Part shown: positions 1 through 64,000 of the stretch, in pieces
Numbering within the stretch: the first letter of the stretch is position 1
Layout: every line of letters starts with the position of its first letter
NCBI GenBank assembly: GCA_965206595.1
Contig: OZ242214.1
Coordinates: forward strand, 4,032,001-4,096,000
Direction of reading: 5' to 3'
Length of the DNA stretch: 64,000 nt
From: Candidatus Latescibacterota bacterium
Lineage (GTDB): Bacteria > Latescibacterota > UBA2968 > UBA8231
Notes under the pieces: generated by a model
The model's input: the letters and a program-made list of their open reading frames with translations, nothing else
What the model was told of the DNA's origin: nothing
The model's database searches: none
Made by a program: the position numbers and the translations under genes

Positions 1-2147
1 ATCACGCGGCGCCTGCGCACGGATTTCGAGCCGATCGGCTTGCGCGTTGAGCAGTTGACCGCGGCGGTCGAGGTGGACGCCTTCGAGGAAGAGTTACTGG
101 CCGACAGGAGCGAGCCGTTCGACTTCCTGGTCGCGACGCCCGAGAAGCTGTCGCTGGTGATCCGGAACAGCAAGGTGGATCGTCCTCTCGCGCTGGTGGT
201 GATGGACGAAGCCCACAATCTGGAGGCGGAGGGCCGGGGCCTGCGGATCGAGCTGTTGCTGGCGACGGTGAAGCGGGACTGCCCGCAGGCAAACTTCTTG
301 CTGTTGATGCCCTACGTGGAGGGAGCGGAGTCGGTAGCGCGCTGGCTTGCGCAGGACATCGACGCGGGGAACGCGATCAGCCTCGGTACGGTACCGTGGA
401 AGCCGAACGAGCGGATTATCGGCCTCTTCCGGGCCGTGGCCGACGCCAGCGCGCGCGGGGGTTGGCACCTCGATTTCGAGACGCTGACCGCTAGCGAGAA
501 GGCGATGCCGCTTCACGGAACGCACCGCGTGGGAGGTGTAAAGCCGATCGACGTGCCAAAGAGCCAGGTGCTTGCGAAGGGCGGGCAGAAGGGACTCGGA
601 CTGCAGACTGCGGCGATCAGCGCGGTGATGTCGGCGCGAGGCACGAGTGTTGCGGTGGCCAACAACATTCGCACGGTCTGGAAGATGGCGGGGGAAGCGG
701 CGCGGAGCCTCCCCGAGATGGAGGAAGTGCCTTCGGACATAAGGCTGGTTCAGGACTTCGTGCGCACCGAGATCAGCGCCGACTTCAGGCTGGTCGGCAT
801 GCTTGAGAAGGGCGTGGGCGTGCACCATGCGGGGCTGTCCGACGATGTCCGGGCGCTGATGGAGTGGCTTGCGGAGACGGGCAGCCTGCGAATGCTGTGC
901 GCGACGTCGACGATCGCCCAGGGCATCAACTTTCCGGTGTCGTCGGTCTTTCTGTCCTCGCGCTATGTGCCGCAGGGGACGAGATCGGTGGAGATCGCGC
1001 CGCGGGAGTTCTGGAACCTCGCCGGGCGCGCAGGAAGGATCGGTCACGACAGCGTCGGTGTAGTGGGGCTGTCCGAAGGGACCGATCGCGATGCCTTGAT
1101 CAAGTTCGTGAGCCGTAACACCGGTGCGCTCGTCTCACGTCTCGTGGTGCTTCTGGACGAGCTGGCAGCGCAGGGGTCGTTGGCGCAGCTGTCGGATGTG
1201 CTCTGGAAGGATCAGTGGGAGGATTTTCGCTGCTACATCGCACACCTGTGGGCGGAGAAGAAGAACTTGGATGCGGTCCTTGCGGATTCCGAGCAGCTTC
1301 TGAGGCAGACCTCGGATACACTTCGATGCGGAACGATCCGCAGCAGAGACAGAAGGCGGATGCCCTTCTCGATGCGACGCAGAGCTACGCGCGCGAGCTC
1401 GCCGAGATGCCTCAGGGAATCGCGGAGCTTGCGGATTCCACCGGGTTCTCGCCGGAAGGGGTCCGCGCGGCAATGGGTGGCATCGGCAGTCTGGAGAGCA
1501 GGCTCACCGTGTCGGACTGGGCGCCGGAGAGCCTGTTCGGCAGCGGTGGCAGAATGGCGGACCTGTTCGGGGTCATGTTGAGGGTGCCGCAGCTCAAGCA
1601 GGACTTGAATGAGTTGGGGGGGCAAGGGTTCGATCGGAGCCGGATCTCCGAGATCACCAACGACTGGGTGAACGGAAAGGGTCTGGAAGCGATCGCGAGG
1701 GAGTATTTCAGCCGCGAAAACGACGACGAAGTGGGCACGGCGGCCCTGACGGATGCGTGCAGGGCGATCTATCGCACCATTGTCAACAGCGGAACATGGG
1801 GTGTTTCGGCGCTGAGTCGGGTGTCGGGGATCGATTTCGACGCGCTTTCCGAAGCCGACAAGCGGCGGATCAACGCACTGCCCGCCATGATCTATCACGG
1901 CGTAAGCAGCGAAGATGCGGTACTCATGCGGATGAATGCCGCCCCGCGCAGCGCGGCCGAGGCGTTGGGGAGCCTCTACCGGGATGTCACCGGTGAGGAT
2001 GAGGGGCGGTATTCGGTGGGAACGGCGCGGCGTTTCCTGCAGGGACTGGGCGCCGATGAATGGGACGGGGTGAGACCGGCAGGCGCGCCGCTGTCCGGCA
2101 CGGGATATAAGCGGGTCTGGGAGGTTCTCTCCGGAGAGGCGAGCTGA
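1..2147 (+). pseudogene. Ski2-like DEAD/DEAH-box SF2 helicase (5' end outside window), split by a 1-nt frameshift near 1310
   Basis: ORF 40-1581 has ATPEK, VVMDEAH, GVGVHHAGL, CATSTIAQGINFP and NLAGRAGR motifs. After LLRQT the sensible sequence (GYTSMRNDPQQRQKADALL...) continues in ORF 1215-2147. Confidence 0.85.
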
Positions 2148-2170
2148 CGGCGCTCGATCCTCAGCCCAAC

Positions 2171-2234
2171 CGCCGCCAGCCTACTGAAGCCGCAACTCCT
2201 CCGACACCTCGGCAAGCAGATCATTGGTCTTCTC
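2171..2234 (-). repeat. Copy 1 of the DUF499 gene 3' end
   Basis: ctactgaagccgcaactcctccgacacctcggcaagcagatcattggtcttctc matches 4387-4440 with few mismatches. Confidence 0.9.
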
Positions 2235-2559
2235 TAAAAGCAAGCAAATTTGATGTTGAAGCTCGTGTAGTTCTTCCGCGATCTCTTGAGGGGGATTCTG
2301 ATCGAGGGCTTTTTTTTACGATCTCGGCGGCCTTTTTTGGCTGGTTGCAGTCCAATGCAAGCGTCGCAGCACTGCGGTGCAGTACCGAGTAGGTCGGTTC
2401 GATCCGTCCCTCCGCTTCCAATTGGGCGATCGCCCCAAGTTCGTATTTCAATGCTTGAACAAAAAAATCGTGTGCCTGTTCTCGCCGGCCGTGTAGGCGC
2501 TCTACAAAAGCAAGTTCGGCAAAATCCATGGCCTTATTGTGGGAATCGTTGACGCTCAT
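2181..2559 (-). CDS. Small helical hypothetical protein (HNKAM...LHRSAATLALDC), apparent frameshift in an A8 run at 2310-2317
   Basis: ATG at 2559. With one A removed the frame reads KKALDQNPPQEIAEEL...EKTNDLLAEVSEELRLQ* to TAG at 2181-2183. Confidence 0.6.
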
Positions 2560-2704
2560 TTTCCGGCACCTCAGCAAGCGGTTGTCCAAACTCAACTACG
2601 ATTACGTACGCTGGTAGAGACCCGTCTGACGGGTCTGTCTGTTTTAGCTTCTGTCTCATTCTTGCTTGCACATCGCTATCGCTGCCCTTGCGTATCCCCG
2701 ATTT

Positions 2705-2794
2705 CCGCCGCTAGCCTACTCAAGCCGCAAGTCCTCCGACATCTCGGCAAGCAGGGCGTTGATCTTCTCCACCGCCTCCGGGCTGGGGGCGGTC
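2705..2794 (-). repeat. Copy 2 of the DUF499 gene 3' end
   Basis: cctactcaagccgcaagtcctccgacatctcggcaagca...ttgatcttctccaccgcctccgggctgggggcggtc matches 4387-4465. Confidence 0.92.
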
Positions 2795-2809
2795 AACCAC
2801 CCCGTCATA

Positions 2810-3110
2810 GCTAAGTGGGCGGCCTTGCTCGCGGATATTTGGCCCCTGACGGATCCTGCCCCGATCCGGACTTGTCGGACCGGACTTGTCGGAATGGTGT
2901 AGAGTTACCGCCTGTGCCCCGCGGAGGGTACCGCCTCAACCGCAGGTCGAAGTCGCCGCCTGACCTAATCGCGGTATGCTCTCTGTGCCGCGAGCGGTAC
3001 GGAGTGCATACTCAAGAACCAGATTGACCTTGGTACGTGCCGAGATCCTTTTTCAATTGATGCTTGGAACATCCCGGATCTTCTTTAGGAAGACAAGCGA
3101 ATCGAATAGA
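2810..3110 (+). mobile_element. Degenerate ISCR/IS91-like 3'-end remnant
   Basis: KWAALLA...LTDPAPIRT and ...gtcgccgcctgacct...ctcaagaaccagattgacc resemble the copies at 38.9-39.4 kb and 52.0-52.6 kb. Confidence 0.6.
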
Positions 3111-3150
3111 ATCGTCGATAGGGAATATCTTTGAGGTTGCCATTAATGAT

Positions 3151-3957
3151 TTATCTATTAGTCAGCTCCTCTATGTAACAAGGGTTTATTTCGATCTCCT
3201 CATTTCTTAATGAACATTCATATAAATTCGTATGAGATGGAAGTATTTTGCCAAGTAATTTTTTATCCTCAGTCGGGGTTCTTAATCCAAAAATGACAGA
3301 TTTAGGCCGCAATCCAGACATACGCCTTTCTTCATTTTGGATCTCAAACCACATATGAAATTCATGTGTCAGTCTCCATTCTCTCTCATAGCTCCATTCT
3401 TCACGTTTTACATACAAATATTCTTTTAAAAATTGTAATGGATTTTCAATAAATTGAGGTATTGAAGCTTTCCAATTAATATCACTTGTATAATTAACTT
3501 TGTCGCACAGATCTGACCTTAAATCTCCAACTCTGTCGAATTCCAAGCACAAACCTTTGTGTGAATCTGCATAGTGAGACCACATAAGAGTGCTATAGGG
3601 AGAAGAGGAAAAGCAAGCGAATCCTAATTGGGAAATTAAATTCTCGTGAAATCTTATTATCCTATCCCTTAATTCAGGATCTTCCCTGTTCTCGAAATTT
3701 TTGAAATATTTCAAATGCAATGCGCTTGATTTCATCAATTCAATGGCTCGATTCAAATCGAAAGATAACTCAAAGCATGACTCGGCTTTCATGATTTTGT
3801 TAAAGGAAACGATATTGTCGAAGGGGTCATTGAATGTGCTGGGGTCGCCGAGCCAGACATATTCCTGAACCAAACAATCCAAAGAATTTTTGTTAATGGA
3901 GTAAAATTTGAACAAAGAGCTCGGATCATCGAAATTTATCTCATGGTTTTTTAACAT
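3151..3957 (-). CDS. DUF2971 domain protein (AT-rich, likely horizontally acquired)
   Basis: FNDPFD, LMWSHYADSHKGLCLEF and K-x3-WSYEREWR motifs. GGAGG RBS upstream of ATG 3957; visibly AT-rich. Confidence 0.85.
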   Translation of the reverse strand: MLKNHEINFDDPSSLFKFYSINKNSLDCLVQEYVWLGDPSTFNDPFDNIVSFNKIMKAESCFELSFDLNRAIELMKSSALHLKYFKNFENREDPELRDRIIRFHENLISQLGFACFSSSPYSTLMWSHYADSHKGLCLEFDRVGDLRSDLCDKVNYTSDINWKASIPQFIENPLQFLKEYLYVKREEWSYEREWRLTHEFHMWFEIQNEERRMSGLRPKSVIFGLRTPTEDKKLLGKILPSHTNLYECSLRNEEIEINPCYIEELTNR

Positions 3958-4030
3958 CACGTCCTCCAATTTATCTTGTGCAATTGCCAAGTTAAGGGCA
4001 CCTTCGGTATTGAAATCAGAATTACCGCTC

Positions 4031-4377
4031 CACTTCAGCGGTTGTGGCGGACGCCTGAGAATCATCGCCGCCCGCCTCGATCCGAACCTGTCTGGAGGGG
4101 TAGGGCTGCCGGCGATGCCCCGCCGAGGGTTCCGCCTCAACCACAGTTCGAGTTCGCCGCCTGACCACCTCTGCCATTTGGCTGCCGGCAGGTGAGCCAT
4201 ACGGAGGCGGGAGCCCTCAAAGTACCGGGGTGACCCCTGAAAGGCGCCGAAATCCATTTCAGAGGATTGGGGCAGTCCCGACCGATAAAGTGTGAAGACA
4301 AGCGATCTATCAGAGACCCTGATGGACCCTTGTGCACGTCTCAGCGAACGGCCCGATATCGGGGCCTTTCTCCTAAT
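4031..4377 (+). mobile_element. ISCR/IS91-like 3'-end remnant
   Basis: Encodes CGGRLRIIAA...QPQFEFAA*, followed by the conserved non-coding tail ending tttctcctaat 9 nt from the DUF499 stop codon. Confidence 0.75.
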
Positions 4378-4386
4378 AATGACTGC

Positions 4387-7300
4387 TTACTGAAGCCGCA
4401 AGTCCTCCGACACCTCGGCAAGCAAATCTTTGATCTTCTCCACCGCCTCCGGGCTGGGGGCGGTCTCCCCTCCTACCTCGATGCCGACCGTAAACCTGAG
4501 CTCGTTTCCAACGGCGGCCTTTAGCAGCTCCGGCACCTGGTCGGCCAGGTCCTGGATCTGGTCGGCCTCAAGAACCGCCTCTGCACGGGGCAACCCTCGG
4601 GTCCTGCTTCCCGACCCGTATAGGGGTTTCTCCTTTTCGTGAACTCCGCCGGCCGGCACCTGGAGGATCACGTGCTGGGCGCCCGCCAGGTCGCACGGCC
4701 ATTCCGCGCTGTCCCTTGTCGGCTCGATCCAGCGCGCCCGGATGGCCGACGCGATGGCTGATCGCACCGTGGTCCAGGGCAGATTGGCGCCAAGCTTGGC
4801 TGAGAGGGCGGTGGCAAGGGCGAGGGTGTTTGCCTTGCCGTCCTTCCAGGCGTCGGGGATCGACTCGGCCATCAACTCGGCAACTTCGATCGGCTCAGGC
4901 CGCGGCCTGAGTTTCGCGGCGGCCGTGAGGATTCCCGCCGGCACCGGCTCGTCGAGGATCGAGGCCGGTCCGCTCGTCAGCCAAACCAACCCCTGCTCGA
5001 CGGCCTGCGAGATGGCCGTTTCCAGGTGAGCCGGTTCGCATTTCGGGATGACCAGGATCTCCTCATACCCCTCCCGCGGCAGGCTCACGGTGTGGCCGCC
5101 GCCAAAGTAGTCGAAGACATCCTGCACGCTGATTTCCTCCGCCCGCCACAGCCCGGGGAGCTTCTCGTGCACGAGGAGGTCCGGGGCGATCCCGCTCAAC
5201 TCGGCTGCTTCGGGAAGCAGCACCTCCAGAGCCGGGTCCTGCAGGGCCGTCTCGTCCACGTCCGTGCGCCAGAAGGTGCGGGCGGTGCGGTCCGGGCGTA
5301 CGAGCCGCGCCACCCAGGTTCCCTGCCGGACTCCGTCCACGACCGTGTCCAGGACCTCTTTCGGCCGCAGCATCTTGGGCAGCTTGGGAAACTGCGCGAA
5401 GGCGCCCACGAGGTCCTTGACGCGGCGGGAGTCCTCCCCCTCGCGCCACAAGTCGTAGGGACCGCCCGGCACCATCGCCTCCGAGCTGACGGCGGTTTCC
5501 TGGATGCGCGACCGCTGGTCCGCCTTGATGATCGTGAACAGAGGCTCCCCGGTGACCACGACCTTGAAGGCGTGAACGGTGTTGTTCTCGTCGACGGTGA
5601 CGACCACGGAGTACGCCTGCCGCACGGCCTCCGGGATGCGTCTCCTCGCGGACTCCGTCTCTGTGGCGAGCATCTGCTCGCGGAGCGGATCGATGGGCTG
5701 ATCCTTGAGCTGCTCGCGGACCTCCACCCACCCGAGGTACTCCCGGACCCGCGTGCGCACCGCCTCGAGACCGTCCCGGGAAGGCACGGCCAGGACCACG
5801 GCGTTGCGGAAGACCCGGGGATGGTCCCGGGAGGTCCTCTCCTCGAGGAAGCGCTTGGCCGGAGCGCTCGGCTTGCCGGACTCGGAGGCCGCCTGCGGCC
5901 CGAGGACGGCGTAGTGGAAGTCGCCGTCGTCGCCGATATCGCTCGGTCTCTCCGGCAGGTTGTGCACCTTGGCGCCGGCCGCGGAGGCGCCCGAGGTGAG
6001 AGCCCTCTCCTTGTCGATGGCGTCGATGAGCTGCGATTCGACGAGTGTGGACGGCACCCGGTTGCTGCAGGCCTCGTGGTGCATCTGGCGCAGGTTGGGC
6101 CGGTTGCCCAGCCGCCACGCCCTCGGCAGTTCCCCCTCCGAGCCGGTCTCACCGGTGGCGATCTCCGCCTCGTCCAGGAACCACGACTGCTCCGTCCAGC
6201 GCCGCAGGGCCTTCTCCAACTCGATCCTGTCCGGATGGCCCGCTCCGAGCAGCACCATCAGGTCCCGGGTCAGGGCCTTGTGGCCGATGGGCTGGGAGCT
6301 CAGGAAGACCGAGACCACGGCCTGCTCCGTCTCCCGGTGTGCCAGGCCGGCCGCCTCGTCCTGGATCATGCGCGCCTTTTCCAGCTCGCCTTCGAGAATG
6401 GGCCGCCACTCCTGGGGCCGGCCGGTATCCGTGTCGACGCTGGCAATGGAAGCGAGCTCGCCGGCCGCCTCGGCCAGGCCATCCTTTCCCGGCTCGTGCA
6501 GAAAGACGTTGGGCCCCACGAGCGGGCTGGTGTCCCACCCGGCGACATCGCGCAAGGCGATGGCGAAGGTGCGCAGGATGCCACGGGTGCGCTGGAAGCC
6601 GTCGAGCTGGGTCCAGCGGGTGTAGAAGACCTCCGTGAGATCCGGGTGGAAGGGATAGCTGTTCAGGTAGCGCTCCTCGGCGCTGGCCCGCTCCTTCCCG
6701 GTCTGGTCGTCGAGGGCGGCGATACTGCCCACCGCCGAGGTCACATGCGGGCGGAAGACGCTCTGATCGCGGATCGACTCGGGGGTGAAGAAGCGGCGCC
6801 GCAGGACCTCGGCCACGTCCTCCTTGCTCACCGGACTGGCGTCCTCCTCCATCTGGCGGCCGAAGACCTCGGAGACATCGAGCAGCAGCTCCTGGCCGAG
6901 GTCGTCATGCTTCCTCGGGTCGGAGGCGAGCAGCGAGGCCACCATGGCGCAGCGGTCCACCTTGACCACCGCCTGCGTTAGGTACTGGAAGAAACTGACC
7001 AGGCGTCCCCGTGACTCCCCGGAAGCCTCGGCCAGCACCCGCAGGTACATCAGCACCTCGTCGAGCAGCACCAGCGTCGAGAGTCCGTCTCTCTGCGGCC
7101 TGGATAGCAGCTCCACCACCAGCGGCTCCGCGGGCGGGGTGTCGCGCTCCGCGTCCTTGCCGTCTGCGTGGATGAGCCGCAGGCCGTCCGGCCCCGCCAA
7201 CTGAAAGGCGAGGATGCTCCACGGGTGCTTGAGCATCCTGACCTCGCCATCCGGCCCCGGCGTCTCGACCCCCTTCTCCAGGTCGATCTTGTCGAAGCAG

Positions 7301-7704
7301 AGCGCCGCGACCCGGGCCTGCGGAGGCCTGAAGCCGATGTGCGCCTCAAACTCCTGCACGGCCGGCAGGGCGGGAAGCGCCGCCGGGTCGTGGACCAGGT
7401 GCCTCAGCGCGATGAGCGTGTGCGTCTTGCCGCCGCCGTAGTTGACGGAAAGCTTGCGGTACGCCTTGTCGCTGCGGCCGTCGAGCCGGTGGCAGACGTC
7501 CTTGACCAGCTCCCGCAGGTTCAGGGTGGGAAAGGTGAGGGCGAAGAACTCCTCGGGCCGCTCGTACACCGGCCGCTGGCCCTTCTGCATCACCACGTCG
7601 TAGAGGTCGGCAGCGAAGACGGCCAGCGACAGCTCCCCCGTCTTCAGGTCGTCGCGCAGCTGCACTACCTCGTGCCAGGGTTTCCGGGATGTCTTGGTTG
7701 TCAT
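4387..7704 (-). CDS. DUF499 family AAA+ ATPase (BREX-related system)
   Basis: 1105 aa with KPWHEVV, FAADL, Walker A YGGGKTH, Walker B LVLLDE, SYPFHP and FQRTRGILR. Confidence 0.9.
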   Translation of the reverse strand: MTTKTSRKPWHEVVQLRDDLKTGELSLAVFAADLYDVVMQKGQRPVYERPEEFFALTFPTLNLRELVKDVCHRLDGRSDKAYRKLSVNYGGGKTHTLIALRHLVHDPAALPALPAVQEFEAHIGFRPPQARVAALCFDKIDLEKGVETPGPDGEVRMLKHPWSILAFQLAGPDGLRLIHADGKDAERDTPPAEPLVVELLSRPQRDGLSTLVLLDEVLMYLRVLAEASGESRGRLVSFFQYLTQAVVKVDRCAMVASLLASDPRKHDDLGQELLLDVSEVFGRQMEEDASPVSKEDVAEVLRRRFFTPESIRDQSVFRPHVTSAVGSIAALDDQTGKERASAEERYLNSYPFHPDLTEVFYTRWTQLDGFQRTRGILRTFAIALRDVAGWDTSPLVGPNVFLHEPGKDGLAEAAGELASIASVDTDTGRPQEWRPILEGELEKARMIQDEAAGLAHRETEQAVVSVFLSSQPIGHKALTRDLMVLLGAGHPDRIELEKALRRWTEQSWFLDEAEIATGETGSEGELPRAWRLGNRPNLRQMHHEACSNRVPSTLVESQLIDAIDKERALTSGASAAGAKVHNLPERPSDIGDDGDFHYAVLGPQAASESGKPSAPAKRFLEERTSRDHPRVFRNAVVLAVPSRDGLEAVRTRVREYLGWVEVREQLKDQPIDPLREQMLATETESARRRIPEAVRQAYSVVVTVDENNTVHAFKVVVTGEPLFTIIKADQRSRIQETAVSSEAMVPGGPYDLWREGEDSRRVKDLVGAFAQFPKLPKMLRPKEVLDTVVDGVRQGTWVARLVRPDRTARTFWRTDVDETALQDPALEVLLPEAAELSGIAPDLLVHEKLPGLWRAEEISVQDVFDYFGGGHTVSLPREGYEEILVIPKCEPAHLETAISQAVEQGLVWLTSGPASILDEPVPAGILTAAAKLRPRPEPIEVAELMAESIPDAWKDGKANTLALATALSAKLGANLPWTTVRSAIASAIRARWIEPTRDSAEWPCDLAGAQHVILQVPAGGVHEKEKPLYGSGSRTRGLPRAEAVLEADQIQDLADQVPELLKAAVGNELRFTVGIEVGGETAPSPEAVEKIKDLLAEVSEDLRLQ

Positions 7705-8039
7705 GTTGTCCTCGCGGAAGGATGGATTCGCACCACCTCGCTAGGCCGGATCTCACCAAGGAGTCGCTCCAGCTCAGGCACCAGGTCCCCCAAGGCCTCG
7801 AGGGTCTTGCTGGACGGGCGCAGGATCGCAACACCCAAGTCGAATTGCCACAATGGTTGCTGGTCGGGGAGGCTATTGTCCATGGTCACCAGAACATCGA
7901 AGTGCTTTTTAGCCGCGTGTAGTAATGCCCCGTTCTTGAGACCCTTCCAGCCGCGGTATTCCACCGTCTCCACCATCAGTTCCTCTTTGAAGTATAGCCT
8001 GAGTCGGATCGGAATATCCTCATCAAGAAGTACTCGCAT
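7701..8039 (-). CDS. DUF5615/VapC45-like PIN toxin
   Basis: MRVLLDEDIP...GWKGLKNGALL...LVTMD; lies directly downstream of the DUF433 gene. Confidence 0.8.
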   Translation of the reverse strand: MRVLLDEDIPIRLRLYFKEELMVETVEYRGWKGLKNGALLHAAKKHFDVLVTMDNSLPDQQPLWQFDLGVAILRPSSKTLEALGDLVPELERLLGEIRPSEVVRIHPSARTT

Positions 8040-8286
8040 TCCGCTCCCTCATGTGATCCAGTCCTTGGGAAGCAAGCTCGAGGAATGAATCTAGTTGCCA
8101 CCGCTCGACCGTGGGGTAATCCTGGAGAAACTCCTCGATGGAGTGCCCACCCTTGAGGTAAGCCACCAAGCTGTCTACCGGGACGCGCGTGCCGGCAAAC
8201 ACCAGATCGCCACTATGGACTTCTGGATCACGCCGGACAACCTTCTCCAGCGAGATTTCCCTGCGCACCGAGGTTCCCATCTCCAC
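8023..8286 (-). CDS. DUF433 antitoxin
   Basis: DPEVHSGDLVFAGTRVPV...G.SIEEFLQDYPTV signature. Confidence 0.85.
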   Translation of the reverse strand: MEMGTSVRREISLEKVVRRDPEVHSGDLVFAGTRVPVDSLVAYLKGGHSIEEFLQDYPTVERWQLDSFLELASQGLDHMRERNASTS

Positions 8287-8947
8287 TCCTCCTCTCTGAG
8301 GTAAGCTCCCTGAGTTTCTCCCTGAAGTATCGAAAACTCGGAGATGCGTTTTTCTCCACGTCCAACTCCGGGACGATTCTCTCCGCCCAAGTTGACTTTT
8401 CCCTGCCCACGGCCGACCAACCCTTCCCCTTCAGCACACTGGAGCCGCCCCTGAACACGGCGTCCGCGAGAAACTCCCAGGTTCCGCAGATCGAGTCGTT
8501 CCTGTAACGCTTGAGGACATCCTCCCTCGCTTGCGGATAGGCTGCCCTGATCGCGGGAAGGTCGCCCAGCAGCCATGCCTCCCCCTCCTCTACGGCGATG
8601 CAGAAGCGGGTCTCCGGTCTCGGGTTGCAGTGCTCCAGGACTCCAAGGAGTTCTTGGCGAAAGGTCCTCCGGCATCTGTCATCCAGGTCACAAACCACGA
8701 TGACCACAGCGCGGTAGCTGGCGCCATACCCGGCAAAGGTCTTCCCATTTCCCCGGAGCAACCTCGGAAGCTGGTCGAGCAGGAGGCGCTTCGTCGCCTC
8801 AGTGCCACCCGTCAACCCCCTTGGAATGCGCCCGACCCCCTTGTACGCATGAACCCGAAAGGTGTGCTGATCGTCCACGATCTTCGGAACCAAGATGTCC
8901 AGCGCTCGCTTGCCCGAAGTATCTTCGACGAGGATCTCGAAGTGCAC
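8228..8947 (-). CDS. DUF4276-like (TOPRIM-like) partner of ABC ATPase
   Basis: GTG start VHFEILVED, then VVCDLDD, EEGEAWLLGD and N.SPSF motifs. Confidence 0.75.
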   Translation of the reverse strand: MHFEILVEDTSGKRALDILVPKIVDDQHTFRVHAYKGVGRIPRGLTGGTEATKRLLLDQLPRLLRGNGKTFAGYGASYRAVVIVVCDLDDRCRRTFRQELLGVLEHCNPRPETRFCIAVEEGEAWLLGDLPAIRAAYPQAREDVLKRYRNDSICGTWEFLADAVFRGGSSVLKGKGWSAVGREKSTWAERIVPELDVEKNASPSFRYFREKLRELTSERRSGDGNLGAQGNLAGEGCPA

Positions 8948-8952
8948 TCTGA

Positions 8953-10275
8953 TCACCTGGCGTCGAGGTACTCGCTGAACCAAAGACCGCCCAACGGCAA
9001 TCCTTCCTCGACCATGTTGTTCACAGTCGGATCGTCGCTGGCTCGTCGAATCTTTGAAAGACCATCCTCACCCTTCTCCAGAATCCAGACTTCCTCCGGG
9101 GAAAGCGCATCGACGAAATACGGCTGGTGTGTCGTAACAAAGACCTGCGAGCCCTTGCTTCCGGTCGCATGTTCCCGGAATTCGTTGGCCAGGGTCTCCA
9201 GGAGTTTATGATAAAGGCCGTTTTCCGGTTCCTCGATGCAGAGGAACGGCGCCGGATCCGGATCCTGGAGCAGCAGCAGGTAGGCGAAAACCTTCAGCGT
9301 CCCGTCGGATACTTGCTGGGCATAGAAGGGATCCTGAAAGCTCCTGTCGTTGAATTGCAGGAGCAGCCGGCCGTCATTGGTTCTTTCCGTGTCGATCCGA
9401 TCTATGCCCGGTATCCTTCCGGCTATCTCCTTCAAGACAGCCTTGAAACGTTGCGGATGTTCGCGCTCCAGGAATTGCACGACGTTGCCGAGATTGTCCC
9501 CTTGACTATTCAGATGTCTCTGAGGACCGGCCAGCGGCAAACTGCGAGCCGCGGCCGGGGTGAAGTAACTCAGGTACCATCCTTCGATAAAGCGGCGGAA
9601 TGCGGAGATTCGCGGATGTTGCTTCAAGGCGCCAACCGTAGCAATGCCAAGCCTGTGGCGGTCTTCCAACTCGATCTGTTCGGTCTCGTTGGGCTCCTCC
9701 TTCCTGCTCAGTCTTATCAGCTCTTCCACCTTCAATCGCTTCTTCTCGATATCGTCTTCCGCGATTGCTTCGTCCACCAAGCCCTTCATGTGGATGTCCC
9801 TCGCTTCATACCCTTCATCTCCCTTCCATGCCACACCCCGGCCGTCACTCAGCCACAAGAACGAGAACGGTCGCCCATAGCTCTGGTTTCTCCTTCTCTG
9901 TCTGAGACGCTCTCGCGATACATAAGGACGACCCGACTCGTCTGACTCTATGGCGATCTCATAGGTAATCGGACGGGCTCTTCCTTGTTCCCGGTAGTAC
10001 ACCTCGAACTCGACAGGCCCCGTCTCCCCCTGGGTCCGCAGCTTCTCGAAGCCGCCGCGACCCCGGGCGTCGCAAGCCTCTTCGACACCGAGTCTCAAGG
10101 CGTCGGCCAGGAATCCGAATGCATCGAAGAGAACACTCTTCCCTACTCCGTTCCTGCCGATCACCGCTGTCATGGGAGTGAGAGGTCGGTTCTCCTGTTC
10201 GTTCCACAGGCGCCCCAATGTCACATCCCTGAGCAGCTTGAAGTTCCTTACTCGAAACCCCTCTATCTTGGTCAT
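8953..10275 (-). CDS. ABC-type AAA ATPase (AAA_21/COG4637-like)
   Basis: GRNGVGKS, VSDGTLK signature, IEEPENGLY and VTTHQP. Confidence 0.9.
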   Translation of the reverse strand: MTKIEGFRVRNFKLLRDVTLGRLWNEQENRPLTPMTAVIGRNGVGKSVLFDAFGFLADALRLGVEEACDARGRGGFEKLRTQGETGPVEFEVYYREQGRARPITYEIAIESDESGRPYVSRERLRQRRRNQSYGRPFSFLWLSDGRGVAWKGDEGYEARDIHMKGLVDEAIAEDDIEKKRLKVEELIRLSRKEEPNETEQIELEDRHRLGIATVGALKQHPRISAFRRFIEGWYLSYFTPAAARSLPLAGPQRHLNSQGDNLGNVVQFLEREHPQRFKAVLKEIAGRIPGIDRIDTERTNDGRLLLQFNDRSFQDPFYAQQVSDGTLKVFAYLLLLQDPDPAPFLCIEEPENGLYHKLLETLANEFREHATGSKGSQVFVTTHQPYFVDALSPEEVWILEKGEDGLSKIRRASDDPTVNNMVEEGLPLGGLWFSEYLDAR

Positions 10276-10279
10276 TTCT

Positions 10280-10687
10280 TCAGTCCTCCCGGCAGGTTGC
10301 CCGCTTCTCCGCCCACTGGATTACAGCCTCGGCGATCTCTATCGCATCCCGGTACGCCTCTTCGGACACAGGCTGGTCAACGCCTGGATAGCGCGTGTCC
10401 ACGGCATAGGGGGTGAGTCCCACAGCGCGACGAATCCTGTCCGGGACATCCTCACCATTCTCTTCAAGCATCGAGAGCAGAAGGGCCAGGTTGTGCACGT
10501 AAGGGAAATCGATGTTGCGCAAGATCATCACGGCCTTGACGGCCTTCTCGGCGGCTTGCTGCGCCTGAAAGCACAGGTCCTCCAAGTAGGCACCGGGGAC
10601 GCGGTTCCCCGCCATCGCGAGATTGCTTCTGGCGCGGTTCAGCCACTCGCGAGGATCATCCGGAGGAAACCGCTCAGGTGGACTCAT
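10280..10687 (-). CDS. HEPN domain protein (MNT-HEPN toxin-antitoxin)
   Basis: WLNRARSNL, CFQAQQAAEKAVKA, HNL and RYPG motifs. Confidence 0.85.
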   Translation of the reverse strand: MSPPERFPPDDPREWLNRARSNLAMAGNRVPGAYLEDLCFQAQQAAEKAVKAVMILRNIDFPYVHNLALLLSMLEENGEDVPDRIRRAVGLTPYAVDTRYPGVDQPVSEEAYRDAIEIAEAVIQWAEKRATCRED

Positions 10688-10985
10688 AGACCACCCTTCC
10701 TTCCTGCAGCGCCGGCTTGATGACCAACGCATGGCTGTCCTTGTAGCGCTCTACGTCCGACGGCGAGACCAGGATCGCATCGACCGCGACCCGAACGCCG
10801 TACAACTTCTCGTAGATCCGGGTCCTGAGATTCGCGTCTCCTCCCTCTTTGATAATGAGAAGATCCACGTCGCTGTTCGGTGTCATGGCGCCCCGGGCAG
10901 CGGACCCGAAGAGGACGATGCGCTCCGGCTGTGCCACCTCCACGACGCGCCGGATGATGTCATCCAGGGTGTCTTGGTCAATCAC
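10674..10985 (-). CDS. Minimal nucleotidyltransferase (MNT antitoxin)
   Basis: LFGSAARG...SDVDLLII motif. Confidence 0.88.
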   Translation of the reverse strand: MIDQDTLDDIIRRVVEVAQPERIVLFGSAARGAMTPNSDVDLLIIKEGGDANLRTRIYEKLYGVRVAVDAILVSPSDVERYKDSHALVIKPALQEGRVVYEST

Positions 10986-10997
10986 TTGGTGCTCGCC

Positions 10998-11570
10998 TCA
11001 TGTGACGCCGGCAGCGGTCCCCAGACGCCCGGCAAGGGCATCGAAATCCTCGGGACACTTCTGCCGAATCGCATCGATCCGGCGCGATGCCTCTTCTCCC
11101 AGAGGCTTGCGGCCACCGCCGGGCGCGTCTGACAAGCCGCGTTCGACGACAAACCGGTCGAAGTACTCCTCCTTGACTTGGATCTCCGCGCGCACCTCCG
11201 CCCAAGTCCAATCATCCGGCAACCTCAGGCCCGCAAGGACCCAGGTCTCGATTTCCTCCCAGGCATTCTCGGCCAGGAAGGCCCGATCGCTGCCGAATTG
11301 CACCTCGAGACGGTCGAGGCTCTGGCGACGATTCGTGTCGCCGTCACGATCAATGATCAGGATGAAGATATCCGTCATTTCCCCATGCTTTCTGACCACC
11401 TCTGCCATGCGTTCCGACTTCAGCGCTTCCCGGAAGCCACCGAGTAGGGGATCACGGCAAACCTCAACCTGCACATGCCGCCTACCAATAGATCGAAAGA
11501 GCCTTGAGAAAAGAGGTTTCAGAATGTACTGATCCTTGCGGAAATCCTCGGGGATGATGAGGACGTTCAC
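10998..11570 (-). CDS. TOPRIM-like partner protein of ABC ATPase
   Basis: GTG start overlaps the ATPase stop (GTGA). LIIPED...IIDRDG...EEIETW acidic pattern. Confidence 0.65.
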   Translation of the reverse strand: MNVLIIPEDFRKDQYILKPLFSRLFRSIGRRHVQVEVCRDPLLGGFREALKSERMAEVVRKHGEMTDIFILIIDRDGDTNRRQSLDRLEVQFGSDRAFLAENAWEEIETWVLAGLRLPDDWTWAEVRAEIQVKEEYFDRFVVERGLSDAPGGGRKPLGEEASRRIDAIRQKCPEDFDALAGRLGTAAGVT

Positions 11571-12874
11571 TCGCCGTCTCCCTCCGCTTCCTCGTAGTTT
11601 TCGGTGAAGGCCAGGGCGGTCTCCATCCAGCCTTCCATAAGCAGCCCTCCCAACCCGCTCCCGGACTTCCGCAGTTGTCTTGCGTTGGGCAGTTCGGCAA
11701 CCAGGCGAATGATGGCATCGTCCGAGTCTTCCAACCGGCAAACGATGGACATGTCCTCGAAGGTGGTGTCGTTGACAAGAGTCAGCAGATCCGGCGCATG
11801 GGTGGTGGTGATCATCTGAACTCCTCCCTTTGCGGCCTGCTTTTCGATCAGTTCCAGCAAGAGCGACTGGCGCGCCGGGTGAATTCCGGTGTCGATCTCC
11901 TCGAAGAAGTACAATCCATTGGACCTCTTGCCGAGCAGCAGGGCCAGCAGGGCGAGGAACCGGAGGGTGCCGTCCGAGGCGCTATAGGCGGATACCGTTC
12001 TCTCGTTGCCCTCCAGGATTTGGAGATGGACTCGACCGCTGGGGTCATGTGGAAATCTTAGATCCCTTACATCCATGGGGGTGAGTTCTCGCAGCCACGC
12101 CGTCAGGACATCCTTACGTTCGGCATCCGAGCAGAGGGCTTTGAGCACCACGGCCAGGTTCTCGCCTGAGTCTCCCAGGACAGTGTGACCAGGAAGGGCC
12201 GGCTCCCGCATGCGCTCCGGGGACAACTCCAGAAAGCGCATGCCGGCGAAGATGGCCATCGTCTGTAGAATGTGTGGATCCAGAAACTCCTTGCTGGGCT
12301 GGGATATCGATATGGGTTCACCCATTGTCTCCACCATAGAGTCGAGTTCCTTTTGGAAGGTAGGATCTCTCTCTCTGATCGATAGGAAGATTCTGTAAAG
12401 CAGGGGATAGCCATCCGCCGGCGTTGGTACGGAAGCAGCTCGATCGGGATTGCTGTTAACGGTGAAAGACCGGTGCTCCTTCGCATATCCCGGCTTGATT
12501 CTTCCGGTAAGTTTCTCTCGTGCAATCCGGAACTCATTGTTCTCTCTTTCGTATCCAACTTCGATCAAATAGCATACGTCTGCGGCCTTCAATTGGATGC
12601 CCACCTCAATTGAGAACCCGGATTGTCCGAACCTGACAATCTCATTCGCTGCTCCCCGGATCGGCTCCCACGCCCGCTGACCGCCGGGGCCGTACTTGCC
12701 GCCGATGATCTCCGCCAGCGTATAGCCCCGGCCGATGCCGTGCAGGAAGCGGAAAGCATCGCGGATATTGCTTTTGCCGCTGGCATTCGCGCCGACGATT
12801 ACGGTGAACGGGCCGACGCGCAGGGTCTCGTCGGCGAAGTTCTTGAAATTCACGAAGCGAATGGATGTAATCAT
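11567..12874 (-). CDS. ABC-type AAA ATPase (AAA_21-like)
   Basis: GANASGKSN, ASDGTLR, FFEEIDTGIHP and ITTTHAP. ATGA overlap with the methyltransferase stop. Confidence 0.9.
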   Translation of the reverse strand: MITSIRFVNFKNFADETLRVGPFTVIVGANASGKSNIRDAFRFLHGIGRGYTLAEIIGGKYGPGGQRAWEPIRGAANEIVRFGQSGFSIEVGIQLKAADVCYLIEVGYERENNEFRIAREKLTGRIKPGYAKEHRSFTVNSNPDRAASVPTPADGYPLLYRIFLSIRERDPTFQKELDSMVETMGEPISISQPSKEFLDPHILQTMAIFAGMRFLELSPERMREPALPGHTVLGDSGENLAVVLKALCSDAERKDVLTAWLRELTPMDVRDLRFPHDPSGRVHLQILEGNERTVSAYSASDGTLRFLALLALLLGKRSNGLYFFEEIDTGIHPARQSLLLELIEKQAAKGGVQMITTTHAPDLLTLVNDTTFEDMSIVCRLEDSDDAIIRLVAELPNARQLRKSGSGLGGLLMEGWMETALAFTENYEEAEGDGE

Positions 12875-15800
12875 CGAACTTCCTCCGGTCTGTGCTCGGC
12901 TCCTCCGAACTGAAGCTGCCTCTGCCGCGGCGCCTGGACGCCGCCGCGGCCGGCCGCGTGGTTGCTCACCGACTCCAGAAGTGAGCGCTCCTCCGAGCCT
13001 TCGTCGGCCAACTCGATCAGGGCCTGGAGGATCTGGTTGAACAAGCGATTACGGGGCAGGCCGCGGGTATCGAGGTAGTCATTCACCTTGACCTGGTCCC
13101 CGGCGCGCCAGAGGTGCATGAGCTTGTGCACCTGGTCGATGAGGGGGGCCGGCCGTCCCCCTTGGCCCTCCAGGCCGAGGTTGCGGCCCTTTCTCCGCTG
13201 CCAGGGCTTCAGCTTCACCTTGGCGCCGCCGCCCGTCTCCTCTGCCTCTTCGGGCGCGTCCTCCTCCTCCTCGACTTCGTCCACGGCTCCCCTCCTGCCC
13301 GGCTGGGTCAGAAGGTCGTGCTGGTTGACCAGGGCGGAGTCGGAGAGGTTGCAGGACAGAGCGTAGAGGATGCAGCCTCCCACGGGAGCTTCCCCCAGAC
13401 CGAAGTCATTTCGGTGGAGCAGGTAGTAGGTGGTGACGTCGTCAAGGCCGGTCTCGGACTCCTGCCCATCTGCCTGCGGTGCCGCGTCATCCTGGATGAG
13501 CACGCGACCGACCACGAAATCGACAACCATGCGCCGCACTTGGCGCAGGAATTCCGACACGGACATCTGCTGGCCCGGGGCGTTCGCCTTCTTGACCACG
13601 GGATACTTGCTGAAGGCTTCGAGGGCCGGGCCGGTGGCGGCCCACACGAAGTCGGGGCCGCGGATGCCGGCGTCCCAGAAATCTCGCAGTTGTTGGGTGA
13701 TGTTCTCGCGCATTTCGTCGAGGACTTTGTTGTCCCAGCCGGGGCGCGTGGCGGACCGCTTCTTGCAGACGATCCATATAGACGACGCCAATGAAGCGCG
13801 GCCATAGTTTCGAACTCCACCTCGCATTTCCGTAGCAATGGGCCAACTTCCGTCTACGACAAATCCTGCTCGAATAATGGCTGAGACTAATGTTTCCCAA
13901 GCATCAGGCTGTTTATTCGCAAAGACGACGATGAGTCGCCCACTGGGCTGTAACGCCTTATGACAGGCTTGGAACGCACGGGCCATGCCGTCTTCGTAGT
14001 TCTGTTTGGACAGCTCTTTGTTGCCACCAAATCTGCTGGCATCGTCAATCAATTCGCCGTCGTGATCGTCTGTGCTCCACTTCGGCCCTAGAGATTTCCG
14101 AAATAATCTGTCGAACTCATCCGAAATACCGAATAATGTCCGTCGCAACCAAATGTAGAAAAAGTCCATTAAATCAGAGTAAGGAATTGCGTCATAGTAT
14201 GGAGGATCGGTGACAACTACATCGTGCTGCTCAGCGGGTATCATCGCACTTTGGCACAGTACCGTTGGCGAAGGGTTGTTTTGGATGGTAGCAGATCCCA
14301 TGGAGTCCAGAACCCTCACAACACTTGAAATCCCGCCAGCGAATAGTCGATCTACAGGGGCAAGGGGATTTCCCTCCGCGAAATCCCAAGTGATTGGCAG
14401 CGCAAACCTCAAGAAGGTTTGTTTGACCTCGGATGCAACAGGCTCCCATATGCAAAGAGAACTCATATAGTTAATCGCACGATCTAATGATGCGGCAAGC
14501 ATTACTACGGCTACTGCAAAAAAATTATCTCCAACTCCATCATCTTGGAGGGATTCGCTTGTCCAAATTTCCCTTGTCGATTTGATGAGGGTACCAATCG
14601 CGAATAGCTGCCGATTCGTGAACAGCTTCCGCCAAGTGTCGAACCCATACAAGGGAACACGAAACCCCAGAGCTTCTTTGCTTGGCAGGGGCTCCTCCGG
14701 CAACCCGAACGGAATATCCTGATAGAGCTTTTGAAGCCGGTCCTCGGTCACCTCCGCCGAGGCCCGCTCGTGGTCCGTGGGCAGGCGGTACTCCTTCCCC
14801 TTCAGCCCATCCACCACCACGGCCGTCATCACCGCATCCAACCGTCCGGCGCGACCTTCCAGACGGATGTCCTCCATGGTCGCGATGGCGCCGCAGCAGG
14901 GGCAGGCAGCGCCGGTGCGCGACATGGTGCCCGCGCCGAGACGCCGGTCGTGTTCGCGCCGCTGGGCCCCGTTGCCGCCGTTCTGCGGCACCTCGCTCTG
15001 CACACCGAAGACGACGCCGGATTGGTCGGCCTTGGGCTCCATGGTCAACAGCACTCGCTTCCGGTCCTTCCTGCACAGCCAGCGGGTCTTCAGCAGGGGC
15101 AGCTCGGCCCGGCACTGCTTGCAGGCCACGGTGCGCGCCCAGAGATAAGCCACCGCCGACTTGGCGACCCAGCGCGGGTTGTGCTGGTTCTTCAGATAGT
15201 CCTCGTCGAATTCGGCGTTGAGGGGATCGACCTGGGGCGCGCCCGCGTCGTCGACCTCCAGCAGCCGCATGCGCCGGGGCTCGAAGTCCCCGCCCGGCTT
15301 CAGCGCCTCGAACTCGGCATAGGTCGGGTAGCAGGAGGCCAGCTCCTTGCGCGCCCTCGCTAGCACCCACCGGCCCCAGGCGCGCACATGCCAGGCGAGG
15401 TCCGCACTGTCAATCCGGTCACCACCGGGAAGAGCGTCGAGCTGAACGCCGCTGCCGTCGCCGTGTCCCAGGCGGTCAAGAAAACTCCGCAGCCGGGCGC
15501 CCTTGAAACCCTTGGCCTTCAGGAAGGCCTCCATGAACTCCCGGTCCTCCAACGCGAACCCGGGCAGCGGCCGGGTCTGGCCGGCGAGCTTCTGCGGGTA
15601 CTCGAGGGTGCACTTGAGGATGAACCAGGCCACCGGGTTGATGTCCATGGCCGTCACCTCGCACCCGAGACGCATGGCTTCGAGCGGAATCGCGCCGCCG
15701 CCCGCGAAGGGGTCGAGGACCTTTGGCGCCCTGCCGCCGTAGGCCTTGCGGATCTCAGCGCGGAACCACTCCAGGTCCGGGCCTTTCTCCCGGCCCCAGT

Positions 15801-16116
15801 GGAGGATGCCGCCGTCTGTCTCCTCCCTCACACGCTCGACCACGCGGCCGTTCACGCGCTTGCGCTCGGTCCTCTCGATGACCCGCCCTGCCATCCGTTC
15901 AAGGACCGCCTTGCGCTCCTCGGGATTGCCCGGGTCGGGCAGAAGGGTCGCGATCAGGGCCGCCCGGCAGGCGGCCAGCGGCCTGCGCGCGGGCCAGATG
16001 TGGAGGGTGGAGATGTGGCCGTGACGCACGTTCTTCTCGTGCACGGAGTCGAGAGAGACCTGCTTCAGCGGGAAGGCGACTTCGATGAGGCGTTTATCAA
16101 CCACTTGTTCACTCAT
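12871..16116 (-). CDS. DUF1156 adenine DNA methyltransferase (Zn-ribbon containing)
   Basis: KRLIEVAFP, LHIWPARRPL, LDPFAGGGAIPLEA (SAM binding), CKQC/CPCC and TDPPYYD catalytic motif. Confidence 0.92.
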   Translation of the reverse strand: MSEQVVDKRLIEVAFPLKQVSLDSVHEKNVRHGHISTLHIWPARRPLAACRAALIATLLPDPGNPEERKAVLERMAGRVIERTERKRVNGRVVERVREETDGGILHWGREKGPDLEWFRAEIRKAYGGRAPKVLDPFAGGGAIPLEAMRLGCEVTAMDINPVAWFILKCTLEYPQKLAGQTRPLPGFALEDREFMEAFLKAKGFKGARLRSFLDRLGHGDGSGVQLDALPGGDRIDSADLAWHVRAWGRWVLARARKELASCYPTYAEFEALKPGGDFEPRRMRLLEVDDAGAPQVDPLNAEFDEDYLKNQHNPRWVAKSAVAYLWARTVACKQCRAELPLLKTRWLCRKDRKRVLLTMEPKADQSGVVFGVQSEVPQNGGNGAQRREHDRRLGAGTMSRTGAACPCCGAIATMEDIRLEGRAGRLDAVMTAVVVDGLKGKEYRLPTDHERASAEVTEDRLQKLYQDIPFGLPEEPLPSKEALGFRVPLYGFDTWRKLFTNRQLFAIGTLIKSTREIWTSESLQDDGVGDNFFAVAVVMLAASLDRAINYMSSLCIWEPVASEVKQTFLRFALPITWDFAEGNPLAPVDRLFAGGISSVVRVLDSMGSATIQNNPSPTVLCQSAMIPAEQHDVVVTDPPYYDAIPYSDLMDFFYIWLRRTLFGISDEFDRLFRKSLGPKWSTDDHDGELIDDASRFGGNKELSKQNYEDGMARAFQACHKALQPSGRLIVVFANKQPDAWETLVSAIIRAGFVVDGSWPIATEMRGGVRNYGRASLASSIWIVCKKRSATRPGWDNKVLDEMRENITQQLRDFWDAGIRGPDFVWAATGPALEAFSKYPVVKKANAPGQQMSVSEFLRQVRRMVVDFVVGRVLIQDDAAPQADGQESETGLDDVTTYYLLHRNDFGLGEAPVGGCILYALSCNLSDSALVNQHDLLTQPGRRGAVDEVEEEEDAPEEAEETGGGAKVKLKPWQRRKGRNLGLEGQGGRPAPLIDQVHKLMHLWRAGDQVKVNDYLDTRGLPRNRLFNQILQALIELADEGSEERSLLESVSNHAAGRGGVQAPRQRQLQFGGAEHRPEEVR

Positions 16117-16135
16117 GCAGCTGCTCGTCGCCCGT

Positions 16136-17641
16136 TCAGATGTAGAATCGAAAGGTGGGTTGCCGGTTAGTAACGGTCGGATTGCTCACAAGTATCTCTC
16201 CCACTGCATCAGAGAACTTCACAGTAACCGGCTGGGTGTCGCCAGCATTACAGGCGTTGTAATTGAGCTTCGTCAGACCGAGAATATCCCGAGCCACATC
16301 AACAATATCCGCCTCTCCATGCTGAATATCGATCTGGAGAGGCACCGGCGTTTCCCATCCATCGTAGGTTCCGAGACGCGGTTTGAACCCGGACCCGAAC
16401 AAATATCCCCGAGTTCCTGAATGCCTCCACAAGGTGCCGCGAAGCACCGGCCACGGTCTGTCCGGCCGGTACAGTCGCGGACCATCGTGCCAAGGACGCA
16501 CGCGAATGCCGACGACCTTCAGTCCCTTCGGGGCAGCAGACCTGTATCCTTTGAATTCCTCCGCACTGATGTCAGATCTCGAGTGGAGAAAGACTTCGGT
16601 CAAGCTCTTCCCATGTAGCTGAGTATATGTATCAAGTGCGCCCTTCAGTAGATCGTGTGCCGCTTTGGCTGTAAGACGAAACTGCTTCTCTATTGGAGAA
16701 TACCAGGGTCCATAGTTCCCCAAGAATACCACCCCATCCCCATCGTCAAGGAACATTTGGGCGGCACACGCGGCACTCTTCGGCCCGTCCCTGGCATCGG
16801 TCCTACGGAACGCAAGCCCGACATAGCACACGCCTTCTCTGGCAGTAGCCAGCTTCCATGGCTTCCCACCTCCCTTGTAGTACATCGTGGTCGACAAATT
16901 CCACATGCGATCTGACAACGGAGTCAGCTGCCGTGCCCCAAAAGGATTCTCGTCGTTGAGTCTCAAAGCCGATTCACGCACGATTTGAATCGGAACCCCA
17001 TAAACCATCGTCCGTGCTTTGATCTGCCTCCGGAAATCCAGCGACAGTTCGTACTGCTCTGGCGGGAACCTCGAAAAAGCATCGAGCTGACCCCTCCTAC
17101 GCGACTCTCGTCTCCTCTTGGAAATGACCTCCCCGGTCGGCTGTAGCACACGAGACATCGTCCGGCAAGTTTGATGTATTTCGTCAGGCACCACGCAGAC
17201 CATGAGGCTTACATGCTCCTCAATCTTCTGCAAATGCTCAAACGTCGAGAGGTACTGGTTCACGGCGGCAAAAACCCGCTCGTGGGGATCATGGCGATTA
17301 GCCACATCACTCAGTTTGTGGCTATCGAGTGCCTGTTGCCAAACAGGTTCGGTTCGCCAATCACACGAGAAGGCTGCCTCAAAGCCCGGGTACGGTGGCC
17401 ACAAGCGATGGCGGTCATCCGGGGCATCTGTCCATGGGCGGTGCATCGCACTCGACCACGCGGAAAACAGCTCCATACCTGCATGTGTGCCAACCACACC
17501 GTAGGATAGAGCTGCTGGATGACCGGGAGCGTCCGCGTCGTACGGGCCGAACAGAGACAGCCCATCACGCGGATGGGCGACCGCTTGACCGTACCGGAAT
17601 TCCAGTGCTGGCTCGTCCAGAATCACTATCTCCCTCAACAT
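16136..17641 (-). CDS. ago: Short prokaryotic Argonaute (MID-PIWI)
   Basis: 501 aa from ATG 17641: EPALEF...PRDGLSLFGP, YYKGGGKPWKL, CYVGLAF, FLHSRS, LGLTKLNYNAC...PVTVKFSDAVGEIL...FRFYI. No PAZ domain. Confidence 0.92.
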   Translation of the reverse strand: MLREIVILDEPALEFRYGQAVAHPRDGLSLFGPYDADAPGHPAALSYGVVGTHAGMELFSAWSSAMHRPWTDAPDDRHRLWPPYPGFEAAFSCDWRTEPVWQQALDSHKLSDVANRHDPHERVFAAVNQYLSTFEHLQKIEEHVSLMVCVVPDEIHQTCRTMSRVLQPTGEVISKRRRESRRRGQLDAFSRFPPEQYELSLDFRRQIKARTMVYGVPIQIVRESALRLNDENPFGARQLTPLSDRMWNLSTTMYYKGGGKPWKLATAREGVCYVGLAFRRTDARDGPKSAACAAQMFLDDGDGVVFLGNYGPWYSPIEKQFRLTAKAAHDLLKGALDTYTQLHGKSLTEVFLHSRSDISAEEFKGYRSAAPKGLKVVGIRVRPWHDGPRLYRPDRPWPVLRGTLWRHSGTRGYLFGSGFKPRLGTYDGWETPVPLQIDIQHGEADIVDVARDILGLTKLNYNACNAGDTQPVTVKFSDAVGEILVSNPTVTNRQPTFRFYI

Positions 17642-17651
17642 CGGCACCCTA

Positions 17652-19052
17652 CTAATCTGCCTTGGCATCCTCGACCTCCGCGTCGTCCTCCCAATACCAC
17701 GCGGTGTACGCCTCATCGGGCTCGTCCACCAAATCGTCGTGGATACGAAGGGGAGCTTTCGAAACAATCGGCATGGCGCTGATGACGAGTTGCTGCTCTC
17801 CCTCCGGCCCGAAGCGGATATACAAATCCTCATCCGCCAGTAGCTGCGCTATACCGAGGGTTCTTGCGGCCCACTCTCTGTTGAACCATGTCTTGCATAG
17901 ATGTTTGCGGCGAGAGAGGATTCTCTGCTTCGTGAGCAGTGTGCCACTCGCATCTGTAAGGTAGACGCGATTCCTGAGCAACAGGACGAATGGGTCGATT
18001 GTGTCCGTCAGTACCGAAAACGATGGACTCAAGTGGTATCGGTATACCTCTCCCCCATCCCTGGTAGGATAGGTACGCTCCCCGACTCCGCTGAACCAGC
18101 TCCTCTTTCCATCGGGGAAGGTGAATGACACGCGGTCGTTACCTAAGAATCCCCGTGGGAGATACCACTGGCCCGTTTTCCTCGTGTTCCTCCTGTTCCT
18201 CCTCCCTCCCTCACGTCCGGGCTCCGCGGTGACGGAGTATTCCATTCCCGCATCCCTCAGAAGGGAGTCCAGACATCTATGAATCAGGCTAACCACCAGG
18301 TCACGCGTGTCAATTCCATCCACCTCCGCTGTGTCCTGCCAGGGAACTCTTCCCACACACTGAAATCGAGTACGTGCGCTCACGGCAGAAGGTGGGTCCT
18401 CAAACGCGAGTACACGGCGGCCGAACACATCCCGACAGGCCCACTCTCTCCGCAATGCGCGACGCTCGCCCCTGGAGAGATTGCTCTCAGCCTCGTACTT
18501 GTGAATGTATCGCGGCGTTTGCACAACCTCGAAGCAGTTGCTAATCAACTCCTCGGGTTCCTCGTCGACGGCGCTCGTTCCAACGATTGAGGCTATAGCA
18601 ACGCGGCGGCCGTTATCCAACACTCGTGGCGCACCGACTGACTGGAGTTTCTTGAGCAGGGCAGTGAGCCCCTCAGCCCAACTGGGGCAGAAGGGGATAT
18701 AGTTGATGGGTTGAAGATTCCAAGTGATTTGGTCCGGGCGGAGTCCTTCGGTATTCAGCGGGATTACAAAGTCCTCAATGCCCAACTGGCTTCCAATCGC
18801 GGTGCCCTTCAGCCACTCTCCCTGCGGATTCGGCTTTTTCATCGATGCCTGCGATAGAAGTGCAAGCATACGGAAAGTGCGTTGATTGATCGCTTCATCG
18901 ATGTCCGAAGGCCAGTTCTCCCCACCAAGTAGCTTCAGGCGATCGTACCATACAGCGTACCCTTCGGCGGCAAGTCGTCGGGCAAGCCAGTCGCACAGTG
19001 CCGACTGCTCGGTCGCGTAACTGATGAAGATGTGATCGCGTTCTTGTTTCAT
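17652..19052 (-). CDS. TIR-APAZ protein (SPARTA effector, putative NADase)
   Basis: N-terminal TIR (IFISYA...LAAEGYAVWYD...GGE.W...GEW), a C-terminal APAZ-like region (SRRKHLCKTWFNREW), and position directly upstream of the short pAgo. Confidence 0.88.
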   Translation of the reverse strand: MKQERDHIFISYATEQSALCDWLARRLAAEGYAVWYDRLKLLGGENWPSDIDEAINQRTFRMLALLSQASMKKPNPQGEWLKGTAIGSQLGIEDFVIPLNTEGLRPDQITWNLQPINYIPFCPSWAEGLTALLKKLQSVGAPRVLDNGRRVAIASIVGTSAVDEEPEELISNCFEVVQTPRYIHKYEAESNLSRGERRALRREWACRDVFGRRVLAFEDPPSAVSARTRFQCVGRVPWQDTAEVDGIDTRDLVVSLIHRCLDSLLRDAGMEYSVTAEPGREGGRRNRRNTRKTGQWYLPRGFLGNDRVSFTFPDGKRSWFSGVGERTYPTRDGGEVYRYHLSPSFSVLTDTIDPFVLLLRNRVYLTDASGTLLTKQRILSRRKHLCKTWFNREWAARTLGIAQLLADEDLYIRFGPEGEQQLVISAMPIVSKAPLRIHDDLVDEPDEAYTAWYWEDDAEVEDAKAD

Positions 19053-19077
19053 ATCAGTCCCGCCAGCACCCCCACAG

Positions 19078-19449
19078 TCAAGCCAAGGCCTCAATCCTCA
19101 CCTCGCCACGCGCCACCACTTCCACTCTCAGGCTGTGCCTCTTGAGCAATCCCATTCCTACGAGGGGAGTAGTATCGGCCGCAGCCACTTCCACCGGCCG
19201 GTCCTGCCCGTTCCACAACACTGTCCCAATGTACTCGTCGAATACATGTAGACTGCCGTCGGCGATTAGTGCCTGACCACGACCTTTCCAGGACAGATCC
19301 AGCCTGCGGATCAAGGCTGTTGGAAGGGTGAGATAGCCAGTGAAGCCGGTATCGATGATGGCCTCGACTTCCCGTCCCTCCCTGTCAACGCCGAGAAGGG
19401 TAAGGCGGATGGTTGCCTCCAGATTCTCGTTTACTGCACCCTCAATCAT
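19078..19449 (-). CDS. Clan AA (retropepsin-like) aspartic protease
   Basis: AIIDTGFTG catalytic motif and LVGM.LL C-terminal motif. Confidence 0.85.
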   Translation of the reverse strand: MIEGAVNENLEATIRLTLLGVDREGREVEAIIDTGFTGYLTLPTALIRRLDLSWKGRGQALIADGSLHVFDEYIGTVLWNGQDRPVEVAAADTTPLVGMGLLKRHSLRVEVVARGEVRIEALA

Positions 19450-19718
19450 GTCAGGCCACTGGCATGTGATGCGCCGAGCCGGTGTAGCGCACGGTGGCCG
19501 ATGCGGATCAACCAGGGCTGTGCATCGGGACAACGCGCAAACAGTTGGTCGGAGGCGGCAAGGGGATCGTCCCCCACCTCGAACTCGCCGGTCTCAATGT
19601 CAATCGCCACGATCCGTCCGCTGTTGCCCTCTTCCACCTGCGGCCTCACTCGTTGCTCGTAGATCTCCTGACCAAGCCGGGCGAACTCCTCTTTGCTATG
19701 GCGCGGCTGTCGTTCCAT
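19446..19718 (-). CDS. Small hypothetical protein (DUF5678-like) coupled to the aspartic protease
   Basis: GQEIYEQRVRP...GRIVAIDIETGEFEV; AAGGAG RBS; ATGA overlap with the protease gene. Confidence 0.7.
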   Translation of the reverse strand: MERQPRHSKEEFARLGQEIYEQRVRPQVEEGNSGRIVAIDIETGEFEVGDDPLAASDQLFARCPDAQPWLIRIGHRALHRLGASHASGLT

Positions 19719-19732
19719 GCTGTTCTCCTTTC

Positions 19733-20373
19733 TCAGATCTCGATCTCCGCCGCAGACTCTTGAGCCGAGCGGCCGGCGACGGATGCGTGCAGACACTGGA
19801 AGTCAGTCTCGTTCCTTCCCCGAGGGCCTGACCCCAAGGAAGCCGGATCGATGCGAGTCTGGCCGTTCAGCCGGCGAACCGCGAACAGCGACTCGTCCTC
19901 CAGCGGATCAGGCAGGATCGGGGAGTGCGTGGTGATGATATGCTGGATCTGGTTCAGGCTCTCTTGGGTCCTCAATAACTCCGCGATCAACTCGATCCGC
20001 CGCGGGTGGACTTCATCCTCCGGTTCCTCGATCCCTACCAGGGCCGGACCCTGGTCCACTCCTGACAGCGCCAGGAGACCAAGCATCCTGAGAGAGCCCT
20101 CCGACAGGACGCGGGCCGGAATGGCTATATCGCCTTCCTTGAGGCGGAGCTCGACCTCGCCGACATCGCTGACCTCCACCTCGATTCCATCGATGTTGGG
20201 CATCAGCGCTCCTTCAACGTGCGGCTCGTCCCCAGCTTGGAGAGCAGTTGCAGGGCATCCAGCAGATTGCTCTTGCCTGCGGCGTTCGGCCCGACGAGGA
20301 CGACGAGGGGGGAGAGGGTTACTTCGACGTCCTTCAGAGACTTGAATCCCCGGATATGGATTCGTCTCAGCAT
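19733..20373 (-). pseudogene. Internally deleted ABC/AAA_21 ATPase
   Basis: N-terminus (GFKSL, GPNAAGKSN) joined out of frame near 20210 to the C-terminal half (LSEGSLR, IEEPE..HP, ITTHSP). Confidence 0.8.
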
Positions 20374-20454
20374 GGTGGGCTCTCCAGCGCCTTCCACGCC
20401 GGCTTCCGGCCTTCATCATGGCACGGCCTCATCAATCGACAACGCAACAGAGGT

Positions 20455-20955
20455 TCATCCCAGGAAGGCATCGGGTTCCTGGTCAGGTTCTCTGGCCTTC
20501 AGTTTCCTGTCCTTGGTCCAGATGTGCACTCGCCCCCCTGCCCCCCGGTACCTTGTCTGCTTGAGCCTCCGGGCTTCGTCGATCAGTGTACCATCGCTCA
20601 AGTCAATGCCTTCGAGGACGTGAGTGTCGACAAAGCGTGCTACTGCCTCCCTGAGCCAGCGAGCCTCCCGCGAAAGCAAGACGGTCCATGGCATGCCTTC
20701 GTCGAGACTGGACAGGACGCTATCTCGCATCTTCCCGGCCAAAGACACCCGCTGATTGCCGTCCGCCACATCGGCGATATGGCTGGCCAACTCGTAGACG
20801 CAAGGCGCAGTGACGTACAGCCGCGCTCCGCTCCTAGCAGCATCGGAGACGCGCGTCTTTACTTCCTCAACTGCTTTCTCCGTCGAACACCCAGGAACGG
20901 CGAACAGCTCCAGCAGGTAGCTGGTATCGATCAGGTAGACCGACAGCGGGTTCAC
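20455..20955 (-). CDS. PIN-domain-like protein downstream of ABC ATPase
   Basis: YLIDTSYLLEL...E...DLSDGTLI...IWTKDRKL fits the PIN acidic pattern; TAGTG overlap with the ATPase stop. Confidence 0.7.
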   Translation of the reverse strand: MNPLSVYLIDTSYLLELFAVPGCSTEKAVEEVKTRVSDAARSGARLYVTAPCVYELASHIADVADGNQRVSLAGKMRDSVLSSLDEGMPWTVLLSREARWLREAVARFVDTHVLEGIDLSDGTLIDEARRLKQTRYRGAGGRVHIWTKDRKLKAREPDQEPDAFLG

Positions 20956-22241
20956 TACAGAGCCTCGACCCACTTCAGTACCTTGTCGCGTTGGCGTTCC
21001 TCGAACTCCGGTGCCAGGTACTGCTCGACGACACGACGCGAGACGAGATCCCCCAGCTGTCCGCGCTCAAGGAACTCATCGAACCTCGGAAGGTCGGTCA
21101 GCTCGATGAGATCCGCGGCTTCCCTGGTCTGGCTCCAAGTGCAGAGAACCACTCCCTTCATCTGCTCGTCCGTCAGGCTGTTCATGGTGGCGGGGTTGTG
21201 CGTGGTAACCAGTACCTTCAGCTTGCGTCGCTGAGTGGCATCGGCTATCGCGGCGGTCAATACCTCTACTCGACTCGGGTGGAGCCCGTTGTCGAACTCC
21301 TCCACGATGACGCGCGAGCCCTCCTGGACGGTATCCAGGGCCGTCAGGATGGCCAGGGTTCTCAGTGTTCCATCGGACAAGGCCCGGGCGTCCACGGTGA
21401 AACCTGTCCTCTCCTGAAGTCCGAAGATCACGTCCCCGAGATCGGTCGTGGTGAAGCTGAATTCTTCGTACGGCTCGTCGGGAAGCTGGCGTATTCGAGA
21501 CAGCAGCCCAGCCAGCGATGCCTGCTGTGCTTCGTCTCCTACGCTAAGGGCGTAGAGAACCGCCGACAGGTTGGCGCCATCCCGGGAGAGAACACTGTTA
21601 CCGATCCGCTCGTAACCATGCATCAATTTGGGATTCGGGTCGAAGACGAAGGAGGCCTGCAAGTGACGTATGACGATCCCCACCAGTCGATTGCAGTGCT
21701 TGAGATTGCGGTTCTTCTGTGCGATCTCCTGATACTGATATAGAACGGACCGTTCTGATGAGGCGGCGGTCTGGGGTTTCCTGCCACCGCGGGCGAAGTT
21801 GTCGTATCTCACCGTTAGATCTAGTGATGCTGATCCAGGATTCCTTGGAAGCGTTTCATAGATCACACGGTCGGCAAAGGTCAGTTCTTCAGCGGCAATC
21901 TGGGGATGCGGTTTCGTAAAGAGGCTCAGGATGTAGCAAAGCCTCTTTGGCTCTTCCTCCAGCTTCAAGCTAGCAGTGAATCCCAAAGTGAATCTATCTC
22001 CACCAGCTCGACCGCAAGCCTGAAGACCTCCCCGGATCTGAAGGCCGACGGACGGACGACCAACGTCCGCGATCTCATGGAGGGGTTGACCCCGGGCAAC
22101 GAAGGAAAGCAGCTCGATGGCCTCGATGACATTGCTCTTGCCCGAGCCGTTCGGTCCGATCAGAAGCGTGAACGGCCGGAGCAAGTCGATTTGGGTGTCC
22201 TCGAAGCCCTTGAAATCAGTAAGGTGATGCATTCTGGCCAC
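20955..22241 (-). CDS. ABC-type AAA ATPase (AAA_21-like), start uncertain
   Basis: GPNGSGKSN, LSDGTLR, VEEFDNGLHP and VTTHNP. Confidence 0.88.
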   Translation of the reverse strand: MARMHHLTDFKGFEDTQIDLLRPFTLLIGPNGSGKSNVIEAIELLSFVARGQPLHEIADVGRPSVGLQIRGGLQACGRAGGDRFTLGFTASLKLEEEPKRLCYILSLFTKPHPQIAAEELTFADRVIYETLPRNPGSASLDLTVRYDNFARGGRKPQTAASSERSVLYQYQEIAQKNRNLKHCNRLVGIVIRHLQASFVFDPNPKLMHGYERIGNSVLSRDGANLSAVLYALSVGDEAQQASLAGLLSRIRQLPDEPYEEFSFTTTDLGDVIFGLQERTGFTVDARALSDGTLRTLAILTALDTVQEGSRVIVEEFDNGLHPSRVEVLTAAIADATQRRKLKVLVTTHNPATMNSLTDEQMKGVVLCTWSQTREAADLIELTDLPRFDEFLERGQLGDLVSRRVVEQYLAPEFEERQRDKVLKWVEAL

Positions 22242-22309
22242 CTTGGAATGACTGGGTTTGTTTTCGGCTTGGCATCTTCCTTCCTACCGCCTCCATTCCC
22301 GCATCTTCT

Positions 22310-22581
22310 CCCTCTCCCGGACGAATCTCGCTTCTTCTGGCAACAGCTCGATGGCCCGGGGCCAGGCTTCCTCCACCGCCGGTGGGCTTCACGGGCCAGC
22401 AGGATCTTGCTCTGGGCAAACTCCAGAAGCGCCCGAGGATCCGGCGTACACCGAGTCCCCCGCCCGCTCGAAGTAGCTGAGCGGCGGGCTCGCGGAAGGC
22501 CGCCTGACCGGGCACCCGTTCCGACTCCACGCCGCGGCAATGGAGCAGATCGTCGAGGTTGATGGGGAGAATGGCGCTCAT
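22310..22581 (-). pseudogene. Fragment of an AlbA/Schlafen-type ATP-binding regulator gene
   Basis: MSAILPINLDDLLHCRGVESERV N-terminus, then abrupt loss of frame. Confidence 0.45.
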
Positions 22582-22598
22582 GGAGATGGATTCTCTTC

Positions 22599-24209
22599 TC
22601 ACATCCCCCACACCGTGACCGGGGCCCCGCCTTCGGTCTCGTCGCGGCGGTAGACCTTCTCTTCCCAGGACTTGCCCTCGGTGCGGTCGAAGATCACCAG
22701 GTGCCCTTCGGCCGACGCGCAGCGCTCCATGTAGCCCCGCGTCTGCTCCAGCCCTTCGCCAAGGGTCCGCTCCAGGCCCCGGTGCAGCACCTTGCACTCG
22801 ATGACCACCTTCTGCACCCCGCCCGCATCACCCGGCAGCGGCCACACCAGCAGCAGATCCGTGCGCAGGCGCCCGAGGCCGTACTCCCGCTCGATTCGCC
22901 CCCCGCTGTTGAGGATGCGCTGCAGAAACGCCTGCAGCAGCAACTGCGGCCCGGCCTCCTTGTACTGGAAACGCTCCACCCAGTGCTCGGAGTGCTCGCG
23001 GAAAAAACCCTGGAAGGCGGCCAGCAGCTTGCCCACATCCAGGGCTCCGCCCTCTCCGACGTACCAGGCCGGGTCGTGGGGGATCGACATCTCCTGGGTG
23101 GTCCAGGTCAGGTCGCGCGGGATCACCTCGCGGTAGATCGGGTTGGCGATGCGGACCGGGCTGTCCCGGGCCACCAAGCCGAGGTCGCGGACGTACTGCA
23201 GGTCGTCGGCGGCGATGGGCCCGGCGTCATCGGCGCCTCTCAGCAGCGGCTCGATCACCCTGCGCACCCGCTCCTCCTGGAGCTTGTCGGTGAGCTGGTC
23301 CAGATGCGTCTCCCGGAGCAGGATCAGTTGCTCGCGCGCATCCTGGATGGCCTCGGCGGTCACCTCCCGGCTTCGGTCGCGGCCAGCCTTGTTCCTGAAG
23401 CAGACTTCGTAGGCCAGGGCGTTGACCAGCCACGGCTGCCCTTGGGTCAGCTCCCAGATCGTGGCCCGCGCCTCCTCGCTGAAGGCCTGGCCGGTCTCCT
23501 CTGTGTGCTGCGCAAGCAGGGACTCAACCTCGTCGCGCGAGAAATCCTCGAGCCGCAAGGACTCGGCGATGATGTTGAAGGGGCTGCCGCCGGCGATGAT
23601 GGCGCCCTCGGACGACGAGCGGATGCGGTAGTCGCGCACCTCGCGCACCCCGCACAGGATGACGCTCTGGGGAAAACTCCGAGGGCGCTCCGGGTAGCCG
23701 GCTCGCAACTGCCGCAGCACCGCCAGCAGGCTGTCCCCGATCAGCGCGTCGATCTCGTCGAGCAGCAGCACCAGCGGCCGGGGGTCCGACTCGGCCCAGC
23801 GGGACAGGATCCCGTGTAGAGCAGCGGACGGGCCGGAGCCCTCGAAGATGCCTAGCCAGGCGTCAGCGACAAAAAGGTCGTCGAGGGTCTGGCGCGCCGC
23901 GCGGGCGAGGGCACTGAGGATCGCCCGCATCGCCGCTTCCAAGTCTTCCCGCGCCGCCTGGCCCGCCTCGACGTTCACGTAGACGCAGCGGTACTCCCCC
24001 GCGGCGCCGCTGTTGAGCAGATCTCTCAGAGCCAGCAGGGCCGAGGTCTTGCCGGTCTGCCGGGGCGCGTGCACCACGAAGTACTTCTGCTGCCGGATCA
24101 GCATCAGCACCTCGTCGCGGTCCAGCCGCTCCAACGGCGGCACGTGATAGTGATCCGCCGCCACGATCGGGCCCGCCGTGTTGAAGAACCGCCTGGCTGT
24201 CGTCGTCAC
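22599..24209 (-). CDS. P-loop ATPase with C-terminal PD-(D/E)XK-like region
   Basis: FFNTAGP, HAPRQTGKTS and LLLDEID; C-terminal REY.LGR.RTDL...VIECK...Q...Y. Confidence 0.8.
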   Translation of the reverse strand: MTTTARRFFNTAGPIVAADHYHVPPLERLDRDEVLMLIRQQKYFVVHAPRQTGKTSALLALRDLLNSGAAGEYRCVYVNVEAGQAAREDLEAAMRAILSALARAARQTLDDLFVADAWLGIFEGSGPSAALHGILSRWAESDPRPLVLLLDEIDALIGDSLLAVLRQLRAGYPERPRSFPQSVILCGVREVRDYRIRSSSEGAIIAGGSPFNIIAESLRLEDFSRDEVESLLAQHTEETGQAFSEEARATIWELTQGQPWLVNALAYEVCFRNKAGRDRSREVTAEAIQDAREQLILLRETHLDQLTDKLQEERVRRVIEPLLRGADDAGPIAADDLQYVRDLGLVARDSPVRIANPIYREVIPRDLTWTTQEMSIPHDPAWYVGEGGALDVGKLLAAFQGFFREHSEHWVERFQYKEAGPQLLLQAFLQRILNSGGRIEREYGLGRLRTDLLLVWPLPGDAGGVQKVVIECKVLHRGLERTLGEGLEQTRGYMERCASAEGHLVIFDRTEGKSWEEKVYRRDETEGGAPVTVWGM

Positions 24210-24299
24210 TGGTCCCGCTCCCTCGCTGGGCGCCTTGCCTCTCGACATGCGGATGAATAATCGCCCATGTCCCCGGGCTTTCCCAATTCGCGGCCGGCC

Positions 24300-27200
24300 C
24301 TACTCCGACGCCTCCATCACCGACCCCGCCGCGATGGTGAAGGTGCGCGACTCCCGGTCCCCCACCACCAGCTTGGCGAAAGGGTTCTGCACCCGCATTA
24401 GACACGGACGGGGCGTGGCGCAGTCGAAGACGACGTAGAGCCAGTACCGTTCTCCAAGGTTGCAAGCCTTGATCCATTCGTTCTCGCTCATCTCCACGCC
24501 TTCGGTGCCAGCCCTTCCCTTGACTTCTATGGCTCGCGGTTCCATTCCCTCTCGGCGGGACAGGAGGTCGAAGCCCGGCCAGTCAGGCAGTCCGGCCCTC
24601 CTCGCCATCGCCGGCTTGCAGACATCCTGCACCTGGGCGCCCCGTTCCTCCTCGTAGGCGGTGGCTACCTCCATGGCGATGGCCTCGACATCGGCGTCGT
24701 AGCGCTCCGCCTCCCCGGCGTCCTGGGCCGGCACCACCAGGGCATGCACCAGGAATTCGGCTTCCCCCGCCCGGATGAGGTCCGGCTCCGACCGCATCTC
24801 GGCGAGCCGGTGGGCACGCACGGCGTTCAGGCTCCGCTGCCGTTCCCTGACCTTGGCCAACTCCTCGGCCGCCTGGCGGTCCCCGGCCCCCGCCTTCTCT
24901 CTGAGGCTGGACCGGGCGGCGGCCAGCTCGGCGGCCTGGTAGTCGAAGCCGCGGTTGACGAACTCCAGGCGCCTGGGCAGATCGTCCAGGCGGCGTTGGC
25001 GGTTCGCCTGCACGATCTGCTCGCTCACTTCCTCGTCAAGGAAATCTGCGGTCTCTCCGGCCATGCCGCGCGCCAGGGTGGCCAGGGGTACCCCGCCCGG
25101 GGCGATGCCGCCGGCTCCGCGCAGCAGAAGCAGGTGTTCGACGGGGCACTCCTTCACTGCGCCATCACTGGTCTGGCGCAGCCCGACGAGGCGCGACTCG
25201 ACCAATTGGGGTTCCCCTTCAGCCTGGCCGCGGGCGTCCAAGGGAGGTTGCTGCTGGACACTGACCCGCGCGATGTGAAACAGGTAAGCCTCAGTCGCAT
25301 AGGGGTCGCTGAACAATGCTCCACGCAGCCCTTCGGCTCCGAGACGCTCCCGCACCGCGGCCGAGAGGGTGTCGAAGACCGGCTCGCCGGGGTGCAGCCA
25401 GATCGCCTCTTCGCGGCTCTCGGGTTTGTACACGGTCAGCCGCTCCCTCGCCTCCTCCGGATAGGCTTCGAGGGCGGGCAACAGAGGGTCGGCCGCGCGG
25501 GGCCGGTCCGGCATCAGGCCGAAAGCGCCGCCCGGATCCCCTTCGAGGCGCAGGTCGAGGAGCGGCGCCGATCTCTCGACAAAACGGCGCACGTACCCGG
25601 GCAGCAGCCGGCGGTAGTTCTCCTGTTCCATCTCCTCGTTGAGATCGTCCAGCCGGCCGCGCACCTCGCCGCCGTCCCCGTAGAGGGAGCGCTCTCTTGC
25701 CGCAAGGGCCCGGACCTGCTCTTCCGTGAGGTGGCCTTCCATCTGACTGGCTGCGGCCTCGCCGCCGTCCTCACCGGTCACCGCTTGCTCCAGGTACGCC
25801 CGGACGGACAGCCCCTCGAAGAGACGGCCCACCACGTCGAAGACCTTGTCCGAGCTGAGCTGTTGGCGGATCGCTTCCAGCTTGTCGAGCAGCGTCTTGA
25901 GCACCCTACCCTCGCGCGTGCCGGCGGAGACGAGGTTGACGATGACTACCGGATCGTGCTTCTGGCCGTAGCGGTGGATGCGCCCCATCCGCTGCTCGAG
26001 GCGGGCCGGGTTCCAGGGGATGTCGTAGTTCACCATGAGCCAGCAGAACTGCAGGTTGATCCCCTCGCCGGCGGCGTCGGTGGCCACCAGGTAGGTGGCC
26101 CCGCCCTGGTCGGCCGGCCGGCGGAACAACTCGACCTGGCGTTCCCGCTCCGGGTAGGCCAGGCCGCCGTGGATCAGGGCGACGCGGCCGGTGTAGCCGA
26201 GGCCTTCGAGGCGGCGCACCAGGAATGCCGCCGTGTCCCGGTGCTCGGTGAAAATGATGAGCTTCTCGTCGCGGTAGTGCGGCGCCCCAAGCACCTCCCG
26301 CAGCTTCTCGAACTTGGACTCCTCGCCGGCGTCAAAGAGCTTCTGGGCCTTGTCGAGCAACCCGGCGACCTTGACACGCTCCGCCTCCAGCTCCGCGAGG
26401 GTGACCGCCACCGTGCCCTCGAGGGCCTGGCTCTCGAACTCCTCGTGCTGCTCCCCTTCGTCGCTGGCCGCCTCCTCGTCAGCGGTGCTCGTTTCGAAGA
26501 GGTCGTCGAGCCGGCCGAGGCGTTGCTGCCGCCTCGCGAGCTGCTCCTCGGTGAGGCGGCCGCTGCGGATGTCGTCGATCAGACCCTCCAGCTTCTCGAG
26601 GCGGCGCTCGAAGGAGCGCAGAAGGGCATAGGTGGAGCTGGCCAGGCGGCGCTGAAAGACGCTCATGGCCAGCCGGGCGGCGGAACGGTTCAGCGCCTTT
26701 GCCCAGTTGTAGTGATAGCGCATGTACTCGGTGGTCTCGTCGTACAGCTCCTGCTCACCGTCCGGTCCCTGGGACAGCTCGTAGCTGAGGGTGTCGCAGT
26801 TGCGCTGCGGGTAGAGCGGCCGATGGTCGAAGTGGACCATCTCCTCCTTGGTGCGGCGGATGAAGTGCCGCTGCCGGGAGTCGGGCGGGAACTCCTCGAA
26901 GGCGTCGAAGGTGGAAAGGGCATCCGGCAGCAGCAGGCGCCACAGGTAGTAGTAGGGGTGGTCCTTGCCCATGTGCGGGGTGGCCGTCAGCAGCAGCAGG
27001 TGCTGCGCGGACCAAGGGAGCTCCCACCGATCCTTGTCGTCGGACTCGGCGCCGGCCAGGGCCTCGGCCAGCCTGTAGCGGCCCGTCTTGCGCACCCGGA
27101 AGTCCGGCTGACGGTCCGCTGACAGCTTGTGAGCCTCGTCGAAGACCACGAGGTCGTAGGGGTCGGTCTGCGGGTCCTTGAGGTGGCCGAACATGCGCTC

Positions 27201-27884
27201 CCCCGCCAGGGTGTCGACGCTGACGATGACGAGGTCGCTCTCCGGGCCGAGGAAGGGGTTGCCGGCGCGCGCCTCGGTGCCGCCGACGATGCGGAAGGGC
27301 AGACGGAAGAGGGTGCGCATCTCCCGCTCCCAGTTTCCCACCAGGCCGGCAGGGGGCACGACGAGCACGCGCCGCAGGAGCCGGCGGGACAGCATCTCGC
27401 GCACGTACAGACCGGTCATGATGGTCTTGCCGGCGCCGGCGTCGTCGGCCAGCAGGAATCGTAGCGGGGACTGCTGGAGCATCCGCTGGTACACGGCGAT
27501 GCGCTGATGCGGGAGCGGGTCGATCAGCGATGTCTCGGTGGCGAAGGCGGGATTGAAGAGGTGGCCGCTGGCGAGGCGATGCGCCTCGGCGACGGCCGAG
27601 ACCGCCTCCGGATCGGCGGAGAAGTCCATGCTCGGGGGCCCGGTTGGACCTTCATCGGCCGAGGGCTGATCCGCCCCTTCTGCCGGCAGGTTCTCCAGCT
27701 CGACGACGCGCCGCCAGGCCAGGTTGTTGGGGCGGGACTGTCCGTTCTCCCAGCGGTTGACGGAGGCAAAGGAGACGCCGACGAGCTCCGCGAACTGCGC
27801 CTGCGTCAGACCCCGGAGGCCCCGGATGCTCTTGATCCGGCGGGGGTAATCTCCGGGAATTCCGTCCGTTAGAGCTGGTGACAT
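24300..27884 (-). CDS. XRE-HTH/SNF2-family helicase/DUF3883-like nuclease fusion (BREX-related system)
   Basis: LTQAQFAELVGVSFASVNRWENG HTH; LADDAGAGKT, FDEAH, LTATPH, ATDAAGEGINLQ, WNP.RLEQRMGRIHRYGQ; C-terminal GFDLLS...IEVKG...SENEW. Confidence 0.92.
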   Translation of the reverse strand: MSPALTDGIPGDYPRRIKSIRGLRGLTQAQFAELVGVSFASVNRWENGQSRPNNLAWRRVVELENLPAEGADQPSADEGPTGPPSMDFSADPEAVSAVAEAHRLASGHLFNPAFATETSLIDPLPHQRIAVYQRMLQQSPLRFLLADDAGAGKTIMTGLYVREMLSRRLLRRVLVVPPAGLVGNWEREMRTLFRLPFRIVGGTEARAGNPFLGPESDLVIVSVDTLAGERMFGHLKDPQTDPYDLVVFDEAHKLSADRQPDFRVRKTGRYRLAEALAGAESDDKDRWELPWSAQHLLLLTATPHMGKDHPYYYLWRLLLPDALSTFDAFEEFPPDSRQRHFIRRTKEEMVHFDHRPLYPQRNCDTLSYELSQGPDGEQELYDETTEYMRYHYNWAKALNRSAARLAMSVFQRRLASSTYALLRSFERRLEKLEGLIDDIRSGRLTEEQLARRQQRLGRLDDLFETSTADEEAASDEGEQHEEFESQALEGTVAVTLAELEAERVKVAGLLDKAQKLFDAGEESKFEKLREVLGAPHYRDEKLIIFTEHRDTAAFLVRRLEGLGYTGRVALIHGGLAYPERERQVELFRRPADQGGATYLVATDAAGEGINLQFCWLMVNYDIPWNPARLEQRMGRIHRYGQKHDPVVIVNLVSAGTREGRVLKTLLDKLEAIRQQLSSDKVFDVVGRLFEGLSVRAYLEQAVTGEDGGEAAASQMEGHLTEEQVRALAARERSLYGDGGEVRGRLDDLNEEMEQENYRRLLPGYVRRFVERSAPLLDLRLEGDPGGAFGLMPDRPRAADPLLPALEAYPEEARERLTVYKPESREEAIWLHPGEPVFDTLSAAVRERLGAEGLRGALFSDPYATEAYLFHIARVSVQQQPPLDARGQAEGEPQLVESRLVGLRQTSDGAVKECPVEHLLLLRGAGGIAPGGVPLATLARGMAGETADFLDEEVSEQIVQANRQRRLDDLPRRLEFVNRGFDYQAAELAAARSSLREKAGAGDRQAAEELAKVRERQRSLNAVRAHRLAEMRSEPDLIRAGEAEFLVHALVVPAQDAGEAERYDADVEAIAMEVATAYEEERGAQVQDVCKPAMARRAGLPDWPGFDLLSRREGMEPRAIEVKGRAGTEGVEMSENEWIKACNLGERYWLYVVFDCATPRPCLMRVQNPFAKLVVGDRESRTFTIAAGSVMEASE

Positions 27885-27924
27885 TCTGCCTTCTATCCTT
27901 CTGCGGTAGATTCGGTTACGCCAG

Positions 27925-27976
27925 ATTGTACCCAATGGTCCCGTGATTTGTCAAATCGCTTATAGCATGTGCTATA
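27925..27976 (-). promoter_or_regulatory. Sigma70-like promoter with two palindromic operator candidates
   Basis: Minus strand TTGACA (27949-27954), 18-nt spacer, TACAAT (27925-27930). Palindromes GATTTG-T-CAAATC (27945-27957) and TATAGCA-TG-TGCTATA (27961-27976). Confidence 0.65.
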
Positions 27977-28027
27977 TTTCGCGCCTTCCGATTTTTAGGT
28001 AGAGACAGTCCTTGGCAGCCACGTAAC

Positions 28028-28087
28028 CCTTACACACCTTCTCAGCGAACGGTATGGTACCGAAATAGGTGCAGTATTTTTCCTAAT
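28028..28087 (+). mobile_element. Terminal fragment of the ISCR-like repeat
   Basis: ttctcagcgaacggtatggtaccgaaataggtgc...tttttcctaat matches the ends of the 39.4 and 52.6 kb copies. Confidence 0.6.
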
Positions 28088-28353
28088 CGCGAGGTCGCCC
28101 GGTGACCCCGCACGATGTTTTAGAGGAATCTCGCGGGCAAGATGGGTGATAAGCAGTCGATGCGACATGAGTGCGCTTCTCAGGAAAGGCTTCGAGTGGC
28201 GGCCGGCAGAAGCGGCCAGGTCGGTGTCGGAGCGGCTGATCTCCGGCCCCTCGGGCGAGCGGTGAAATGGGGAGATGGAGGCATGAGCGGGCGTAGAGTT
28301 GGAGAGCTGGGTAGGTCGCGTTGCAGGGTCGCCGGTTGAGCGTTGGTGAGCGC

Positions 28354-29470
28354 ATGAAGTCGGAGGAATTCGAAGCCGGAGTCTGGATCGAGCGGCTCGC
28401 GCGAGCGCTTCCCGGGTTGTCAAAGACTCAGGGGCCGTTCCTGAAGGAATATTGGCAGCAAAATCCGCGCGTGAATGTCGTGGTCGACGGGCGGGACGAG
28501 ACGCCGTTTCCATTAGACGATCTGCGAATGCTCTATGCCCAGGCCGCTCACGGCTTCGGCGAGCATGCGTACTACGCGCCGCTGCGGGCGGGGATGGACC
28601 CGGTTCGCACCCTCCTGCGATCGCATCCCACGCTGTGGGGCGCCGTGGGTCCCCGCATCGACAACGACGATTTTTGGGTGCAGATCCATGGTCATGGCAG
28701 CCTGACGTCGCTCACGGACCTGATCGGGGGGCTGATGGCGCGCGCGGACGAACTGCCGGGGGACGGTTTCCACGAAGCCGCAGGAGAGTTACACGCCTTG
28801 CTCCACTCTGCCAGTGGCGGTAACTCCTCGGCTGAGCCGGGCGGTCTCGACATCGGATACGATGTGGTGCTGTTCCATGGCCTGTGCCTGGAAGAGGAAA
28901 TCGACATAGGAGGCGGGCTCACGATGCTGCCGTTCGAGCGGGCGCGGGCCTTCGTGGACGAAGAGGTGCTGAAGGACATGGCGCCGGACGTCGTCAGGTT
29001 TCGGGATTGGCGGCTGGTCGGGGCGGTGGTGAGGCCGTTCCAGTGGAGGCCGGTGTTCCGCCGGAGGGGCGACCTGACGGAGACGGATGCGGAACCGCCC
29101 GGACCGTTCGGGCCGGATGCGCTGGAGTTTCTGGAATTGCTGGCTGTGTCGCACCGAGTGCCGATCGTGTGTTTGGCGGTGGTTCGGGAGTGTCTGAGCC
29201 GGTCCGCTTGCCGGCTGCTCGGACAGGCGCACAATCACGGAGGGGTGCAATGGGGCCGTCCGGTCCATCGGTTCCATCCCTTTGCAAAACCCCCCGGGCC
29301 TCGGTCAGAGGTGGTCGCGGAAGCGAAAACGGCGTATGGCGAACGGAAGAGCCAGCGTTACGGGAAGCTGGCGCCGGTTGTGGCGCGGCTCGCCGAAGCG
29401 CTTGCGAGGGACGGACGGTTTTCGGCGGAAGACAAGATCCTGGACGTCGCCATCGCACTGGCCAGGCACT
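28354..29470 (+). pseudogene. Truncated hypothetical protein (possibly Apea/HEPN-type), C-terminus lost
   Basis: ATG 28354 gives a coherent protein to EDKILDVAIAL, then the frame turns into low-complexity Arg/Ser text. Confidence 0.45.
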
Positions 29471-29583
29471 CGGGAGCCGGGACCATTGGATCGAGCTCGT
29501 GGACCGCGAACAGCGAGAGGTCACGGCCGAAGACTTGGAACGCTGGGAGCATGAGGCGCCGCAGGCGTTCGAGTGGGGGTGAC

Positions 29584-30552
29584 ATGAACGTGAGACGCAA
29601 TGATGAATACCTGAGAGAGGCGGTCGCGGCGGCGGCGCGTGCTCGGGACGCGATGAAGCCGGTCTTTGACTTATGCCAGGGACTGCGACAGGCGATGCAG
29701 CCCTTTGCCGATCTGCAAGAGCAGATCGTGAAGATTCAGGCGCAAATCCGGAAATCGCACGAGCAGAACCTGGCGGTGGTGCGGGAAATCCAGGGCCATG
29801 CGCGGTTTACGAGCGCCGTTGCAAAGCTCGATCTTGGACCGTTGAAGGCCGTGGCGGAACAACTGGCAAATGATGTCCGCAGGGCGCAGGCGTTCGACAC
29901 AGCGGGATGGCTCCCCCACCACAGCACGCCGCTCGATCAGGTGGAGAAATGCGCTGGCGATAGCGACACGATTCACGCGCTTCTGTCCAGCTACTACAAG
30001 GAGCGGTGGCGCGAAGTGCGCCAGAACATTGAGACGCGGCTGACCGAGTACGGGCTGGACGAAGAAGCGAAGGAAACGTTTGGCGAGGCGCTAACGGCTC
30101 ACGAGACTGGTCTCTATCGCAGTGTCTGTCGCCTCTTGTTTCCGGAGATCGAGCGGGTTGCCCGCAAGGAACTGCACGGCGACAAGATGGAACGGATAAC
30201 CAGCCAGCATGTGCTGCGTAAGGTTGCGGGCTGCATCCCCATATCAGCGATGGAGCCCGGAGGCTTCCTCGGACTGAACCTGTTCGACCGGCTGTCGAAT
30301 CATCTCTACGAAACGGCGTACGACGAAGACGCCAGGCAACGTCTCGCGAGGGATCCGGTACCGAACCGGCATGCCGTAGTGCACGGTCTGGTAGTGTATT
30401 CGTCGATGCAGAACAGTCTGAACGCCATCTTCATGACGGATTACATCTTTCTGGTTATCAGCTTGTTGAAGGTGCTGGAGGACCCGCCGCGGAAAGCCAG
30501 GAAGGAGAGCGGGCGCGAGCCCGGTGAACCCGGGCTCCGATCGGAAGGGTAG
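29584..30552 (+). CDS. Hypothetical protein with C-terminal HEPN-like R-x4-H motif
   Basis: Separate ATG at 29584; GWLPH, FPEIE and PNRHAVVHG motifs. Confidence 0.6.
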   Translation: MNVRRNDEYLREAVAAAARARDAMKPVFDLCQGLRQAMQPFADLQEQIVKIQAQIRKSHEQNLAVVREIQGHARFTSAVAKLDLGPLKAVAEQLANDVRRAQAFDTAGWLPHHSTPLDQVEKCAGDSDTIHALLSSYYKERWREVRQNIETRLTEYGLDEEAKETFGEALTAHETGLYRSVCRLLFPEIERVARKELHGDKMERITSQHVLRKVAGCIPISAMEPGGFLGLNLFDRLSNHLYETAYDEDARQRLARDPVPNRHAVVHGLVVYSSMQNSLNAIFMTDYIFLVISLLKVLEDPPRKARKESGREPGEPGLRSEG

Positions 30553-30760
30553 AGGACAGCGGCTTCGCCTACTGGACACCGACGTCAGGACGGACATTCC
30601 TTGCGTTCGACGCCGCCAAGTGGGAATTCGGGAGCTTCCCAGGGCCTCAAGCTGACAGGTTGAACATGCCTGTAGCGAAATCGGCTGGGTCAATCAACGT
30701 CGCATGGCCTTGCCGTGGGGTGAGGCGCGCACCTGAACTTCCTAACTCGCGGGTCCCTTC

Positions 30761-31528
30761 GTGCCGATAACGACCACCTCTGACCTCAGTCAGGTTTCCT
30801 TTGACTCGGACACCATGCAGGTCCTTTCGGTGTCCGGCAGTGACAAGGATTTCGTGTTCCCTCTGATCCAGGGACCGATCAACTTCTCGGTCGTGCGATC
30901 CGATGGCTTGGTTTCAAACCGTTGGGGAGTCACCATCAACCAAAAAAAAGGCGACGCGTACGTCTATAGTCGCGACGTTCCAGATGCCGAAAAAGTCAGT
31001 CTGCACGCGTCGGGACGGCAGCACATCTCCATCACGAGTGAAACGGCGAAACGCACAGGGGCTGATTATCGGTTCGGGCCCGTCTGGACCGAGCCGCAGT
31101 TTGACACGGAAGCCGTAGCCACCTTCACCCTCGTATTTCCGCCCTGGGGTGTTGGCCGAGATGCATCGGAAACCCCTGTGAATCCGAGCAAGGATGAACT
31201 GCTAATCATCGGTCACAAGGAGAAGCTTGTGCTTGTGAGTTTCTTCATCGTTGACGCCGGACGAAATATGCGAGGACGAATCCCTCACTTCGCCCTTGCG
31301 CAACTGTCGATCAGAGAAGGCAAGACGCTCCACATGATCGCGTGGAAAGAGCCGCAAAATGGCTTGATGGATCGGGTACGTGCGACGTTCCCCCAGATCT
31401 CCAGCACGTTTTCCCAACGAGGGCACGGGGAGGACGACTACACCTTGTGCCTGTCCGGGTTTCGGGCACCCAACTCCGCCTACATGGTGGTGGTACCTGT
31501 CAAATACACGGCGTCAGCACCCGAATGA
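30761..31528 (+). CDS. Hypothetical protein
   Basis: 255-aa ORF with protein-like composition; no recognised motif. Confidence 0.6.
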   Translation: MPITTTSDLSQVSFDSDTMQVLSVSGSDKDFVFPLIQGPINFSVVRSDGLVSNRWGVTINQKKGDAYVYSRDVPDAEKVSLHASGRQHISITSETAKRTGADYRFGPVWTEPQFDTEAVATFTLVFPPWGVGRDASETPVNPSKDELLIIGHKEKLVLVSFFIVDAGRNMRGRIPHFALAQLSIREGKTLHMIAWKEPQNGLMDRVRATFPQISSTFSQRGHGEDDYTLCLSGFRAPNSAYMVVVPVKYTASAPE

Positions 31529-31628
31529 TCTTACGATGGCTGGTCACTTGCTGAAATCAAGTCCGACCTAGGCTTGAATCTCTGCCATCGTCCCAGCCGC
31601 CCGCCGCCGAGTTCCGCCATCCGCGACC

Positions 31629-32417
31629 TCACTCCAAGTGCATCGACGTGTGGCTCTTGATGGCCGCGCAGACGTCCGGTCGCCGGACCCTCAACACTTC
31701 GTCGAAGACTTCCTGGACGAAAGGGGCGACCCAGTATTGCGAGTCCTCTTCGGGCGTCATGCCGCATTCTAGGTAGTCCACGTAGTCTCTGGACATCATG
31801 TAATGCCCGTTCATGAAGAACACGCACGCCAGATGCAGCACGAAGAGGTCCGCGACATCGCTTTCGATCCTGTCCAGAACGGGATGCCTGTCTACGTAGA
31901 CGTCCTTGTCGTTCAGCAGCACGAACTGGAAGTCGTTGAAGTGCATGTGGCCGTTGGACCGGTCGCGTATGCCCTTGTACCGGTCGTCGCTCTTCAGCAG
32001 CATGCCGATGACCGGCGCTAGTCGCGCCGCGCGCACTACGTAGGCCTTCATGGCCTTGTATTCCGGCAGTGGTATCGTGCCCCGCAACCAGGCCTTCACC
32101 TCGTTTTCTGCGGCCGCAGTCTCGTCGCGGCGGTCGTTCAAGTACAGGCCGACGTACAGGCTTAGCGTCACGGAGTCGAAGTACTTCCGCACCAAGGCGT
32201 ATGCGTCGTTGATGCGCCCTTCCCCGAGGATCACCCGGATTGAGTTCAACGTGCCTCCCATAGCCTGGTACAGATTCGTGTCGATGTTCACGAATGCGCC
32301 TGTGCCCGGGGATACGAACCCCATGATGGAGTCCGAGAGCCGCTCGTAGAATTCCGCGTATCGTTCAAGGGCGGCAAACACCGCGTGCGAGCGGTACGCC
32401 GGATCGTCAGTTCTCAT
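31629..32417 (-). CDS. Hypothetical protein (possibly HEPN-like helical fold)
   Basis: 262 aa, GGAGG RBS, DAYALVRKYFD...RDRSNGHMH. Confidence 0.65.
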   Translation of the reverse strand: MRTDDPAYRSHAVFAALERYAEFYERLSDSIMGFVSPGTGAFVNIDTNLYQAMGGTLNSIRVILGEGRINDAYALVRKYFDSVTLSLYVGLYLNDRRDETAAAENEVKAWLRGTIPLPEYKAMKAYVVRAARLAPVIGMLLKSDDRYKGIRDRSNGHMHFNDFQFVLLNDKDVYVDRHPVLDRIESDVADLFVLHLACVFFMNGHYMMSRDYVDYLECGMTPEEDSQYWVAPFVQEVFDEVLRVRRPDVCAAIKSHTSMHLE

Positions 32418-32605
32418 TCGTCCTCCGTTTGGGCGGCAGCCATCCGGGCTCGCAACTTTGGTCCAAGAGGGCCTTCGCCGCGAAGCCGATCACCCAAGCG
32501 AGTCAGCGTCCCCGCTGTTTCTCGACGCCCTTTCCTTTTACACCGCGGAACTAAAGCCCCACCAGTTCCAAGCCTTCCCATAGATCCCATCTCCTGGCCG
32601 GTGCT

Positions 32606-32674
32606 GCCGCTACGTGGGCCGGCTGGCCCTGGGGCGGGGCGTCTGCGCGTCCTCGATGCCGACCATCTTTCCTT
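32606..32674 (+). mobile_element. Short ISCR-like transposase fragment
   Basis: gccgctacgtgggccggctggccct...cgtctgcgcgtcctcgatgccgacc matches 43756-43824. Confidence 0.6.
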
Positions 32675-32883
32675 AGATTCGGGAGACGCGCGGCAGCTTG
32701 GCGGGGAAAGACAAACGAATTCCCGTAATCTGCAATCGACGGGCCGAGTCCTTTGCGAGACGCAACATCAATGGGCTTCGGTGGTCGTCCAAGGGCACGG
32801 CTACGACGAGGGGAGACGCGACTCAGAGTTCCAATGCATAGCTCTGCCGCGGCGTCCCTAACGCGGCCTCGGGGTCGCAGTTG

Positions 32884-34443
32884 ATGGAGACTTTCCAAGA
32901 ACGACCATGAAAACTTCTGGAACGCCGGCGAACGCGACAAGATCGGAGGACTCGACATACTGGGTCTCCGCCGGTTGGACCAGAGCATCGAGCGGGAATG
33001 GGTAGGGGGAATCACGACGATCTCGCTCCGGGCTAGGTACCTATCGCTGCTCCCGTGGGTGGTCGTCGAGTCTACGAGGAGGAACTTCGCCGAGGCGGCG
33101 GAGTGGCGTCGTTCCACGAAGGCCGCTTCTACGAGATGCTCGGCCGGCTGGAGTTCGCCGTCCTCGCGGCTACCCGCGCGAAAGAGAAGGAAGAGCGGAA
33201 TGGCGGCATCTACGGGGTGCTTGGATCGCGATCGGACTTGTTCGGCCGCGCCTTGGCGGAGCTGGACGCGAAGGGGTCCGTGGAGTTGCCGGACGGTTGG
33301 GGCGGGGCTTCGTACGGAACCTACGTCATGCCGTGCCGGTCTTTCGGGCTTGTCGAGACGGGAGATCGCGATCTCCCGGTCGTGATCCCGCCGCGCGGGA
33401 AGGCTCTGCACAAGGCGCGGCGCGACGCTCTGCAGGGCTCGGCACTCGTAGAGGCGATCCTCCATGGTGGGTCGGTAACCGCGTCGACGCTCGCTTCGGA
33501 GGCGCTGTTCTTCTCCGTGAACGGTCTTGATGAACTTCCCCGCGAGCGTGAACTCCTGCAGGAGGCCTTCGTCCACGCATACGTGGATCGCCCGGATGTA
33601 AGCGCAACATACCGACGGTTTCTGGCGACGAGCCGTTGGGCCTTCGAGCGACTCGAAACGCATACGATGTCGTCCGCGCAACTCATCGTCAGCGCCTACA
33701 AGGAGGCCGTGGATGGAGTATCGAGCAGCGACGTCGAGACAGCGTGGGCCGAATACGAACTTCGACGACGCGTGCACTTCGCGATCGAACTGCTCCTGAG
33801 CGCGTTGACCGAGACGTTGATGGACCTGACCGAGGGTACGGTGGACGACGCACTGGATACTTGGTCGAGCGAGGAGCCCCTGCCGCAACTGCTCGTTGAC
33901 GTCCTCGGCGTCGAACAACCTGTCCTTCGAGCGACGGTGGAGGAGATCGAGCGGGGCATGGCGCAGAACGCCTGGCTTAGGCGGGCAGTGCCGATCGTTG
34001 CGGGGCGAGGGCTCCCTTCATGGTGCAAGGCGATCCTCGCCGTGGGCTTACTGGTGGCATCGAAGCGCCAGACCCAGGATGTTCGAGCGGCCGGGCAGAT
34101 ACCGGACCGGCGGGGGGAGTATCTGGAGAGGGCGTTCACCGTGCTAGACGCCGAGCGGAAGAGTCCAGTGGTAACGGCGCTGCGGAGGCTTCTCGTCGAG
34201 GTGGTGATTGAGGCCCACCTCTCGACGACACTTCGGAAGATGAGCCAGGGACAGAAGTGTTCGCTACGCTTCTTTCCGGAGGGGGCGTTGCTTCGGCCTA
34301 CCGGCATTCCAGTGTCTGCCGGGCAAAGCGGCGATCGGCTGGGAAACGTGTTGGGCGTGTGGGCGGATCTCGGCGTTCTTGAGCGGCGAGATGGAGGTTT
34401 CGGTCTGACAGAGCGAGGACGCCGGCTCGTACGGGAGTTGTAG
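32884..34443 (+). pseudogene. DUF6361-like defence-associated protein with two frameshifts
   Basis: GGLDILGLR...[18 protein letters not shown]-terminus. Single-base shifts near 32892 and 33071 restore a protein of about 520 aa. Confidence 0.5.
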
Positions 34444-34445
34444 GG

Positions 34446-34669
34446 ATGCGGTCGGATGTGCTGGAGGTGATTTCGTCCGCAAGGGATGTCACCAACGCGG
34501 TCGTTCTCACGCACAACATCGACTTTGTGTTCGTGCAAACGGTGGTCCTATCGGCGTTCCGGCAATGTGGCTATCCCACGATAACAGTTTTCGCCGACAG
34601 CGGGTGTGCGGCGGAATCCTTCGCCCAGCAAAAGGCTGTACTGACCGATCTGGGCGTACGGTACCGCGT
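34446..34669 (+). pseudogene. N-terminal fragment of a PLD-like protein truncated by IS3
   Basis: AVVLTHNIDFVF...ITVFAD...RYRV pattern; breaks exactly at the IS3 inverted repeat. Confidence 0.5.
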
Positions 34670-34697
34670 TGATACTCCCCCGAAAAAGTGGACACTC

Positions 34698-35569
34698 TCA
34701 AGCGGCGATTGTGGATAACTGTTGCTCGAATGGGTCGGGTGTCACGTAGTCCAGGGTTGAATGAGTCCTTTTTCGGTTGTAGAAGACTTCGATGTATTCG
34801 AAAAGGCTGCGCTGTGCGGCCCGGTAGTCGAACCAGCGCTCGTGATAGGTCAACTCGGTCTTGAGCAGATGGAAGAAGGACTCGGCCACAGCGTTGTCCC
34901 AGCAGTCTCCTTTACGGCTCATGCTCTGCACGAAGCCTGTGTTGGGTGACCCACTCAGTGAAGCCGGTGCAGGCCTAGTGCACGCCGCGATCGGAGTGGA
35001 TGATCAAGTCCCTTCGGCGGTCGCCGTCGAATGACGGCCCGCTTCAGAGCGGTCAGCGCCACGCTGTGATCCAGCGCCGAGCTCAACGCCCAGCCAACCA
35101 CGCGTCGCGAATACAGGTCGATGAAGACCCCCAGATACAGCCAGCCGCGACCGACGCGCAGGTAGGTGAGGTCGCTGACCCACACCTGATTGGGGCGTTG
35201 CGCGGTGAAATCGCGCTGCAGCCGATTCGGCGCTACCGCAAACCGATGCCGCGAGGTTGTCGTCACCTTGAAGCGACGGCGGACGATCGAGCGCAGCCCC
35301 AGCTGCCGCATGCGCCGTGCAACGCGATTCTTGCTCACTCGCCAGCCTCGTGTCCCCAGAGCTCGAGTGATCTTCGGACTCCCGGAGCGCCGCCTGCTGG
35401 CCTCGTACAACTCGTTGATCTCGACATCCAGTCGCCGTGTCTCCTCAGTCCGAGGACGGATCGGACGCTGCTGCCAGGCGTAGAAACCGCTGCGAGACAC
35501 CTGCAGAACTCGACACAACATGGTGATCGGGTACCTCGCCCTCTCCGCCTCGATGAAGTCGTACCTCAT
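34698..35569 (-). pseudogene. IS3 OrfB DDE transposase, frameshifted
   Basis: WVSDLTYL, DLYSRRVVGW, HSDRG (shifted and followed by TAG), GDCWDNAVAESFF. Confidence 0.88.
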
Positions 35570-35853
35570 CGCGATTCGTTGGCGAAGAAGGCCGCCGCCT
35601 TTTTTAGGATATCCCGCTCCTGCGATACCCGCGTCAACTCACGACGCAGTCGCCTGATCTCCTCGTCGCTATCACTCAAGTGGCCGGTCCCCGGAAAGGC
35701 TTCCTCTGCCTTGGCCTTCAACTGCTTCTTCCAACGGCTGATGAGGCCCTGGCTGATGCCCAGGCGCCGCTCTACCTCAACAGCCGTACTCCCCTCTTCC
35801 GAGGCCATGCGGATAGCCTCCAGCTTGAACTCTCGATCATACTTTCCTGTCAT
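35566..35853 (-). CDS. IS3 OrfA
   Basis: YDREFKLEAI...LGIS...L.RW...EIRRLRREL...ERDILKKA. Confidence 0.88.
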   Translation of the reverse strand: MTGKYDREFKLEAIRMASEEGSTAVEVERRLGISQGLISRWKKQLKAKAEEAFPGTGHLSDSDEEIRRLRRELTRVSQERDILKKAAAFFANESR

Positions 35854-36325
35854 GATAACACCTCCTGCCGGAAATCTAACTCGGCGCTTCGAGGTGTCCA
35901 CTCGCATGGGGAAACATCAGAGAGTAGGACGGTCGCCCCTCCGCCGCCACGTGTTCCAGGACGGCAGCCAATCGTTCGATCCATGCTGCTTCCTTGAAGT
36001 TTGGGTATGTCACCCTTCTCTTCATCATTTTCGCCCCGCCCCTGCAATGGCAAGGTTCACGGCAGGCGAAGTTCGTTGGTATGACGGCATATCATCTCGG
36101 AGACTTTGGCATGGGGGCGGACTGAACTAGGCAAGCCACGTAGCGGCACAAAGCGTTCGAGCCCCGCCGGTAGAAGCCCACGCTTCGTCAAATGTCGGTC
36201 GGGGGAACTCTTAAGACCGAGAGGCCGCTCCGAAGAAGCCTTTGGTTTTCGGCATAGGCCATTCGTGGAAGCACGGGTTTTATCTGACCATGATCACTCA
36301 TCTGTAAAATCCGACCAACAATAGA

Positions 36326-36556
36326 TCAATTGCCGGGCAGATCAATGAATGCCTCCCGGTCAATCCCGACATCTCTCTGAATCTTGGACATGAGGCCAAC
36401 GCCGATCGTTTCACCGCCGTGAATGGGCACAACCGTGCTCCGTCCATCAGGGTGCTTCATAATCGCGTGACTCCCTCGTTGCCTCACAAGCTCGAAACCA
36501 ACCTTCCGCAGAGATCGGACCAAATGGGCACCCGTCACGCCCGGCATTCTGTTCAT
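36326..36556 (-). CDS. hicA: HicA family toxin
   Basis: GFELVRQRGSHAIMKHPDGR..VVPIH motif. Confidence 0.88.
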   Translation of the reverse strand: MNRMPGVTGAHLVRSLRKVGFELVRQRGSHAIMKHPDGRSTVVPIHGGETIGVGLMSKIQRDVGIDREAFIDLPGN

Positions 36557-36774
36557 ACGGATATTCTTTGAATGCCTACCAGTTCAAGCGGACTCGGGGC
36601 GTCTTCGCCCTCTCTTCCCTCGACTTCAAGCCAGAGGGCGATCGCCTCCTCCATCCGTTCGATCAACTGATCAATTGACGTTCCCTGGGTATGACAGCCC
36701 GGTAGACCGGGAACGCTCCCAACGTAAAAACCGTCTTCATCCTTCTCGATGACGATAGTGTATTCAGTGCTCAT
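36553..36774 (-). CDS. hicB: HicB family antitoxin
   Basis: YTIVIEKDEDG...VPGLPGCHTQG...EAIAL; ATGA overlap with hicA. Confidence 0.88.
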   Translation of the reverse strand: MSTEYTIVIEKDEDGFYVGSVPGLPGCHTQGTSIDQLIERMEEAIALWLEVEGREGEDAPSPLELVGIQRISV

Positions 36775-37194
36775 CGGATTCTCCCATAGTTCAGAACGCC
36801 ACGGGCAGATTGGGGCGGCCAACGACGGCAAGCCCACCGCAGGCCGTCAATGGGTTCCGGTTTTCCCCGTCGCGTCGAACCAGCCCGCGTGCCGCCTTGA
36901 TGTCGGCCTCGTGTCACGAGATAGAATTCTCATTGTTTTAAAACCCTGTCAAGAGGCCTTTTTTCTCCACAGCCCTCAGAATTACCGCGCCAGTCTCAAC
37001 AACATGCCGGCCTTCGCCGGCTTCCAGTGAAGCCGGGACCATGACGCCCACCTCGTCGAACGGAGTGACCCAGTCTTCGCCTCCGTACCGGGTGTAGCCG
37101 ATTTTCGCGCGAAGCCCCAGTTGTTGTCCAGCATCTGCTTCATGCCGGGGCCGGCCGTCCAACCCTGCAGTTCCATGTCGCGACTGTCCGTACC

Positions 37195-37367
37195 TCGCGC
37201 GGCTTTTCGCTGCATGCCGCTACGCGGATCGCGGGCCCTGACCGGCAGGGGCTCGAACGCTTATGGCGCTACGTGGCCCGGCCGGCCCTGGCCTCGGGGC
37301 GCCTGCGCCTCCTCGATTCGCAGCGGCTTTCCTTCGCGCTCAAAACGCCGTGGTCGGATGGGACCCG
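37195..37367 (+). mobile_element. ISCR-like transposase fragment
   Basis: GFSLHAATRIAGPDRQGLERLWRYVARPALASGRLRLLDSQRLSFALKTPWSDGT. Confidence 0.75.
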
Positions 37368-37619
37368 CGGGTGCGCACCCCCGTCGAAGGGGTGCAGGCG
37401 GCGGGTCGCTATCAGGTTGCCTTGGATGGCCGCAGCGACGACGGGATGGCGTTGGCCAGCGGCGTGTACGTGTCTCCGTTGCGCTTAGGCTCCTTCCCCT
37501 TCGGTATCCGGTAGCCGACGCGAGGCTCGGTGAAGATGTAGGTGGGGTGTTGCTCGAGCGTTGTTTCAGCCCCACCGGTTGCCAATGGGCTTGGGATGAA
37601 TCCAGGTTCGGTCATTCTT

Positions 37620-37895
37620 GGTGTCCTGACCTCCGGACGCAGCCGCAAGCTGAGGCTCGGTGAGTTGACGGTGGAGCTGCGCCATGCACCCCGCTGGCAG
37701 TTGGCAGCGCCTCATCGGCCGGCAGGCGAAGTAGTGCGCGCACTGTCCTGGCTGGGTCCCGATGGGGTGGAGGCTGGCCTGGAAATGATAGGTGGCAAGC
37801 TCTCCGCGGAGGACTTTAAGGAGTTGGCTGCATCGCGTGCTCTAATGCCTGCTTGGGTAGCAGGGCCCGTGAGCGCACTGGTGGCCAATGGCTGA
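37620..37895 (+). pseudogene. C-terminal remnant of a DUF6088/AbiEi-type antitoxin
   Basis: LTSGRSRKLRLG...ELRHAPRWQL...AGEVVRALSWLG, directly upstream of AbiEii. Confidence 0.6.
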
Positions 37896-38750
37896 CACGT
37901 CGTTTCAGTCACTCTCGCTCGAAGACCAGCGGGATGCCCTGGGGGTGGCCGCCAGCCTCAGCGGAAGACAAGCACATCTCCTGGAGAAGGACATCTGGGT
38001 TGTTCACACCTTGAGCGCTCTTGTGAAAAGCCCTTTTGGCGGGGCCTTGACGTTCAAGGGAGGAACCTCTCTGGCCAAGGCATATCACGCTATTCGTCGA
38101 TTCTCGGAAGACCTCGGCATCACCCATGACATCCGCACCATTGCTCCTGACTTGGTGGAGAGAGGTGGGGGAGACGCTTTGCCATCCACGCGCAGCCAGG
38201 AGCGAAACTGGACGCGGGAAATAAGGAAGCGCTTGGCCGAATGGGTGGGAGAACATGCACGTCCCACCATCGAGACCAACCTGTCGCAATCCGGCCTGTC
38301 GGCACGGGTGCGAGCTGACCAGGACCGGGTATTCGTTGGCTATGAGCCGTTGTTCTTCTGACTACGGCTTCGTCAGGCCGGAGGTAACGCTGGGGTTTGG
38401 GGCACGCTCGACAGGAGAGCCTCGCGAGGAGCGTCAGATCGAGTGCGATGCGGCACCTTACATATCTGACGTAGCGTTCCCCACAGCTCACACCCTGGTC
38501 ATGTTGGCCGAGCGCACGTTCTGGGAGAAAGCTACCGCCATGCACGTCTTCTGTCGCCAGCAACGAAGACGCGGGGAGCGACTCTCCCGCCACTGGTATG
38601 ACCTGGTACGCCTGGATGACGCCAGCTTTGCCCAGACCGCGCTTGGCGACCGTACGCTGGCCCAATCGGTAGCGAGGCACAAGGCGATGTTCTTCCGGGA
38701 AAAGGACGCCTTGGAGTGTTGGATCGACTACGAGGCGGCAGTAACGGGGG
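37888..38750 (+). pseudogene. AbiEii/AbiGii nucleotidyltransferase toxin, frameshifted and truncated
   Basis: LEKDIWV, FKGGTSLAKAY..IRRFSED, then shifted RTFWEKATA.H...RLSRHWYDL. Confidence 0.8.
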
Positions 38751-38869
38751 GTGTCTTTAAGCATTCTTATCAAAAATCCAACGGGGGAAGAGAAAGAAAT
38801 AGCATCCGCGACACGCAGAATGATTAGGGCAATGGATGAGCTGTTTGAGTTGGAGCAATTCCTAAACCA

Positions 38870-39408
38870 CGCTACCACGGGGTCCTGGCGCCCCGGGCCC
38901 GGGCCCGCGACCGCATCGTGCCAGCCAAGCCGGTTGCCGAGTCGTCGGCGGCGGACGGCTCGGCGAGCGTTGCGTCCTGCGGCCATCGACTGCGGTGGGC
39001 GACCCTGCTGGCGCGGGTGTTTTCCTCCGACCTCAGCGAATGCGCGGCATGCGGCGGTCGCCTGAGAATCATCGCCGCCCTGACCGATCCGGCCTCGATC
39101 CGGACCTATCCTGGAGGGAGTAGGGCTGCCGGCGATGCCCCCGCCGAGGGCCCCGCCTGAGCCGCTTTTCGAGTTCGCCGCCTGACCTCCTTCGCGATGG
39201 GCTCCCGGCACCGGTGAGCCGTACGGAGGAGTGCGCGCTCAAGTACCAGATCGACCCCTGAAACGGGCCGAAATCAAATTACAACGGTACTCTGAGCTTT
39301 TCTCAAACGATTCTGGACGACGAAAAGCGATTCATCAGGGACCCTGATGGACCTTTACGCACGTTCTCAGTGAACGGAATAGTACCGATATGTGCCTGAT
39401 TCCTATAC
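38870..39408 (+). mobile_element. ISCR/IS91-like 3'-end remnant with oriIS-like terminus
   Basis: RYHGVLAPRARARDRIVP...WATLLARVF..DLSECAACGGRLRIIAA; tail ends GATTCCTATAC. Confidence 0.8.
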
Positions 39409-40317
39409 TCTTTGAGACCGTGATTTCCACCGCGTGACGTATCGAGAAGTTGCGCGCAAGCTGACGCTGCTCGGATGCCAGGAACGTGAGCGACATCGAC
39501 CGGGCGCGAGGGACTGCACTCCGCGCCGCGGGACTCGCCCCTGACAGCCGGACTCCGGCTCCCGGTGTCACGGTGTGCCCGATGTGTTGTGAGAGCGGGG
39601 AAAGCGCCGCTGGCCGCGCGGGGCTTAGCTTAGCGGGAATGGCAGCCTTACGGTCCGGCGAAAGGGTCGCCGCGACGCTCGGAGTGGCTGGCGCCGTCGT
39701 GGCGTGCGCGTGCAGTGGGTTCGACCGGCACGCCGGTCAGCGCCGGCAAGGGCATCCTGGTCGGGGAGAGCGTGTGGCCGATGCGCTCTGCAAGGTGGTC
39801 CTCACCGGATGGGCTACCTTTGTCGGATGCGGGGGTGCGCGCGAGGTCGTCGTCCAGAGTTCATTTTTGGCGGGAACCTCAGCACAACGGCGACTACATG
39901 GCAACTGGCGCGTATGGCGGCGAGCTGATAGCGTTCGCCGGGTCATGGGAACCTGCGCACAACCGCATGGTGCGGATACGTGTGTTCGACCCAGCCTCAG
40001 CCTTGGAGCGCCCCGAGACGACGTTGGGTCGTTTTACCCCAATATTGTTGGATTAAGGCTGCAGTGCTATGGTCCGTGGCGTGCTCGTACGCTCTAGTCG
40101 CTGTGGACCGCCAGAGTCTTGGGATTCGGTGCGCACGCCGCCACGAGGGAAGCTTGATGACGAATGAACCCGACGTAACCACCTGTCTGCTAGGGGTCGG
40201 AAGCCGCTTCGAGACTGCCGCCGCTAGCGTTTTCCGCCCCAGTAATTCGGAGCGGATAGCCATCGGATCCGAGCTGCGGACGGTGCCAGGCCGCGGCACC
40301 GGACGAGGGCTGGCGCA

Positions 40318-42423
40318 ATGAAAGCTACCGAAGCCAAGTTCCTAGATTTCCTCGAGAACTCACCACAGTTCGTCATCCCGATCTATCAGCGCACGTACTC
40401 ATGGACCGAGCGTGAGTGCCGCCAGCTATGGGATGACATCGTGCGGACCGGAAGCAACGATGCCGTCTCGGCCCATTTTGTCGGTTCCATCGTCTACATC
40501 GAGAAGGGCTTGTACCAGGTATCCCGTAGGCCACCTCTCCTTGTGATAGATGGCCAGCAGAGACTGACCACGGTCACCTTGATTCTCGAAGCCTTAGCGC
40601 GCCAACTGGGGGATCGCGAGCCCGTTGACGGCTTCTCGGCCGAGAAATTGCGCAGTTACTACGTGCTGAATCCGTTGGAGAAGGGAGAGCGCGGATTCAA
40701 GCTGCTGCTCACACAGACCGACAAGGCGAGCCTGCTGGCCTTGGTTCAACAGAAGGCACAACCCACCGACCAATCCCTGCGCGTCACTGAGAATTTCGCC
40801 TTCTTCGAGGAGCAGGTGCAGAACCTTGGGGCCAACCTTCCCGCGCTTTGCCACGGCCTTGCGAAGCTGGTCGTGGTCGACATCGCGCTCAGTCGAGACC
40901 AGGACAATCCCCAGCTCATCTTTGAGAGTATGAACTCGACCGGACGCGAGCTGAGCCAGGCCGACCTGATCCGAAATTATATCCTGATGGGGCTAGAGCC
41001 CGCTCACCAGACTCGGCTATACGAGGATCACTGGCGCCCGATGGAAGTGGGTTTTGGGCAGGAGGGGTACGGCTCACATTTCGACAGCTTCATGCGGCAC
41101 TACTTGACGCTCAAGACGGGAGAGATACCGAACATTCGAGCGGTATACGAAGCGTTCAAGTCTCATGCGCGAACGCCGGATATAGACGCTGCGGGCGTGG
41201 ATGCGCTCGTCGCGGATATTCACGCCTTCGCGGGCTATTACTGCGCGATGGCACTGGGGAAAGAAGCCGATAAGAGGCTCGCTGAGGCATTTCGTGACCT
41301 GAGAGAGCTGAAGGTGGACGTCGCCTATCCGTTCTTGCTTGAGCTCTACGATGATTATGCCAACGGAAGACTCGAGAGCACTGACTTCGAGGCTGCCGTC
41401 CGGTTGGTCGAGGCGTACGTATTCCGCCGCTCGGTGTGTGCGATTCCTACAAACTCGCTGAATAAGACTTTCGGCACTTTCGGGCGAGCGCTGCAGAAAG
41501 ACCGGTACCTTGAGAGCGTCCAGGCTCACTTGCTGACGCTGCCTTCCTATCGCCGGTTCCCGGGCGACGAGGAGTTCAAGCGCGAGTTTGTCGTGCGTGA
41601 TCTCTACAACTTTCCTCGTCGAAGCTACTGGCTGCGCCGACTCGAAAACGATGGCCGCAAGGAGCGTGTTCCAGTCGACGAATACACCATCGAGCACATC
41701 CTTCCGCAAAACGAGAATCTGTCTGCGAAGTGGCGGGAGGAACTCGGACCCGAGTGGCAGCGCGTCCAGGAAACCTGGTTACACACGCTCGGAAATCTTA
41801 CGCTCACCGGCTACAACGTCGAATACAGCGACCGATCCTTTTCGGAAAAGCGTGAGATGAAAGGGGGATTCCGGGAGAGCCCACTAAAGCTCAACGAGGG
41901 CCTGAGAAGCCTCGACAAGTGGGATGAAGCGGCTATCAAGAACCGCGCTCAACGCCTTGCCGCTGTGGCCGCGGGTGTATGGGCGGTGCCTTCTTTGCGA
42001 GCCGAAGTACTCGAGTCGTACCGTCCGCGTGGCGAGCAAGCAGGGGGCTACACGATCGATGACCATCCGCAGCTCGCGATCGGTTCGCCCATGCGCGAGC
42101 TGTTCGAGATCTTTCGTAAGGACCTTCGGGCGCTCGACCCGTGCGTCTCGGAAGAGTTTCTGAAGCTCTATGTCGCCTACAAGGCCGAGACTAACTTCGT
42201 AGACATAATTCCCCAGAAAAGTCGCCTTCGCCTGTCGCTCAATATGCAGTTTCACGAATTACATGATCCGAGAGTTCTGGCCAAGGACGTCACCAATCTT
42301 GGTCGTTGGGGTAATGGTGATGTAGAGGTAGGCCTTAGCAAGCCGGAAGAGCTGCCCTACGTGATGGGCCTGGTCCGGCAGGCGTTCGAAAAGCAAATTG
42401 GATTCGTAGAGGCGGAAGCGTGA
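40318..42423 (+). CDS. GmrSD-type (DUF262 + DUF1524 HNH + DUF5655-like) modification-dependent restriction nuclease
   Basis: [35 protein letters not shown] and GNLTL motifs. Confidence 0.9.
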
Positions 42424-42437
42424 GAGAGGGGCGGACG

Positions 42438-43475
<1,038 letters not shown>

Positions 43476-43519
43476 GTTCTCGACGCCGACATGGACCGGG
43501 CCACAGGCGCGATTCGGCC

Positions 43520-43693
43520 CCGGGCAACCGTGCCACCATCCTCAATCCGGCGCCGGCCCAGGACCTGTCGGCCCACGATCTGTCGAGCGTGTCGGTGATC
43601 ACCCCGAACGAGACCGAGGCGCGCGCATGCCTGGGCCTGGGCGCGGGCGAGCGCGCCGACGAGGAAGCGCCGGGCGGCCGCCTGCTGGAACGC
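43520..43693 (+). pseudogene. Internal ribokinase (PfkB family) fragment
   Basis: ILNPAPA...VITPNETEA motif. Confidence 0.7.
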
Positions 43694-44468
43694 GGCTTCT
43701 CCCTGCATGCAACGCGGATCGCAGGCCCTGACCGGCGGGGGCTCGAACGCTTGGGCCGCTACGTGGCCCGGCCGGCCCTGGCGGGAGGGCGTCTGCGCCT
43801 CGTCGATGCCGACCCTCTTTCCTTCGCGCTCAAAACGCCGTGGTCGGATGGGACCCGCCCTCTCCTGCTGTCTCCGATGGAACTGCTGGAGAAGCTGGCG
43901 GCTCTGGTTCCCCCGCCCCGGTTTCATCTCCTGCGCTACCACGGGGTCCTGGCGCCCCGGGCCCGGGCCCGCGACCGCATCGTGCCGGCCCAGCCGGTTG
44001 CCGAGCCGTCGGCGGCGGACGCCTCGACGAGCGCTGCGGCCTGCGGCCATCGACTGCGCTGGGCGACCCTGCTGGCGCGGGTGTTTTCCTCCGACCTCAG
44101 CGAATGCGCGGCCTGTGGCGGGCGCCTGCGGATCGTCGCCGCCCTGACCGATCCGACCTCGATCCGGACCTATCTGGAGAGGTAGGACTGCCGGCGATGC
44201 CCCCGCCGAGGGCCCAGCCTGAGCCGCAGTTCGAGTTGGCCGCCTGACCTGCCTTCTCGACCCGATGCCGTCGCCGGGCGTACGGCGGGGTGTGCCCTCA
44301 AAGGCCCCTCAGACCCGTATTGATCCGGATACGGGCGGACAGGCAACCCAAACTGTACTGCGAGCTCGGTCGAAGGATTGGAAAAACGATCCTCAGGGGA
44401 GTTGCCAGACCCTTGCGGTGCGCTTAGCGCCTTGACCGAGAGTCCAAAAAGGCGCCTCATTTTTCCTC
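43694..44468 (+). mobile_element. Longest ISCR/IS91-like transposase C-terminal remnant plus tail
   Basis: GFSLHA...LERLGRYVARP...LKTPWSDGT...LEKLAALVPPPRFHLLRYHGVLAP...CAACGG, typical of ISCR (Orf513-like) transposases. Confidence 0.85.
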
Positions 44469-44552
44469 GCTACGGAATCATGAGCCCGCAACCCCTCAAG
44501 CTGATGCCTTCTCCTTGAGGGCCACCGTTCAGTGTGGGATCACTACCCAAGG

Positions 44553-45737
44553 TCAACCGCCTGTAAGGCGCTGTACTCTGCCTGTATCGGAGGCGCGATA
44601 CAGGGCGTGTTGAATTTCCAGGAAGCGCAGACCGTCCTCGTTGGAGTTGGGCGGATCACACTCTCCACGGATGGCATCGAGGAAGGCTTGAAAGAAAGGG
44701 TCCTCACCTTCGGGTTCCACTACGTGGCTGAGATTGGTCTCCCAGCGTTTTATGATGTGCTGGTCCGAGGGTTCGCCCAAATGCCCGGTACCACCCTTGA
44801 GGTCGGCTTGAAGGTCGAGTGTGAAGTGCCCGCTGTCAGAATTTGCGGAAATGCAGCCCTTTTCACCCCACAACCTGAAGCCACGTGACTGCGCGGAGCT
44901 CGGGTCTTTGGGCAAGAGTGCCGGCTTGACCGAGTCGCTCAGAATCAGAGTACCTGTGGGGCTGATGGACAGGACCTCCGTTTCTACAGGCTGGTAAGGA
45001 GTCGGCCCCCAGTAGCCGCTATGTAGAACACCCACAGCGCCACCAGCAAAACGGACGCACAACACTATGGTGTCCTCCACCTCCAGTGGCTCCCCGCACA
45101 CGACATCTGCAAAGCCCGTCACTTCCACGAGCTCCTCCCCGAGTATGCGGCGCATGGAATGAAGGTAATGGCATGCAAGATGGCCCAGGATTCCTCCACC
45201 TGCCTGCGCCTTGGAAAACACCCAACCTAAATCATGGCGTCGTCGCCACCTCTGGTGGTCCATGCTCAGATAGTTTATGCCGTAGATGCGGCCCAGTGTG
45301 CCTTCTGACACAATCCTGGCCGCCTCACGTACCACGGGGGAGTCAGCAATAAGCGCCATGGTGAGGAGTAGCCCTCGAGCGTTCGCCAATTCTACTAGGG
45401 GTGCATAGGCGTCCGGGCAGGTGGCGCCGGGTTTCTCCACAAGTACATGGGCGCCAGCCTCCAGGGCTGCCCGAACGGCGTCCGGCATCCTGGAAGGAGC
45501 CATGGTCACCACGGCCATCTGGATTTTGTGCTCCTCGAGGAGTTCTGCCGGAGAGGAGTAGACACCGCCCAGTTTGTCTCCGACTGCCTGACTCACCAAG
45601 TCTGCATTCTTCCCCGATGGATCAGAGAGAAAGACCTTCTCGACACTGTCGCTGTGGCCGAGTCTGATCGCCCAGCCCGTGCGGTGCCACCCCAGCTCCT
45701 CCGTAAGAATTGCTGCGTGCATGCCTTTATTCCTCAT
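44553..45737 (-). CDS. Gfo/Idh/MocA family oxidoreductase
   Basis: AGAHVLVEKP and AGGGILGHLACH motifs. Confidence 0.85.
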   Translation of the reverse strand: MRNKGMHAAILTEELGWHRTGWAIRLGHSDSVEKVFLSDPSGKNADLVSQAVGDKLGGVYSSPAELLEEHKIQMAVVTMAPSRMPDAVRAALEAGAHVLVEKPGATCPDAYAPLVELANARGLLLTMALIADSPVVREAARIVSEGTLGRIYGINYLSMDHQRWRRRHDLGWVFSKAQAGGGILGHLACHYLHSMRRILGEELVEVTGFADVVCGEPLEVEDTIVLCVRFAGGAVGVLHSGYWGPTPYQPVETEVLSISPTGTLILSDSVKPALLPKDPSSAQSRGFRLWGEKGCISANSDSGHFTLDLQADLKGGTGHLGEPSDQHIIKRWETNLSHVVEPEGEDPFFQAFLDAIRGECDPPNSNEDGLRFLEIQHALYRASDTGRVQRLTGG

Positions 45738-45752
45738 CGCTCATATGGCTCG

Positions 45753-47030
45753 TCATCCGCCTCGCTGAACACCATGAGTCAGACGTCCCTTCCTGCTGTA
45801 GAAGGGATCGTCCTTGTCCAACGGAAGTGTGACCGGCCGGCGCTCCTCGGCCGACTTGTAGATGGCCCGCACCAGTTCCACGTGATGACGTGGTACCTCG
45901 ATGGGCACACGGGGTTCCGTATTGTCAATGATGCTTTCCAGGAACAGCCGGGTCTGGTATTCCTGAGTTATTTGCTCAGGGATGTGTCCTACATCCGCCC
46001 TCAGCGTCTCCAAGGCCTCCAAGGCAGCGGGATTATCTACCGAGGCGAAGGATGTATTGGCCTGGGTAAGATCGGGAGGAGCGTTCTCTTCTGGTAATAT
46101 CAAGAGGGAAGCGTCCTGACCTGATATCTCGATGCGGCTTCGATGGCCGCGGGGTTGGCGGTGGGTAATCAGAGAGGCGTGTATGCTGCCTGTAGCACCA
46201 TTGGCAAAGCGGACCACTGCGTGGCTGAGGCTATCGTGTTCAACTCGGCGCAACACAGGTCCGGAGTAGGCAAAGACCTCCACAACCCGGGACCCCACCA
46301 CCCACAAAAACGGGTCTATGATGTACCTGCCCTGATGGAACACGGCACCCCCTCCTTCACCTTCCCAACTGCCTTGCCAGTGACCGGAAGGAGAGTCCGG
46401 GTCGAAATAGCTCTGCGGGCGATAGTTGTTCATCTCAACTCTGGCGCTGCCCATCTCACCCAGTTTGCCGCTCTCCACCGCACTCCGTGCCAGGGCCATC
46501 GCCCGGGTGTAGCGGGGGAAGCACTGCGAAAGGTACTTGACCCCTGCCTTGCTTACCGCGCCAACTATGGCATCTGCCTCCTCGACGCTGGGGGCCATGG
46601 GCCCTTCGCTGAAGACATGCCGGCCTGATTCCGCGGCTGCCACCACGGGCTCCGCCCTGACAGGAGGCGGCGTCTGAACAACCGCCACCTGCACCTCGTC
46701 GTCGTTCAACAGCTCCTCATGGGTGCGGTATTTTCTTATCAACACATTGGAAGCGGTCTCGGCGGCCTCCGCTTTCCTCAGGTGAGTCTCACGGTTGGCC
46801 TTGCGTTCCTGTGGACTCCAGCCCTTGTCAGCCAGGACCCGTTCGCGGGAGGCTTCCTCCAAATAGGCATTGGTCAACATTCGGCGCCGCTCCTCGGCCA
46901 GCTCACCCACCGGGTCCGCCACCGCCACCACTTGAGCGATATCTGCCAGGCCTGCATACATCTGCACGTAGAGTTCCCGTGAGATACCGCCACAGCCTAT
47001 GAATCCGACTTTCAGTGGCGTATCAACCAC
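45753..47030 (-). CDS. Gfo/Idh/MocA family oxidoreductase
   Basis: LKVGFIGCGGI, GRHVFSEGP and EGGGAV motifs. Confidence 0.88.
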   Translation of the reverse strand: MVDTPLKVGFIGCGGISRELYVQMYAGLADIAQVVAVADPVGELAEERRRMLTNAYLEEASRERVLADKGWSPQERKANRETHLRKAEAAETASNVLIRKYRTHEELLNDDEVQVAVVQTPPPVRAEPVVAAAESGRHVFSEGPMAPSVEEADAIVGAVSKAGVKYLSQCFPRYTRAMALARSAVESGKLGEMGSARVEMNNYRPQSYFDPDSPSGHWQGSWEGEGGGAVFHQGRYIIDPFLWVVGSRVVEVFAYSGPVLRRVEHDSLSHAVVRFANGATGSIHASLITHRQPRGHRSRIEISGQDASLLILPEENAPPDLTQANTSFASVDNPAALEALETLRADVGHIPEQITQEYQTRLFLESIIDNTEPRVPIEVPRHHVELVRAIYKSAEERRPVTLPLDKDDPFYSRKGRLTHGVQRGG

Positions 47031-47269
47031 GATTCACCTCTCTTTCATCTTGGCGGGGATTCTCCCGTTCAGCCACCAGTCACAGGAAACGCTCAGGACC
47101 GATAAGCGGCCTGAAGAGATCGTTAGTCTATGGGGCGTGGAGGGGTGGTGTCGAGAGGGGCGAGCAGCGGGATGGGGTGCTCGGATCAATGCACCGTCGG
47201 AGAATGATCTCGCCGCTTTTCATCGGGACGGATACGTGGCCTTCCCCGCGGTATTCAGCGATGACGGCC

Positions 47270-49273
47270 TTAGTACGCCAGGGACACGAGCCGCTCGACG
47301 CTGAATTCGCCGTCATCGGTGTCGACCTGAAGACGGAGGATATAGATGCCGGGCGGCAGGAGGTCCCCGCGGCCGTCGCGGCCGTCCCACTCCGCCCGGT
47401 GGGGACCGCTGGCGAGGGGCTCGAGCCGCAGTTCGGCCACGGACGTTCCTGTCAGATCGTGGATCAGGATGCTTGCGGGAACCGCGGCGGAAAGGTTGAC
47501 GAGATCGAATTCCAGCCCCAGGAGATCGTTGATTCCGTCGGCGTTGGGAGTGAACACCGGGGAGGAGAGGTGAAGATCCTCGAGGGTTTTTGCGGCGACG
47601 TCGGAGAGCTCGACGCTGAGCGAGTTGTTGTCGATGCGGAAGTCTGCGTCTCCGGGGGCGAGCAGCTGGGGCACCTCCCAGGGTTTCTCGCTGTCGAAGA
47701 CGCGCCCGCGGAACTCGGTCCCGAAGCTGTAGATCCTGGCGTCGAAGAGGATCTCGACGAGGTCTTCGGTATTGCGGTCGTCCATGCGCGGAATCCGCAC
47801 CGTGAAGTCGTTGGCCCCGATCTCCTGCTCCCATTCCGTTGCCTTGAGCTGCCGGCCTTCGACCGCCACCGAAACGACGCTGTCGACCAGGGCCTGGGTT
47901 TCGATGCGGATGCTGTCGAATCCCAGGTCTCCCACCGAGACCTCCGTGGAGAACACAAAGGTGAAACGGGACGTTTCCCGGGCAGGCACGACTCCGGGGC
48001 CGATTTCGGCGACGCCACCGGAAACTATGGGGGGTTGAGACACCGAGAACTCGAAGAAGTCGAGGCGGCCCCCAGACAGGAAATCGGCGATGAGCTGGGC
48101 ATAACGGCGAGGCCGCCACTGGGGAAGAATCTCCTCCCCGTTGGCGAACTCGAGGGCCGGGCTCCAGTGGGACCAGTTGTCGAGGTCGGGGGCGATTCCC
48201 GCCTGTTCCCCGGACTCCAGGGCGAAATACTCGGAGCGGCCAAGGGGCAGTCCCTCCGCGTTCAGCCGGCTACGCTCCCGGCCCCGGAAGGTGTTGCGGA
48301 AATAGAGGTTGGGATCCGTGGTGTCGCCGGCGCGCACCCTGATATCCACCGTCGCACCGGGGTGAAGCACCCCGGACCAGGTCACCGGACCGAGGGTTCC
48401 CGGCTCGCCGAAGTCTATGAGGTTGGTGGTGTAGTTGGCGGCGTTGGCGAAACCCTCGAAGAGCAGCTCGAACTCGGCGATCTCCCAGTTTCCTATCGGG
48501 GCGATGAATACGACCTCCTTCACCGGTTCGTCGTCGAAATCGAACTCGAGCAGGGGTTCGTTGTTCTCCGCCACCTCGGACACCAGGTCGAAAGAACCCA
48601 CTATGGAAACCCCGGAATAGGATAAGGCCTCGGCGCGATTGCCAAAGGTCCGGTCCTGCTTGCCGAACTTGAGCGGGTCGCCGTCGCTGATTCCGAGAGT
48701 GTAGGTGGGTATGAAACGGTTTTCCTCGTTTCCGGGAATCGGGTAAATCCGGATCCGCTGCAGCGGGTAGGCACCGGGAAGAACCACGTGGATGTATTTG
48801 CAGTAGTTGGGCCGCTTGACGCAGAAGGGGGAGCCGGCCGCCTTGAGGCTGACCTCCGCTTCCCACGGCGGAACCCCGCCGTTGTAGGCCGTCTCGGGAT
48901 CCCCGTCGAGCAGCTTGATCAAAGCGTCGTCGGTTCCCCATCCTTCCCGGCCGGGGCGCCGGACCTGGATGAGGCCGCCCCGGCCGACTATCTCCGGGGT
49001 GAGGTTGGCGAGCGTCACCTGATCCGCGCGAACGGAGTCGGGGTGGATAATTACGAGATGGGCGCTGCCGAAGGGGGCGTCGTGAGTTTCGCTCCAGGGC
49101 AGCTGCACGAACCGGATCGACCCGGGCGGGGCGCCGAGACTGTCCGCATCGGGGGGCGGCAGGCTCTCCCCGCCGAGGCGGTAGATCGTCAGTCCCGCGA
49201 TCGGGACCGGGACGCCAATGCCGGCCACCAACGCGCAGGCGAGGAAGCAAAGTCGCGGGAATCGGTTGCTCAC
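47270..49273 (-). CDS. Secreted protein with C-terminal FlgD-like/CHU_C-type Ig domain
   Basis: Signal peptide-like N-terminus; C-terminal VFTPNADGIND...WDGRDGRG..LPPGIY. Confidence 0.75.
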   Translation of the reverse strand: MSNRFPRLCFLACALVAGIGVPVPIAGLTIYRLGGESLPPPDADSLGAPPGSIRFVQLPWSETHDAPFGSAHLVIIHPDSVRADQVTLANLTPEIVGRGGLIQVRRPGREGWGTDDALIKLLDGDPETAYNGGVPPWEAEVSLKAAGSPFCVKRPNYCKYIHVVLPGAYPLQRIRIYPIPGNEENRFIPTYTLGISDGDPLKFGKQDRTFGNRAEALSYSGVSIVGSFDLVSEVAENNEPLLEFDFDDEPVKEVVFIAPIGNWEIAEFELLFEGFANAANYTTNLIDFGEPGTLGPVTWSGVLHPGATVDIRVRAGDTTDPNLYFRNTFRGRERSRLNAEGLPLGRSEYFALESGEQAGIAPDLDNWSHWSPALEFANGEEILPQWRPRRYAQLIADFLSGGRLDFFEFSVSQPPIVSGGVAEIGPGVVPARETSRFTFVFSTEVSVGDLGFDSIRIETQALVDSVVSVAVEGRQLKATEWEQEIGANDFTVRIPRMDDRNTEDLVEILFDARIYSFGTEFRGRVFDSEKPWEVPQLLAPGDADFRIDNNSLSVELSDVAAKTLEDLHLSSPVFTPNADGINDLLGLEFDLVNLSAAVPASILIHDLTGTSVAELRLEPLASGPHRAEWDGRDGRGDLLPPGIYILRLQVDTDDGEFSVERLVSLAY

Positions 49274-49619
49274 GGGAAAACCCTCCTAACCGCCGCCTGC
49301 AAACAAAGCGCCGCCAGGAATGTCCGAGGATGCACCGGCAGTAACCTGCAGGTTTTGACGGAGCGCAGCTTCCGGCGCGCGCCTTGTTTCGGCCCTCTCA
49401 TGCGGGGGACTCGCGGTTTGCCGGGGAAAGGGCCATGGTCGATTGCTGCCGATGGTTGATCGCGGCCGGGGAGTCACGGGATCCTTCAGCCTTCGTCCAA
49501 AGCTGATCTCGCCCTTGGTGGCGTTGCGGAAGTACTTCTCTCTCCGGAGGAGGGCGATTCGAGCGCTGCGCCCTGCTCCCACCGGCTGCGGTAGGCGACC
49601 CTGCTGGGCCAAAGCTAGC

Positions 49620-49814
49620 GCCGGTTGTCTCCTGATGAGGTAGATGCAGGTGTCGGTGTCGAGCAGAAAATCGATCACAGAGCCGCTCTCTGCTGCTGAT
49701 CGGGCTGATTTCTCTCGTCCGTGAAATCACTGGAAAAGCGGTCCAGACTGTCGACGAGCGAGGTCCAGGGGGATTCCTTGGGCAAGAGCATGACGATGCC
49801 CTGGTATTTCTTGA
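49620..49814 (-). pseudogene. vapBC remnant (VapB C-terminus and VapC N-terminus)
   Basis: ...LLPKESPWTSLVDSLDRFSSDF..ERNQPDQQQRE followed by FLLDTDTCIYLI; cut by IS701. Confidence 0.65.
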
Positions 49815-51210
49815 CTGGACTTTTGCAAACTCTGCTTTTTTACACAAGTTTCAGGTGTGCGACGATTCTCTCCTGCGTCCACCCTACTGTTATGGCCTGT
49901 TCGACCGCCCAGGTGATGGTTTTACTGAGCGTTTCTCGCGACACGGCTCGACAGGCTTCGCCAATGGTCGTCAGCACGGTGTGAGCCCAGTCACGCGCAC
50001 GGCCCTGCCGCATCCGTGCCATGAGCAGACTGTGCGTCAGCATCACGAGGTACCTATGCCGGGTCTGGCCCTCGCCGCTTTTGTAACTGACCGTCTCCCA
50101 TGCCCAGATGGTGCTTGCCGTCCCGATGAAAAGTCTCGGTGCCCGTCCAGCGTTTGCGATAAACATTCAGAATACGACTGATCTCCCAGTGCACGCGATG
50201 GGTCAGTAGAAACTTGACCGCTTCCCTGCCGTTCTTGCGATCCCACAGGATCACCAGGCGAACCCGGTGCTCGAGCTTGGGCAGACTCAGGGTTTTGGTG
50301 AAATACCTTGGTGAAATACCATTGTTTGCGCTTGCCGATGCTGACCTGTTTGCGATCCTCGGGTGGGATATTCGCAGCCACTTCCGTGGCCTTCATCAGG
50401 CCGCCCTTGAACTCGACCTTGCGGTTGCTCTTCAGGGCCCCTACGTAGCCGCGCTCATGACTATGGATGTGATCGAGACACTCGACACTGCTGAAGTAGC
50501 AGTCGAAGGCGAAATCGCCCGGGATCTGGCGGAAAACGACCCCGTCCACCAGCTCTTTGAACAGCTCGGTATGGCTCTTGAAGGAGGTGTCCGTCTCCCC
50601 TTCCTGGCGCTTGCGAAAGCGACGGAATTCCAACGGATAGTATTTCCCCGAGGTGCACACGTAATTGGCGATGACGTAGTCGTGGGCAATCCTATAGCGC
50701 TGGTCGGAGTGATCCCAAAACCAACCCACGTCCTCGATCTTGTCTCCGCTGTGGCCGACCAAGGTGTTGTCGATGGCGATCACCCCGCGCCCCGAATAGC
50801 GCGTCGAGGGGTGCTCCTGCAACCATTCCAGGCGGTGTTCGTTGAGCCATTTCCCGTCCCATCGCACCTGCGTAATCCAGCGGTTCAGGCAGGACTGATC
50901 GGTGGTCTCGACGAACTCGGCGTTGATCGCCGATACATGTTTGCGTTCGGCCACCATCAACCCGGTCAGATACTCCGCAAAGTGACGGCGCTCCGGGGCG
51001 TTGGCGAAGAGGCCGCCGAACTCTGCCACCGCGTCTTCAACCACCGTGGGAAAATCAACAATACCTGGCATGAACAACCTCTCACATGGCCAGGGGAAAC
51101 GAAGGCGGGGGATGCCTTCGTTCTACCAAACATACCAAGTTCCATCGAGTTCGCGCTACCCTCTATCCTTGACCGATTATCCAGGAATTCGGCCTTTTGC
51201 AAAAGTCCAG
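49815..51210 (-). mobile_element. IS701-family element with frameshifted transposase
   Basis: Perfect 15-bp IR CTGGACTTTTGCAAA. IAIDNT...G..IE.VG, FAFDCYF, LKSNR, RW..ETFHRD.KHHLG. A 13-bp tandem duplication at 50295-50320 shifts the frame. Confidence 0.85.
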
Positions 51211-51855
51211 ATGCCCCTTACGATACTGGATTTCATCCACGCCGAGGGCCGTGACCTGGTCGAGGCGGCGATGAGCGAGCCCATAGTCCACGACATACTG
51301 GACGGAGTGGTAGACCTTGTCCCAACGGGTCCGGAAGGAGCGCGCCACCTCGATCCACGACAGCTTTTTGGCCCACTGTGCCAGGAAGCAGCGGTAGAGG
51401 TCGGTCAGGTGGTGCTTGCCCGTGCTCCAGGGGACCTTCTCGACGACCACCCGGCCGCAGGCTTTGCAGGCAACCCGGCGCATGCGATACACCAGAAAGA
51501 CCGGAAACCCCCAGAGGGGAACAAACTCGAACAGCCGGGCCTCGGTGGCCGTGTCATAGGTGGGGGCCAAGTGACCGCAGCCGCTGCACGCGCCCCGGGA
51601 GTTTTTCCGTGGCCTGATCCGCACCATCACCCTTCCGTGCCGGTCAAAATGACTGCCCTCAAACACAAACCGCTTGAACGTCGTGCACCGGTTTAGTACC
51701 GTGATCAGGCGCATCATTCCCTCCACAGGAAGTTGGGATCGGTCTTGGTGGGCTGTCCCAACATACCCGGGGATGATGCGCCTGTGCTACCTTGCCCTCC
51801 TCTATGCCCATCGCCGCAGCGCCCCCTCCTCACCCACAGATTCTCCAGAGGAGCC
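51211..51855 (-). mobile_element. 5' part of an ISL3-family element truncated by IS701
   Basis: End GGCTCCTCTGGAG at 51855; transposase with CSGC/CKAC Zn finger, EKVPW and LGVDEIQYRKGH, then the IS701 IR. Confidence 0.82.
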
Positions 51856-52003
51856 ATATTTTGGAGAGCAAGAGGTTTTAATGCGCAGCCCCGGGTGCTT
51901 CACTCCAGGAACCCTCCTGGTCTCCGCGAAAATGGACATATGAGCCGGTTTTTCCGGAACATGAGAGGAACCGAAGCTCTTCGGGATAAAGCCGCTGGTT
52001 TTT

Positions 52004-52652
52004 CGTGGTCGGATGGCACCCGTCATCTCCTGCTCTCTCCGATGGACCTGCTGGAGAAGCTGGCGGCTCTGGTCCCCCCGCCCCGGTTCCATCTGCTGCG
52101 CTACCACGGGGTCCTGGCCTCCCAGGCCCGGGACCGCGGCCGCATCGTGCCGGCCAAACCGGTTGAGGCATCTGCGGCGGCGACGCGCGAGTCGAGCGCT
52201 CCGTCCTGCGCCCATCGCCTGGGCTGGGCGGCCCTGCTGGCCCGCGTGTTTCTGCCGACCTCAGCGAATGCGCAGCCTGTGGCGGGCGCCTGAAAATCAT
52301 CGCCGCTTTGACCGATCCCGCCCTCGATCCGGACCTATCTGCAGGGAGTAGGGCTGCCGGCGTGGGTCCCGCCGAGAGCCCCGCCTCAGCCGCTGTTGGA
52401 TTTCGCCGCCTGACCTCCTTCGCGATGGGCTCCCGGCACCGGTGAGCCCATCGCGAAGGAGTGCGCCCTCAAGTACCAGATCGACAAGTACCGATCGACC
52501 CCTGAAACGGGCCGAAATCAAATTTACAACGGTACTCTGAGCCTTCTCAAACGATTCTGGACGACGACAAGCGATTCATCAGGGCCCCTGATGGACGCTT
52601 GCGCACGTTCTCAGCCGGCATAGTATCGATAGGTGCCTGATTTTTCCTATAC
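52004..52652 (+). mobile_element. ISCR/IS91-like 3'-end remnant with oriIS-like terminus
   Basis: WSDGT...LEKLAALVPPPRFHLLRYHGVL; tail nearly identical to 39.1-39.4 kb and ending TTTTTCCTATAC. Confidence 0.82.
52415..52461. repeat. Perfect 18-bp inverted repeat (hairpin) after the transposase-remnant stop
   Basis: ctccttcgcgatgggctc-N11-gagcccatcgcgaaggag. Confidence 0.85.
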
Positions 52653-52723
52653 TCTTGATGTATTTTTTTCTGACGCAGTAGTCCCTATTTTTTCGACCGC
52701 AGGCTCAAGTGGAGGAGCGCCTT

Positions 52724-53791
52724 ATGAAGTTCGGACAATTTTACCTACTCGAGACTCCGCCGTGGAAAGACCATGTCGAAACCTACCACGAGGCCTTCGC
52801 GCAATTTCGGCTCTTGGACGAAACCGGCTGGGATTCCCTCTGGCTTGCCGAGCACCATTTTGATCACCGCGTTGCGGATGCCAATTACTACTCCATCACC
52901 TCCTCCATCCACACCGTGGCGGCCTACGCAGCGGCCATTACCGAGCGGATCAAGATCGGCACAGCCGTGGTGGTGCTGCCTTTCCACGACCCGGTGATCG
53001 TCGCCGAGGATTTTGCCACCGTCGATATCATGTCGAAAGGCCGGCTGCTCTTTGGTGTAGGCCGGGGGTATCAGTTCGAGGAGTTTTACAACTGGGGGAT
53101 TGACCCGGAAGAAAGCCGCGAGCGCTTCAAAGAGTCGCTGGAGATCATCTTGCAGGCCTGGTCCGGACCATTTGAGTACCAGGGTAAGTTCCACCAGGTC
53201 CGCAAGGTCAACGTCATCCCCAAGCCGGTGCAGGAGCCGCATCCTCCCATCTACGTGGCAGCGGTCAGCCCATCCACCTATGAATGGGTGATTCAAAACG
53301 GCTACGACGTGCTCACCTCCTTTCTGGACCCTTATGAACAGGTGTTCGAGCTGTACAAGGCCTACCACAAGACGGCCGCGGAGGCCGGACTCGACGGGCA
53401 ATTGGATCTCCCGCTGGCGCGATTCCTCTACGTATCCGAGACGACCGGGAAGGCCAGAGAAGAAGCTCGCGCAAGTTTGATGTGGTATTTTCAGACCCTG
53501 CTGGCGGAAGTGATCGCCCCGCCGCCGGAGATCGCCCCGCCGGATCCGGACAACATCTATCAGACCCTGAAGCGCAGATTTGCATCCATATCATTCGAGG
53601 AGATCTTGGAAAACCACGCCATTGTCGGCGACCCCGATTACGTGATCGCTCAACTCAAGTGGATCCAGGAAAATACAGGGTCAAAACACTTTATGGGCTG
53701 GACGCGGATCGGAGGCCTGGATCACGAGCTGGTGTGCAAATCACTGAAGATGTTCGCGCAACACGTCATGCCCGAATTCAAGGAAGACTGA
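52724..53791 (+). CDS. LLM-class flavin-dependent monooxygenase
   Basis: MKFG, WLAEHHF, ERIKIGTAVVVLP.HDP..VAEDFAT.DI.S.GRL.FGVGRG, PKPVQ.PHPP. Confidence 0.92.
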   Translation: MKFGQFYLLETPPWKDHVETYHEAFAQFRLLDETGWDSLWLAEHHFDHRVADANYYSITSSIHTVAAYAAAITERIKIGTAVVVLPFHDPVIVAEDFATVDIMSKGRLLFGVGRGYQFEEFYNWGIDPEESRERFKESLEIILQAWSGPFEYQGKFHQVRKVNVIPKPVQEPHPPIYVAAVSPSTYEWVIQNGYDVLTSFLDPYEQVFELYKAYHKTAAEAGLDGQLDLPLARFLYVSETTGKAREEARASLMWYFQTLLAEVIAPPPEIAPPDPDNIYQTLKRRFASISFEEILENHAIVGDPDYVIAQLKWIQENTGSKHFMGWTRIGGLDHELVCKSLKMFAQHVMPEFKED

Positions 53792-53816
53792 GCGCTGTGC
53801 GGAAAGCCTCTATGAG

Positions 53817-54161
53817 TTATTCGGGTTGATCCCGCCAGGCCGGTTGGGTGAAGTGCAACAGGTAGGCGTGTTCGGGCACGACGATCGTGGTCTGGGTGCC
53901 CTTCTCGATGTAACCCAGGTCGCCGACCTCGAATGCGACCGGGGCCTGGCCAGCGGCGTGGACCTCGAGGGCGCCTTCCAGCATGAAAAAGACTTCGTCG
54001 TAGGTGAAGGTCCACTCCAGTCTGCTGGGTTCGATGTACTCGGTAAAACCGGCCGCGAAATTGTTCTCCTTCCCGATGATGGGATCGGATACCTGCACGG
54101 TTGCCCCAGGGGCGTCCAGTAGATGCAAGCCCCTCTGGTGCGTCTTAGCTATTTGGACCAT
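53817..54161 (-). CDS. EutQ-like cupin protein
   Basis: WTFTYDEVFFMLEG...GDLGYIEKG. Confidence 0.8.
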   Translation of the reverse strand: MVQIAKTHQRGLHLLDAPGATVQVSDPIIGKENNFAAGFTEYIEPSRLEWTFTYDEVFFMLEGALEVHAAGQAPVAFEVGDLGYIEKGTQTTIVVPEHAYLLHFTQPAWRDQPE

Positions 54162-54383
54162 GGTGTACCTCCTCTGGGAAACCAGAACCAGAAAACCGAT
54201 TCACAAGGAATGGCCAGTCGCGCCTATTCCAACGGGTATATCAACGCCTTGATTCAGGCGGTTTATCGGTGAAGGTCCGCAAGGCGCGGACCAAGCGCTC
54301 TGCCCTATTCAACGACCGCCTGGTCCTGGGGCTCGGAGCATGGAGATGTTTTCGTTGGGGGCCGCAATTCCAAACCTGCGCGA

Positions 54384-54722
54384 TTACGGTCTCCCCCCAT
54401 AGATCCGATTGGCTATGATCTTCCCGTCGCAAAGCTGGCAGATGTGCACTTCCACGCTTTCCAGATCCTTACCGACCCGCCATTCGACCGCCACCATATC
54501 GCCCTGGGCAATGATGTTCATGATCTCTCCTCGCAGTCCGGGTACCTCCTTGTAAAGGCAGCCCTGCCAGAGTTCCACGATCGCGTCGGGGCCGTGCACG
54601 GGTTCTGGCGTGCCCCTGATAACGGCGTCCTCGGCATAGAGATCGAGCAAACGGTCCCAGTCTTCGCGCAGTGGCGCCTCGATGGCCTCACGGGCAACCT
54701 GCGCGTTCTGTTCAAGAGACAT
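54384..54722 (-). CDS. SnoaL/NTF2-like protein
   Basis: LYAEDA...G.DAI...IIAQGDMVAVEW...DGKI. Confidence 0.75.
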   Translation of the reverse strand: MSLEQNAQVAREAIEAPLREDWDRLLDLYAEDAVIRGTPEPVHGPDAIVELWQGCLYKEVPGLRGEIMNIIAQGDMVAVEWRVGKDLESVEVHICQLCDGKIIANRIYGGRP

Positions 54723-54940
54723 ATGCGTTTTCTTTCGTTGCCCGGCCCTCCCTGAAACCCGTTGGCTTCAGGTAGAACCGGCGCTCAAAAGGGGAGATCG
54801 CGGTAGTTCGACTCTGATGTGACCATTGCGACTACCCGGGAGATGGACAAAGCTACCAACCCATTCTGATTGGCTTGAGAGTTTAAACAAAGTCGCATGA
54901 TTCCACCGGATCGCGGCATTGCAGGATGCCAGAATGCATC

Positions 54941-56128
54941 CTAGGCATCCCAGCTGGCGATGAAGTCTTCGAGTTCGAAATCTTGCGGCATCTCTTCAAA
55001 GACATAGGGTATGGGCTCGGGCCCGGACTGGAAGCCGGGAATGTATTGTTCCGTCTCGGCCCGAAGTCTGGCATCCAGCGGGGCAAAGCGCTGGCTGAGG
55101 ATAGCGGCTTCTGCCGCTGAGAACCTCCCTGTGACGTCGGACTGTTTGAGCCGTGACAGCATCACGACGCACACCATCCGTCCTTTCTCGCCGGGATGTA
55201 GCCTGGCGAGAAAGGCGCGGAAGGCCGGCGCATCCTTGTCGAGCATGGCGCGGAAGGCGGAGACAATCACTTCGGCCTCAAGGGCGTGTAGTTCGGCGAA
55301 GCGTTCGAACGCCGCCCGCGCTTCGGGGGACAGGTGTTTGGTGAACCCCGGGTCCCAGTAGAAGTTGTGGTTGCAGTAGGGGTAAATGGAGCCGCCAAAG
55401 GAGCGGTAGCCCAGATGAATGGTGCGCCGCGGCCGGGGGCTGTAATTGCTACCCCAGTGGAGGATAGTGTTTATATAGACGACCCCGTCCCCTGCCTTCA
55501 ACTCCACCGGGATGCCGCCCGGCAGGGGCTCGCGCGGATCCTCGATCAGCTGGCGGTTTTCCGCCTCGGTGTTGGGGCGGCAATGGCTGCGGGGCACCAC
55601 CCAGAGCACGTCGTCGTCGTAGAGCGGGATATTCCACTGCACGGTGCCGGTGCCGTTTTCCAGCATGTCCATCTGTAAGCCGCCCAAGGGGGCCTCGCGA
55701 GTGGGGTCGATATCGCGGTGCCAGGAGAAAAAATTCGGTGGTTTGTTTTTGTATTGCGCCGGCCCGTGGTCGCGCACGGGGTTGCACATGAAGAACATGG
55801 ACGTGATCGCCGCCTCCGGCGCTTCCATCAACTGGCGGCTGATCCCCAGGGTGTTTTCGTGCAAGCAGAACTCCACCGTGTGGGCGGTTTCTGCGTCGAC
55901 GAGGTTGTTGAACACCAGCCGCGGCTGCGGGTGGGTCTCCCAGCTGCCGCCAGGCGGATCGTCGGGCCCGGCCTCGTCTGCCCAGATGGCTTTCTGGCGT
56001 TCGACCAGGACTTCAAAACCGGCGCGCAGTTCCTCCAGCTGTTCCGGAGGGATGACCTGCTGTAAAATGACGAAGCCATCGTCCAGGAGTTGTCGTGGGT
56101 TGACCTTCATACCAAGTGGTTTTTCCAT
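54941..56128 (-). CDS. PhyH-family Fe(II)/2OG dioxygenase
   Basis: DDGFVIL, WHRD, WVVPRSH, LKAGDGVVY...LHWG...R motifs. Confidence 0.85.
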   Translation of the reverse strand: MEKPLGMKVNPRQLLDDGFVILQQVIPPEQLEELRAGFEVLVERQKAIWADEAGPDDPPGGSWETHPQPRLVFNNLVDAETAHTVEFCLHENTLGISRQLMEAPEAAITSMFFMCNPVRDHGPAQYKNKPPNFFSWHRDIDPTREAPLGGLQMDMLENGTGTVQWNIPLYDDDVLWVVPRSHCRPNTEAENRQLIEDPREPLPGGIPVELKAGDGVVYINTILHWGSNYSPRPRRTIHLGYRSFGGSIYPYCNHNFYWDPGFTKHLSPEARAAFERFAELHALEAEVIVSAFRAMLDKDAPAFRAFLARLHPGEKGRMVCVVMLSRLKQSDVTGRFSAAEAAILSQRFAPLDARLRAETEQYIPGFQSGPEPIPYVFEEMPQDFELEDFIASWDA

Positions 56129-56328
56129 TTATTTTATTGACTTAAGCAAAGCAACATGGGAATTCGGAGTATGTATATATATTATACTAACAGTAATGCT
56201 TAGGCTCAAGTTATTCTTTGTCGGTACTATTGGAAAAATATATCGTTGTTGACGATCATCGCGGACGACAAACCGCCCTTCATCTTTCGGGTCCTCGACT
56301 TCCGAATAGTCTTTCGATTTCCGCCTGC

Positions 56329-57959
56329 CTACCTGGCGCTGTCGCACCCCAGGACCATCACCTCGCACTGGTGCAGGGTCGGCCACGGGTCCGGGGTCTG
56401 CAGGCCCTCGAGTCCGACCAGGACCAGGTTCTCCCCCCTGCGGACCGGAGGGTTCTCCACGACCAGCCAGGTACCGTACTGGTTTTCCAGCTTGCCGCCT
56501 CCGTAGAGCGGGACGTCGCGGCCGTTGACACGGCAGAAGATCCGCTCCATGCAGGCTTCGCAATCGGTCAGCCGCAGGCGCAGCTCGGTGCCGAGTATGC
56601 GGCCGTCGGCGAGGCCGGCTTCGATGTCGTCCTCGATGACGAGGCTCATCTCGTATCCGGAACCGCCGGTGGCGCGCCCGGCATGCTCAGGTCGCGGGGA
56701 ACCTGCGGGTAGTGGTCCCCCGGGGAGTGGTGGACGGCCCCGCCGAGGGCGGAGTCCGACACCGAATAGCTGCGGTCGCGGCGCGCCAGCCGCTGCGGAT
56801 CGGCGAGGTCGGCAAGCAGGGCGAGGTGGTCGTCGTTGTACTCCTCCTCATCGAACGGGGAAGCGCGGTGGTGCCGGTAGTCGTAGTTGAAGACGTAGAC
56901 CCCGGAGGCCCCCTGCTCGTACCCGTTCAGGGCCGCCCCCCGCAGGACCGCGGGCACGCCCCGGTCGTAGCCTTCGTGCGGCGAGGTCAGGTGGGTGGCG
57001 CCGTCGAAGCCGACGTAGACCGGCACCTCGCTCTCCCCGGCGCAGGCGACCGCCTCGGCGATGTCGAAACGGGCGGGACAGTAGGAGGAGGAGGAGAGCA
57101 CGAAGAGGTCGGCCACCGGCTCGCGGATCCAGGCCCGGGCGTCGATGCCGATGGCGCGGGCTTCGGCAAGGCAGGGAGGTACGCGAGCGATCAGGGAGAT
57201 CGGCTTTCCCTTGCGTTCCCCGTGGCCGCGCACGATGGCATGGGCCTCGCGCATGAAGCGCGTGAGGGTGTCGAGGTTGTCGAGCAGGCGCCCCGGCCGG
57301 AAGTAGGGGGGGCCGCGCATCCAGTCGACTTCGACGCCGTCGAAGTCATAGCGCTCCAGAGTCTCGTCGACGAGCCCGAGGAAGCGGTCGCGCACCTCCT
57401 CCTGCTCGTAGTCCCACTGCCAGCAGAAGTTCCAGCGGTCGGCGCCGCCGGCCCGGGTCGGGGTGGGGGAGCCGATCAGCAGGTCGGGCCGCGACTTCTT
57501 GTGGCGGCTGCGCACCTGCCACTCGCGCGCCTCGTCCGAGGTGTGGGCGTCGTTCATGCGCATCGAGGCGATCGCCGCGATGCCGTGCCGGCGGCAACCG
57601 CCGATGTAGATCCGCATCAGCTCGCGGCCGTCGGCGATGACGGCGTCCATGCAGTTGTAGAGCTGCTCGAGGCGGCTGAGCTCGAAGCCGCCCGCGGTCA
57701 TCTTGCGCACCGGGTTGCCGTCGGCGTCGACGTCGGGGTCGGGGTCCCAGACCTCGGTGTCGTCTCCCCACATGGCCGAGTGCGGGCTGCCGCGCCAGAC
57801 GACGTCGTCGTCGATGCCGATGAGTCCGGCAAGGGCGTCGACGCCGGCCGGGACCAGGGCTTCGAGCTGGTGGGTGACGTCGCCGGGGTTGCGGTCCGGC
57901 AGGTAGAAGAGCATCCAGTTGCCGTCGGTGTTGAAGATCAGGCGCGGAAGTCTGGTCAT
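56329..57959 (-). pseudogene. GHL10-like TIM-barrel protein, frameshift near 56680
   Basis: LIFNTDG, ASMRMNDAH and YDFDGVEVDWMR; the C-terminal domain continues in ORF 56329-56649. Confidence 0.7.
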
Positions 57960-58049
57960 CGCGGTCTCCGTTGTTTCGATTATGGGCTCCTGCCGGCGCC
58001 GGCCGGCCAAGATAGCTTACCCCCGCAGTCGCGTGAACGGAGAGCGAAC

Positions 58050-59262
58050 ATGTACCGAACCGATCTCGTCCTCAACCGGAACTTCCGCCCGGGAGCTCCC
58101 TACGGACCGGAGTAGCAGGCGCTGCTCGACTCGGAGTCGATGGCCGAGGTCAGGGAAGAGGTCGGTTCCTGGCCCGGGTACGAGCCGACCCCCCTGGTGC
58201 GGCTCGACGGCCGCGCCGCGGCCGCGGGAATTGCCCGGTTGTGGTGCAAGCACGAGGGCCCGCGTTTCGACATCGGCAGCTTCAAGCCCACCGGACCGAC
58301 CTACGCCATGCTGACCGTGCTGCGCGGCGAGATCGAGAAGGCCGCCGGCGTCCGCCACGCCCCGACGCGGGAGCTGCTCGACGGCAGGTACGCCGCCGCC
58401 GGGGTCACGGTCTGCGCCGCCACCTCGGGCAACCACGGCCGCGCCCTGGCCTGGGGGGCGCGCATGTTCGGCTGCCGCTGCATCATCTACATGAACGACA
58501 AGGTGAGTTCCGGAAGGGAGGCGGTGATCGCGTCCTTCGGAGCCGAGGTGGTGCGCGTCCCCGGCTCCTTCGACCGGGCGGTGCAGCGCTCGTTCGAGGA
58601 TGCCGAGGAGAACGGCTACTTCGTCATCTGCGACCGGCAGCGGCGCTATCCCGAGGTGCCGCTGCGGATCATCCAGGGGTACGCCCTGGTCGGGGAGGAG
58701 ATCGCATCGCAGCTGCCACTACCGGAAGCCCCCACGCATGTCTTCGTGCCCGGGGGCAGCGGCAAGCTCGCCTCGGCGGTCTGCGCGCGCCTTTGGGAGC
58801 GCTACGGAGAGGCGCATCCCCGGATGGTCACCGTCGAGCCGGAGGACTCGGCCTGCCTGCGCGAGAGCGCCCTCGCCGGCAGGGCTGTTGAAGTGGGGGG
58901 CGACGCGAGCACGGTCATGGACGGGCTGGTCGTCGGCAAGGCCTGCGCCAACGCCTGGACGATCCTGGGGACAGGGGCCTTCGCCTTCATGACGGTGGAG
59001 GACCGGGCCGCTACGGACGCTATGCGCCAGGCCGCCGAAGGGGGCGGGCGGGGACCCCGGGGTCGTGCTCGGGGACACCGGGAGCGCCGGCTGGGCAGGG
59101 TTTCTGGCGGCCTCGAGCGATCCCCGTCTGCGCGAGCAGCTGGGGTTGGACTCCGACAGCCGCGTGGTGGTGGTGGCGACCGAAGGGGCTACCGACCCGG
59201 AGGTGTACCGCGAAATCGTCGGCAGGAGCCCCGAGGAGGTGGAGGGAGTTGCGGGCGGCTGA
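58050..59262 (+). pseudogene. Diaminopropionate ammonia-lyase-like PLP enzyme with in-frame TAG (58113) and frameshift (about 59045)
   Basis: YEPTPL, K.EG.RF..GSFK, ATSGNHG, PTHVF.PGG.G.LA, ATEGATDP..Y. Confidence 0.82.
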
Positions 59263-59379
59263 CCGCGGGGTTTTCCGCGGGCGTCTAGCTGCAGGTTATA
59301 CCAAATTCCCAAAAAGACCAAAAACCCAAGTGGGGGAGCGCTTTAATGCCGCGGGCCGACTATTGGGGTGGCGAGAACA

Positions 59380-60069
59380 ATGGCTTTACAAGACGACGCA
59401 TTGAGATTGAAGGAGCTTGAACAACAGGTGATTCAAGCTATCGACAGCCAAACTGAAAATTTAGGTCATGTACTGGAGTCGTACCTGGAGTTGAAGGCAA
59501 GCCTGAAGCGGCAGATTCTCGATGAATCGGCCATATCTGTTGAGGATGCAACGGCGCGAAAGGTTCTTCGCAAGATTGGCAAAGCGGTGGAGACAATCGA
59601 CGACGCAGACATTGAAGAATTGGGGGCTGAGCTTCTCTATTCATGGTATAGTCATCAGGAATACGTGAGTGCACTTGCCGAGTTGCGACCACTGATCCTG
59701 AGATGGGACACTTCAGAGAATGTAAAGCGACTGGTAGAACTGATAAAGCGGTGCTATGCCATTCAGCAATATGACGCATCGTTTGCGTTGTGCCGAACTT
59801 TGCTTGAGGCAAGTATTCGAGACATCTGCGTTCGGAGAAGACTATTCCCCGACTTGAGTGAGAATGCTGTTCTCTACGAAAAATTTACCTGGCGCAAGCT
59901 TCGGAACACGGTCTCGGCTGGGGACCTCAATAGGAAATTGGAAGATCTTTATGCACGCCTTTCCAAGGTGCTGCACGCGAGAAGGACCGTGAGGCCCAAC
60001 GAAGCTCGTGACGTATTCCTGGAAACTCTACTGGTTATAGAGAAGCTTTACGAATTCCACGAACTTTAA
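59380..60069 (+). CDS. DUF4145-like (HEPN-related) hypothetical protein
   Basis: CY...YDAS..LCRTLLE...LSKVLH pattern; lower GC than flanks. Confidence 0.55.
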   Translation: MALQDDALRLKELEQQVIQAIDSQTENLGHVLESYLELKASLKRQILDESAISVEDATARKVLRKIGKAVETIDDADIEELGAELLYSWYSHQEYVSALAELRPLILRWDTSENVKRLVELIKRCYAIQQYDASFALCRTLLEASIRDICVRRRLFPDLSENAVLYEKFTWRKLRNTVSAGDLNRKLEDLYARLSKVLHARRTVRPNEARDVFLETLLVIEKLYEFHEL

Positions 60070-60245
60070 CCGTTCACTGTCAAGATGTGAAATAGAAGTT
60101 TTGATGCTTCTTCCACATCTTCAGAAAAAACGAAGACCCCGGAGTAATCCTTCCAAGTTCCCACAGTGCTCCGAGGCCTCACTTCCAAACTAGTGTGTGG
60201 CTGCAGGCCGATACGATTGCCTAAACACCAAACGTCGATACAGGG

Positions 60246-61867
60246 GTAACCGTTCAGTCCCCCCTGCAGTAGTTTGCGCATTTAAAGAAATACCCAGCGA
60301 GTTTTCGGGTTCGTCGGTATTTTCGGGATTGGTTGTGTGTTGCAGATTCTCCGGATACGGCGACCCCCATGAAAAGACCTCCTGAGAGTGCGATTTCCGA
60401 AAGCGACCTGCGCCAGCGCATTGTCCAGCTCGAGCAAATCGTGGAACAACAGACGGCGCGCATCGGGGAGCTGGAGCGGGAATTGGCCCGCCGCAAGGGG
60501 CGCTCCCGCCGCGGTGCCCGGGCCGCCTCGTCGCAATCGGGCGCTTCCTCCTCGCCGCGCACCGACACCTCCCGACGCCGGTCCTCGGGGCGCTCGCCGG
60601 GCGGACAACCGGGGCACGAAGGACCCGGCCGCTCGTGGGTATCGGTCGAGCAGGTGGACGAACGGATCCCGGTCAAGCCCAGCCATTGCCACGGATGCGG
60701 GCACCCGTTGACGGGAGACGATCCTCATCCGCAGCGTCACCAGGAAGTCGTCCTCCCGCCGCTGCGGGCCGAGGTCATCGAGTATCAGTTGCACACCCTG
60801 CGCTGCGGTCACTGCGACCGCCTGACCGCAGCCGGTTGGCCCGAGGGCGTGTCGCGCCACACCTTCGGTCCCAGCGTGCAAGCCTGGGTCGGCCTGCTGG
60901 CCGGGGCCTACCGGCTGAGCAAGCGCAACATCCGGGCGTTGTTGTCCGACGCCTTCGGCCTCGAGGTGTCGCTGGGTACGGTCAGCCGACTGGAACGGGA
61001 GGTGGCCGCGGCCCTGGCGGCTCCGGTCGAGGAGGCGCGCGCCTTCGTTCGCCGACAGGGCCTCGTCAACGTCGACGAGACCGGCTGGCGCCAGCGCCGC
61101 GCCAAGGCCTGGTTGTGGACCGCGGTGACGGCCGGCGTCACCGTGTTCGCCATTCGCCCAAGCCGGGGACGGGACGGGGTCGATGAGGTGCTGGGTGCGG
61201 ACAACCGGGCGGTGGTCGGCTCCGATCGCTATTCGGCCTACGCGCATCTGCCGCTACGACGCCGGCACGTGTGCTGGGCTCATCTGCGGCGCGCCTTCGA
61301 GGAGTTCGTGGCCCGGGGCGGAGAGGCCGGGCGCGTCGGTCACCACCTGTTGGACCGCAGCGAGCAGCTGTTTACCTGGTGGCATCAAGTCCGCGACGGT
61401 ACCCTGTCCCGCGCCCGCTTCCAGGACTATATCGACGATTTGTGTCTGCGCTTTCGTTTTCATTTGTGCTATGGGCAGCGGTTCGCCGACGCCAAGACGG
61501 CGGCCACCTGCGGAAATCTCCTCGACCTCGGGCCGGCCCTGTGGACCTTCGCACGCCGGCCCGGCGTCGAGCCGACCAACAACGAAGCCGAACGAGCCCT
61601 TCGCCATGGCGTGTTGTGGCGTCACACCAGCTTCGGCACTGACAGTGCCGAAGGCAGCCGTTTTGTAGAGCGCCTGCTCACGGTGCGCGATACCCTGCGC
61701 CAGCAGCAGCGCAACGTCCTCGACTATCTCAGGATGGCCTGTCAGGCTGCCGTGTCTCAGCAGCCGGCGCCCTCGCTGCTGCCTCCAACCCACTCCCCCA
61801 TTCGTTAATATCAGCCCGCAACCATTCCGCCCCCCGGCCCCAATCTGCCAGGGAACTGAACGGTTAC
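60246..61867 (+). mobile_element. IS66-family single-ORF element, intact
   Basis: IRs GTAACCGTTCAGT; 8-bp target duplication ATACAGGG at 60238-60245 and 61868-61875. Confidence 0.93.
60369..61808 (+). CDS. IS66 transposase
   Basis: PGGQPGHEG, CHGCG/CGHC, NVDETGW, SDRYSAY, CWAHLRR and PTNNEAERALR motifs. Confidence 0.92.
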   Translation: MKRPPESAISESDLRQRIVQLEQIVEQQTARIGELERELARRKGRSRRGARAASSQSGASSSPRTDTSRRRSSGRSPGGQPGHEGPGRSWVSVEQVDERIPVKPSHCHGCGHPLTGDDPHPQRHQEVVLPPLRAEVIEYQLHTLRCGHCDRLTAAGWPEGVSRHTFGPSVQAWVGLLAGAYRLSKRNIRALLSDAFGLEVSLGTVSRLEREVAAALAAPVEEARAFVRRQGLVNVDETGWRQRRAKAWLWTAVTAGVTVFAIRPSRGRDGVDEVLGADNRAVVGSDRYSAYAHLPLRRRHVCWAHLRRAFEEFVARGGEAGRVGHHLLDRSEQLFTWWHQVRDGTLSRARFQDYIDDLCLRFRFHLCYGQRFADAKTAATCGNLLDLGPALWTFARRPGVEPTNNEAERALRHGVLWRHTSFGTDSAEGSRFVERLLTVRDTLRQQQRNVLDYLRMACQAAVSQQPAPSLLPPTHSPIR

Positions 61868-62123
61868 ATACAGGGTTTCCGTTTCCGGTGATCTACCCAA
61901 GCGAATACTTTACTGGCGCTTGGGTGATCCAATCGACACCAGCCAATCCCGGATCTTATCAAAAAACCGGAAAAATTCTCATTCTCAAGCCGGGTTCTCA
62001 AAGCGGATTCTAACTGCTCGCAAATGCTTTGAGAAACCATTGAGGCCTCCTGGTGTCCTACCGGCATTCTTTCTCTCCCTCCCTATGCGGATACAAATTC
62101 ACACCTCAGACCTATTGTCTTTG

Positions 62124-62312
62124 TTATCGCACCAGGGTGAGCTTGCGCGTCTGAACGTTCTCGTCCGTCGACAGGCGGTACAGGTAGACACCGCTTGCCA
62201 GAGGGCGGCCCCGATCGTCGCGGCCGTCCCAGTGGACGCGGTGGACTCCAGCCTTCTTCGGCCCCTGGTGGAGCACCGCCACCCGCTGTCCGGTCAGGGA
62301 ATACACCTCCAC
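62124..62312 (-). pseudogene. Orphan FlgD-like C-terminal domain fragment
   Basis: VYSLTGQRVAVL...GVHRVHWDGRDDRGRPLASGVYLYRL...RKLTLVR. Confidence 0.7.
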
Positions 62313-62464
62313 TTGCGCCGACCCTGTCGCATCAGAAACCAGGAGATCACCGTCTGGCTGTTGAACGGGTTGGGGGCGTTCTGCCGAACCTGTGGGCGGT
62401 CGGGCTCACCCGCAGGCTCACTCTCCTCCGTTGAGTATCCCCCGCCCTTGGACCGCCGGAGGGT

Positions 62465-62625
62465 CAAGCCGCGGTACGGGGGGGGGTGTCCTCAACGGTC
62501 CTTCAGGCCACCGAACTGCGAGCTCTGTCGAAGGACCTGCAAACGATCCTCGGGAACCTGCCTGGACCCTTGCGGTGCCCTCAGCACCGTGGCCGAGAGT
62601 CCAAAAAGGTGCTTATTATCTATAC
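62465..62625 (+). mobile_element. ISCR-like non-coding tail remnant
   Basis: actgcgagctc.gtcgaagga...aaacgatcctc...gacccttgcggtg...ccgagagtccaaaaagg matches 44357-44452; ends TATCTATAC. Confidence 0.7.
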
Positions 62626-62965
62626 GGGTATACGGGACATGGTGGAGAACCTGCACAAACTGCGCGAGGAGGAACGGATGGGCCGGCTCGCCAAGGCGAA
62701 GTCGGCCGCCGAGGTGCGTGCCATCTTCTCCGGCCAGCCGTACGGCGGCCAGGAAAAGCGGAAGAAGTCGAAGCGGGGCTAGAGGACCTTGAGAGCGTCG
62801 AGGGCAAGAGGAATAGCTCTGAAAACTGTCGGGATTACATTCGAGGCTGCTGTCCGGGTGAATCTGCCGATCCTCTGAGCTATGGATCCGGACAACGAAG
62901 GGAAAGAGAGAGGCTCATCCGGGTTGAGATCGAGTTTTCGATATATGAGCATGGAGATTGGTTAG

Positions 62966-63550
62966 ATGGGCCCCTTTCTGCGACGAAGCGCAAGGCACCA
63001 GATGCTGAATTGCATCAATCGAATGACATTGCTCCTGGTCGCCGCGAACTCCTATCTCCAAGCACGAAAGGCATTCCGGGAAGACGACCCGGCGGACGTT
63101 ATTCGGGCCAAATTCCTTTTTGCCAAAGCCGTACAGGGACCGGTGCCAATCCGTCAACTTTGCCGCGTCGTACTCGAGCCTCTATTGCACGGCTACCAGG
63201 CGCCTCCCCTAGTCCGGGGCGCAGTTTCCGAGGTATGCGTCTGCGCTGCGTTCATGGAAGGGATGAGGTTTCAAAACGGGTTGAGGGCAACCTATCGTCG
63301 CCCGGTAGATGATGCCGTTTATGATCGAGTAAAAGCGGAATTCCACAGACTCTTGGACCAAGATCCCAAGAGCTGCCAATGGCCTTCGTTAGCCATTGAT
63401 TCGCTCGCCGAAGACAAGGATTCACTGACTCCAGTCGAGGCAAGAAACCAGTTCTCGGACCGTCAACTGTTGGAGATGCTGAGCCGACATCGCGACGGGT
63501 CGGAGGTTGTTCGATGGGCAACGGAACTGAGCGAGCTCGCGGACCGGTGA
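62966..63550 (+). CDS. Hypothetical protein
   Basis: 194-aa ORF with protein-like composition; start uncertain. Confidence 0.45.
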   Translation: MGPFLRRSARHQMLNCINRMTLLLVAANSYLQARKAFREDDPADVIRAKFLFAKAVQGPVPIRQLCRVVLEPLLHGYQAPPLVRGAVSEVCVCAAFMEGMRFQNGLRATYRRPVDDAVYDRVKAEFHRLLDQDPKSCQWPSLAIDSLAEDKDSLTPVEARNQFSDRQLLEMLSRHRDGSEVVRWATELSELADR

Positions 63551-63792
63551 ATCTCTGGCCGTGGTTAATGTGAGGATGATCGTCACGGCCCTATATGGCT
63601 CGGAATCTCGGCGTTGGGGTTCCTGGCCTAAACAGACGTGGCCTGTTCACCGGCGGGTACCTCATTGGACGCTGTGGCAAGACCGCAACATCGCTTCCGT
63701 TCCCCACTCGTTGTGATCGGAGTTGGTCCATGAGGAAGGCACTGATATGTGTAGCCTTAATTGCTCTTGTAGCCTGGTTGTGGCCCTCTTCG

Positions 63793-64000
63793 ATGAGACA
63801 AGATGATTTGACGGGTGTATGGGTGGCCGATGAAGATAGGGCGGGAGAATACAAGTTGTGGTTCTTTGAAGATGGTAACTTAGAAGCCTATCGGTCTACA
63901 ACAACGGGTCGCCTTCCAGATAAGCCCACGTTCAAGATGGGTTGGCGCATAGGGCGAAAGGGAACCCTAATCCTGATTTTCACGCCCAGATACGTCAATA
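63793..64000 (+). CDS. Hypothetical protein running off the window end
   Basis: ATG at 63793, open frame MRQDDLTGVWVADED... to the end. Confidence 0.4.
   Translation, partial: MRQDDLTGVWVADEDRAGEYKLWFFEDGNLEAYRSTTTGRLPDKPTFKMGWRIGRKGTLILIFTPRYVN

Follow-up and report, generated by a model that had tools for sequence, protein, structure and literature searches.

A predicted Type-1 DUF499-centred BREX-related (Hma) locus with 17 additional defence-type reading frames in its two internal gaps

Judged from its sequence, the row of genes running from 27884 down to 4387 in the 64,000-nucleotide stretch of DNA analysed here (the window) represents one Hma system, i.e. a Type-1 DUF499-centred BREX-related (BR) system, with 17 extra predicted defence-type reading frames lodged in its two internal gaps. 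It is a strongly loaded example of the 'embedding' architecture and no new kind; internal gaps of this sort have been described before as insertion hotspots (Payne 2024 preprint; Liu 2024; 2026 NAR paper, PMC12839542). The original prediction of a BREX-related scaffold for a nested defence operon stands for the identity of the core, the classes of cargo and the insertion hotspot; the idea itself is not new. As a whole, we are fairly confident of an explanation that combines an Hma core, the published embedding, read-through expression and cargo exchange at the core-gene ends.

Results

Twenty consecutive co-oriented reading frames were recovered on the minus strand by ORF listing and start-codon inspection, and none requires plus-strand placement in the ORF listing (Table 1). 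The largest gap in the row is 51 nt, between hmaA and the next gene, and at least ten junctions overlap, leaving no room between the genes. The roughly 20 genes and the 8 kb and 5 kb of inter-core cargo proposed originally are borne out, the core-gene gaps being 8183 nt (hmaA-hmaB) and 5166 nt (hmaB-hmaC). All five predicted stop/start overlaps are present, as ATGA at 12871-12874, 7701-7704 and 19446-19449, GTGA at 11567-11570 and TAG/GTG with a single common base at 20955, and an additional one was found at 8953-8956. Base composition along the window shifts at module borders, with GC3 of 0.88-0.90 in hmaA, hmaC and the AAA_35 gene versus 0.60-0.80 in cargo. Neither an integrase-type gene (Pfam search) nor repeated junction sites were found in the row. 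The 17 cargo frames comprise an AAA_35 ATPase, PDC-M07, a broken ABC ATPase, a small ORF paired with a retropepsin-like gene and SPARTA, as well as a second ABC-ATPase/TOPRIM-like pair, MNT/HEPN, HEC-01 and DUF433/DUF5615; profile searches and comparison with solved SPARTA chains agree with the SPARTA, ABC-ATPase and toxin-antitoxin-like classes foreseen.

Table 1. Features of the Hma locus and its flank, in order of transcription of the minus strand
Feature	Position	Strand	Basis
16-bp palindrome TATAGCACATGCTATA, candidate operator	27961..27976	.	6 nt upstream of -35 hexamer
Sigma-70-like promoter candidate, TTGACA-18 nt-TACAAT	27925..27954	-	11/12 positions match consensus
hmaA, 1194 aa; N-terminal XRE-type HTH, SNF2 helicase, C-terminal NOV_C (PD-(D/E)xK) nuclease	24300..27884	-	PADLOC HmaA 536 bits
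AAA_35/AAA_22 ATPase, 549 aa, GC3 0.90 as in core	22599..24248	-	Pfam; no PADLOC family
Doubtful 121-codon ORF	22216..22581	-	Arg/Gly-rich sequence
PDC-M07A ABC ATPase	20955..22232	-	PADLOC 337 bits; Pfam AAA_21; Walker A motif
PDC-M07B partner	20455..20955	-	PADLOC 148 bits
Deletion pseudogene of HEC-01A-like ABC ATPase, in 228-codon frame 19733-20419	19733..20386	-	blastn vs L001, L013, L025
90-aa protein, no family assigned, paired with retropepsin-like gene	19446..19718	-	Strong ribosome-binding site; ATGA overlap
Retropepsin-like (clan AA) aspartic protease homologue, 123 aa, DTG motif	19078..19449	-	TIGR03698 E 1.8e-10
SPARTA TIR-APAZ	17652..19052	-	PADLOC Aga_TIR 219 bits; Pfam TIR_2
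SPARTA short pAgo (MID-PIWI)	16136..17641	-	PADLOC pAgo_I 553 bits
hmaB, DUF1156 N6-adenine methyltransferase, 1081 aa	12871..16116	-	PADLOC HmaB 396 bits; Pfam DUF1156
Variable low-GC module inside hmaB, residues 505-632	14221..14604	-	Variable alignment columns
Second PDC-M07A-like ABC ATPase; ATG overlaps hmaB stop	11567..12874	-	PADLOC 206 bits
TOPRIM-like partner (tentative), 190 aa, no curated family	10998..11570	-	Atlas lead to DUF4276 and OLD-like TOPRIM
MNT-type nucleotidyltransferase, MntA-like antitoxin	10674..10985	-	NCBIfam MntA 33 bits, cut-off 60
HEPN-domain protein, putative toxin	10280..10687	-	Pfam HEPN 88 bits
HEC-01A ABC ATPase	8953..10275	-	PADLOC 628 bits
HEC-01B (DUF4276, TOPRIM-like)	8228..8956	-	PADLOC 304 bits; Pfam DUF4276 28 bits, under cut-off
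DUF433 protein, antitoxin-like	8023..8280	-	Pfam DUF433 56 bits
DUF5615 protein; stop overlaps hmaC start	7701..8039	-	Pfam DUF5615 20 bits, cut-off 23.8
hmaC, DUF499 AAA+ ATPase, 1105 aa	4387..7704	-	PADLOC HmaC 248 bits; Pfam DUF499 60 bits
Remnant of IS91-type element end	4043..4204	+	blastn; one of four copies in window
PDC-S31/DUF2971 gene, GC 0.35, inserted after hmaC	3151..3957	-	PADLOC 159 bits; start 3957 with ribosome-binding site
Direct repeat of hmaC last 78 nt	2717..2794	-	92% identical
Second direct repeat of hmaC 3' end, 53 nt	2182..2234	-	92% identical

The three core families proposed earlier were recovered as PADLOC HmaA, HmaB and HmaC and as Pfam SNF2, DUF1156 and DUF499, and all three genes are intact. 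HmaA carries the Pfam domains HTH_3, SNF2-rel_dom, Helicase_C and NOV_C with DEAH-box and EVK motifs, and its PADLOC alignment begins at profile position 68. An upstream TTG at 27935 was rejected as its start, as it sits within the promoter and the ATG at 27884 has a ribosome-binding site. NCBIfam equivalog models of DUF499/DUF1156 anti-phage proteins score far under their cut-offs (89 versus 1200 and 174 versus 1000), which fits models describing another subtype. The assignment to a BREX-related methylation system agrees with the accessible text of PMC12839542, where Hma is equated with the Type-1 DUF499-centred BR system and DUF3780 is placed in Type-2 systems with an HKD helicase; since the locus is of Type-1 and its helicase ends in a NOV_C nuclease, the lack of DUF3780 remarked on in the original prediction is expected.

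Compared with a close relative, L001, hmaA is 92% and hmaC 96% identical (the latter by tblastn), and hmaB identity spans 72-88% among the 120 relatives listed, with FAGGG and DPPY motifs invariant in the alignment. The sequence of hmaB further points to a swapped variable module, probably part of the target-recognition insert: its GC content is 0.47 versus 0.68 and 0.63 in the flanks, it lacks DNA similarity to L001 or L013 (blastn), and it best matches L051 (73%) and L057 (70%) against a median of 32%.

The single strong promoter candidate noted previously is real as a consensus match and the sole one within 16000-31000 (one observed versus a mean of 2.0 in shuffles, E. coli-type consensus). 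Terminator-like hairpins were not enriched over shuffles in two scans (10 versus 11.8 expected; 6 versus 8.5 expected), both promoter and terminator scans relying on E. coli-type patterns to which non-canonical promoters are invisible. Separately, the low-GC stretches 21700-22000 and 13900-14500 are places where internal promoters could sit despite the consensus scans.

The palindrome next to this promoter occurs once in the window (0 expected from shuffles), and 43 of 50 sequences carry a matching one ahead of hmaA, with about 47 sites in total across the 1.66 Mb of all loci combined. A TTGACA with at most one mismatch follows within 20 nt in 26 of the 43 loci, mostly at +6, and all 50 HmaA N-termini contain HTH_3, whose recognition region is invariant. 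HmaA's own XRE-type HTH probably binds the palindrome beside the -35 and controls the promoter; the palindrome centre lies near -50, a position from which the sign of any regulation is not readable. Controller (C) proteins and C-boxes control type II restriction-modification operons, and the arrangement here is similar in that an HTH_3-family module occurs together with a palindrome adjoining the -35 of a nuclease-gene promoter. It differs in that the HTH forms part of the effector and is no separate small protein, that binding is putative, and that the palindrome lies upstream of the -35 without overlap.

Within the hmaA-hmaB gap, the AAA_35 gene recurs in relatives, either after hmaA (L025, L026, L030, L038) or after hmaC (L012, L018, L022, L030). 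The 121-codon frame that follows is unsupported as a gene, with no family match and no blastp relative among the gap ORFs of 80 loci, and is possibly a remnant or spacer. Similarly, the 228-codon frame was rejected as an intact gene, being an ABC ATPase with an internal deletion and frameshift: about 667 nt are missing at 20209, the 5' piece is out of frame, and residues 71-228 share 90% identity with residues 291-448 of a 448-aa L001 protein, whose intact gene scores 181 bits to HEC-01A, the first 70 residues of the frame being unrelated. The 90-aa protein recurs in 14 related loci (tblastn), and its retropepsin-like partner reaches 41 bits to TIGR03698 (cut-off 57) with a weak Pfam gag-asp_proteas match. 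The SPARTA pair shares the order TIR-APAZ then pAgo with the MapSPARTA, CrtSPARTA and BabSPARTA structures; the pAgo aligns over its full length with solved pAgo chains (E 2e-97), whereas the TIR-APAZ matches its solved counterparts less closely, in two aligned stretches (E 4e-19), with Glu79 aligned to the catalytic Glu77. In contrast to stand-alone SPARTA, the pair is embedded directly upstream of hmaB, with a 19-nt gap.

In the hmaB-hmaC gap, the 190-aa protein behind the second PDC-M07A-like ATPase has no PADLOC match. Its AF2 model (pLDDT 89) finds the OLD C-terminal region 6nk8_B as top Foldseek match (E 2.7e-3, probability 0.99, TM 0.42), and E8, D74-x-D76, E106 and E108 are invariant; with TM 0.42 and an hhalign probability of 0.3%, the modelled TOPRIM assignment is weak. 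The DUF433/DUF5615 pair also precedes hmaC in L026 and L077.

The original prediction let the island end at 4387, which is not borne out, as the hmaC 3' end recurs twice beyond it, bracketing more inserted genes. The other copies of the IS91-type end in this window overlap Y2_Tnp ORFs. Same-strand extra copies of core-gene ends were detected in 13 of 81 loci, namely of the hmaB 5' end in six loci, the hmaB 3' end in six, hmaA ends in two, and the hmaC 3' end twice in the window; some, e.g. in L023 at 99% identity, resemble tandem duplication more than cassette capture.

The relatives compared are the best-scoring 80 of 596 and are mutually related, so that the counts are not independent events. 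Among them, the hmaA-hmaB gap spans 26-8882 nt (median 3064, 74 loci measurable) and the hmaB-hmaC gap 7-9924 nt (median 1927, 68 loci measurable, below 300 nt in seven). Both gaps are shorter than 300 nt in one of 65 loci, at least one reaches 300 nt or more in the other 64, and the cargo load equals or exceeds that of the window in three. Across relatives either gap may be empty or hold other cargo than here, including Avs2, CBASS, Gabija, Dsr2, NsnABC, SIR2-APAZ/pAgo and long pAgo, and 49 of 115 gap-ORF cluster representatives match a PADLOC family (E <= 1e-10). Sense orientation is held by 358 of 432 gap ORFs (91% of residues), against 20 of 20 frames in the window. Invariant or missing cargo in homologous loci would have spoken against insertion hotspots; cargo instead varies widely, compact loci exist, and gaps of 7 nt to over 9 kb with changing content argue for the inter-core gaps as hotspots, a reading that stands on this comparison. 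In the comparison with L001, complete modules come or go at gene boundaries, and one gene has an internal deletion. Loss of cargo occurs by deletion, with one pseudogene in the window, and replacement allele by allele. Families are confined to one gap: PDC-M07A-like ORFs fall 32 to 1 in the hmaB-hmaC gap (32 of 33 members, 32 loci), and g190, HEC-01 and SPARTA never occur in the other gap, a confinement explained equally well by inheritance with allelic exchange and by repeated insertion.

Discussion

Like Hma (Payne et al. 2021) and Type-1 BR systems, the locus combines a SNF2 helicase bearing a C-terminal PD-(D/E)xK nuclease with a DUF499 ATPase and a DUF1156 N6-methyltransferase into which a variable insert is nested, all three genes lying on one strand in the order A-B-C; however, the available part of PMC12839542 names a TUDOR domain as N-terminal element, whereas HmaA here starts with an XRE-type HTH. 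Hma would work like a restriction-modification system, with hmaA as helicase-nuclease effector, hmaB as N6-adenine methyltransferase and hmaC as DUF499 ATPase. According to the accessible text of Liu et al. 2024, HmaA alone protected E. coli against T4, and HmaB over-expression left T4 infectivity unchanged, so that the restriction-modification logic of the core is not settled.

The Payne et al. 2024 preprint already holds Hma embedding, same-orientation bias, co-regulation and a backup hypothesis, and Liu et al. 2024 describe the hma region as a hotspot at which defence genes insert. As in the systems described there, the hma genes enclose co-oriented defence genes, among them HEC-01 (no protection in a published test) and the candidate PDC families, as well as an AAA_21 ATPase with an unannotated partner between hmaB and hmaC; the difference is the heavier load here, and embedding in 64 of 65 sampled relatives versus 62.7% and 66.5% in the published surveys. 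The accessible portions of the Payne 2024 preprint, Liu 2024 and the 2026 NAR paper held no mention of the swapped hmaB module, of the palindrome and HmaA N-terminal XRE-type HTH, or of core-end direct repeats flanking cargo, nor was SPARTA found named as Hma cargo in the searched, partly accessible literature on embedding. Integron cassette arrays offer a further parallel, with co-oriented, promoter-less-looking cassettes behind one promoter and content varying between relatives, but the locus is without integrase and attC-like repeated junctions, its scars being copies of the core genes' own ends.

In the explanation that we favor, other defence-type modules have built up at both internal junctions and in the 3' flank. 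As the core genes lie 7-65 nt apart in compact relatives and the sole conserved regulatory site is upstream of hmaA, hmaB and hmaC would depend on read-through from the hmaA promoter, so an insert would be tolerated only if co-oriented, terminator-free and tightly joined; such constraints would yield the 'welded' look and make cargo co-transcription likely, a judgement from spacing, orientation and consensus scans. A single 23.5-kb transcript is hypothetical. Cargo would travel between Hma loci via recombination within the conserved core-gene ends. Alternatively, and somewhat doubtfully, the locus might be a genomic sink for autonomous modules with own promoters inside upstream coding sequence, co-orientation then being collision avoidance only. 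Cargo does differ from the core in base composition, non-canonical promoters escape consensus scans, and seven of nine embedded candidates worked when Payne et al. cloned them along with about 150 bp from upstream, an inducible promoter having been added; however, the tight and overlapping junctions offer no space between genes, SPARTA follows hmaA at a distance of 37 nt in L017, the conserved operator is without a second copy, and terminator-like sites are not enriched. That the nesting is an assembly artefact, with reads joined from different Hma loci or organisms, is highly improbable. Core genes 70-90% identical across many co-occurring lineages could mislead an assembler, two Hma loci do share one genome (L001 and L026), and composition switches at module borders, but frames and overlaps are intact across junctions, most of which recur as continuous alignments in independent public assemblies: the ABC remnant through SPARTA into hmaB in L001 (5.6 kb at 90.5% identity), hmaA into the AAA_35 gene in L025 and L026, M07A/M07B and DUF433/DUF5615 into hmaC in L026, and HEC-01 into hmaC in L013. 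Three junctions (22598-22233, 20455-20389 and about 10290-10650) had no corroboration among related assemblies (blastn).

A closer tie between cargo and core is conceivable at two levels. The ATPase/TOPRIM-like pair after hmaB could form integral fourth and fifth components of this Hma clade, as the ATPase holds that position in 32 and the partner cluster in 23 of 68 measurable gaps, its ATGA overlap with hmaB recurs in L001 and L013, and such a pair is present in all Halomonas hma loci per the available text of Liu et al. We nevertheless deem this unlikely, since the pair is absent from the seven short hmaB-hmaC gaps and from many other loci, the ATPase is only 54% identical to that of L001 in the same slot while the core reaches 92-96% between close relatives, and its GC3 resembles cargo. 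In line with the guarding role raised in the original prediction, and by analogy with PrrC in EcoprrI and PARIS with Ocr, a proposal in the discussion of Payne et al., the intact core might instead restrain the cargo, or cargo sense phage inhibitors of the core, with abortive firing upon blockage. The operon's three unbroken OLD/PARIS/Gabija-like ABC-ATPase pairs and one broken gene, the recurrence of one pair directly after hmaB in 32 loci, the presence of such a pair in all Halomonas hma loci and the tight translational junctions between cargo and core are compatible with such coupling, and PrrC within EcoprrI and BrxU within BREX exemplify a second-line effector inside a modification-based system. 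The coupling is quite unlikely all the same: the cargo here is many unrelated modules, not a single dedicated partner, no sequence feature points to dependence or interaction, compact cargo-free Hma loci exist, the families occur in changing combinations and mostly outside Hma per Payne et al., the triggers of SPARTA and HEPN/MNT are self-contained in the literature, and one cargo gene has decayed while the rest are retained. Aggregated, the SPARTA, ABC-ATPase/TOPRIM and HEPN/MNT modules are most likely independent, mostly abortive second layers of defence rather than parts of the Hma machine.

Organization of the Hma row

Between positions 27884 and 4387, every plausible gene lies on the minus strand, and the ORF listing yields 20 consecutive frames, with start codons picked by ribosome-binding sites and family-match boundaries. 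No gap between the frames exceeds 51 nt, and 10 or more of the junctions overlap. All five stop/start overlaps put forward in the original prediction were recovered upon start-codon inspection, and an additional one is present at 8953-8956. Three frames constitute an intact Hma core, arranged as helicase, methylase and ATPase in one co-oriented locus, an order that is kept by related loci. In HmaA, a Swi2/Snf2 helicase is joined at its C-terminus to a PD-(D/E)xK (NOV_C/DUF3883) nuclease, with DEAH and EVK motifs seen. HmaB is an N6-adenine methyltransferase that begins with a DUF1156 domain and whose FAGGG and DPPY motifs are invariant across 20 sequences. The PADLOC set for DUF499/DUF1156/PLD-helicase systems scores far lower on the row (DUF499 52 bits, DUF1156_MTase 131 bits), and NCBIfam equivalog models of the DUF499/DUF1156 type remain well under their cut-offs on the core. 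A search of the window for RNA genes, by Rfam and by tRNA scanning, was negative.

The name Hma goes back to Payne et al. 2021 (PMC8565338), and the system has been reclassified as a Type-1 'DUF499-centred BREX-related' system (PMC12839542, NAR 2026). According to the text of the latter, DUF3780 is confined to Type-2 systems, where it occurs in 98% of the taxa alongside an HKD helicase. The original prediction had remarked on a missing DUF3780 gene, and indeed Pfam detects neither a standalone DUF3780 gene nor an HKD (PLD) nuclease in any frame of the row, which places the locus outside Type-2; the restriction of DUF3780 to Type-2 systems accounts for its absence. As to function, published evidence of protection is limited to a Halomonas HmaA, which alone is described to shield E. 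coli from T4 via its nuclease domain, with HmaB over-expression being without effect on T4 infectivity (Liu et al. 2024, PMC11232893).

Features of the Hma row and of the region downstream of hmaC (window coordinates)
Feature	Position	Strand	Basis
hmaA	24300-27884	-	PADLOC HmaA 536 bits, residues 103-1186; Pfam HTH_3, SNF2-rel_dom, Helicase_C, NOV_C
AAA_35/AAA_22 ATPase	first cargo after hmaA	-	no PADLOC family; widespread relatives of ~520-550 aa
121-codon frame	next in order	-	no support
PDC-M07A/M07B	20955-22232 / 20455-20955	-	PADLOC 337 / 148 bits; ATPase then partner
broken HEC-01A-like ABC ATPase	19733-20419 (228-codon frame)	-	comparison with intact 448-aa L001 protein
90-aa protein and retropepsin-like protein with DTG motif	19078-19718	-	motif, weak family matches
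SPARTA	directly upstream of hmaB	-	PADLOC TIR-APAZ 219 bits, short (MID-PIWI) pAgo 553 bits
hmaB	12871-16116	-	PADLOC HmaB 396 bits; Pfam DUF1156 68 bits
second M07A-like ATPase	11567-12874	-	PADLOC M07A 206 bits
190-aa partner of second M07A-like ATPase	10998-11570	-	no curated family
MNT and HEPN	between 190-aa partner and HEC-01	-	HEPN 88 bits; MntA 33 bits, cut-off 60
HEC-01A/B	before DUF433/DUF5615	-	PADLOC 628 / 304 bits; ABC ATPase then DUF4276/TOPRIM-like
DUF433 and DUF5615	last cargo before hmaC	-	Pfam
hmaC	4387-7704	-	PADLOC HmaC 248 bits; Pfam DUF499 60 bits; AAA+ ATPase
IS91-type end remnant	4043-4204, downstream of hmaC
PDC-S31/DUF2971 gene	3151-3957	-	GC 0.35
hmaC 3'-end repeat, last 78 nt	2717-2794	-	repeat search
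124-codon frame	2221-2595, between the two hmaC 3' repeats
second hmaC 3'-end repeat, last 53 nt	2182-2234	-	repeat search

Embedded modules

The cargo amounts to 13.3 kb within a 10-kb three-gene system, with nine and eight frames in the two gaps, all in sense. As anticipated, PADLOC and HMM annotation identified SPARTA, ABC ATPases and toxin-antitoxin-like pairs among them. The SPARTA genes are adjacent, 10 nt apart, and their products align with chains of solved SPARTA structures (pAgo E 2e-97, TIR-APAZ E 4e-19). In the HMMER alignment, Glu79 of the TIR domain coincides with the catalytic E77 of MapSPARTA, for which an E77A mutant is described (PMC10899771), and it is thus the predicted NADase glutamate. 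SPARTA or pAgo as Hma or BREX-related cargo was not found in the main texts of Payne et al. 2024, Liu et al. 2024 and the NAR 2026 paper, and the supplementary table of Liu et al. holds neither 'piwi' nor 'argonaute' entries. The gene order and 14-nt overlap of MNT and HEPN fit a type VII toxin-antitoxin pair, with an MntA score below the cut-off. Regarding HEC-01, the published representative conferred no defence against the phages tested (Payne et al. 2024).

One module has decayed. Residues 71-228 of the 228-codon ABC ATPase frame share 90% identity with residues 291-448 of the 448-aa protein in L001, a closely related Hma locus, and the first 70 residues are unrelated to it. About 667 nt are deleted at 20209, and 178 nt coding for the P-loop remain out of frame, ruling out this frame as an intact gene.

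The 190-aa neighbor of the second M07A-like ATPase lacks any PADLOC match, including to M07B. The closest structural match to its AlphaFold model (pLDDT 89) is the TOPRIM region at the C-terminus of an OLD nuclease (6nk8_B, E 2.7e-3, probability 0.99, TM 0.42), and the invariant E8, D74-x-D76, E106 and E108 fit a TOPRIM site. A language-model search leads to DUF4276 and OLD-like TOPRIM clusters, and Pfam DUF4276 matches the family at E ~0.01 only, in 5 of 24 members. Profile comparison to HEC-01B was non-significant (probability 0.3%, E 0.19), and hence the modest fold match and motif conservation make a TOPRIM-like nature of this protein a lead only. Pairs of a small protein and a retropepsin-like (DTG) protein recur as Hma cargo, in the related loci L026 (6247-6932) and L030 (5798-6404) as well as in the window, in differing sequence versions; such pairs, which are not in PADLOC, may represent an unrecognised two-gene module. 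Following a 'guilt-by-embedding' logic, the AAA_35 ATPase, the 90-aa/retropepsin-like pair and the ATPase/TOPRIM-like pair are new defence-module candidates.

Variable cargo at fixed junctions

To place the row in context, species-representative genomes were scanned by HmaB alignment, yielding 596 relatives. The 80 best-scoring loci were retained together with their 10-kb flanks; these are mostly metagenome-assembled genomes labelled Latescibacterota, Dehalococcoidia, Poribacteria, Caldilineaceae or Binatia. HmaB identity is 72-88% among the best 120 of more than 7900 matches. The closest loci by tblastn are L001 (hmaA 92%, hmaC 96%) and L013 (92% for both). In these score-chosen and mutually related loci, with larger gaps masked by the 10-kb flanks, the hmaA-hmaB gap spans 26-8882 nt (median 3064, 74 measurable loci) and the hmaB-hmaC gap 7-9924 nt (median 1927, 68 measurable loci). 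Both gaps are shorter than 300 nt in a single locus of 65 (L072), and the total of the window gaps, 8183 and 5166 nt, is matched or exceeded in three of the 65.

With a size floor of 70 aa, 432 gap ORFs were extracted, 358 of them in sense (91% of residues), and these fall into 203 clusters, 144 of which are singletons. PADLOC families (E <= 1e-10) were matched by 49 of 115 cluster representatives, including Avs2, a CBASS cyclase and 2TM effector, Gabija, Dsr2, NsnABC, SIR2-APAZ/pAgo, long pAgo alongside a Cas4-like nuclease, HEC-07, a number of PDC families and genes for type II restriction-modification. The cargo is thus neither invariant nor absent across the 80 loci, and the gaps are indeed hotspots of insertion, as had been proposed. 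The families keep to their junctions: 32 of 33 members of the M07A-like ATPase family are located after hmaB, as are all 23 of the 190-aa partner family, all 15 HEC-01A members reside in the hmaB-hmaC gap, and all 10 SPARTA members are upstream of hmaB, abutting it directly in eight loci.

Turnover is evident also among the nearest relatives. Compared to L013 by blastn, the window has extra blocks at 24292-20389 (AAA_35 gene to M07B), 19844-16098 (small pair and SPARTA) and 8287-7711 (DUF433/DUF5615); compared to L001, it differs at 10653-7713 and in the block from hmaA to the ABC remnant, and ATPases in the same slot are just 54% identical (tblastn). In L025, another related locus, the last 32 pAgo codons (9857-9952), 100% identical at the protein level to those of the window, directly precede hmaB; the rest of SPARTA is gone from this locus, which is a case of cargo loss by deletion.

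The methyltransferase gene itself is a mosaic. Residues 1-500 and 690-1081 of HmaB are closest to L013 and L001 (93% and 89%; 87% and 85%), and residues 505-632 (14221-14604, GC 0.47) to L051 (73%) and L057 (70%), with a median of 32%. The latter two are hmaB genes from other phyla, not the loci nearest for the rest of hmaB. A target-recognition insert nested in DUF1156-type methylases is described in PMC12839542, and from the comparison residues 505-632 probably represent a swapped specificity determinant.

A conserved palindrome and the HmaA helix-turn-helix

A sigma-70-like site, TTGACA-18 nt-TACAAT (27954-27925, 11 of 12 positions), precedes hmaA and is the sole match in 16000-31000 (shuffle mean 2.0). 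The hmaA start is the ATG at 27884, preceded by the ribosome-binding stretch AAGGATAGAAGG; a TTG at 27935 was discarded since it falls within the promoter. Six nt upstream of the -35 element resides a perfect 16-bp palindrome, TATAGCACATGCTATA (27961-27976), unique in the 64-kb window with 0 expected. Of 50 sequences checked, 43 have the form TATARCAYNTGYTATA (at most 2 mismatches) upstream of hmaA, followed in 26 of these by a TTGACA-like hexamer, mostly 6 nt downstream, and palindrome-type sites total ~47 in all 1.66 Mb of loci. HTH_3 is present in all 50 HmaA N-termini, with an invariant recognition stretch. We infer a candidate operator, through which HmaA may autoregulate the operon using its own HTH, akin to the way in which C proteins control restriction-modification operons.

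Hairpins resembling terminators show no enrichment over shuffles (10 versus 11.8 expected, 6 versus 8.5 expected). Likewise, consensus scans for promoters and terminators within the row stay at or below the shuffle level, the scans being E. coli-centred and not decisive.

Duplicated core-gene ends

Extra same-strand copies of core-gene ends, located outside the gene, are found in 13 of the 81 loci (the 80 relatives and the window), involving the hmaB 5' end in six, the hmaB 3' end in six and hmaA ends in two. In the window, two such scars, the hmaC 3' repeats, bracket the PDC-S31 gene of GC 0.35, which is accompanied by a remnant of IS91 type, and a frame of 124 codons. The island runs on past hmaC (2182-4386), in what looks like two successive insertions at the hmaC end. 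In L060, an hmaB 5' stub is directly followed by an hmaA 3' stub (3905-4382), an order that fits fusion of two tandem loci by deletion; in L023, hmaC is followed by a copy of hmaA (22490-22908) that has an internal deletion and shares 99% identity with the resident gene, and in L055 an hmaA fragment lies directly upstream of hmaB (9176-9599). These pieces are remnants of duplicated or fused Hma loci. Two Hma loci with unlike cargo occur in one genome (contig OZ244619.1), at 3.14 Mb (L001) and at 4.57 Mb (L026); jointly they contain most window modules, so that material for exchange between paralogs is at hand.

Genomic surroundings

The row's surroundings are rich in insertion sequences, with IS66, ISL3 and IS91 pieces: an IS66-family transposase (60333-61808), an ISL3-type zinc-ribbon fragment (51163-51726) and a ~200-nt repeat at 4043-4204, 39000-39226, 44064-44260 and 52229-52448, 76-85% identical to an L001 copy (21166-21389). 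Frames for Y2 transposases of the IS91 family (Pfam Y2_Tnp, 43421-44185 and 51733-52293) have their 3' ends within the repeat, and one copy of it is found just downstream of hmaC in both the window and L001. A partial DEAD-box helicase on the plus strand (1-1581; PADLOC PDC-M23B 601 bits, weaker Hachiman HamB) converges on the row, so that the defence island reaches past the window edge. At 40318-44185, a GmrSD-type nuclease with C-terminal DUF5655 (PADLOC Orf5 651 bits, HEC-06 210 bits) is followed by a type I HsdM covering profile positions 1-346 of 834 only, which adjoins a transposase frame of IS91 type; the arrangement looks like a type I restriction-modification locus that has been disrupted. 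The ~11 kb at 28321-39211 hold long frames (743, 255, 262, 462, 376, 363 aa and others) without Pfam or PADLOC match, the first being divergent from the hmaA promoter region.

Discussion

The original prediction, in which a BREX-related backbone acts as the scaffold of a nested defence super-operon, is essentially the current published view, with the present locus as a heavily loaded example. Embedded genes were reported in 931 of 1485 Hma systems by Payne et al. 2024 (bioRxiv 10.1101/2024.01.29.577857), 96.7% of these genes being oriented as the host system; the authors coin HEC for 'Hma-embedded candidate' and discuss co-regulation, the idea of a genomic sink and backup of the PrrC/BrxU type. 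Insertions were found in 66.5% of hma loci by Liu et al. [quoted passage not shown] The window shares the sense-oriented embedding of the Payne survey, but its nine and eight frames exceed the maximum of three embedded genes between neighboring hma genes given in the figure 1B legend, a survey setting rather than a biological definition; annotation with that limit may therefore miss such loci. The operator with the HTH, the duplicated core-gene ends and the hmaB variable module were not found in these papers by term searches. The texts of Liu et al. and Payne et al. 2024 do not mention an HTH, that of Payne et al. 2024 does not mention recombination, and that of the NAR 2026 paper mentions neither promoter, operator, XRE nor recombination. 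In the supplementary table of Liu et al., HTH_3 occurs 284 times and is recorded for many HmaA homologues; the fusion was thus already in their data, though undiscussed.

How may such a row be assembled and expressed? A chimeric assembly, raised in the original prediction as a possible refutation, is countered by continuous alignments in independent assemblies, aside from three junctions without such corroboration (22598-22233, 20455-20389 and 10290-10650). Core and cargo differ in base composition, with a GC3 of 0.88-0.90 for hmaA, hmaC and the AAA_35 gene versus 0.60-0.80 for the cargo; other window genes are at 0.65-0.85, which marks neither core nor cargo as the more host-like. An integron cassette array would be expected to display an integrase and repeated border sites, whereas the row has neither; no integrase family was detected by Pfam or NCBIfam, no repeated recombination sites occur at cargo borders in 3900-28100, where the sole multi-copy family is an ABC-ATPase coding motif, and the conserved sequence upstream of hmaC is just its own ribosome-binding site. 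Mobilization of hma-adjacent DNA by rolling-circle read-through from the IS91 remnant was dropped on orientation, as an element with the transposase 3' end facing hmaC would mobilize the opposite side.

We instead consider that a single promoter, probably gated by the HTH of HmaA, would drive the entire row. As hmaB and hmaC would rely on read-through, an insert would be accepted only if sense-oriented and free of terminators. The conserved ends of the core genes would provide the homology for recombination. The HTH-bearing Hma clade might then be a self-regulated capture platform, a tentative reading that we hold to be possible rather than likely. Here, the N-terminal XRE domain of HmaA, bound to the conserved palindrome, would gate the promoter for the row, and modules would come from other Hma loci, with the conserved hmaA, hmaB and hmaC ends acting as recombination homology. 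The route would be Campbell-type circle integration or an unequal crossover involving tandem or paralogous loci, leaving direct repeats of core ends as scars, and the methyltransferase specificity module would be swapped likewise. Once embedded, the modules most probably form second layers that work on their own; a dedicated role in guarding the core is a less probable alternative.

The locus is a clear natural case of how far nesting of defence systems can go. The conserved operator/promoter and the effector-borne HTH provide testable handles on the expression of embedded genes. For cargo arrival, such handles are the duplicated core ends, the fusion of tandem loci and allelic exchange specific to each slot; both questions were left open in the papers. 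If true, the capture platform would be an integrase-free integron analogue for immune genes, and would account for embedding being so common and so strictly co-oriented.

What the first reader, a model, noticed from the sequence alone, without database searches (positions are those of the whole stretch)
16136..19052. Complete SPARTA (TIR-APAZ + short Argonaute) embedded 19 nt upstream of the DUF1156 methyltransferase
Seen: intact TIR-APAZ and short pAgo genes, less GC-rich than the flanks, end just before the methyltransferase ATG (16116). Known: SPARTA depletes NAD(P)+ after guide RNA-directed recognition of invading DNA. Inference: a pAgo nested inside a BREX-related operon suggests either an insertion hotspot or functional coupling, for example the helicase/nuclease generating ssDNA targets. 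I do not know of this pairing being characterised.
Basis: partly seen in the sequence, partly recalled or inferred. Interest (0 to 1): 0.75.

Follow-up and report, generated by a model that had tools for sequence, protein, structure and literature searches.

The report
SPARTA resident inside Hma defence operons
A known suicide-type bacterial immune system (SPARTA) sits inside a known DNA-methylation defence operon (Hma), and its close relatives in several phyla occupy the same slot, most likely as a long-term passenger that adds a backup layer of defence rather than as a working part of the operon.

Summary
An intact TIR-APAZ (19052-17652) and short pAgo (17641-16136) end 19 nt before the DUF1156 methyltransferase of an Hma (type-1 BREX-related) operon, hmaA-hmaB-hmaC. 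Both systems are known, and Hma is a published insertion hotspot.

The placement is not a one-off. The window pAgo and 14 of 80 GTDB loci form one clade across four phyla; 13 of the 14 lie after hmaA and 12 before hmaB, while other cargo turns over. Both genes are under purifying selection and keep the catalytic Glu.

The link is one-sided:
- Most Hma of this lineage appear to lack SPARTA (rough proxy, about a quarter or fewer carry it).
- SPARTA is broken in 3 of 14 loci with the core open.
- A close relative stands alone.
- No Hma-specific adaptation is seen in the pAgo.
- Other SPARTA-family clades sit next to type I RM, BREX, DISARM or other Hma subtypes.

Best reading: an autonomous SPARTA that is a long-term, probably co-transcribed passenger and second-line defence. 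Supply of ssDNA targets by the HmaA helicase-nickase is plausible but untested (about 0.2). I did not find the pairing in the texts searched; key figures and supplements were not visible.

The parts
17652..19052 (-). TIR-APAZ (466 aa): TIR NADase with E79 (equivalent to MapSPARTA E77), APAZ region, acidic C-terminal tail; no Mrr domain
   Evidence: Pfam TIR_2 and PADLOC Aga_TIR-PNTD; profile of its family hits SPARTA TIR-APAZ chains nearly full length, E 4e-52; AlphaFold model pLDDT 88, best Foldseek hit 8i88_C E 3e-27; E79 in 13 of 13 clade rows
16136..17641 (-). short pAgo (501 aa)
   Evidence: PADLOC pAgo_I E 9e-167; full-length match to CrtSPARTA/MapSPARTA/BabSPARTA pAgo chains, E 2e-97 to 1e-93
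16117..16135 (-). 19-nt spacer between the pAgo stop and the hmaB start; no terminator-like site here
   Evidence: sequence; promoter/terminator scan; gap of 73 nt or less in 10 of 12 clade loci that reach hmaB
12871..16116 (-). hmaB, DUF1156 N6-adenine methyltransferase (1081 aa), with a low-GC variable segment at about 14063-14600 (likely the target-recognition domain; inference)
   Evidence: Pfam DUF1156 and PADLOC HmaB E 1e-118; DPFAGGG and DPPY motifs; segment unalignable to all close relatives, GC 0.47
24300..27935 (-). hmaA, SNF2 helicase with N-terminal HTH_3 and C-terminal NOV_C nuclease
   Evidence: Pfam and PADLOC HmaA E 6e-161; GFD...EVK motif in 13 of 14 aligned rows including the window, GFD...DVK-type variant not seen, L010 reads DIEVK
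4387..7704 (-). hmaC, DUF499 ATPase (1105 aa)
   Evidence: Pfam DUF499, PADLOC HmaC E 4e-74
19078..24248 (-). variable cargo between hmaA and SPARTA: AAA_35 ATPase (22599-24248), PDC-M07A/B pair (20455-22241), internally deleted AAA_21 gene (about 19733-20400), two small ORFs (19446-19718, 19078-19449; the second has an aspartyl-protease-like DTG motif, label recalled, no Pfam hit)
7701..12874 (-). variable cargo between hmaB and hmaC: AAA_21 ATPase plus partner, HEPN, HEC-01A plus DUF4276, DUF433/DUF5615
2714..4465 (-). 81-nt duplication of the hmaC 3' end (2714-2794 and 4385-4465, 91% identical) bracketing a low-GC PDC-S31/DUF2971 cargo gene (3151-4257)

Best explanation
This is an autonomous SPARTA that has lived for a long time as a passenger in the hmaA-hmaB slot of one Hma lineage. 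How it works, from characterised SPARTAs: TIR-APAZ and pAgo form an auto-inhibited heterodimer, load 5'-phosphorylated RNA guides, bind complementary ssDNA of a transcribed multicopy invader, tetramerise, and the TIR domains destroy NAD(P)+, removing the infected cell (inferred by homology, not shown for this protein). How it relates to Hma: it has no promoter-like site of its own and abuts hmaB, so it is probably transcribed with the operon. It is inherited and transferred with the operon, and is lost or exchanged between Hma alleles by recombination in the conserved flanking core genes (inferred from mosaic divergence and duplicated core-gene ends). It acts as a methylation-independent second line behind the Hma barrier, without needing Hma proteins. 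Shown: gene content, residence of the clade in the slot, purifying selection, decay with an open core. Inferred: NADase activity, co-transcription, recombinational exchange, backup role.
For: Clade of the window plus 14 loci, SH-aLRT 96 (quick tree). 13 of 14 have hmaA upstream and 12 of 14 hmaB downstream; the others are short contigs, and L004 keeps an hmaB 5' remnant. Cargo between hmaA and TIR varies from 34 nt to 5.2 kb. dN/dS is 0.08-0.11 for pAgo (6 pairs) and 0.18-0.24 for TIR-APAZ (5 pairs). Independence of the core from SPARTA: L018/L020 have most of TIR-APAZ and the first 205 pAgo residues missing, and L005 has an in-frame stop in TIR-APAZ; hmaA and hmaB are open in all three, hmaC in L018/L020. 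Independence of SPARTA from Hma: L012 (73% identical) has no hma gene within 10 kb. Only 3 of 120 nearest HmaA and 3 of 120 nearest HmaB clusters share a contig length with a clade pAgo cluster; member counts are 807 HmaA (list truncated) against 228 pAgo, and 52 against 10 in the closest shell. SPARTA-linked HmaBs are scattered among 117 others (11 changes for 13 rows). Only 11 clade-typical pAgo substitutions, 9 shared with solo L012. dS between window and L010 ranges from 0.11 (hmaC) to 0.53 (hmaB). Duplicated core-gene ends bracket cargo in the window, L003 and L013. SPARTA works alone in E. coli (PMC9097488).
Against: Confinement of a clade to one slot across four phyla, with pAgo and TIR-APAZ distances tracking HmaA (Mantel r 0.74 and 0.82, p 0.0005), is also what coupling would give. 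22 of the 66 other loci lie next to some methylation-based core, which could reflect a general functional preference (no genomic background computed). The contig-length proxy is insensitive: HmaA and HmaB lists themselves share only 9 of 120. The TIR tetramer-interface residues R54 and R114 of MapSPARTA are not conserved (N56, P115), so activation may differ from the model systems.
Confidence: 0.68

Rival explanations
1. Facultative functional coupling. HmaA nicks and unwinds unmethylated invader DNA, producing ssDNA or short fragments that guide-loaded SPARTA binds, so Hma restriction feeds and licenses abortive NAD+ depletion. SPARTA-family systems gather next to RM-like cores for this reason.
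For: SPARTA is activated by ssDNA and by short (60 bp or less) but not long dsDNA (PMC9097488 passage). The HmaA NOV_C domain is a nickase needed for defence (PMC11232893 passages) and its motif is kept across the clade. Distances track HmaA better than the adjacent HmaB (r 0.74 against 0.39). Independent Hma neighbours in 6 of 66 other loci and other RM-like neighbours in 16 more, including a Poribacteria clade beside type I hsdM/hsdS. A pAgo working with a helicase-nuclease has a precedent in DdmDE (search listing).
Against: No added domain or Hma-specific surface in pAgo. Most of the Hma lineage appears to lack SPARTA. L012 stands alone, and 44 of 66 other loci showed no such neighbour in the genes tested. 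HmaB's weaker correlation is explained by its own mosaic history (r 0.22 with HmaA). Defence-gene clustering predicts the same neighbourhoods.
Confidence: 0.2
2. Guard model. SPARTA is held inactive, or its expression is controlled, by Hma (as PrrC is by EcoprrI) and fires when a phage inhibits Hma.
For: Tight operon position in 10 of 12 loci. HmaA carries an HTH_3 domain that could autoregulate the operon. The PrrC precedent is discussed by Payne et al..
Against: SPARTA keeps its own acidic C-terminal tail in the clade, the auto-inhibitory element of model SPARTAs. Solo relatives exist. Nothing points to a contact with Hma proteins.
Confidence: 0.07
3. A recent one-off insertion into a hotspot, with no history in this position.
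For: Lower GC than the core genes; Hma is a hotspot.
Against: The same slot is used by homologues down to 72% identity in four phyla, and DNA similarity runs continuously from pAgo into hmaB in 9 of 13 loci compared.
Confidence: 0.03

Closest known systems
SPARTA (short pAgo clade S2A; MapSPARTA, CrtSPARTA, BabSPARTA; PMC9097488, 10.1101/2023.09.23.559129)
   Same: TIR-APAZ then short pAgo in one operon; full-length sequence and fold match; E77, N174, K395 and Y262 equivalents and an acidic tail are kept.
   Different: TIR-APAZ is about 20% identical in structural alignments; R54, R114 and W46 equivalents differ; the clade resides in Hma, whereas PMC9097488 says the APAZ protein is the only specific partner of short pAgos.
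Hma / type-1 DUF499 BREX-related system with embedded cargo (10.1101/2024.01.29.577857; PMC11232893; PMC12839542)
   Same: hmaA-hmaB-hmaC order, same-strand embedded cargo including HEC-01 and PDC-M07-like ATPase pairs.
   Different: The embedded systems named in the texts are Septu, PARIS, Ppl, BrxU/GmrSD, HECs and nucleases; pAgo or SPARTA is not named. This operon carries more than three genes per interval, the limit used in the Payne survey.
DdmDE (pAgo DdmE with helicase-nuclease DdmD)
   Same: A pAgo encoded with a helicase-nuclease (search listing and abstract starts).
   Different: DdmE is DNA-guided and hands targets to DdmD, its dedicated partner. Here the pAgo has its own TIR effector and the link to the helicase is facultative.
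PrrC in EcoprrI and BrxU in BREX (embedded backup systems)
   Same: An effector nested in a methylation-based system (Payne discussion).
   Different: PrrC is held inactive by the RM system and is almost always embedded; SPARTA as a family is mostly not embedded.

Membership tests
SPARTA | Short pAgo, full-length homologous to SPARTA pAgos | tested here: met
   501 aa, residues 2-501 align to 8j8h_A/8ifk_B, E 2e-97; PADLOC pAgo_I
SPARTA | No DEDX nuclease tetrad | tested here: inconclusive
   By motif reading, GLA (275-277) and SRS (354-356) stand where active pAgos have acidic motifs, and D478 remains. The position mapping is recalled; no long pAgo was aligned.
SPARTA | TIR-APAZ gene directly upstream in the same operon | tested here: met
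   10-nt gap; profile E 4e-52 and Foldseek E 3e-27 to SPARTA TIR-APAZ
SPARTA | Catalytic TIR glutamate (E77) | tested here: met
   E79 aligns to E77; present in 13 of 13 clade rows
SPARTA | Residues shown to be needed for activation in MapSPARTA | tested here: inconclusive
   N174 (N172), K395 (R389), Y262 and the acidic D133 region are kept; R54 (N56), R114 (P115) and W46 (P48) are not
SPARTA | RNA-guided ssDNA binding, tetramerisation and NAD(P)+ hydrolysis | not testable with these tools
   needs biochemistry
Mrr-TIR-APAZ subclade | N-terminal Mrr nuclease domain | tested here: not met
   TIR begins at residue 8; no extension in 12 of 12 scored clade loci
Hma / type-1 BREX-related | SNF2 helicase with C-terminal nuclease, DUF1156 MTase and DUF499 ATPase in one operon | tested here: met
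   definition from PMC12839542 section 29
Hma / type-1 BREX-related | Anti-phage activity and DNA methylation | not testable with these tools
   needs experiments
DdmDE-like coupled pAgo-helicase | Obligate co-occurrence and physical handover between pAgo and helicase-nuclease | tested here: not met
   Co-occurrence is one-sided, with decayed and solo copies; physical contact was not tested

The most novel reading that the evidence does not exclude
This SPARTA clade is a two-tier device with Hma: the HmaA helicase-nickase turns unmethylated invader DNA into ssDNA or short fragments that activate SPARTA. More generally, SPARTA-family systems may settle beside RM-like cores (Hma, type I RM, BREX, DISARM) because these supply their targets. 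That would address how short pAgos reach ssDNA targets in vivo and how they avoid self.
Probability: 0.2. Interest if true: 0.78.

Novelty: new variant of a known kind. Interest (0 to 1): 0.45.

Why it matters
Short pAgo systems are described as stand-alone (PMC9097488), and Hma cargo is described as diverse. A SPARTA clade that has stayed in one Hma slot across four phyla, while neighbouring cargo turns over, is a natural test case for whether embedding is only hitchhiking and co-regulation or also mechanistic cooperation. If coupling is real, it names a source of ssDNA targets and a methylation-based self/non-self filter for SPARTA. If not, it is a clean example of long-term residence in a defence hotspot.

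Tried and rejected
- Pfam does not detect the pAgo; PADLOC and PDB sequences do.
- The promoter scan of 15800-20600 found 0 sites against 1.4 expected, so it is weak evidence either way.
- The repeat search of 2500-30000 showed no direct or inverted repeats bounding SPARTA among the families listed (20 of 23 direct, 18 inverted), so a transposon-like insertion was rejected.
- Plasmids: 50 records match the pAgo (best 40%) and 76 match HmaB (best about 31-33%). None of the 40 and 60 accessions listed is shared. The one region opened (H1) has SPARTA beside conjugation genes without Hma.
- The HmaB tree is poorly resolved and does not track HmaA, HmaC or pAgo.
- The careful pAgo tree did not finish; the quick tree with SH-aLRT support is reported.
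- Cluster membership look-up could not be made, so organisms and contexts of the unnamed protein hits are unknown.
Contig-length matching is only a proxy. Metagenome and viral contigs stayed unchecked.
- No complex prediction was run.
Full report
Observation. The minus strand carries an open 466-aa ORF (19052-17652), a 10-nt gap, an open 501-aa ORF (17641-16136), and 19 nt later the ATG of a 1081-aa ORF at 16116. The first is TIR-APAZ (Pfam TIR_2; PADLOC Aga_TIR-PNTD E 3e-65), the second a short pAgo (PADLOC pAgo_I E 9e-167), the third a DUF1156 methyltransferase. The pAgo aligns over its whole length to solved SPARTA pAgos (E 2e-97). A profile of 69 TIR-APAZ relatives matches SPARTA TIR-APAZ chains nearly end to end (E 4e-52), and the AlphaFold model (pLDDT 88) has SPARTA chains as all top Foldseek hits. 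GC is 0.56-0.57 against 0.62-0.68 for the core genes, similar to most other cargo.

The surrounding operon. The core is hmaA (27935-24300; SNF2 helicase, N-terminal HTH_3, C-terminal NOV_C), hmaB (16116-12871) and hmaC (7704-4387; DUF499). This is the Hma system, renamed type-1 BREX-related in PMC12839542 (passages and section 29 read). SPARTA is one of many same-strand cargo modules, alongside PDC-M07, HEC-01, HEPN, DUF433/DUF5615 and AAA ATPases. Embedding in Hma is published: 931 of 1,485 systems (Payne et al., first part of text, passages and Discussion read) and about 66.5% (Liu et al., abstract, section 18 and passages read).

Is the placement a one-off? No. The window pAgo and 14 of these loci form one clade (SH-aLRT 96, quick tree of 81 rows), from Latescibacterota, Gemmatimonadetes, Chloroflexota and Poribacteria by record title. 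These lineages are known from sponge microbiomes (recalled). Thirteen of the 14 have a close hmaA (63-92%) upstream and 12 have hmaB downstream. L008 ends 1.8 kb after pAgo, and L004 is a 6-kb contig with a roughly 100-bp hmaB 5' remnant after pAgo. In 10 of the 12, pAgo ends within 73 nt of hmaB, while the hmaA-to-TIR interval ranges from 34 nt (L011) to 5.2 kb (window) with different cargo. Across 8-12 taxa, pAgo and TIR-APAZ distances track HmaA (Mantel r 0.74 and 0.82) and pAgo tracks HmaC (0.65), but neither tracks HmaB significantly (0.39, 0.23). The well-supported shared splits also follow host groups, so shared host ancestry contributes. Both genes are under purifying selection (dN/dS about 0.1 and 0.2), and E79, the equivalent of catalytic E77, is present in 13 of 13 scored rows.

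Is it coupled? The evidence says the link is one-sided. (1) L018 and L020 (near-identical, probably one event) lack most of TIR-APAZ and the first 205 pAgo residues, and L005 has an in-frame stop in TIR-APAZ, with the core genes that are in view open. (2) L012 (73%), just outside the clade, has no hma gene in 10 kb on either side, and L014 (68%) follows a different, reverse-order hmaC-hmaB only 27% identical to the window's. (3) The 120 nearest HmaB clusters reach only 72% identity and the 120 nearest HmaA 69%, whereas the whole pAgo group above 63% is 62 clusters. Member counts are 807 HmaA against 228 pAgo, and 52 against 10 in the closest shell. Only 3 of 120 in each list share a contig length with a pAgo cluster. 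This proxy is weak, since HmaA and HmaB lists share only 9 of 120, but it points to a minority, about a quarter or fewer. (4) The 13 SPARTA-linked HmaBs are scattered among 117 of unknown status (11 changes; 26 of 500 shuffles as low). (5) The clade pAgo has no extra domain and 11 typical substitutions, 9 shared with solo L012.

How the cassette moves. Window and L010 differ gene by gene (dS hmaC 0.11, hmaA 0.20, TIR 0.21, pAgo 0.47, hmaB 0.53), and the central part of hmaB is swapped. Duplicated core-gene ends bracket cargo: the hmaC 3' end in the window (81 nt, 91%), the hmaB 5' end in L003, and the hmaB and hmaA 3' ends in L013. No terminal repeats were seen around SPARTA. I infer gain, loss and exchange of cargo by recombination between Hma alleles, which would confine a resident SPARTA to its slot without any biochemical tie. 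One ancestral insertion with many losses and repeated re-acquisition cannot be told apart here.

Wider pattern. Of the 66 loci outside the clade, 6 have an Hma core gene nearby (L014, L026, L030, L032, L043, L049; L026/L030 between hmaC and hmaB). In 56 of the others I scanned the nearest large gene on each side (94 proteins): 14 loci had a type I, IIG or III RM, BREX or DISARM gene, 7 of them one Poribacteria-rich clade beside type I hsdM/hsdS. L038 and L071 add two more, giving 22 of 66. No background rate was computed, and related loci are not independent. In Liu's Table S7, Sphingosinicella ginsenosidimutans BS-11 has a 459-aa TIR_2 gene and a 518-aa hypothetical gene directly beside hmaC, sizes that fit an unrecognised SPARTA (sequence not checked). 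This pattern fits generic parking at methylation-based defence loci, and does not exclude a generic benefit from them.

Mechanism. Most likely (0.68) the system works as characterised SPARTAs do: RNA-guided ssDNA recognition, tetramerisation, NAD(P)+ depletion (PMC9097488 passages). It would be expressed with the Hma operon and act as a methylation-independent second line. One caveat is that R54, R114 and W46 of MapSPARTA, needed for full activation there (passages), are N56, P115 and P48 here, and solo relatives mostly differ at these sites as well. Coupling (0.2) stays open because SPARTA responds to ssDNA and short dsDNA only, HmaA is a nickase-helicase with its motif kept, and DdmDE is a precedent (listing only).

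Novelty. Five paper searches gave no listed paper on SPARTA in Hma. The Payne text has no hit for pAgo or SPARTA, the BREX paper none for Argonaute, pAgo, PIWI, SPARTA, TIR or APAZ, and all 20 'piwi' hits in Liu's supplement are pPIWI_RE. Payne's figures and supplements and the BREX supplement could not be seen and may list pAgo among embedded systems. Most subscription journals are outside the library.

Verdict. The feature is real, both components are known and the hotspot is known. The new element is clade-wide, cross-phylum residence of a SPARTA in one Hma slot. New variant of a known kind, interest 0.45.

Noticed in passing
L016-L080, TIR-APAZ genes (e.g. L017:8170-9993, L026:8012-9997): Effector swap: 34 of 34 TIR-APAZ with an N-terminal extension of about 160 aa (Mrr_cat in the two tested) lack the catalytic Glu, while 37 of 37 without it keep Glu. 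Mrr-TIR-APAZ is a named subclade (PMC9097488); loss of the Glu is not stated in the passages I read. It suggests a nuclease effector on a dead TIR scaffold.
   Followed up: partly
L017, L024, L028, L031, L039, L041 (about 5000-11500); L023:11595-14801: A Poribacteria-rich Mrr-TIR-APAZ/pAgo clade sits directly after a type I RM specificity gene (HsdM-like hit upstream in five of the six), or before hsdM in L023: a second resident clade beside a methylation system.
   Followed up: partly
window 2714-2794 and 4385-4465; L003:11546-11624; L013:15934-16279 and 8073-8228: Duplicated ends of hma core genes bracket cargo genes, a possible footprint of how the hotspot gains cargo.
   Followed up: partly
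window 14063-14600: Low-GC (0.47) segment of hmaB that does not align to any close relative, consistent with swapped target-recognition domains.
   Followed up: partly
window 19733-20400: AAA_21 ATPase fragment that is an internally deleted copy of the intact gene at L010:6551-7897.
   Followed up: yes
window 27725-27835 (hmaA residues 34-70): HmaA of this lineage carries an N-terminal HTH_3 domain (also in most hits), a possible operon autoregulator.
   Followed up: no
window 37888-43598: A second defence cluster: AbiEii in two overlapping ORFs (possibly frameshifted), GmrSD-DUF5655 (40318-42423) and an HsdM-like gene (42420-43598) that looks short; transposase genes at 34955-35907, 50043-52293 and 60333-61808.
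   Followed up: no
L032:39-10345: hmaC directly followed by Mrr-TIR-APAZ, pAgo and a Qat system on one strand.
   Followed up: no
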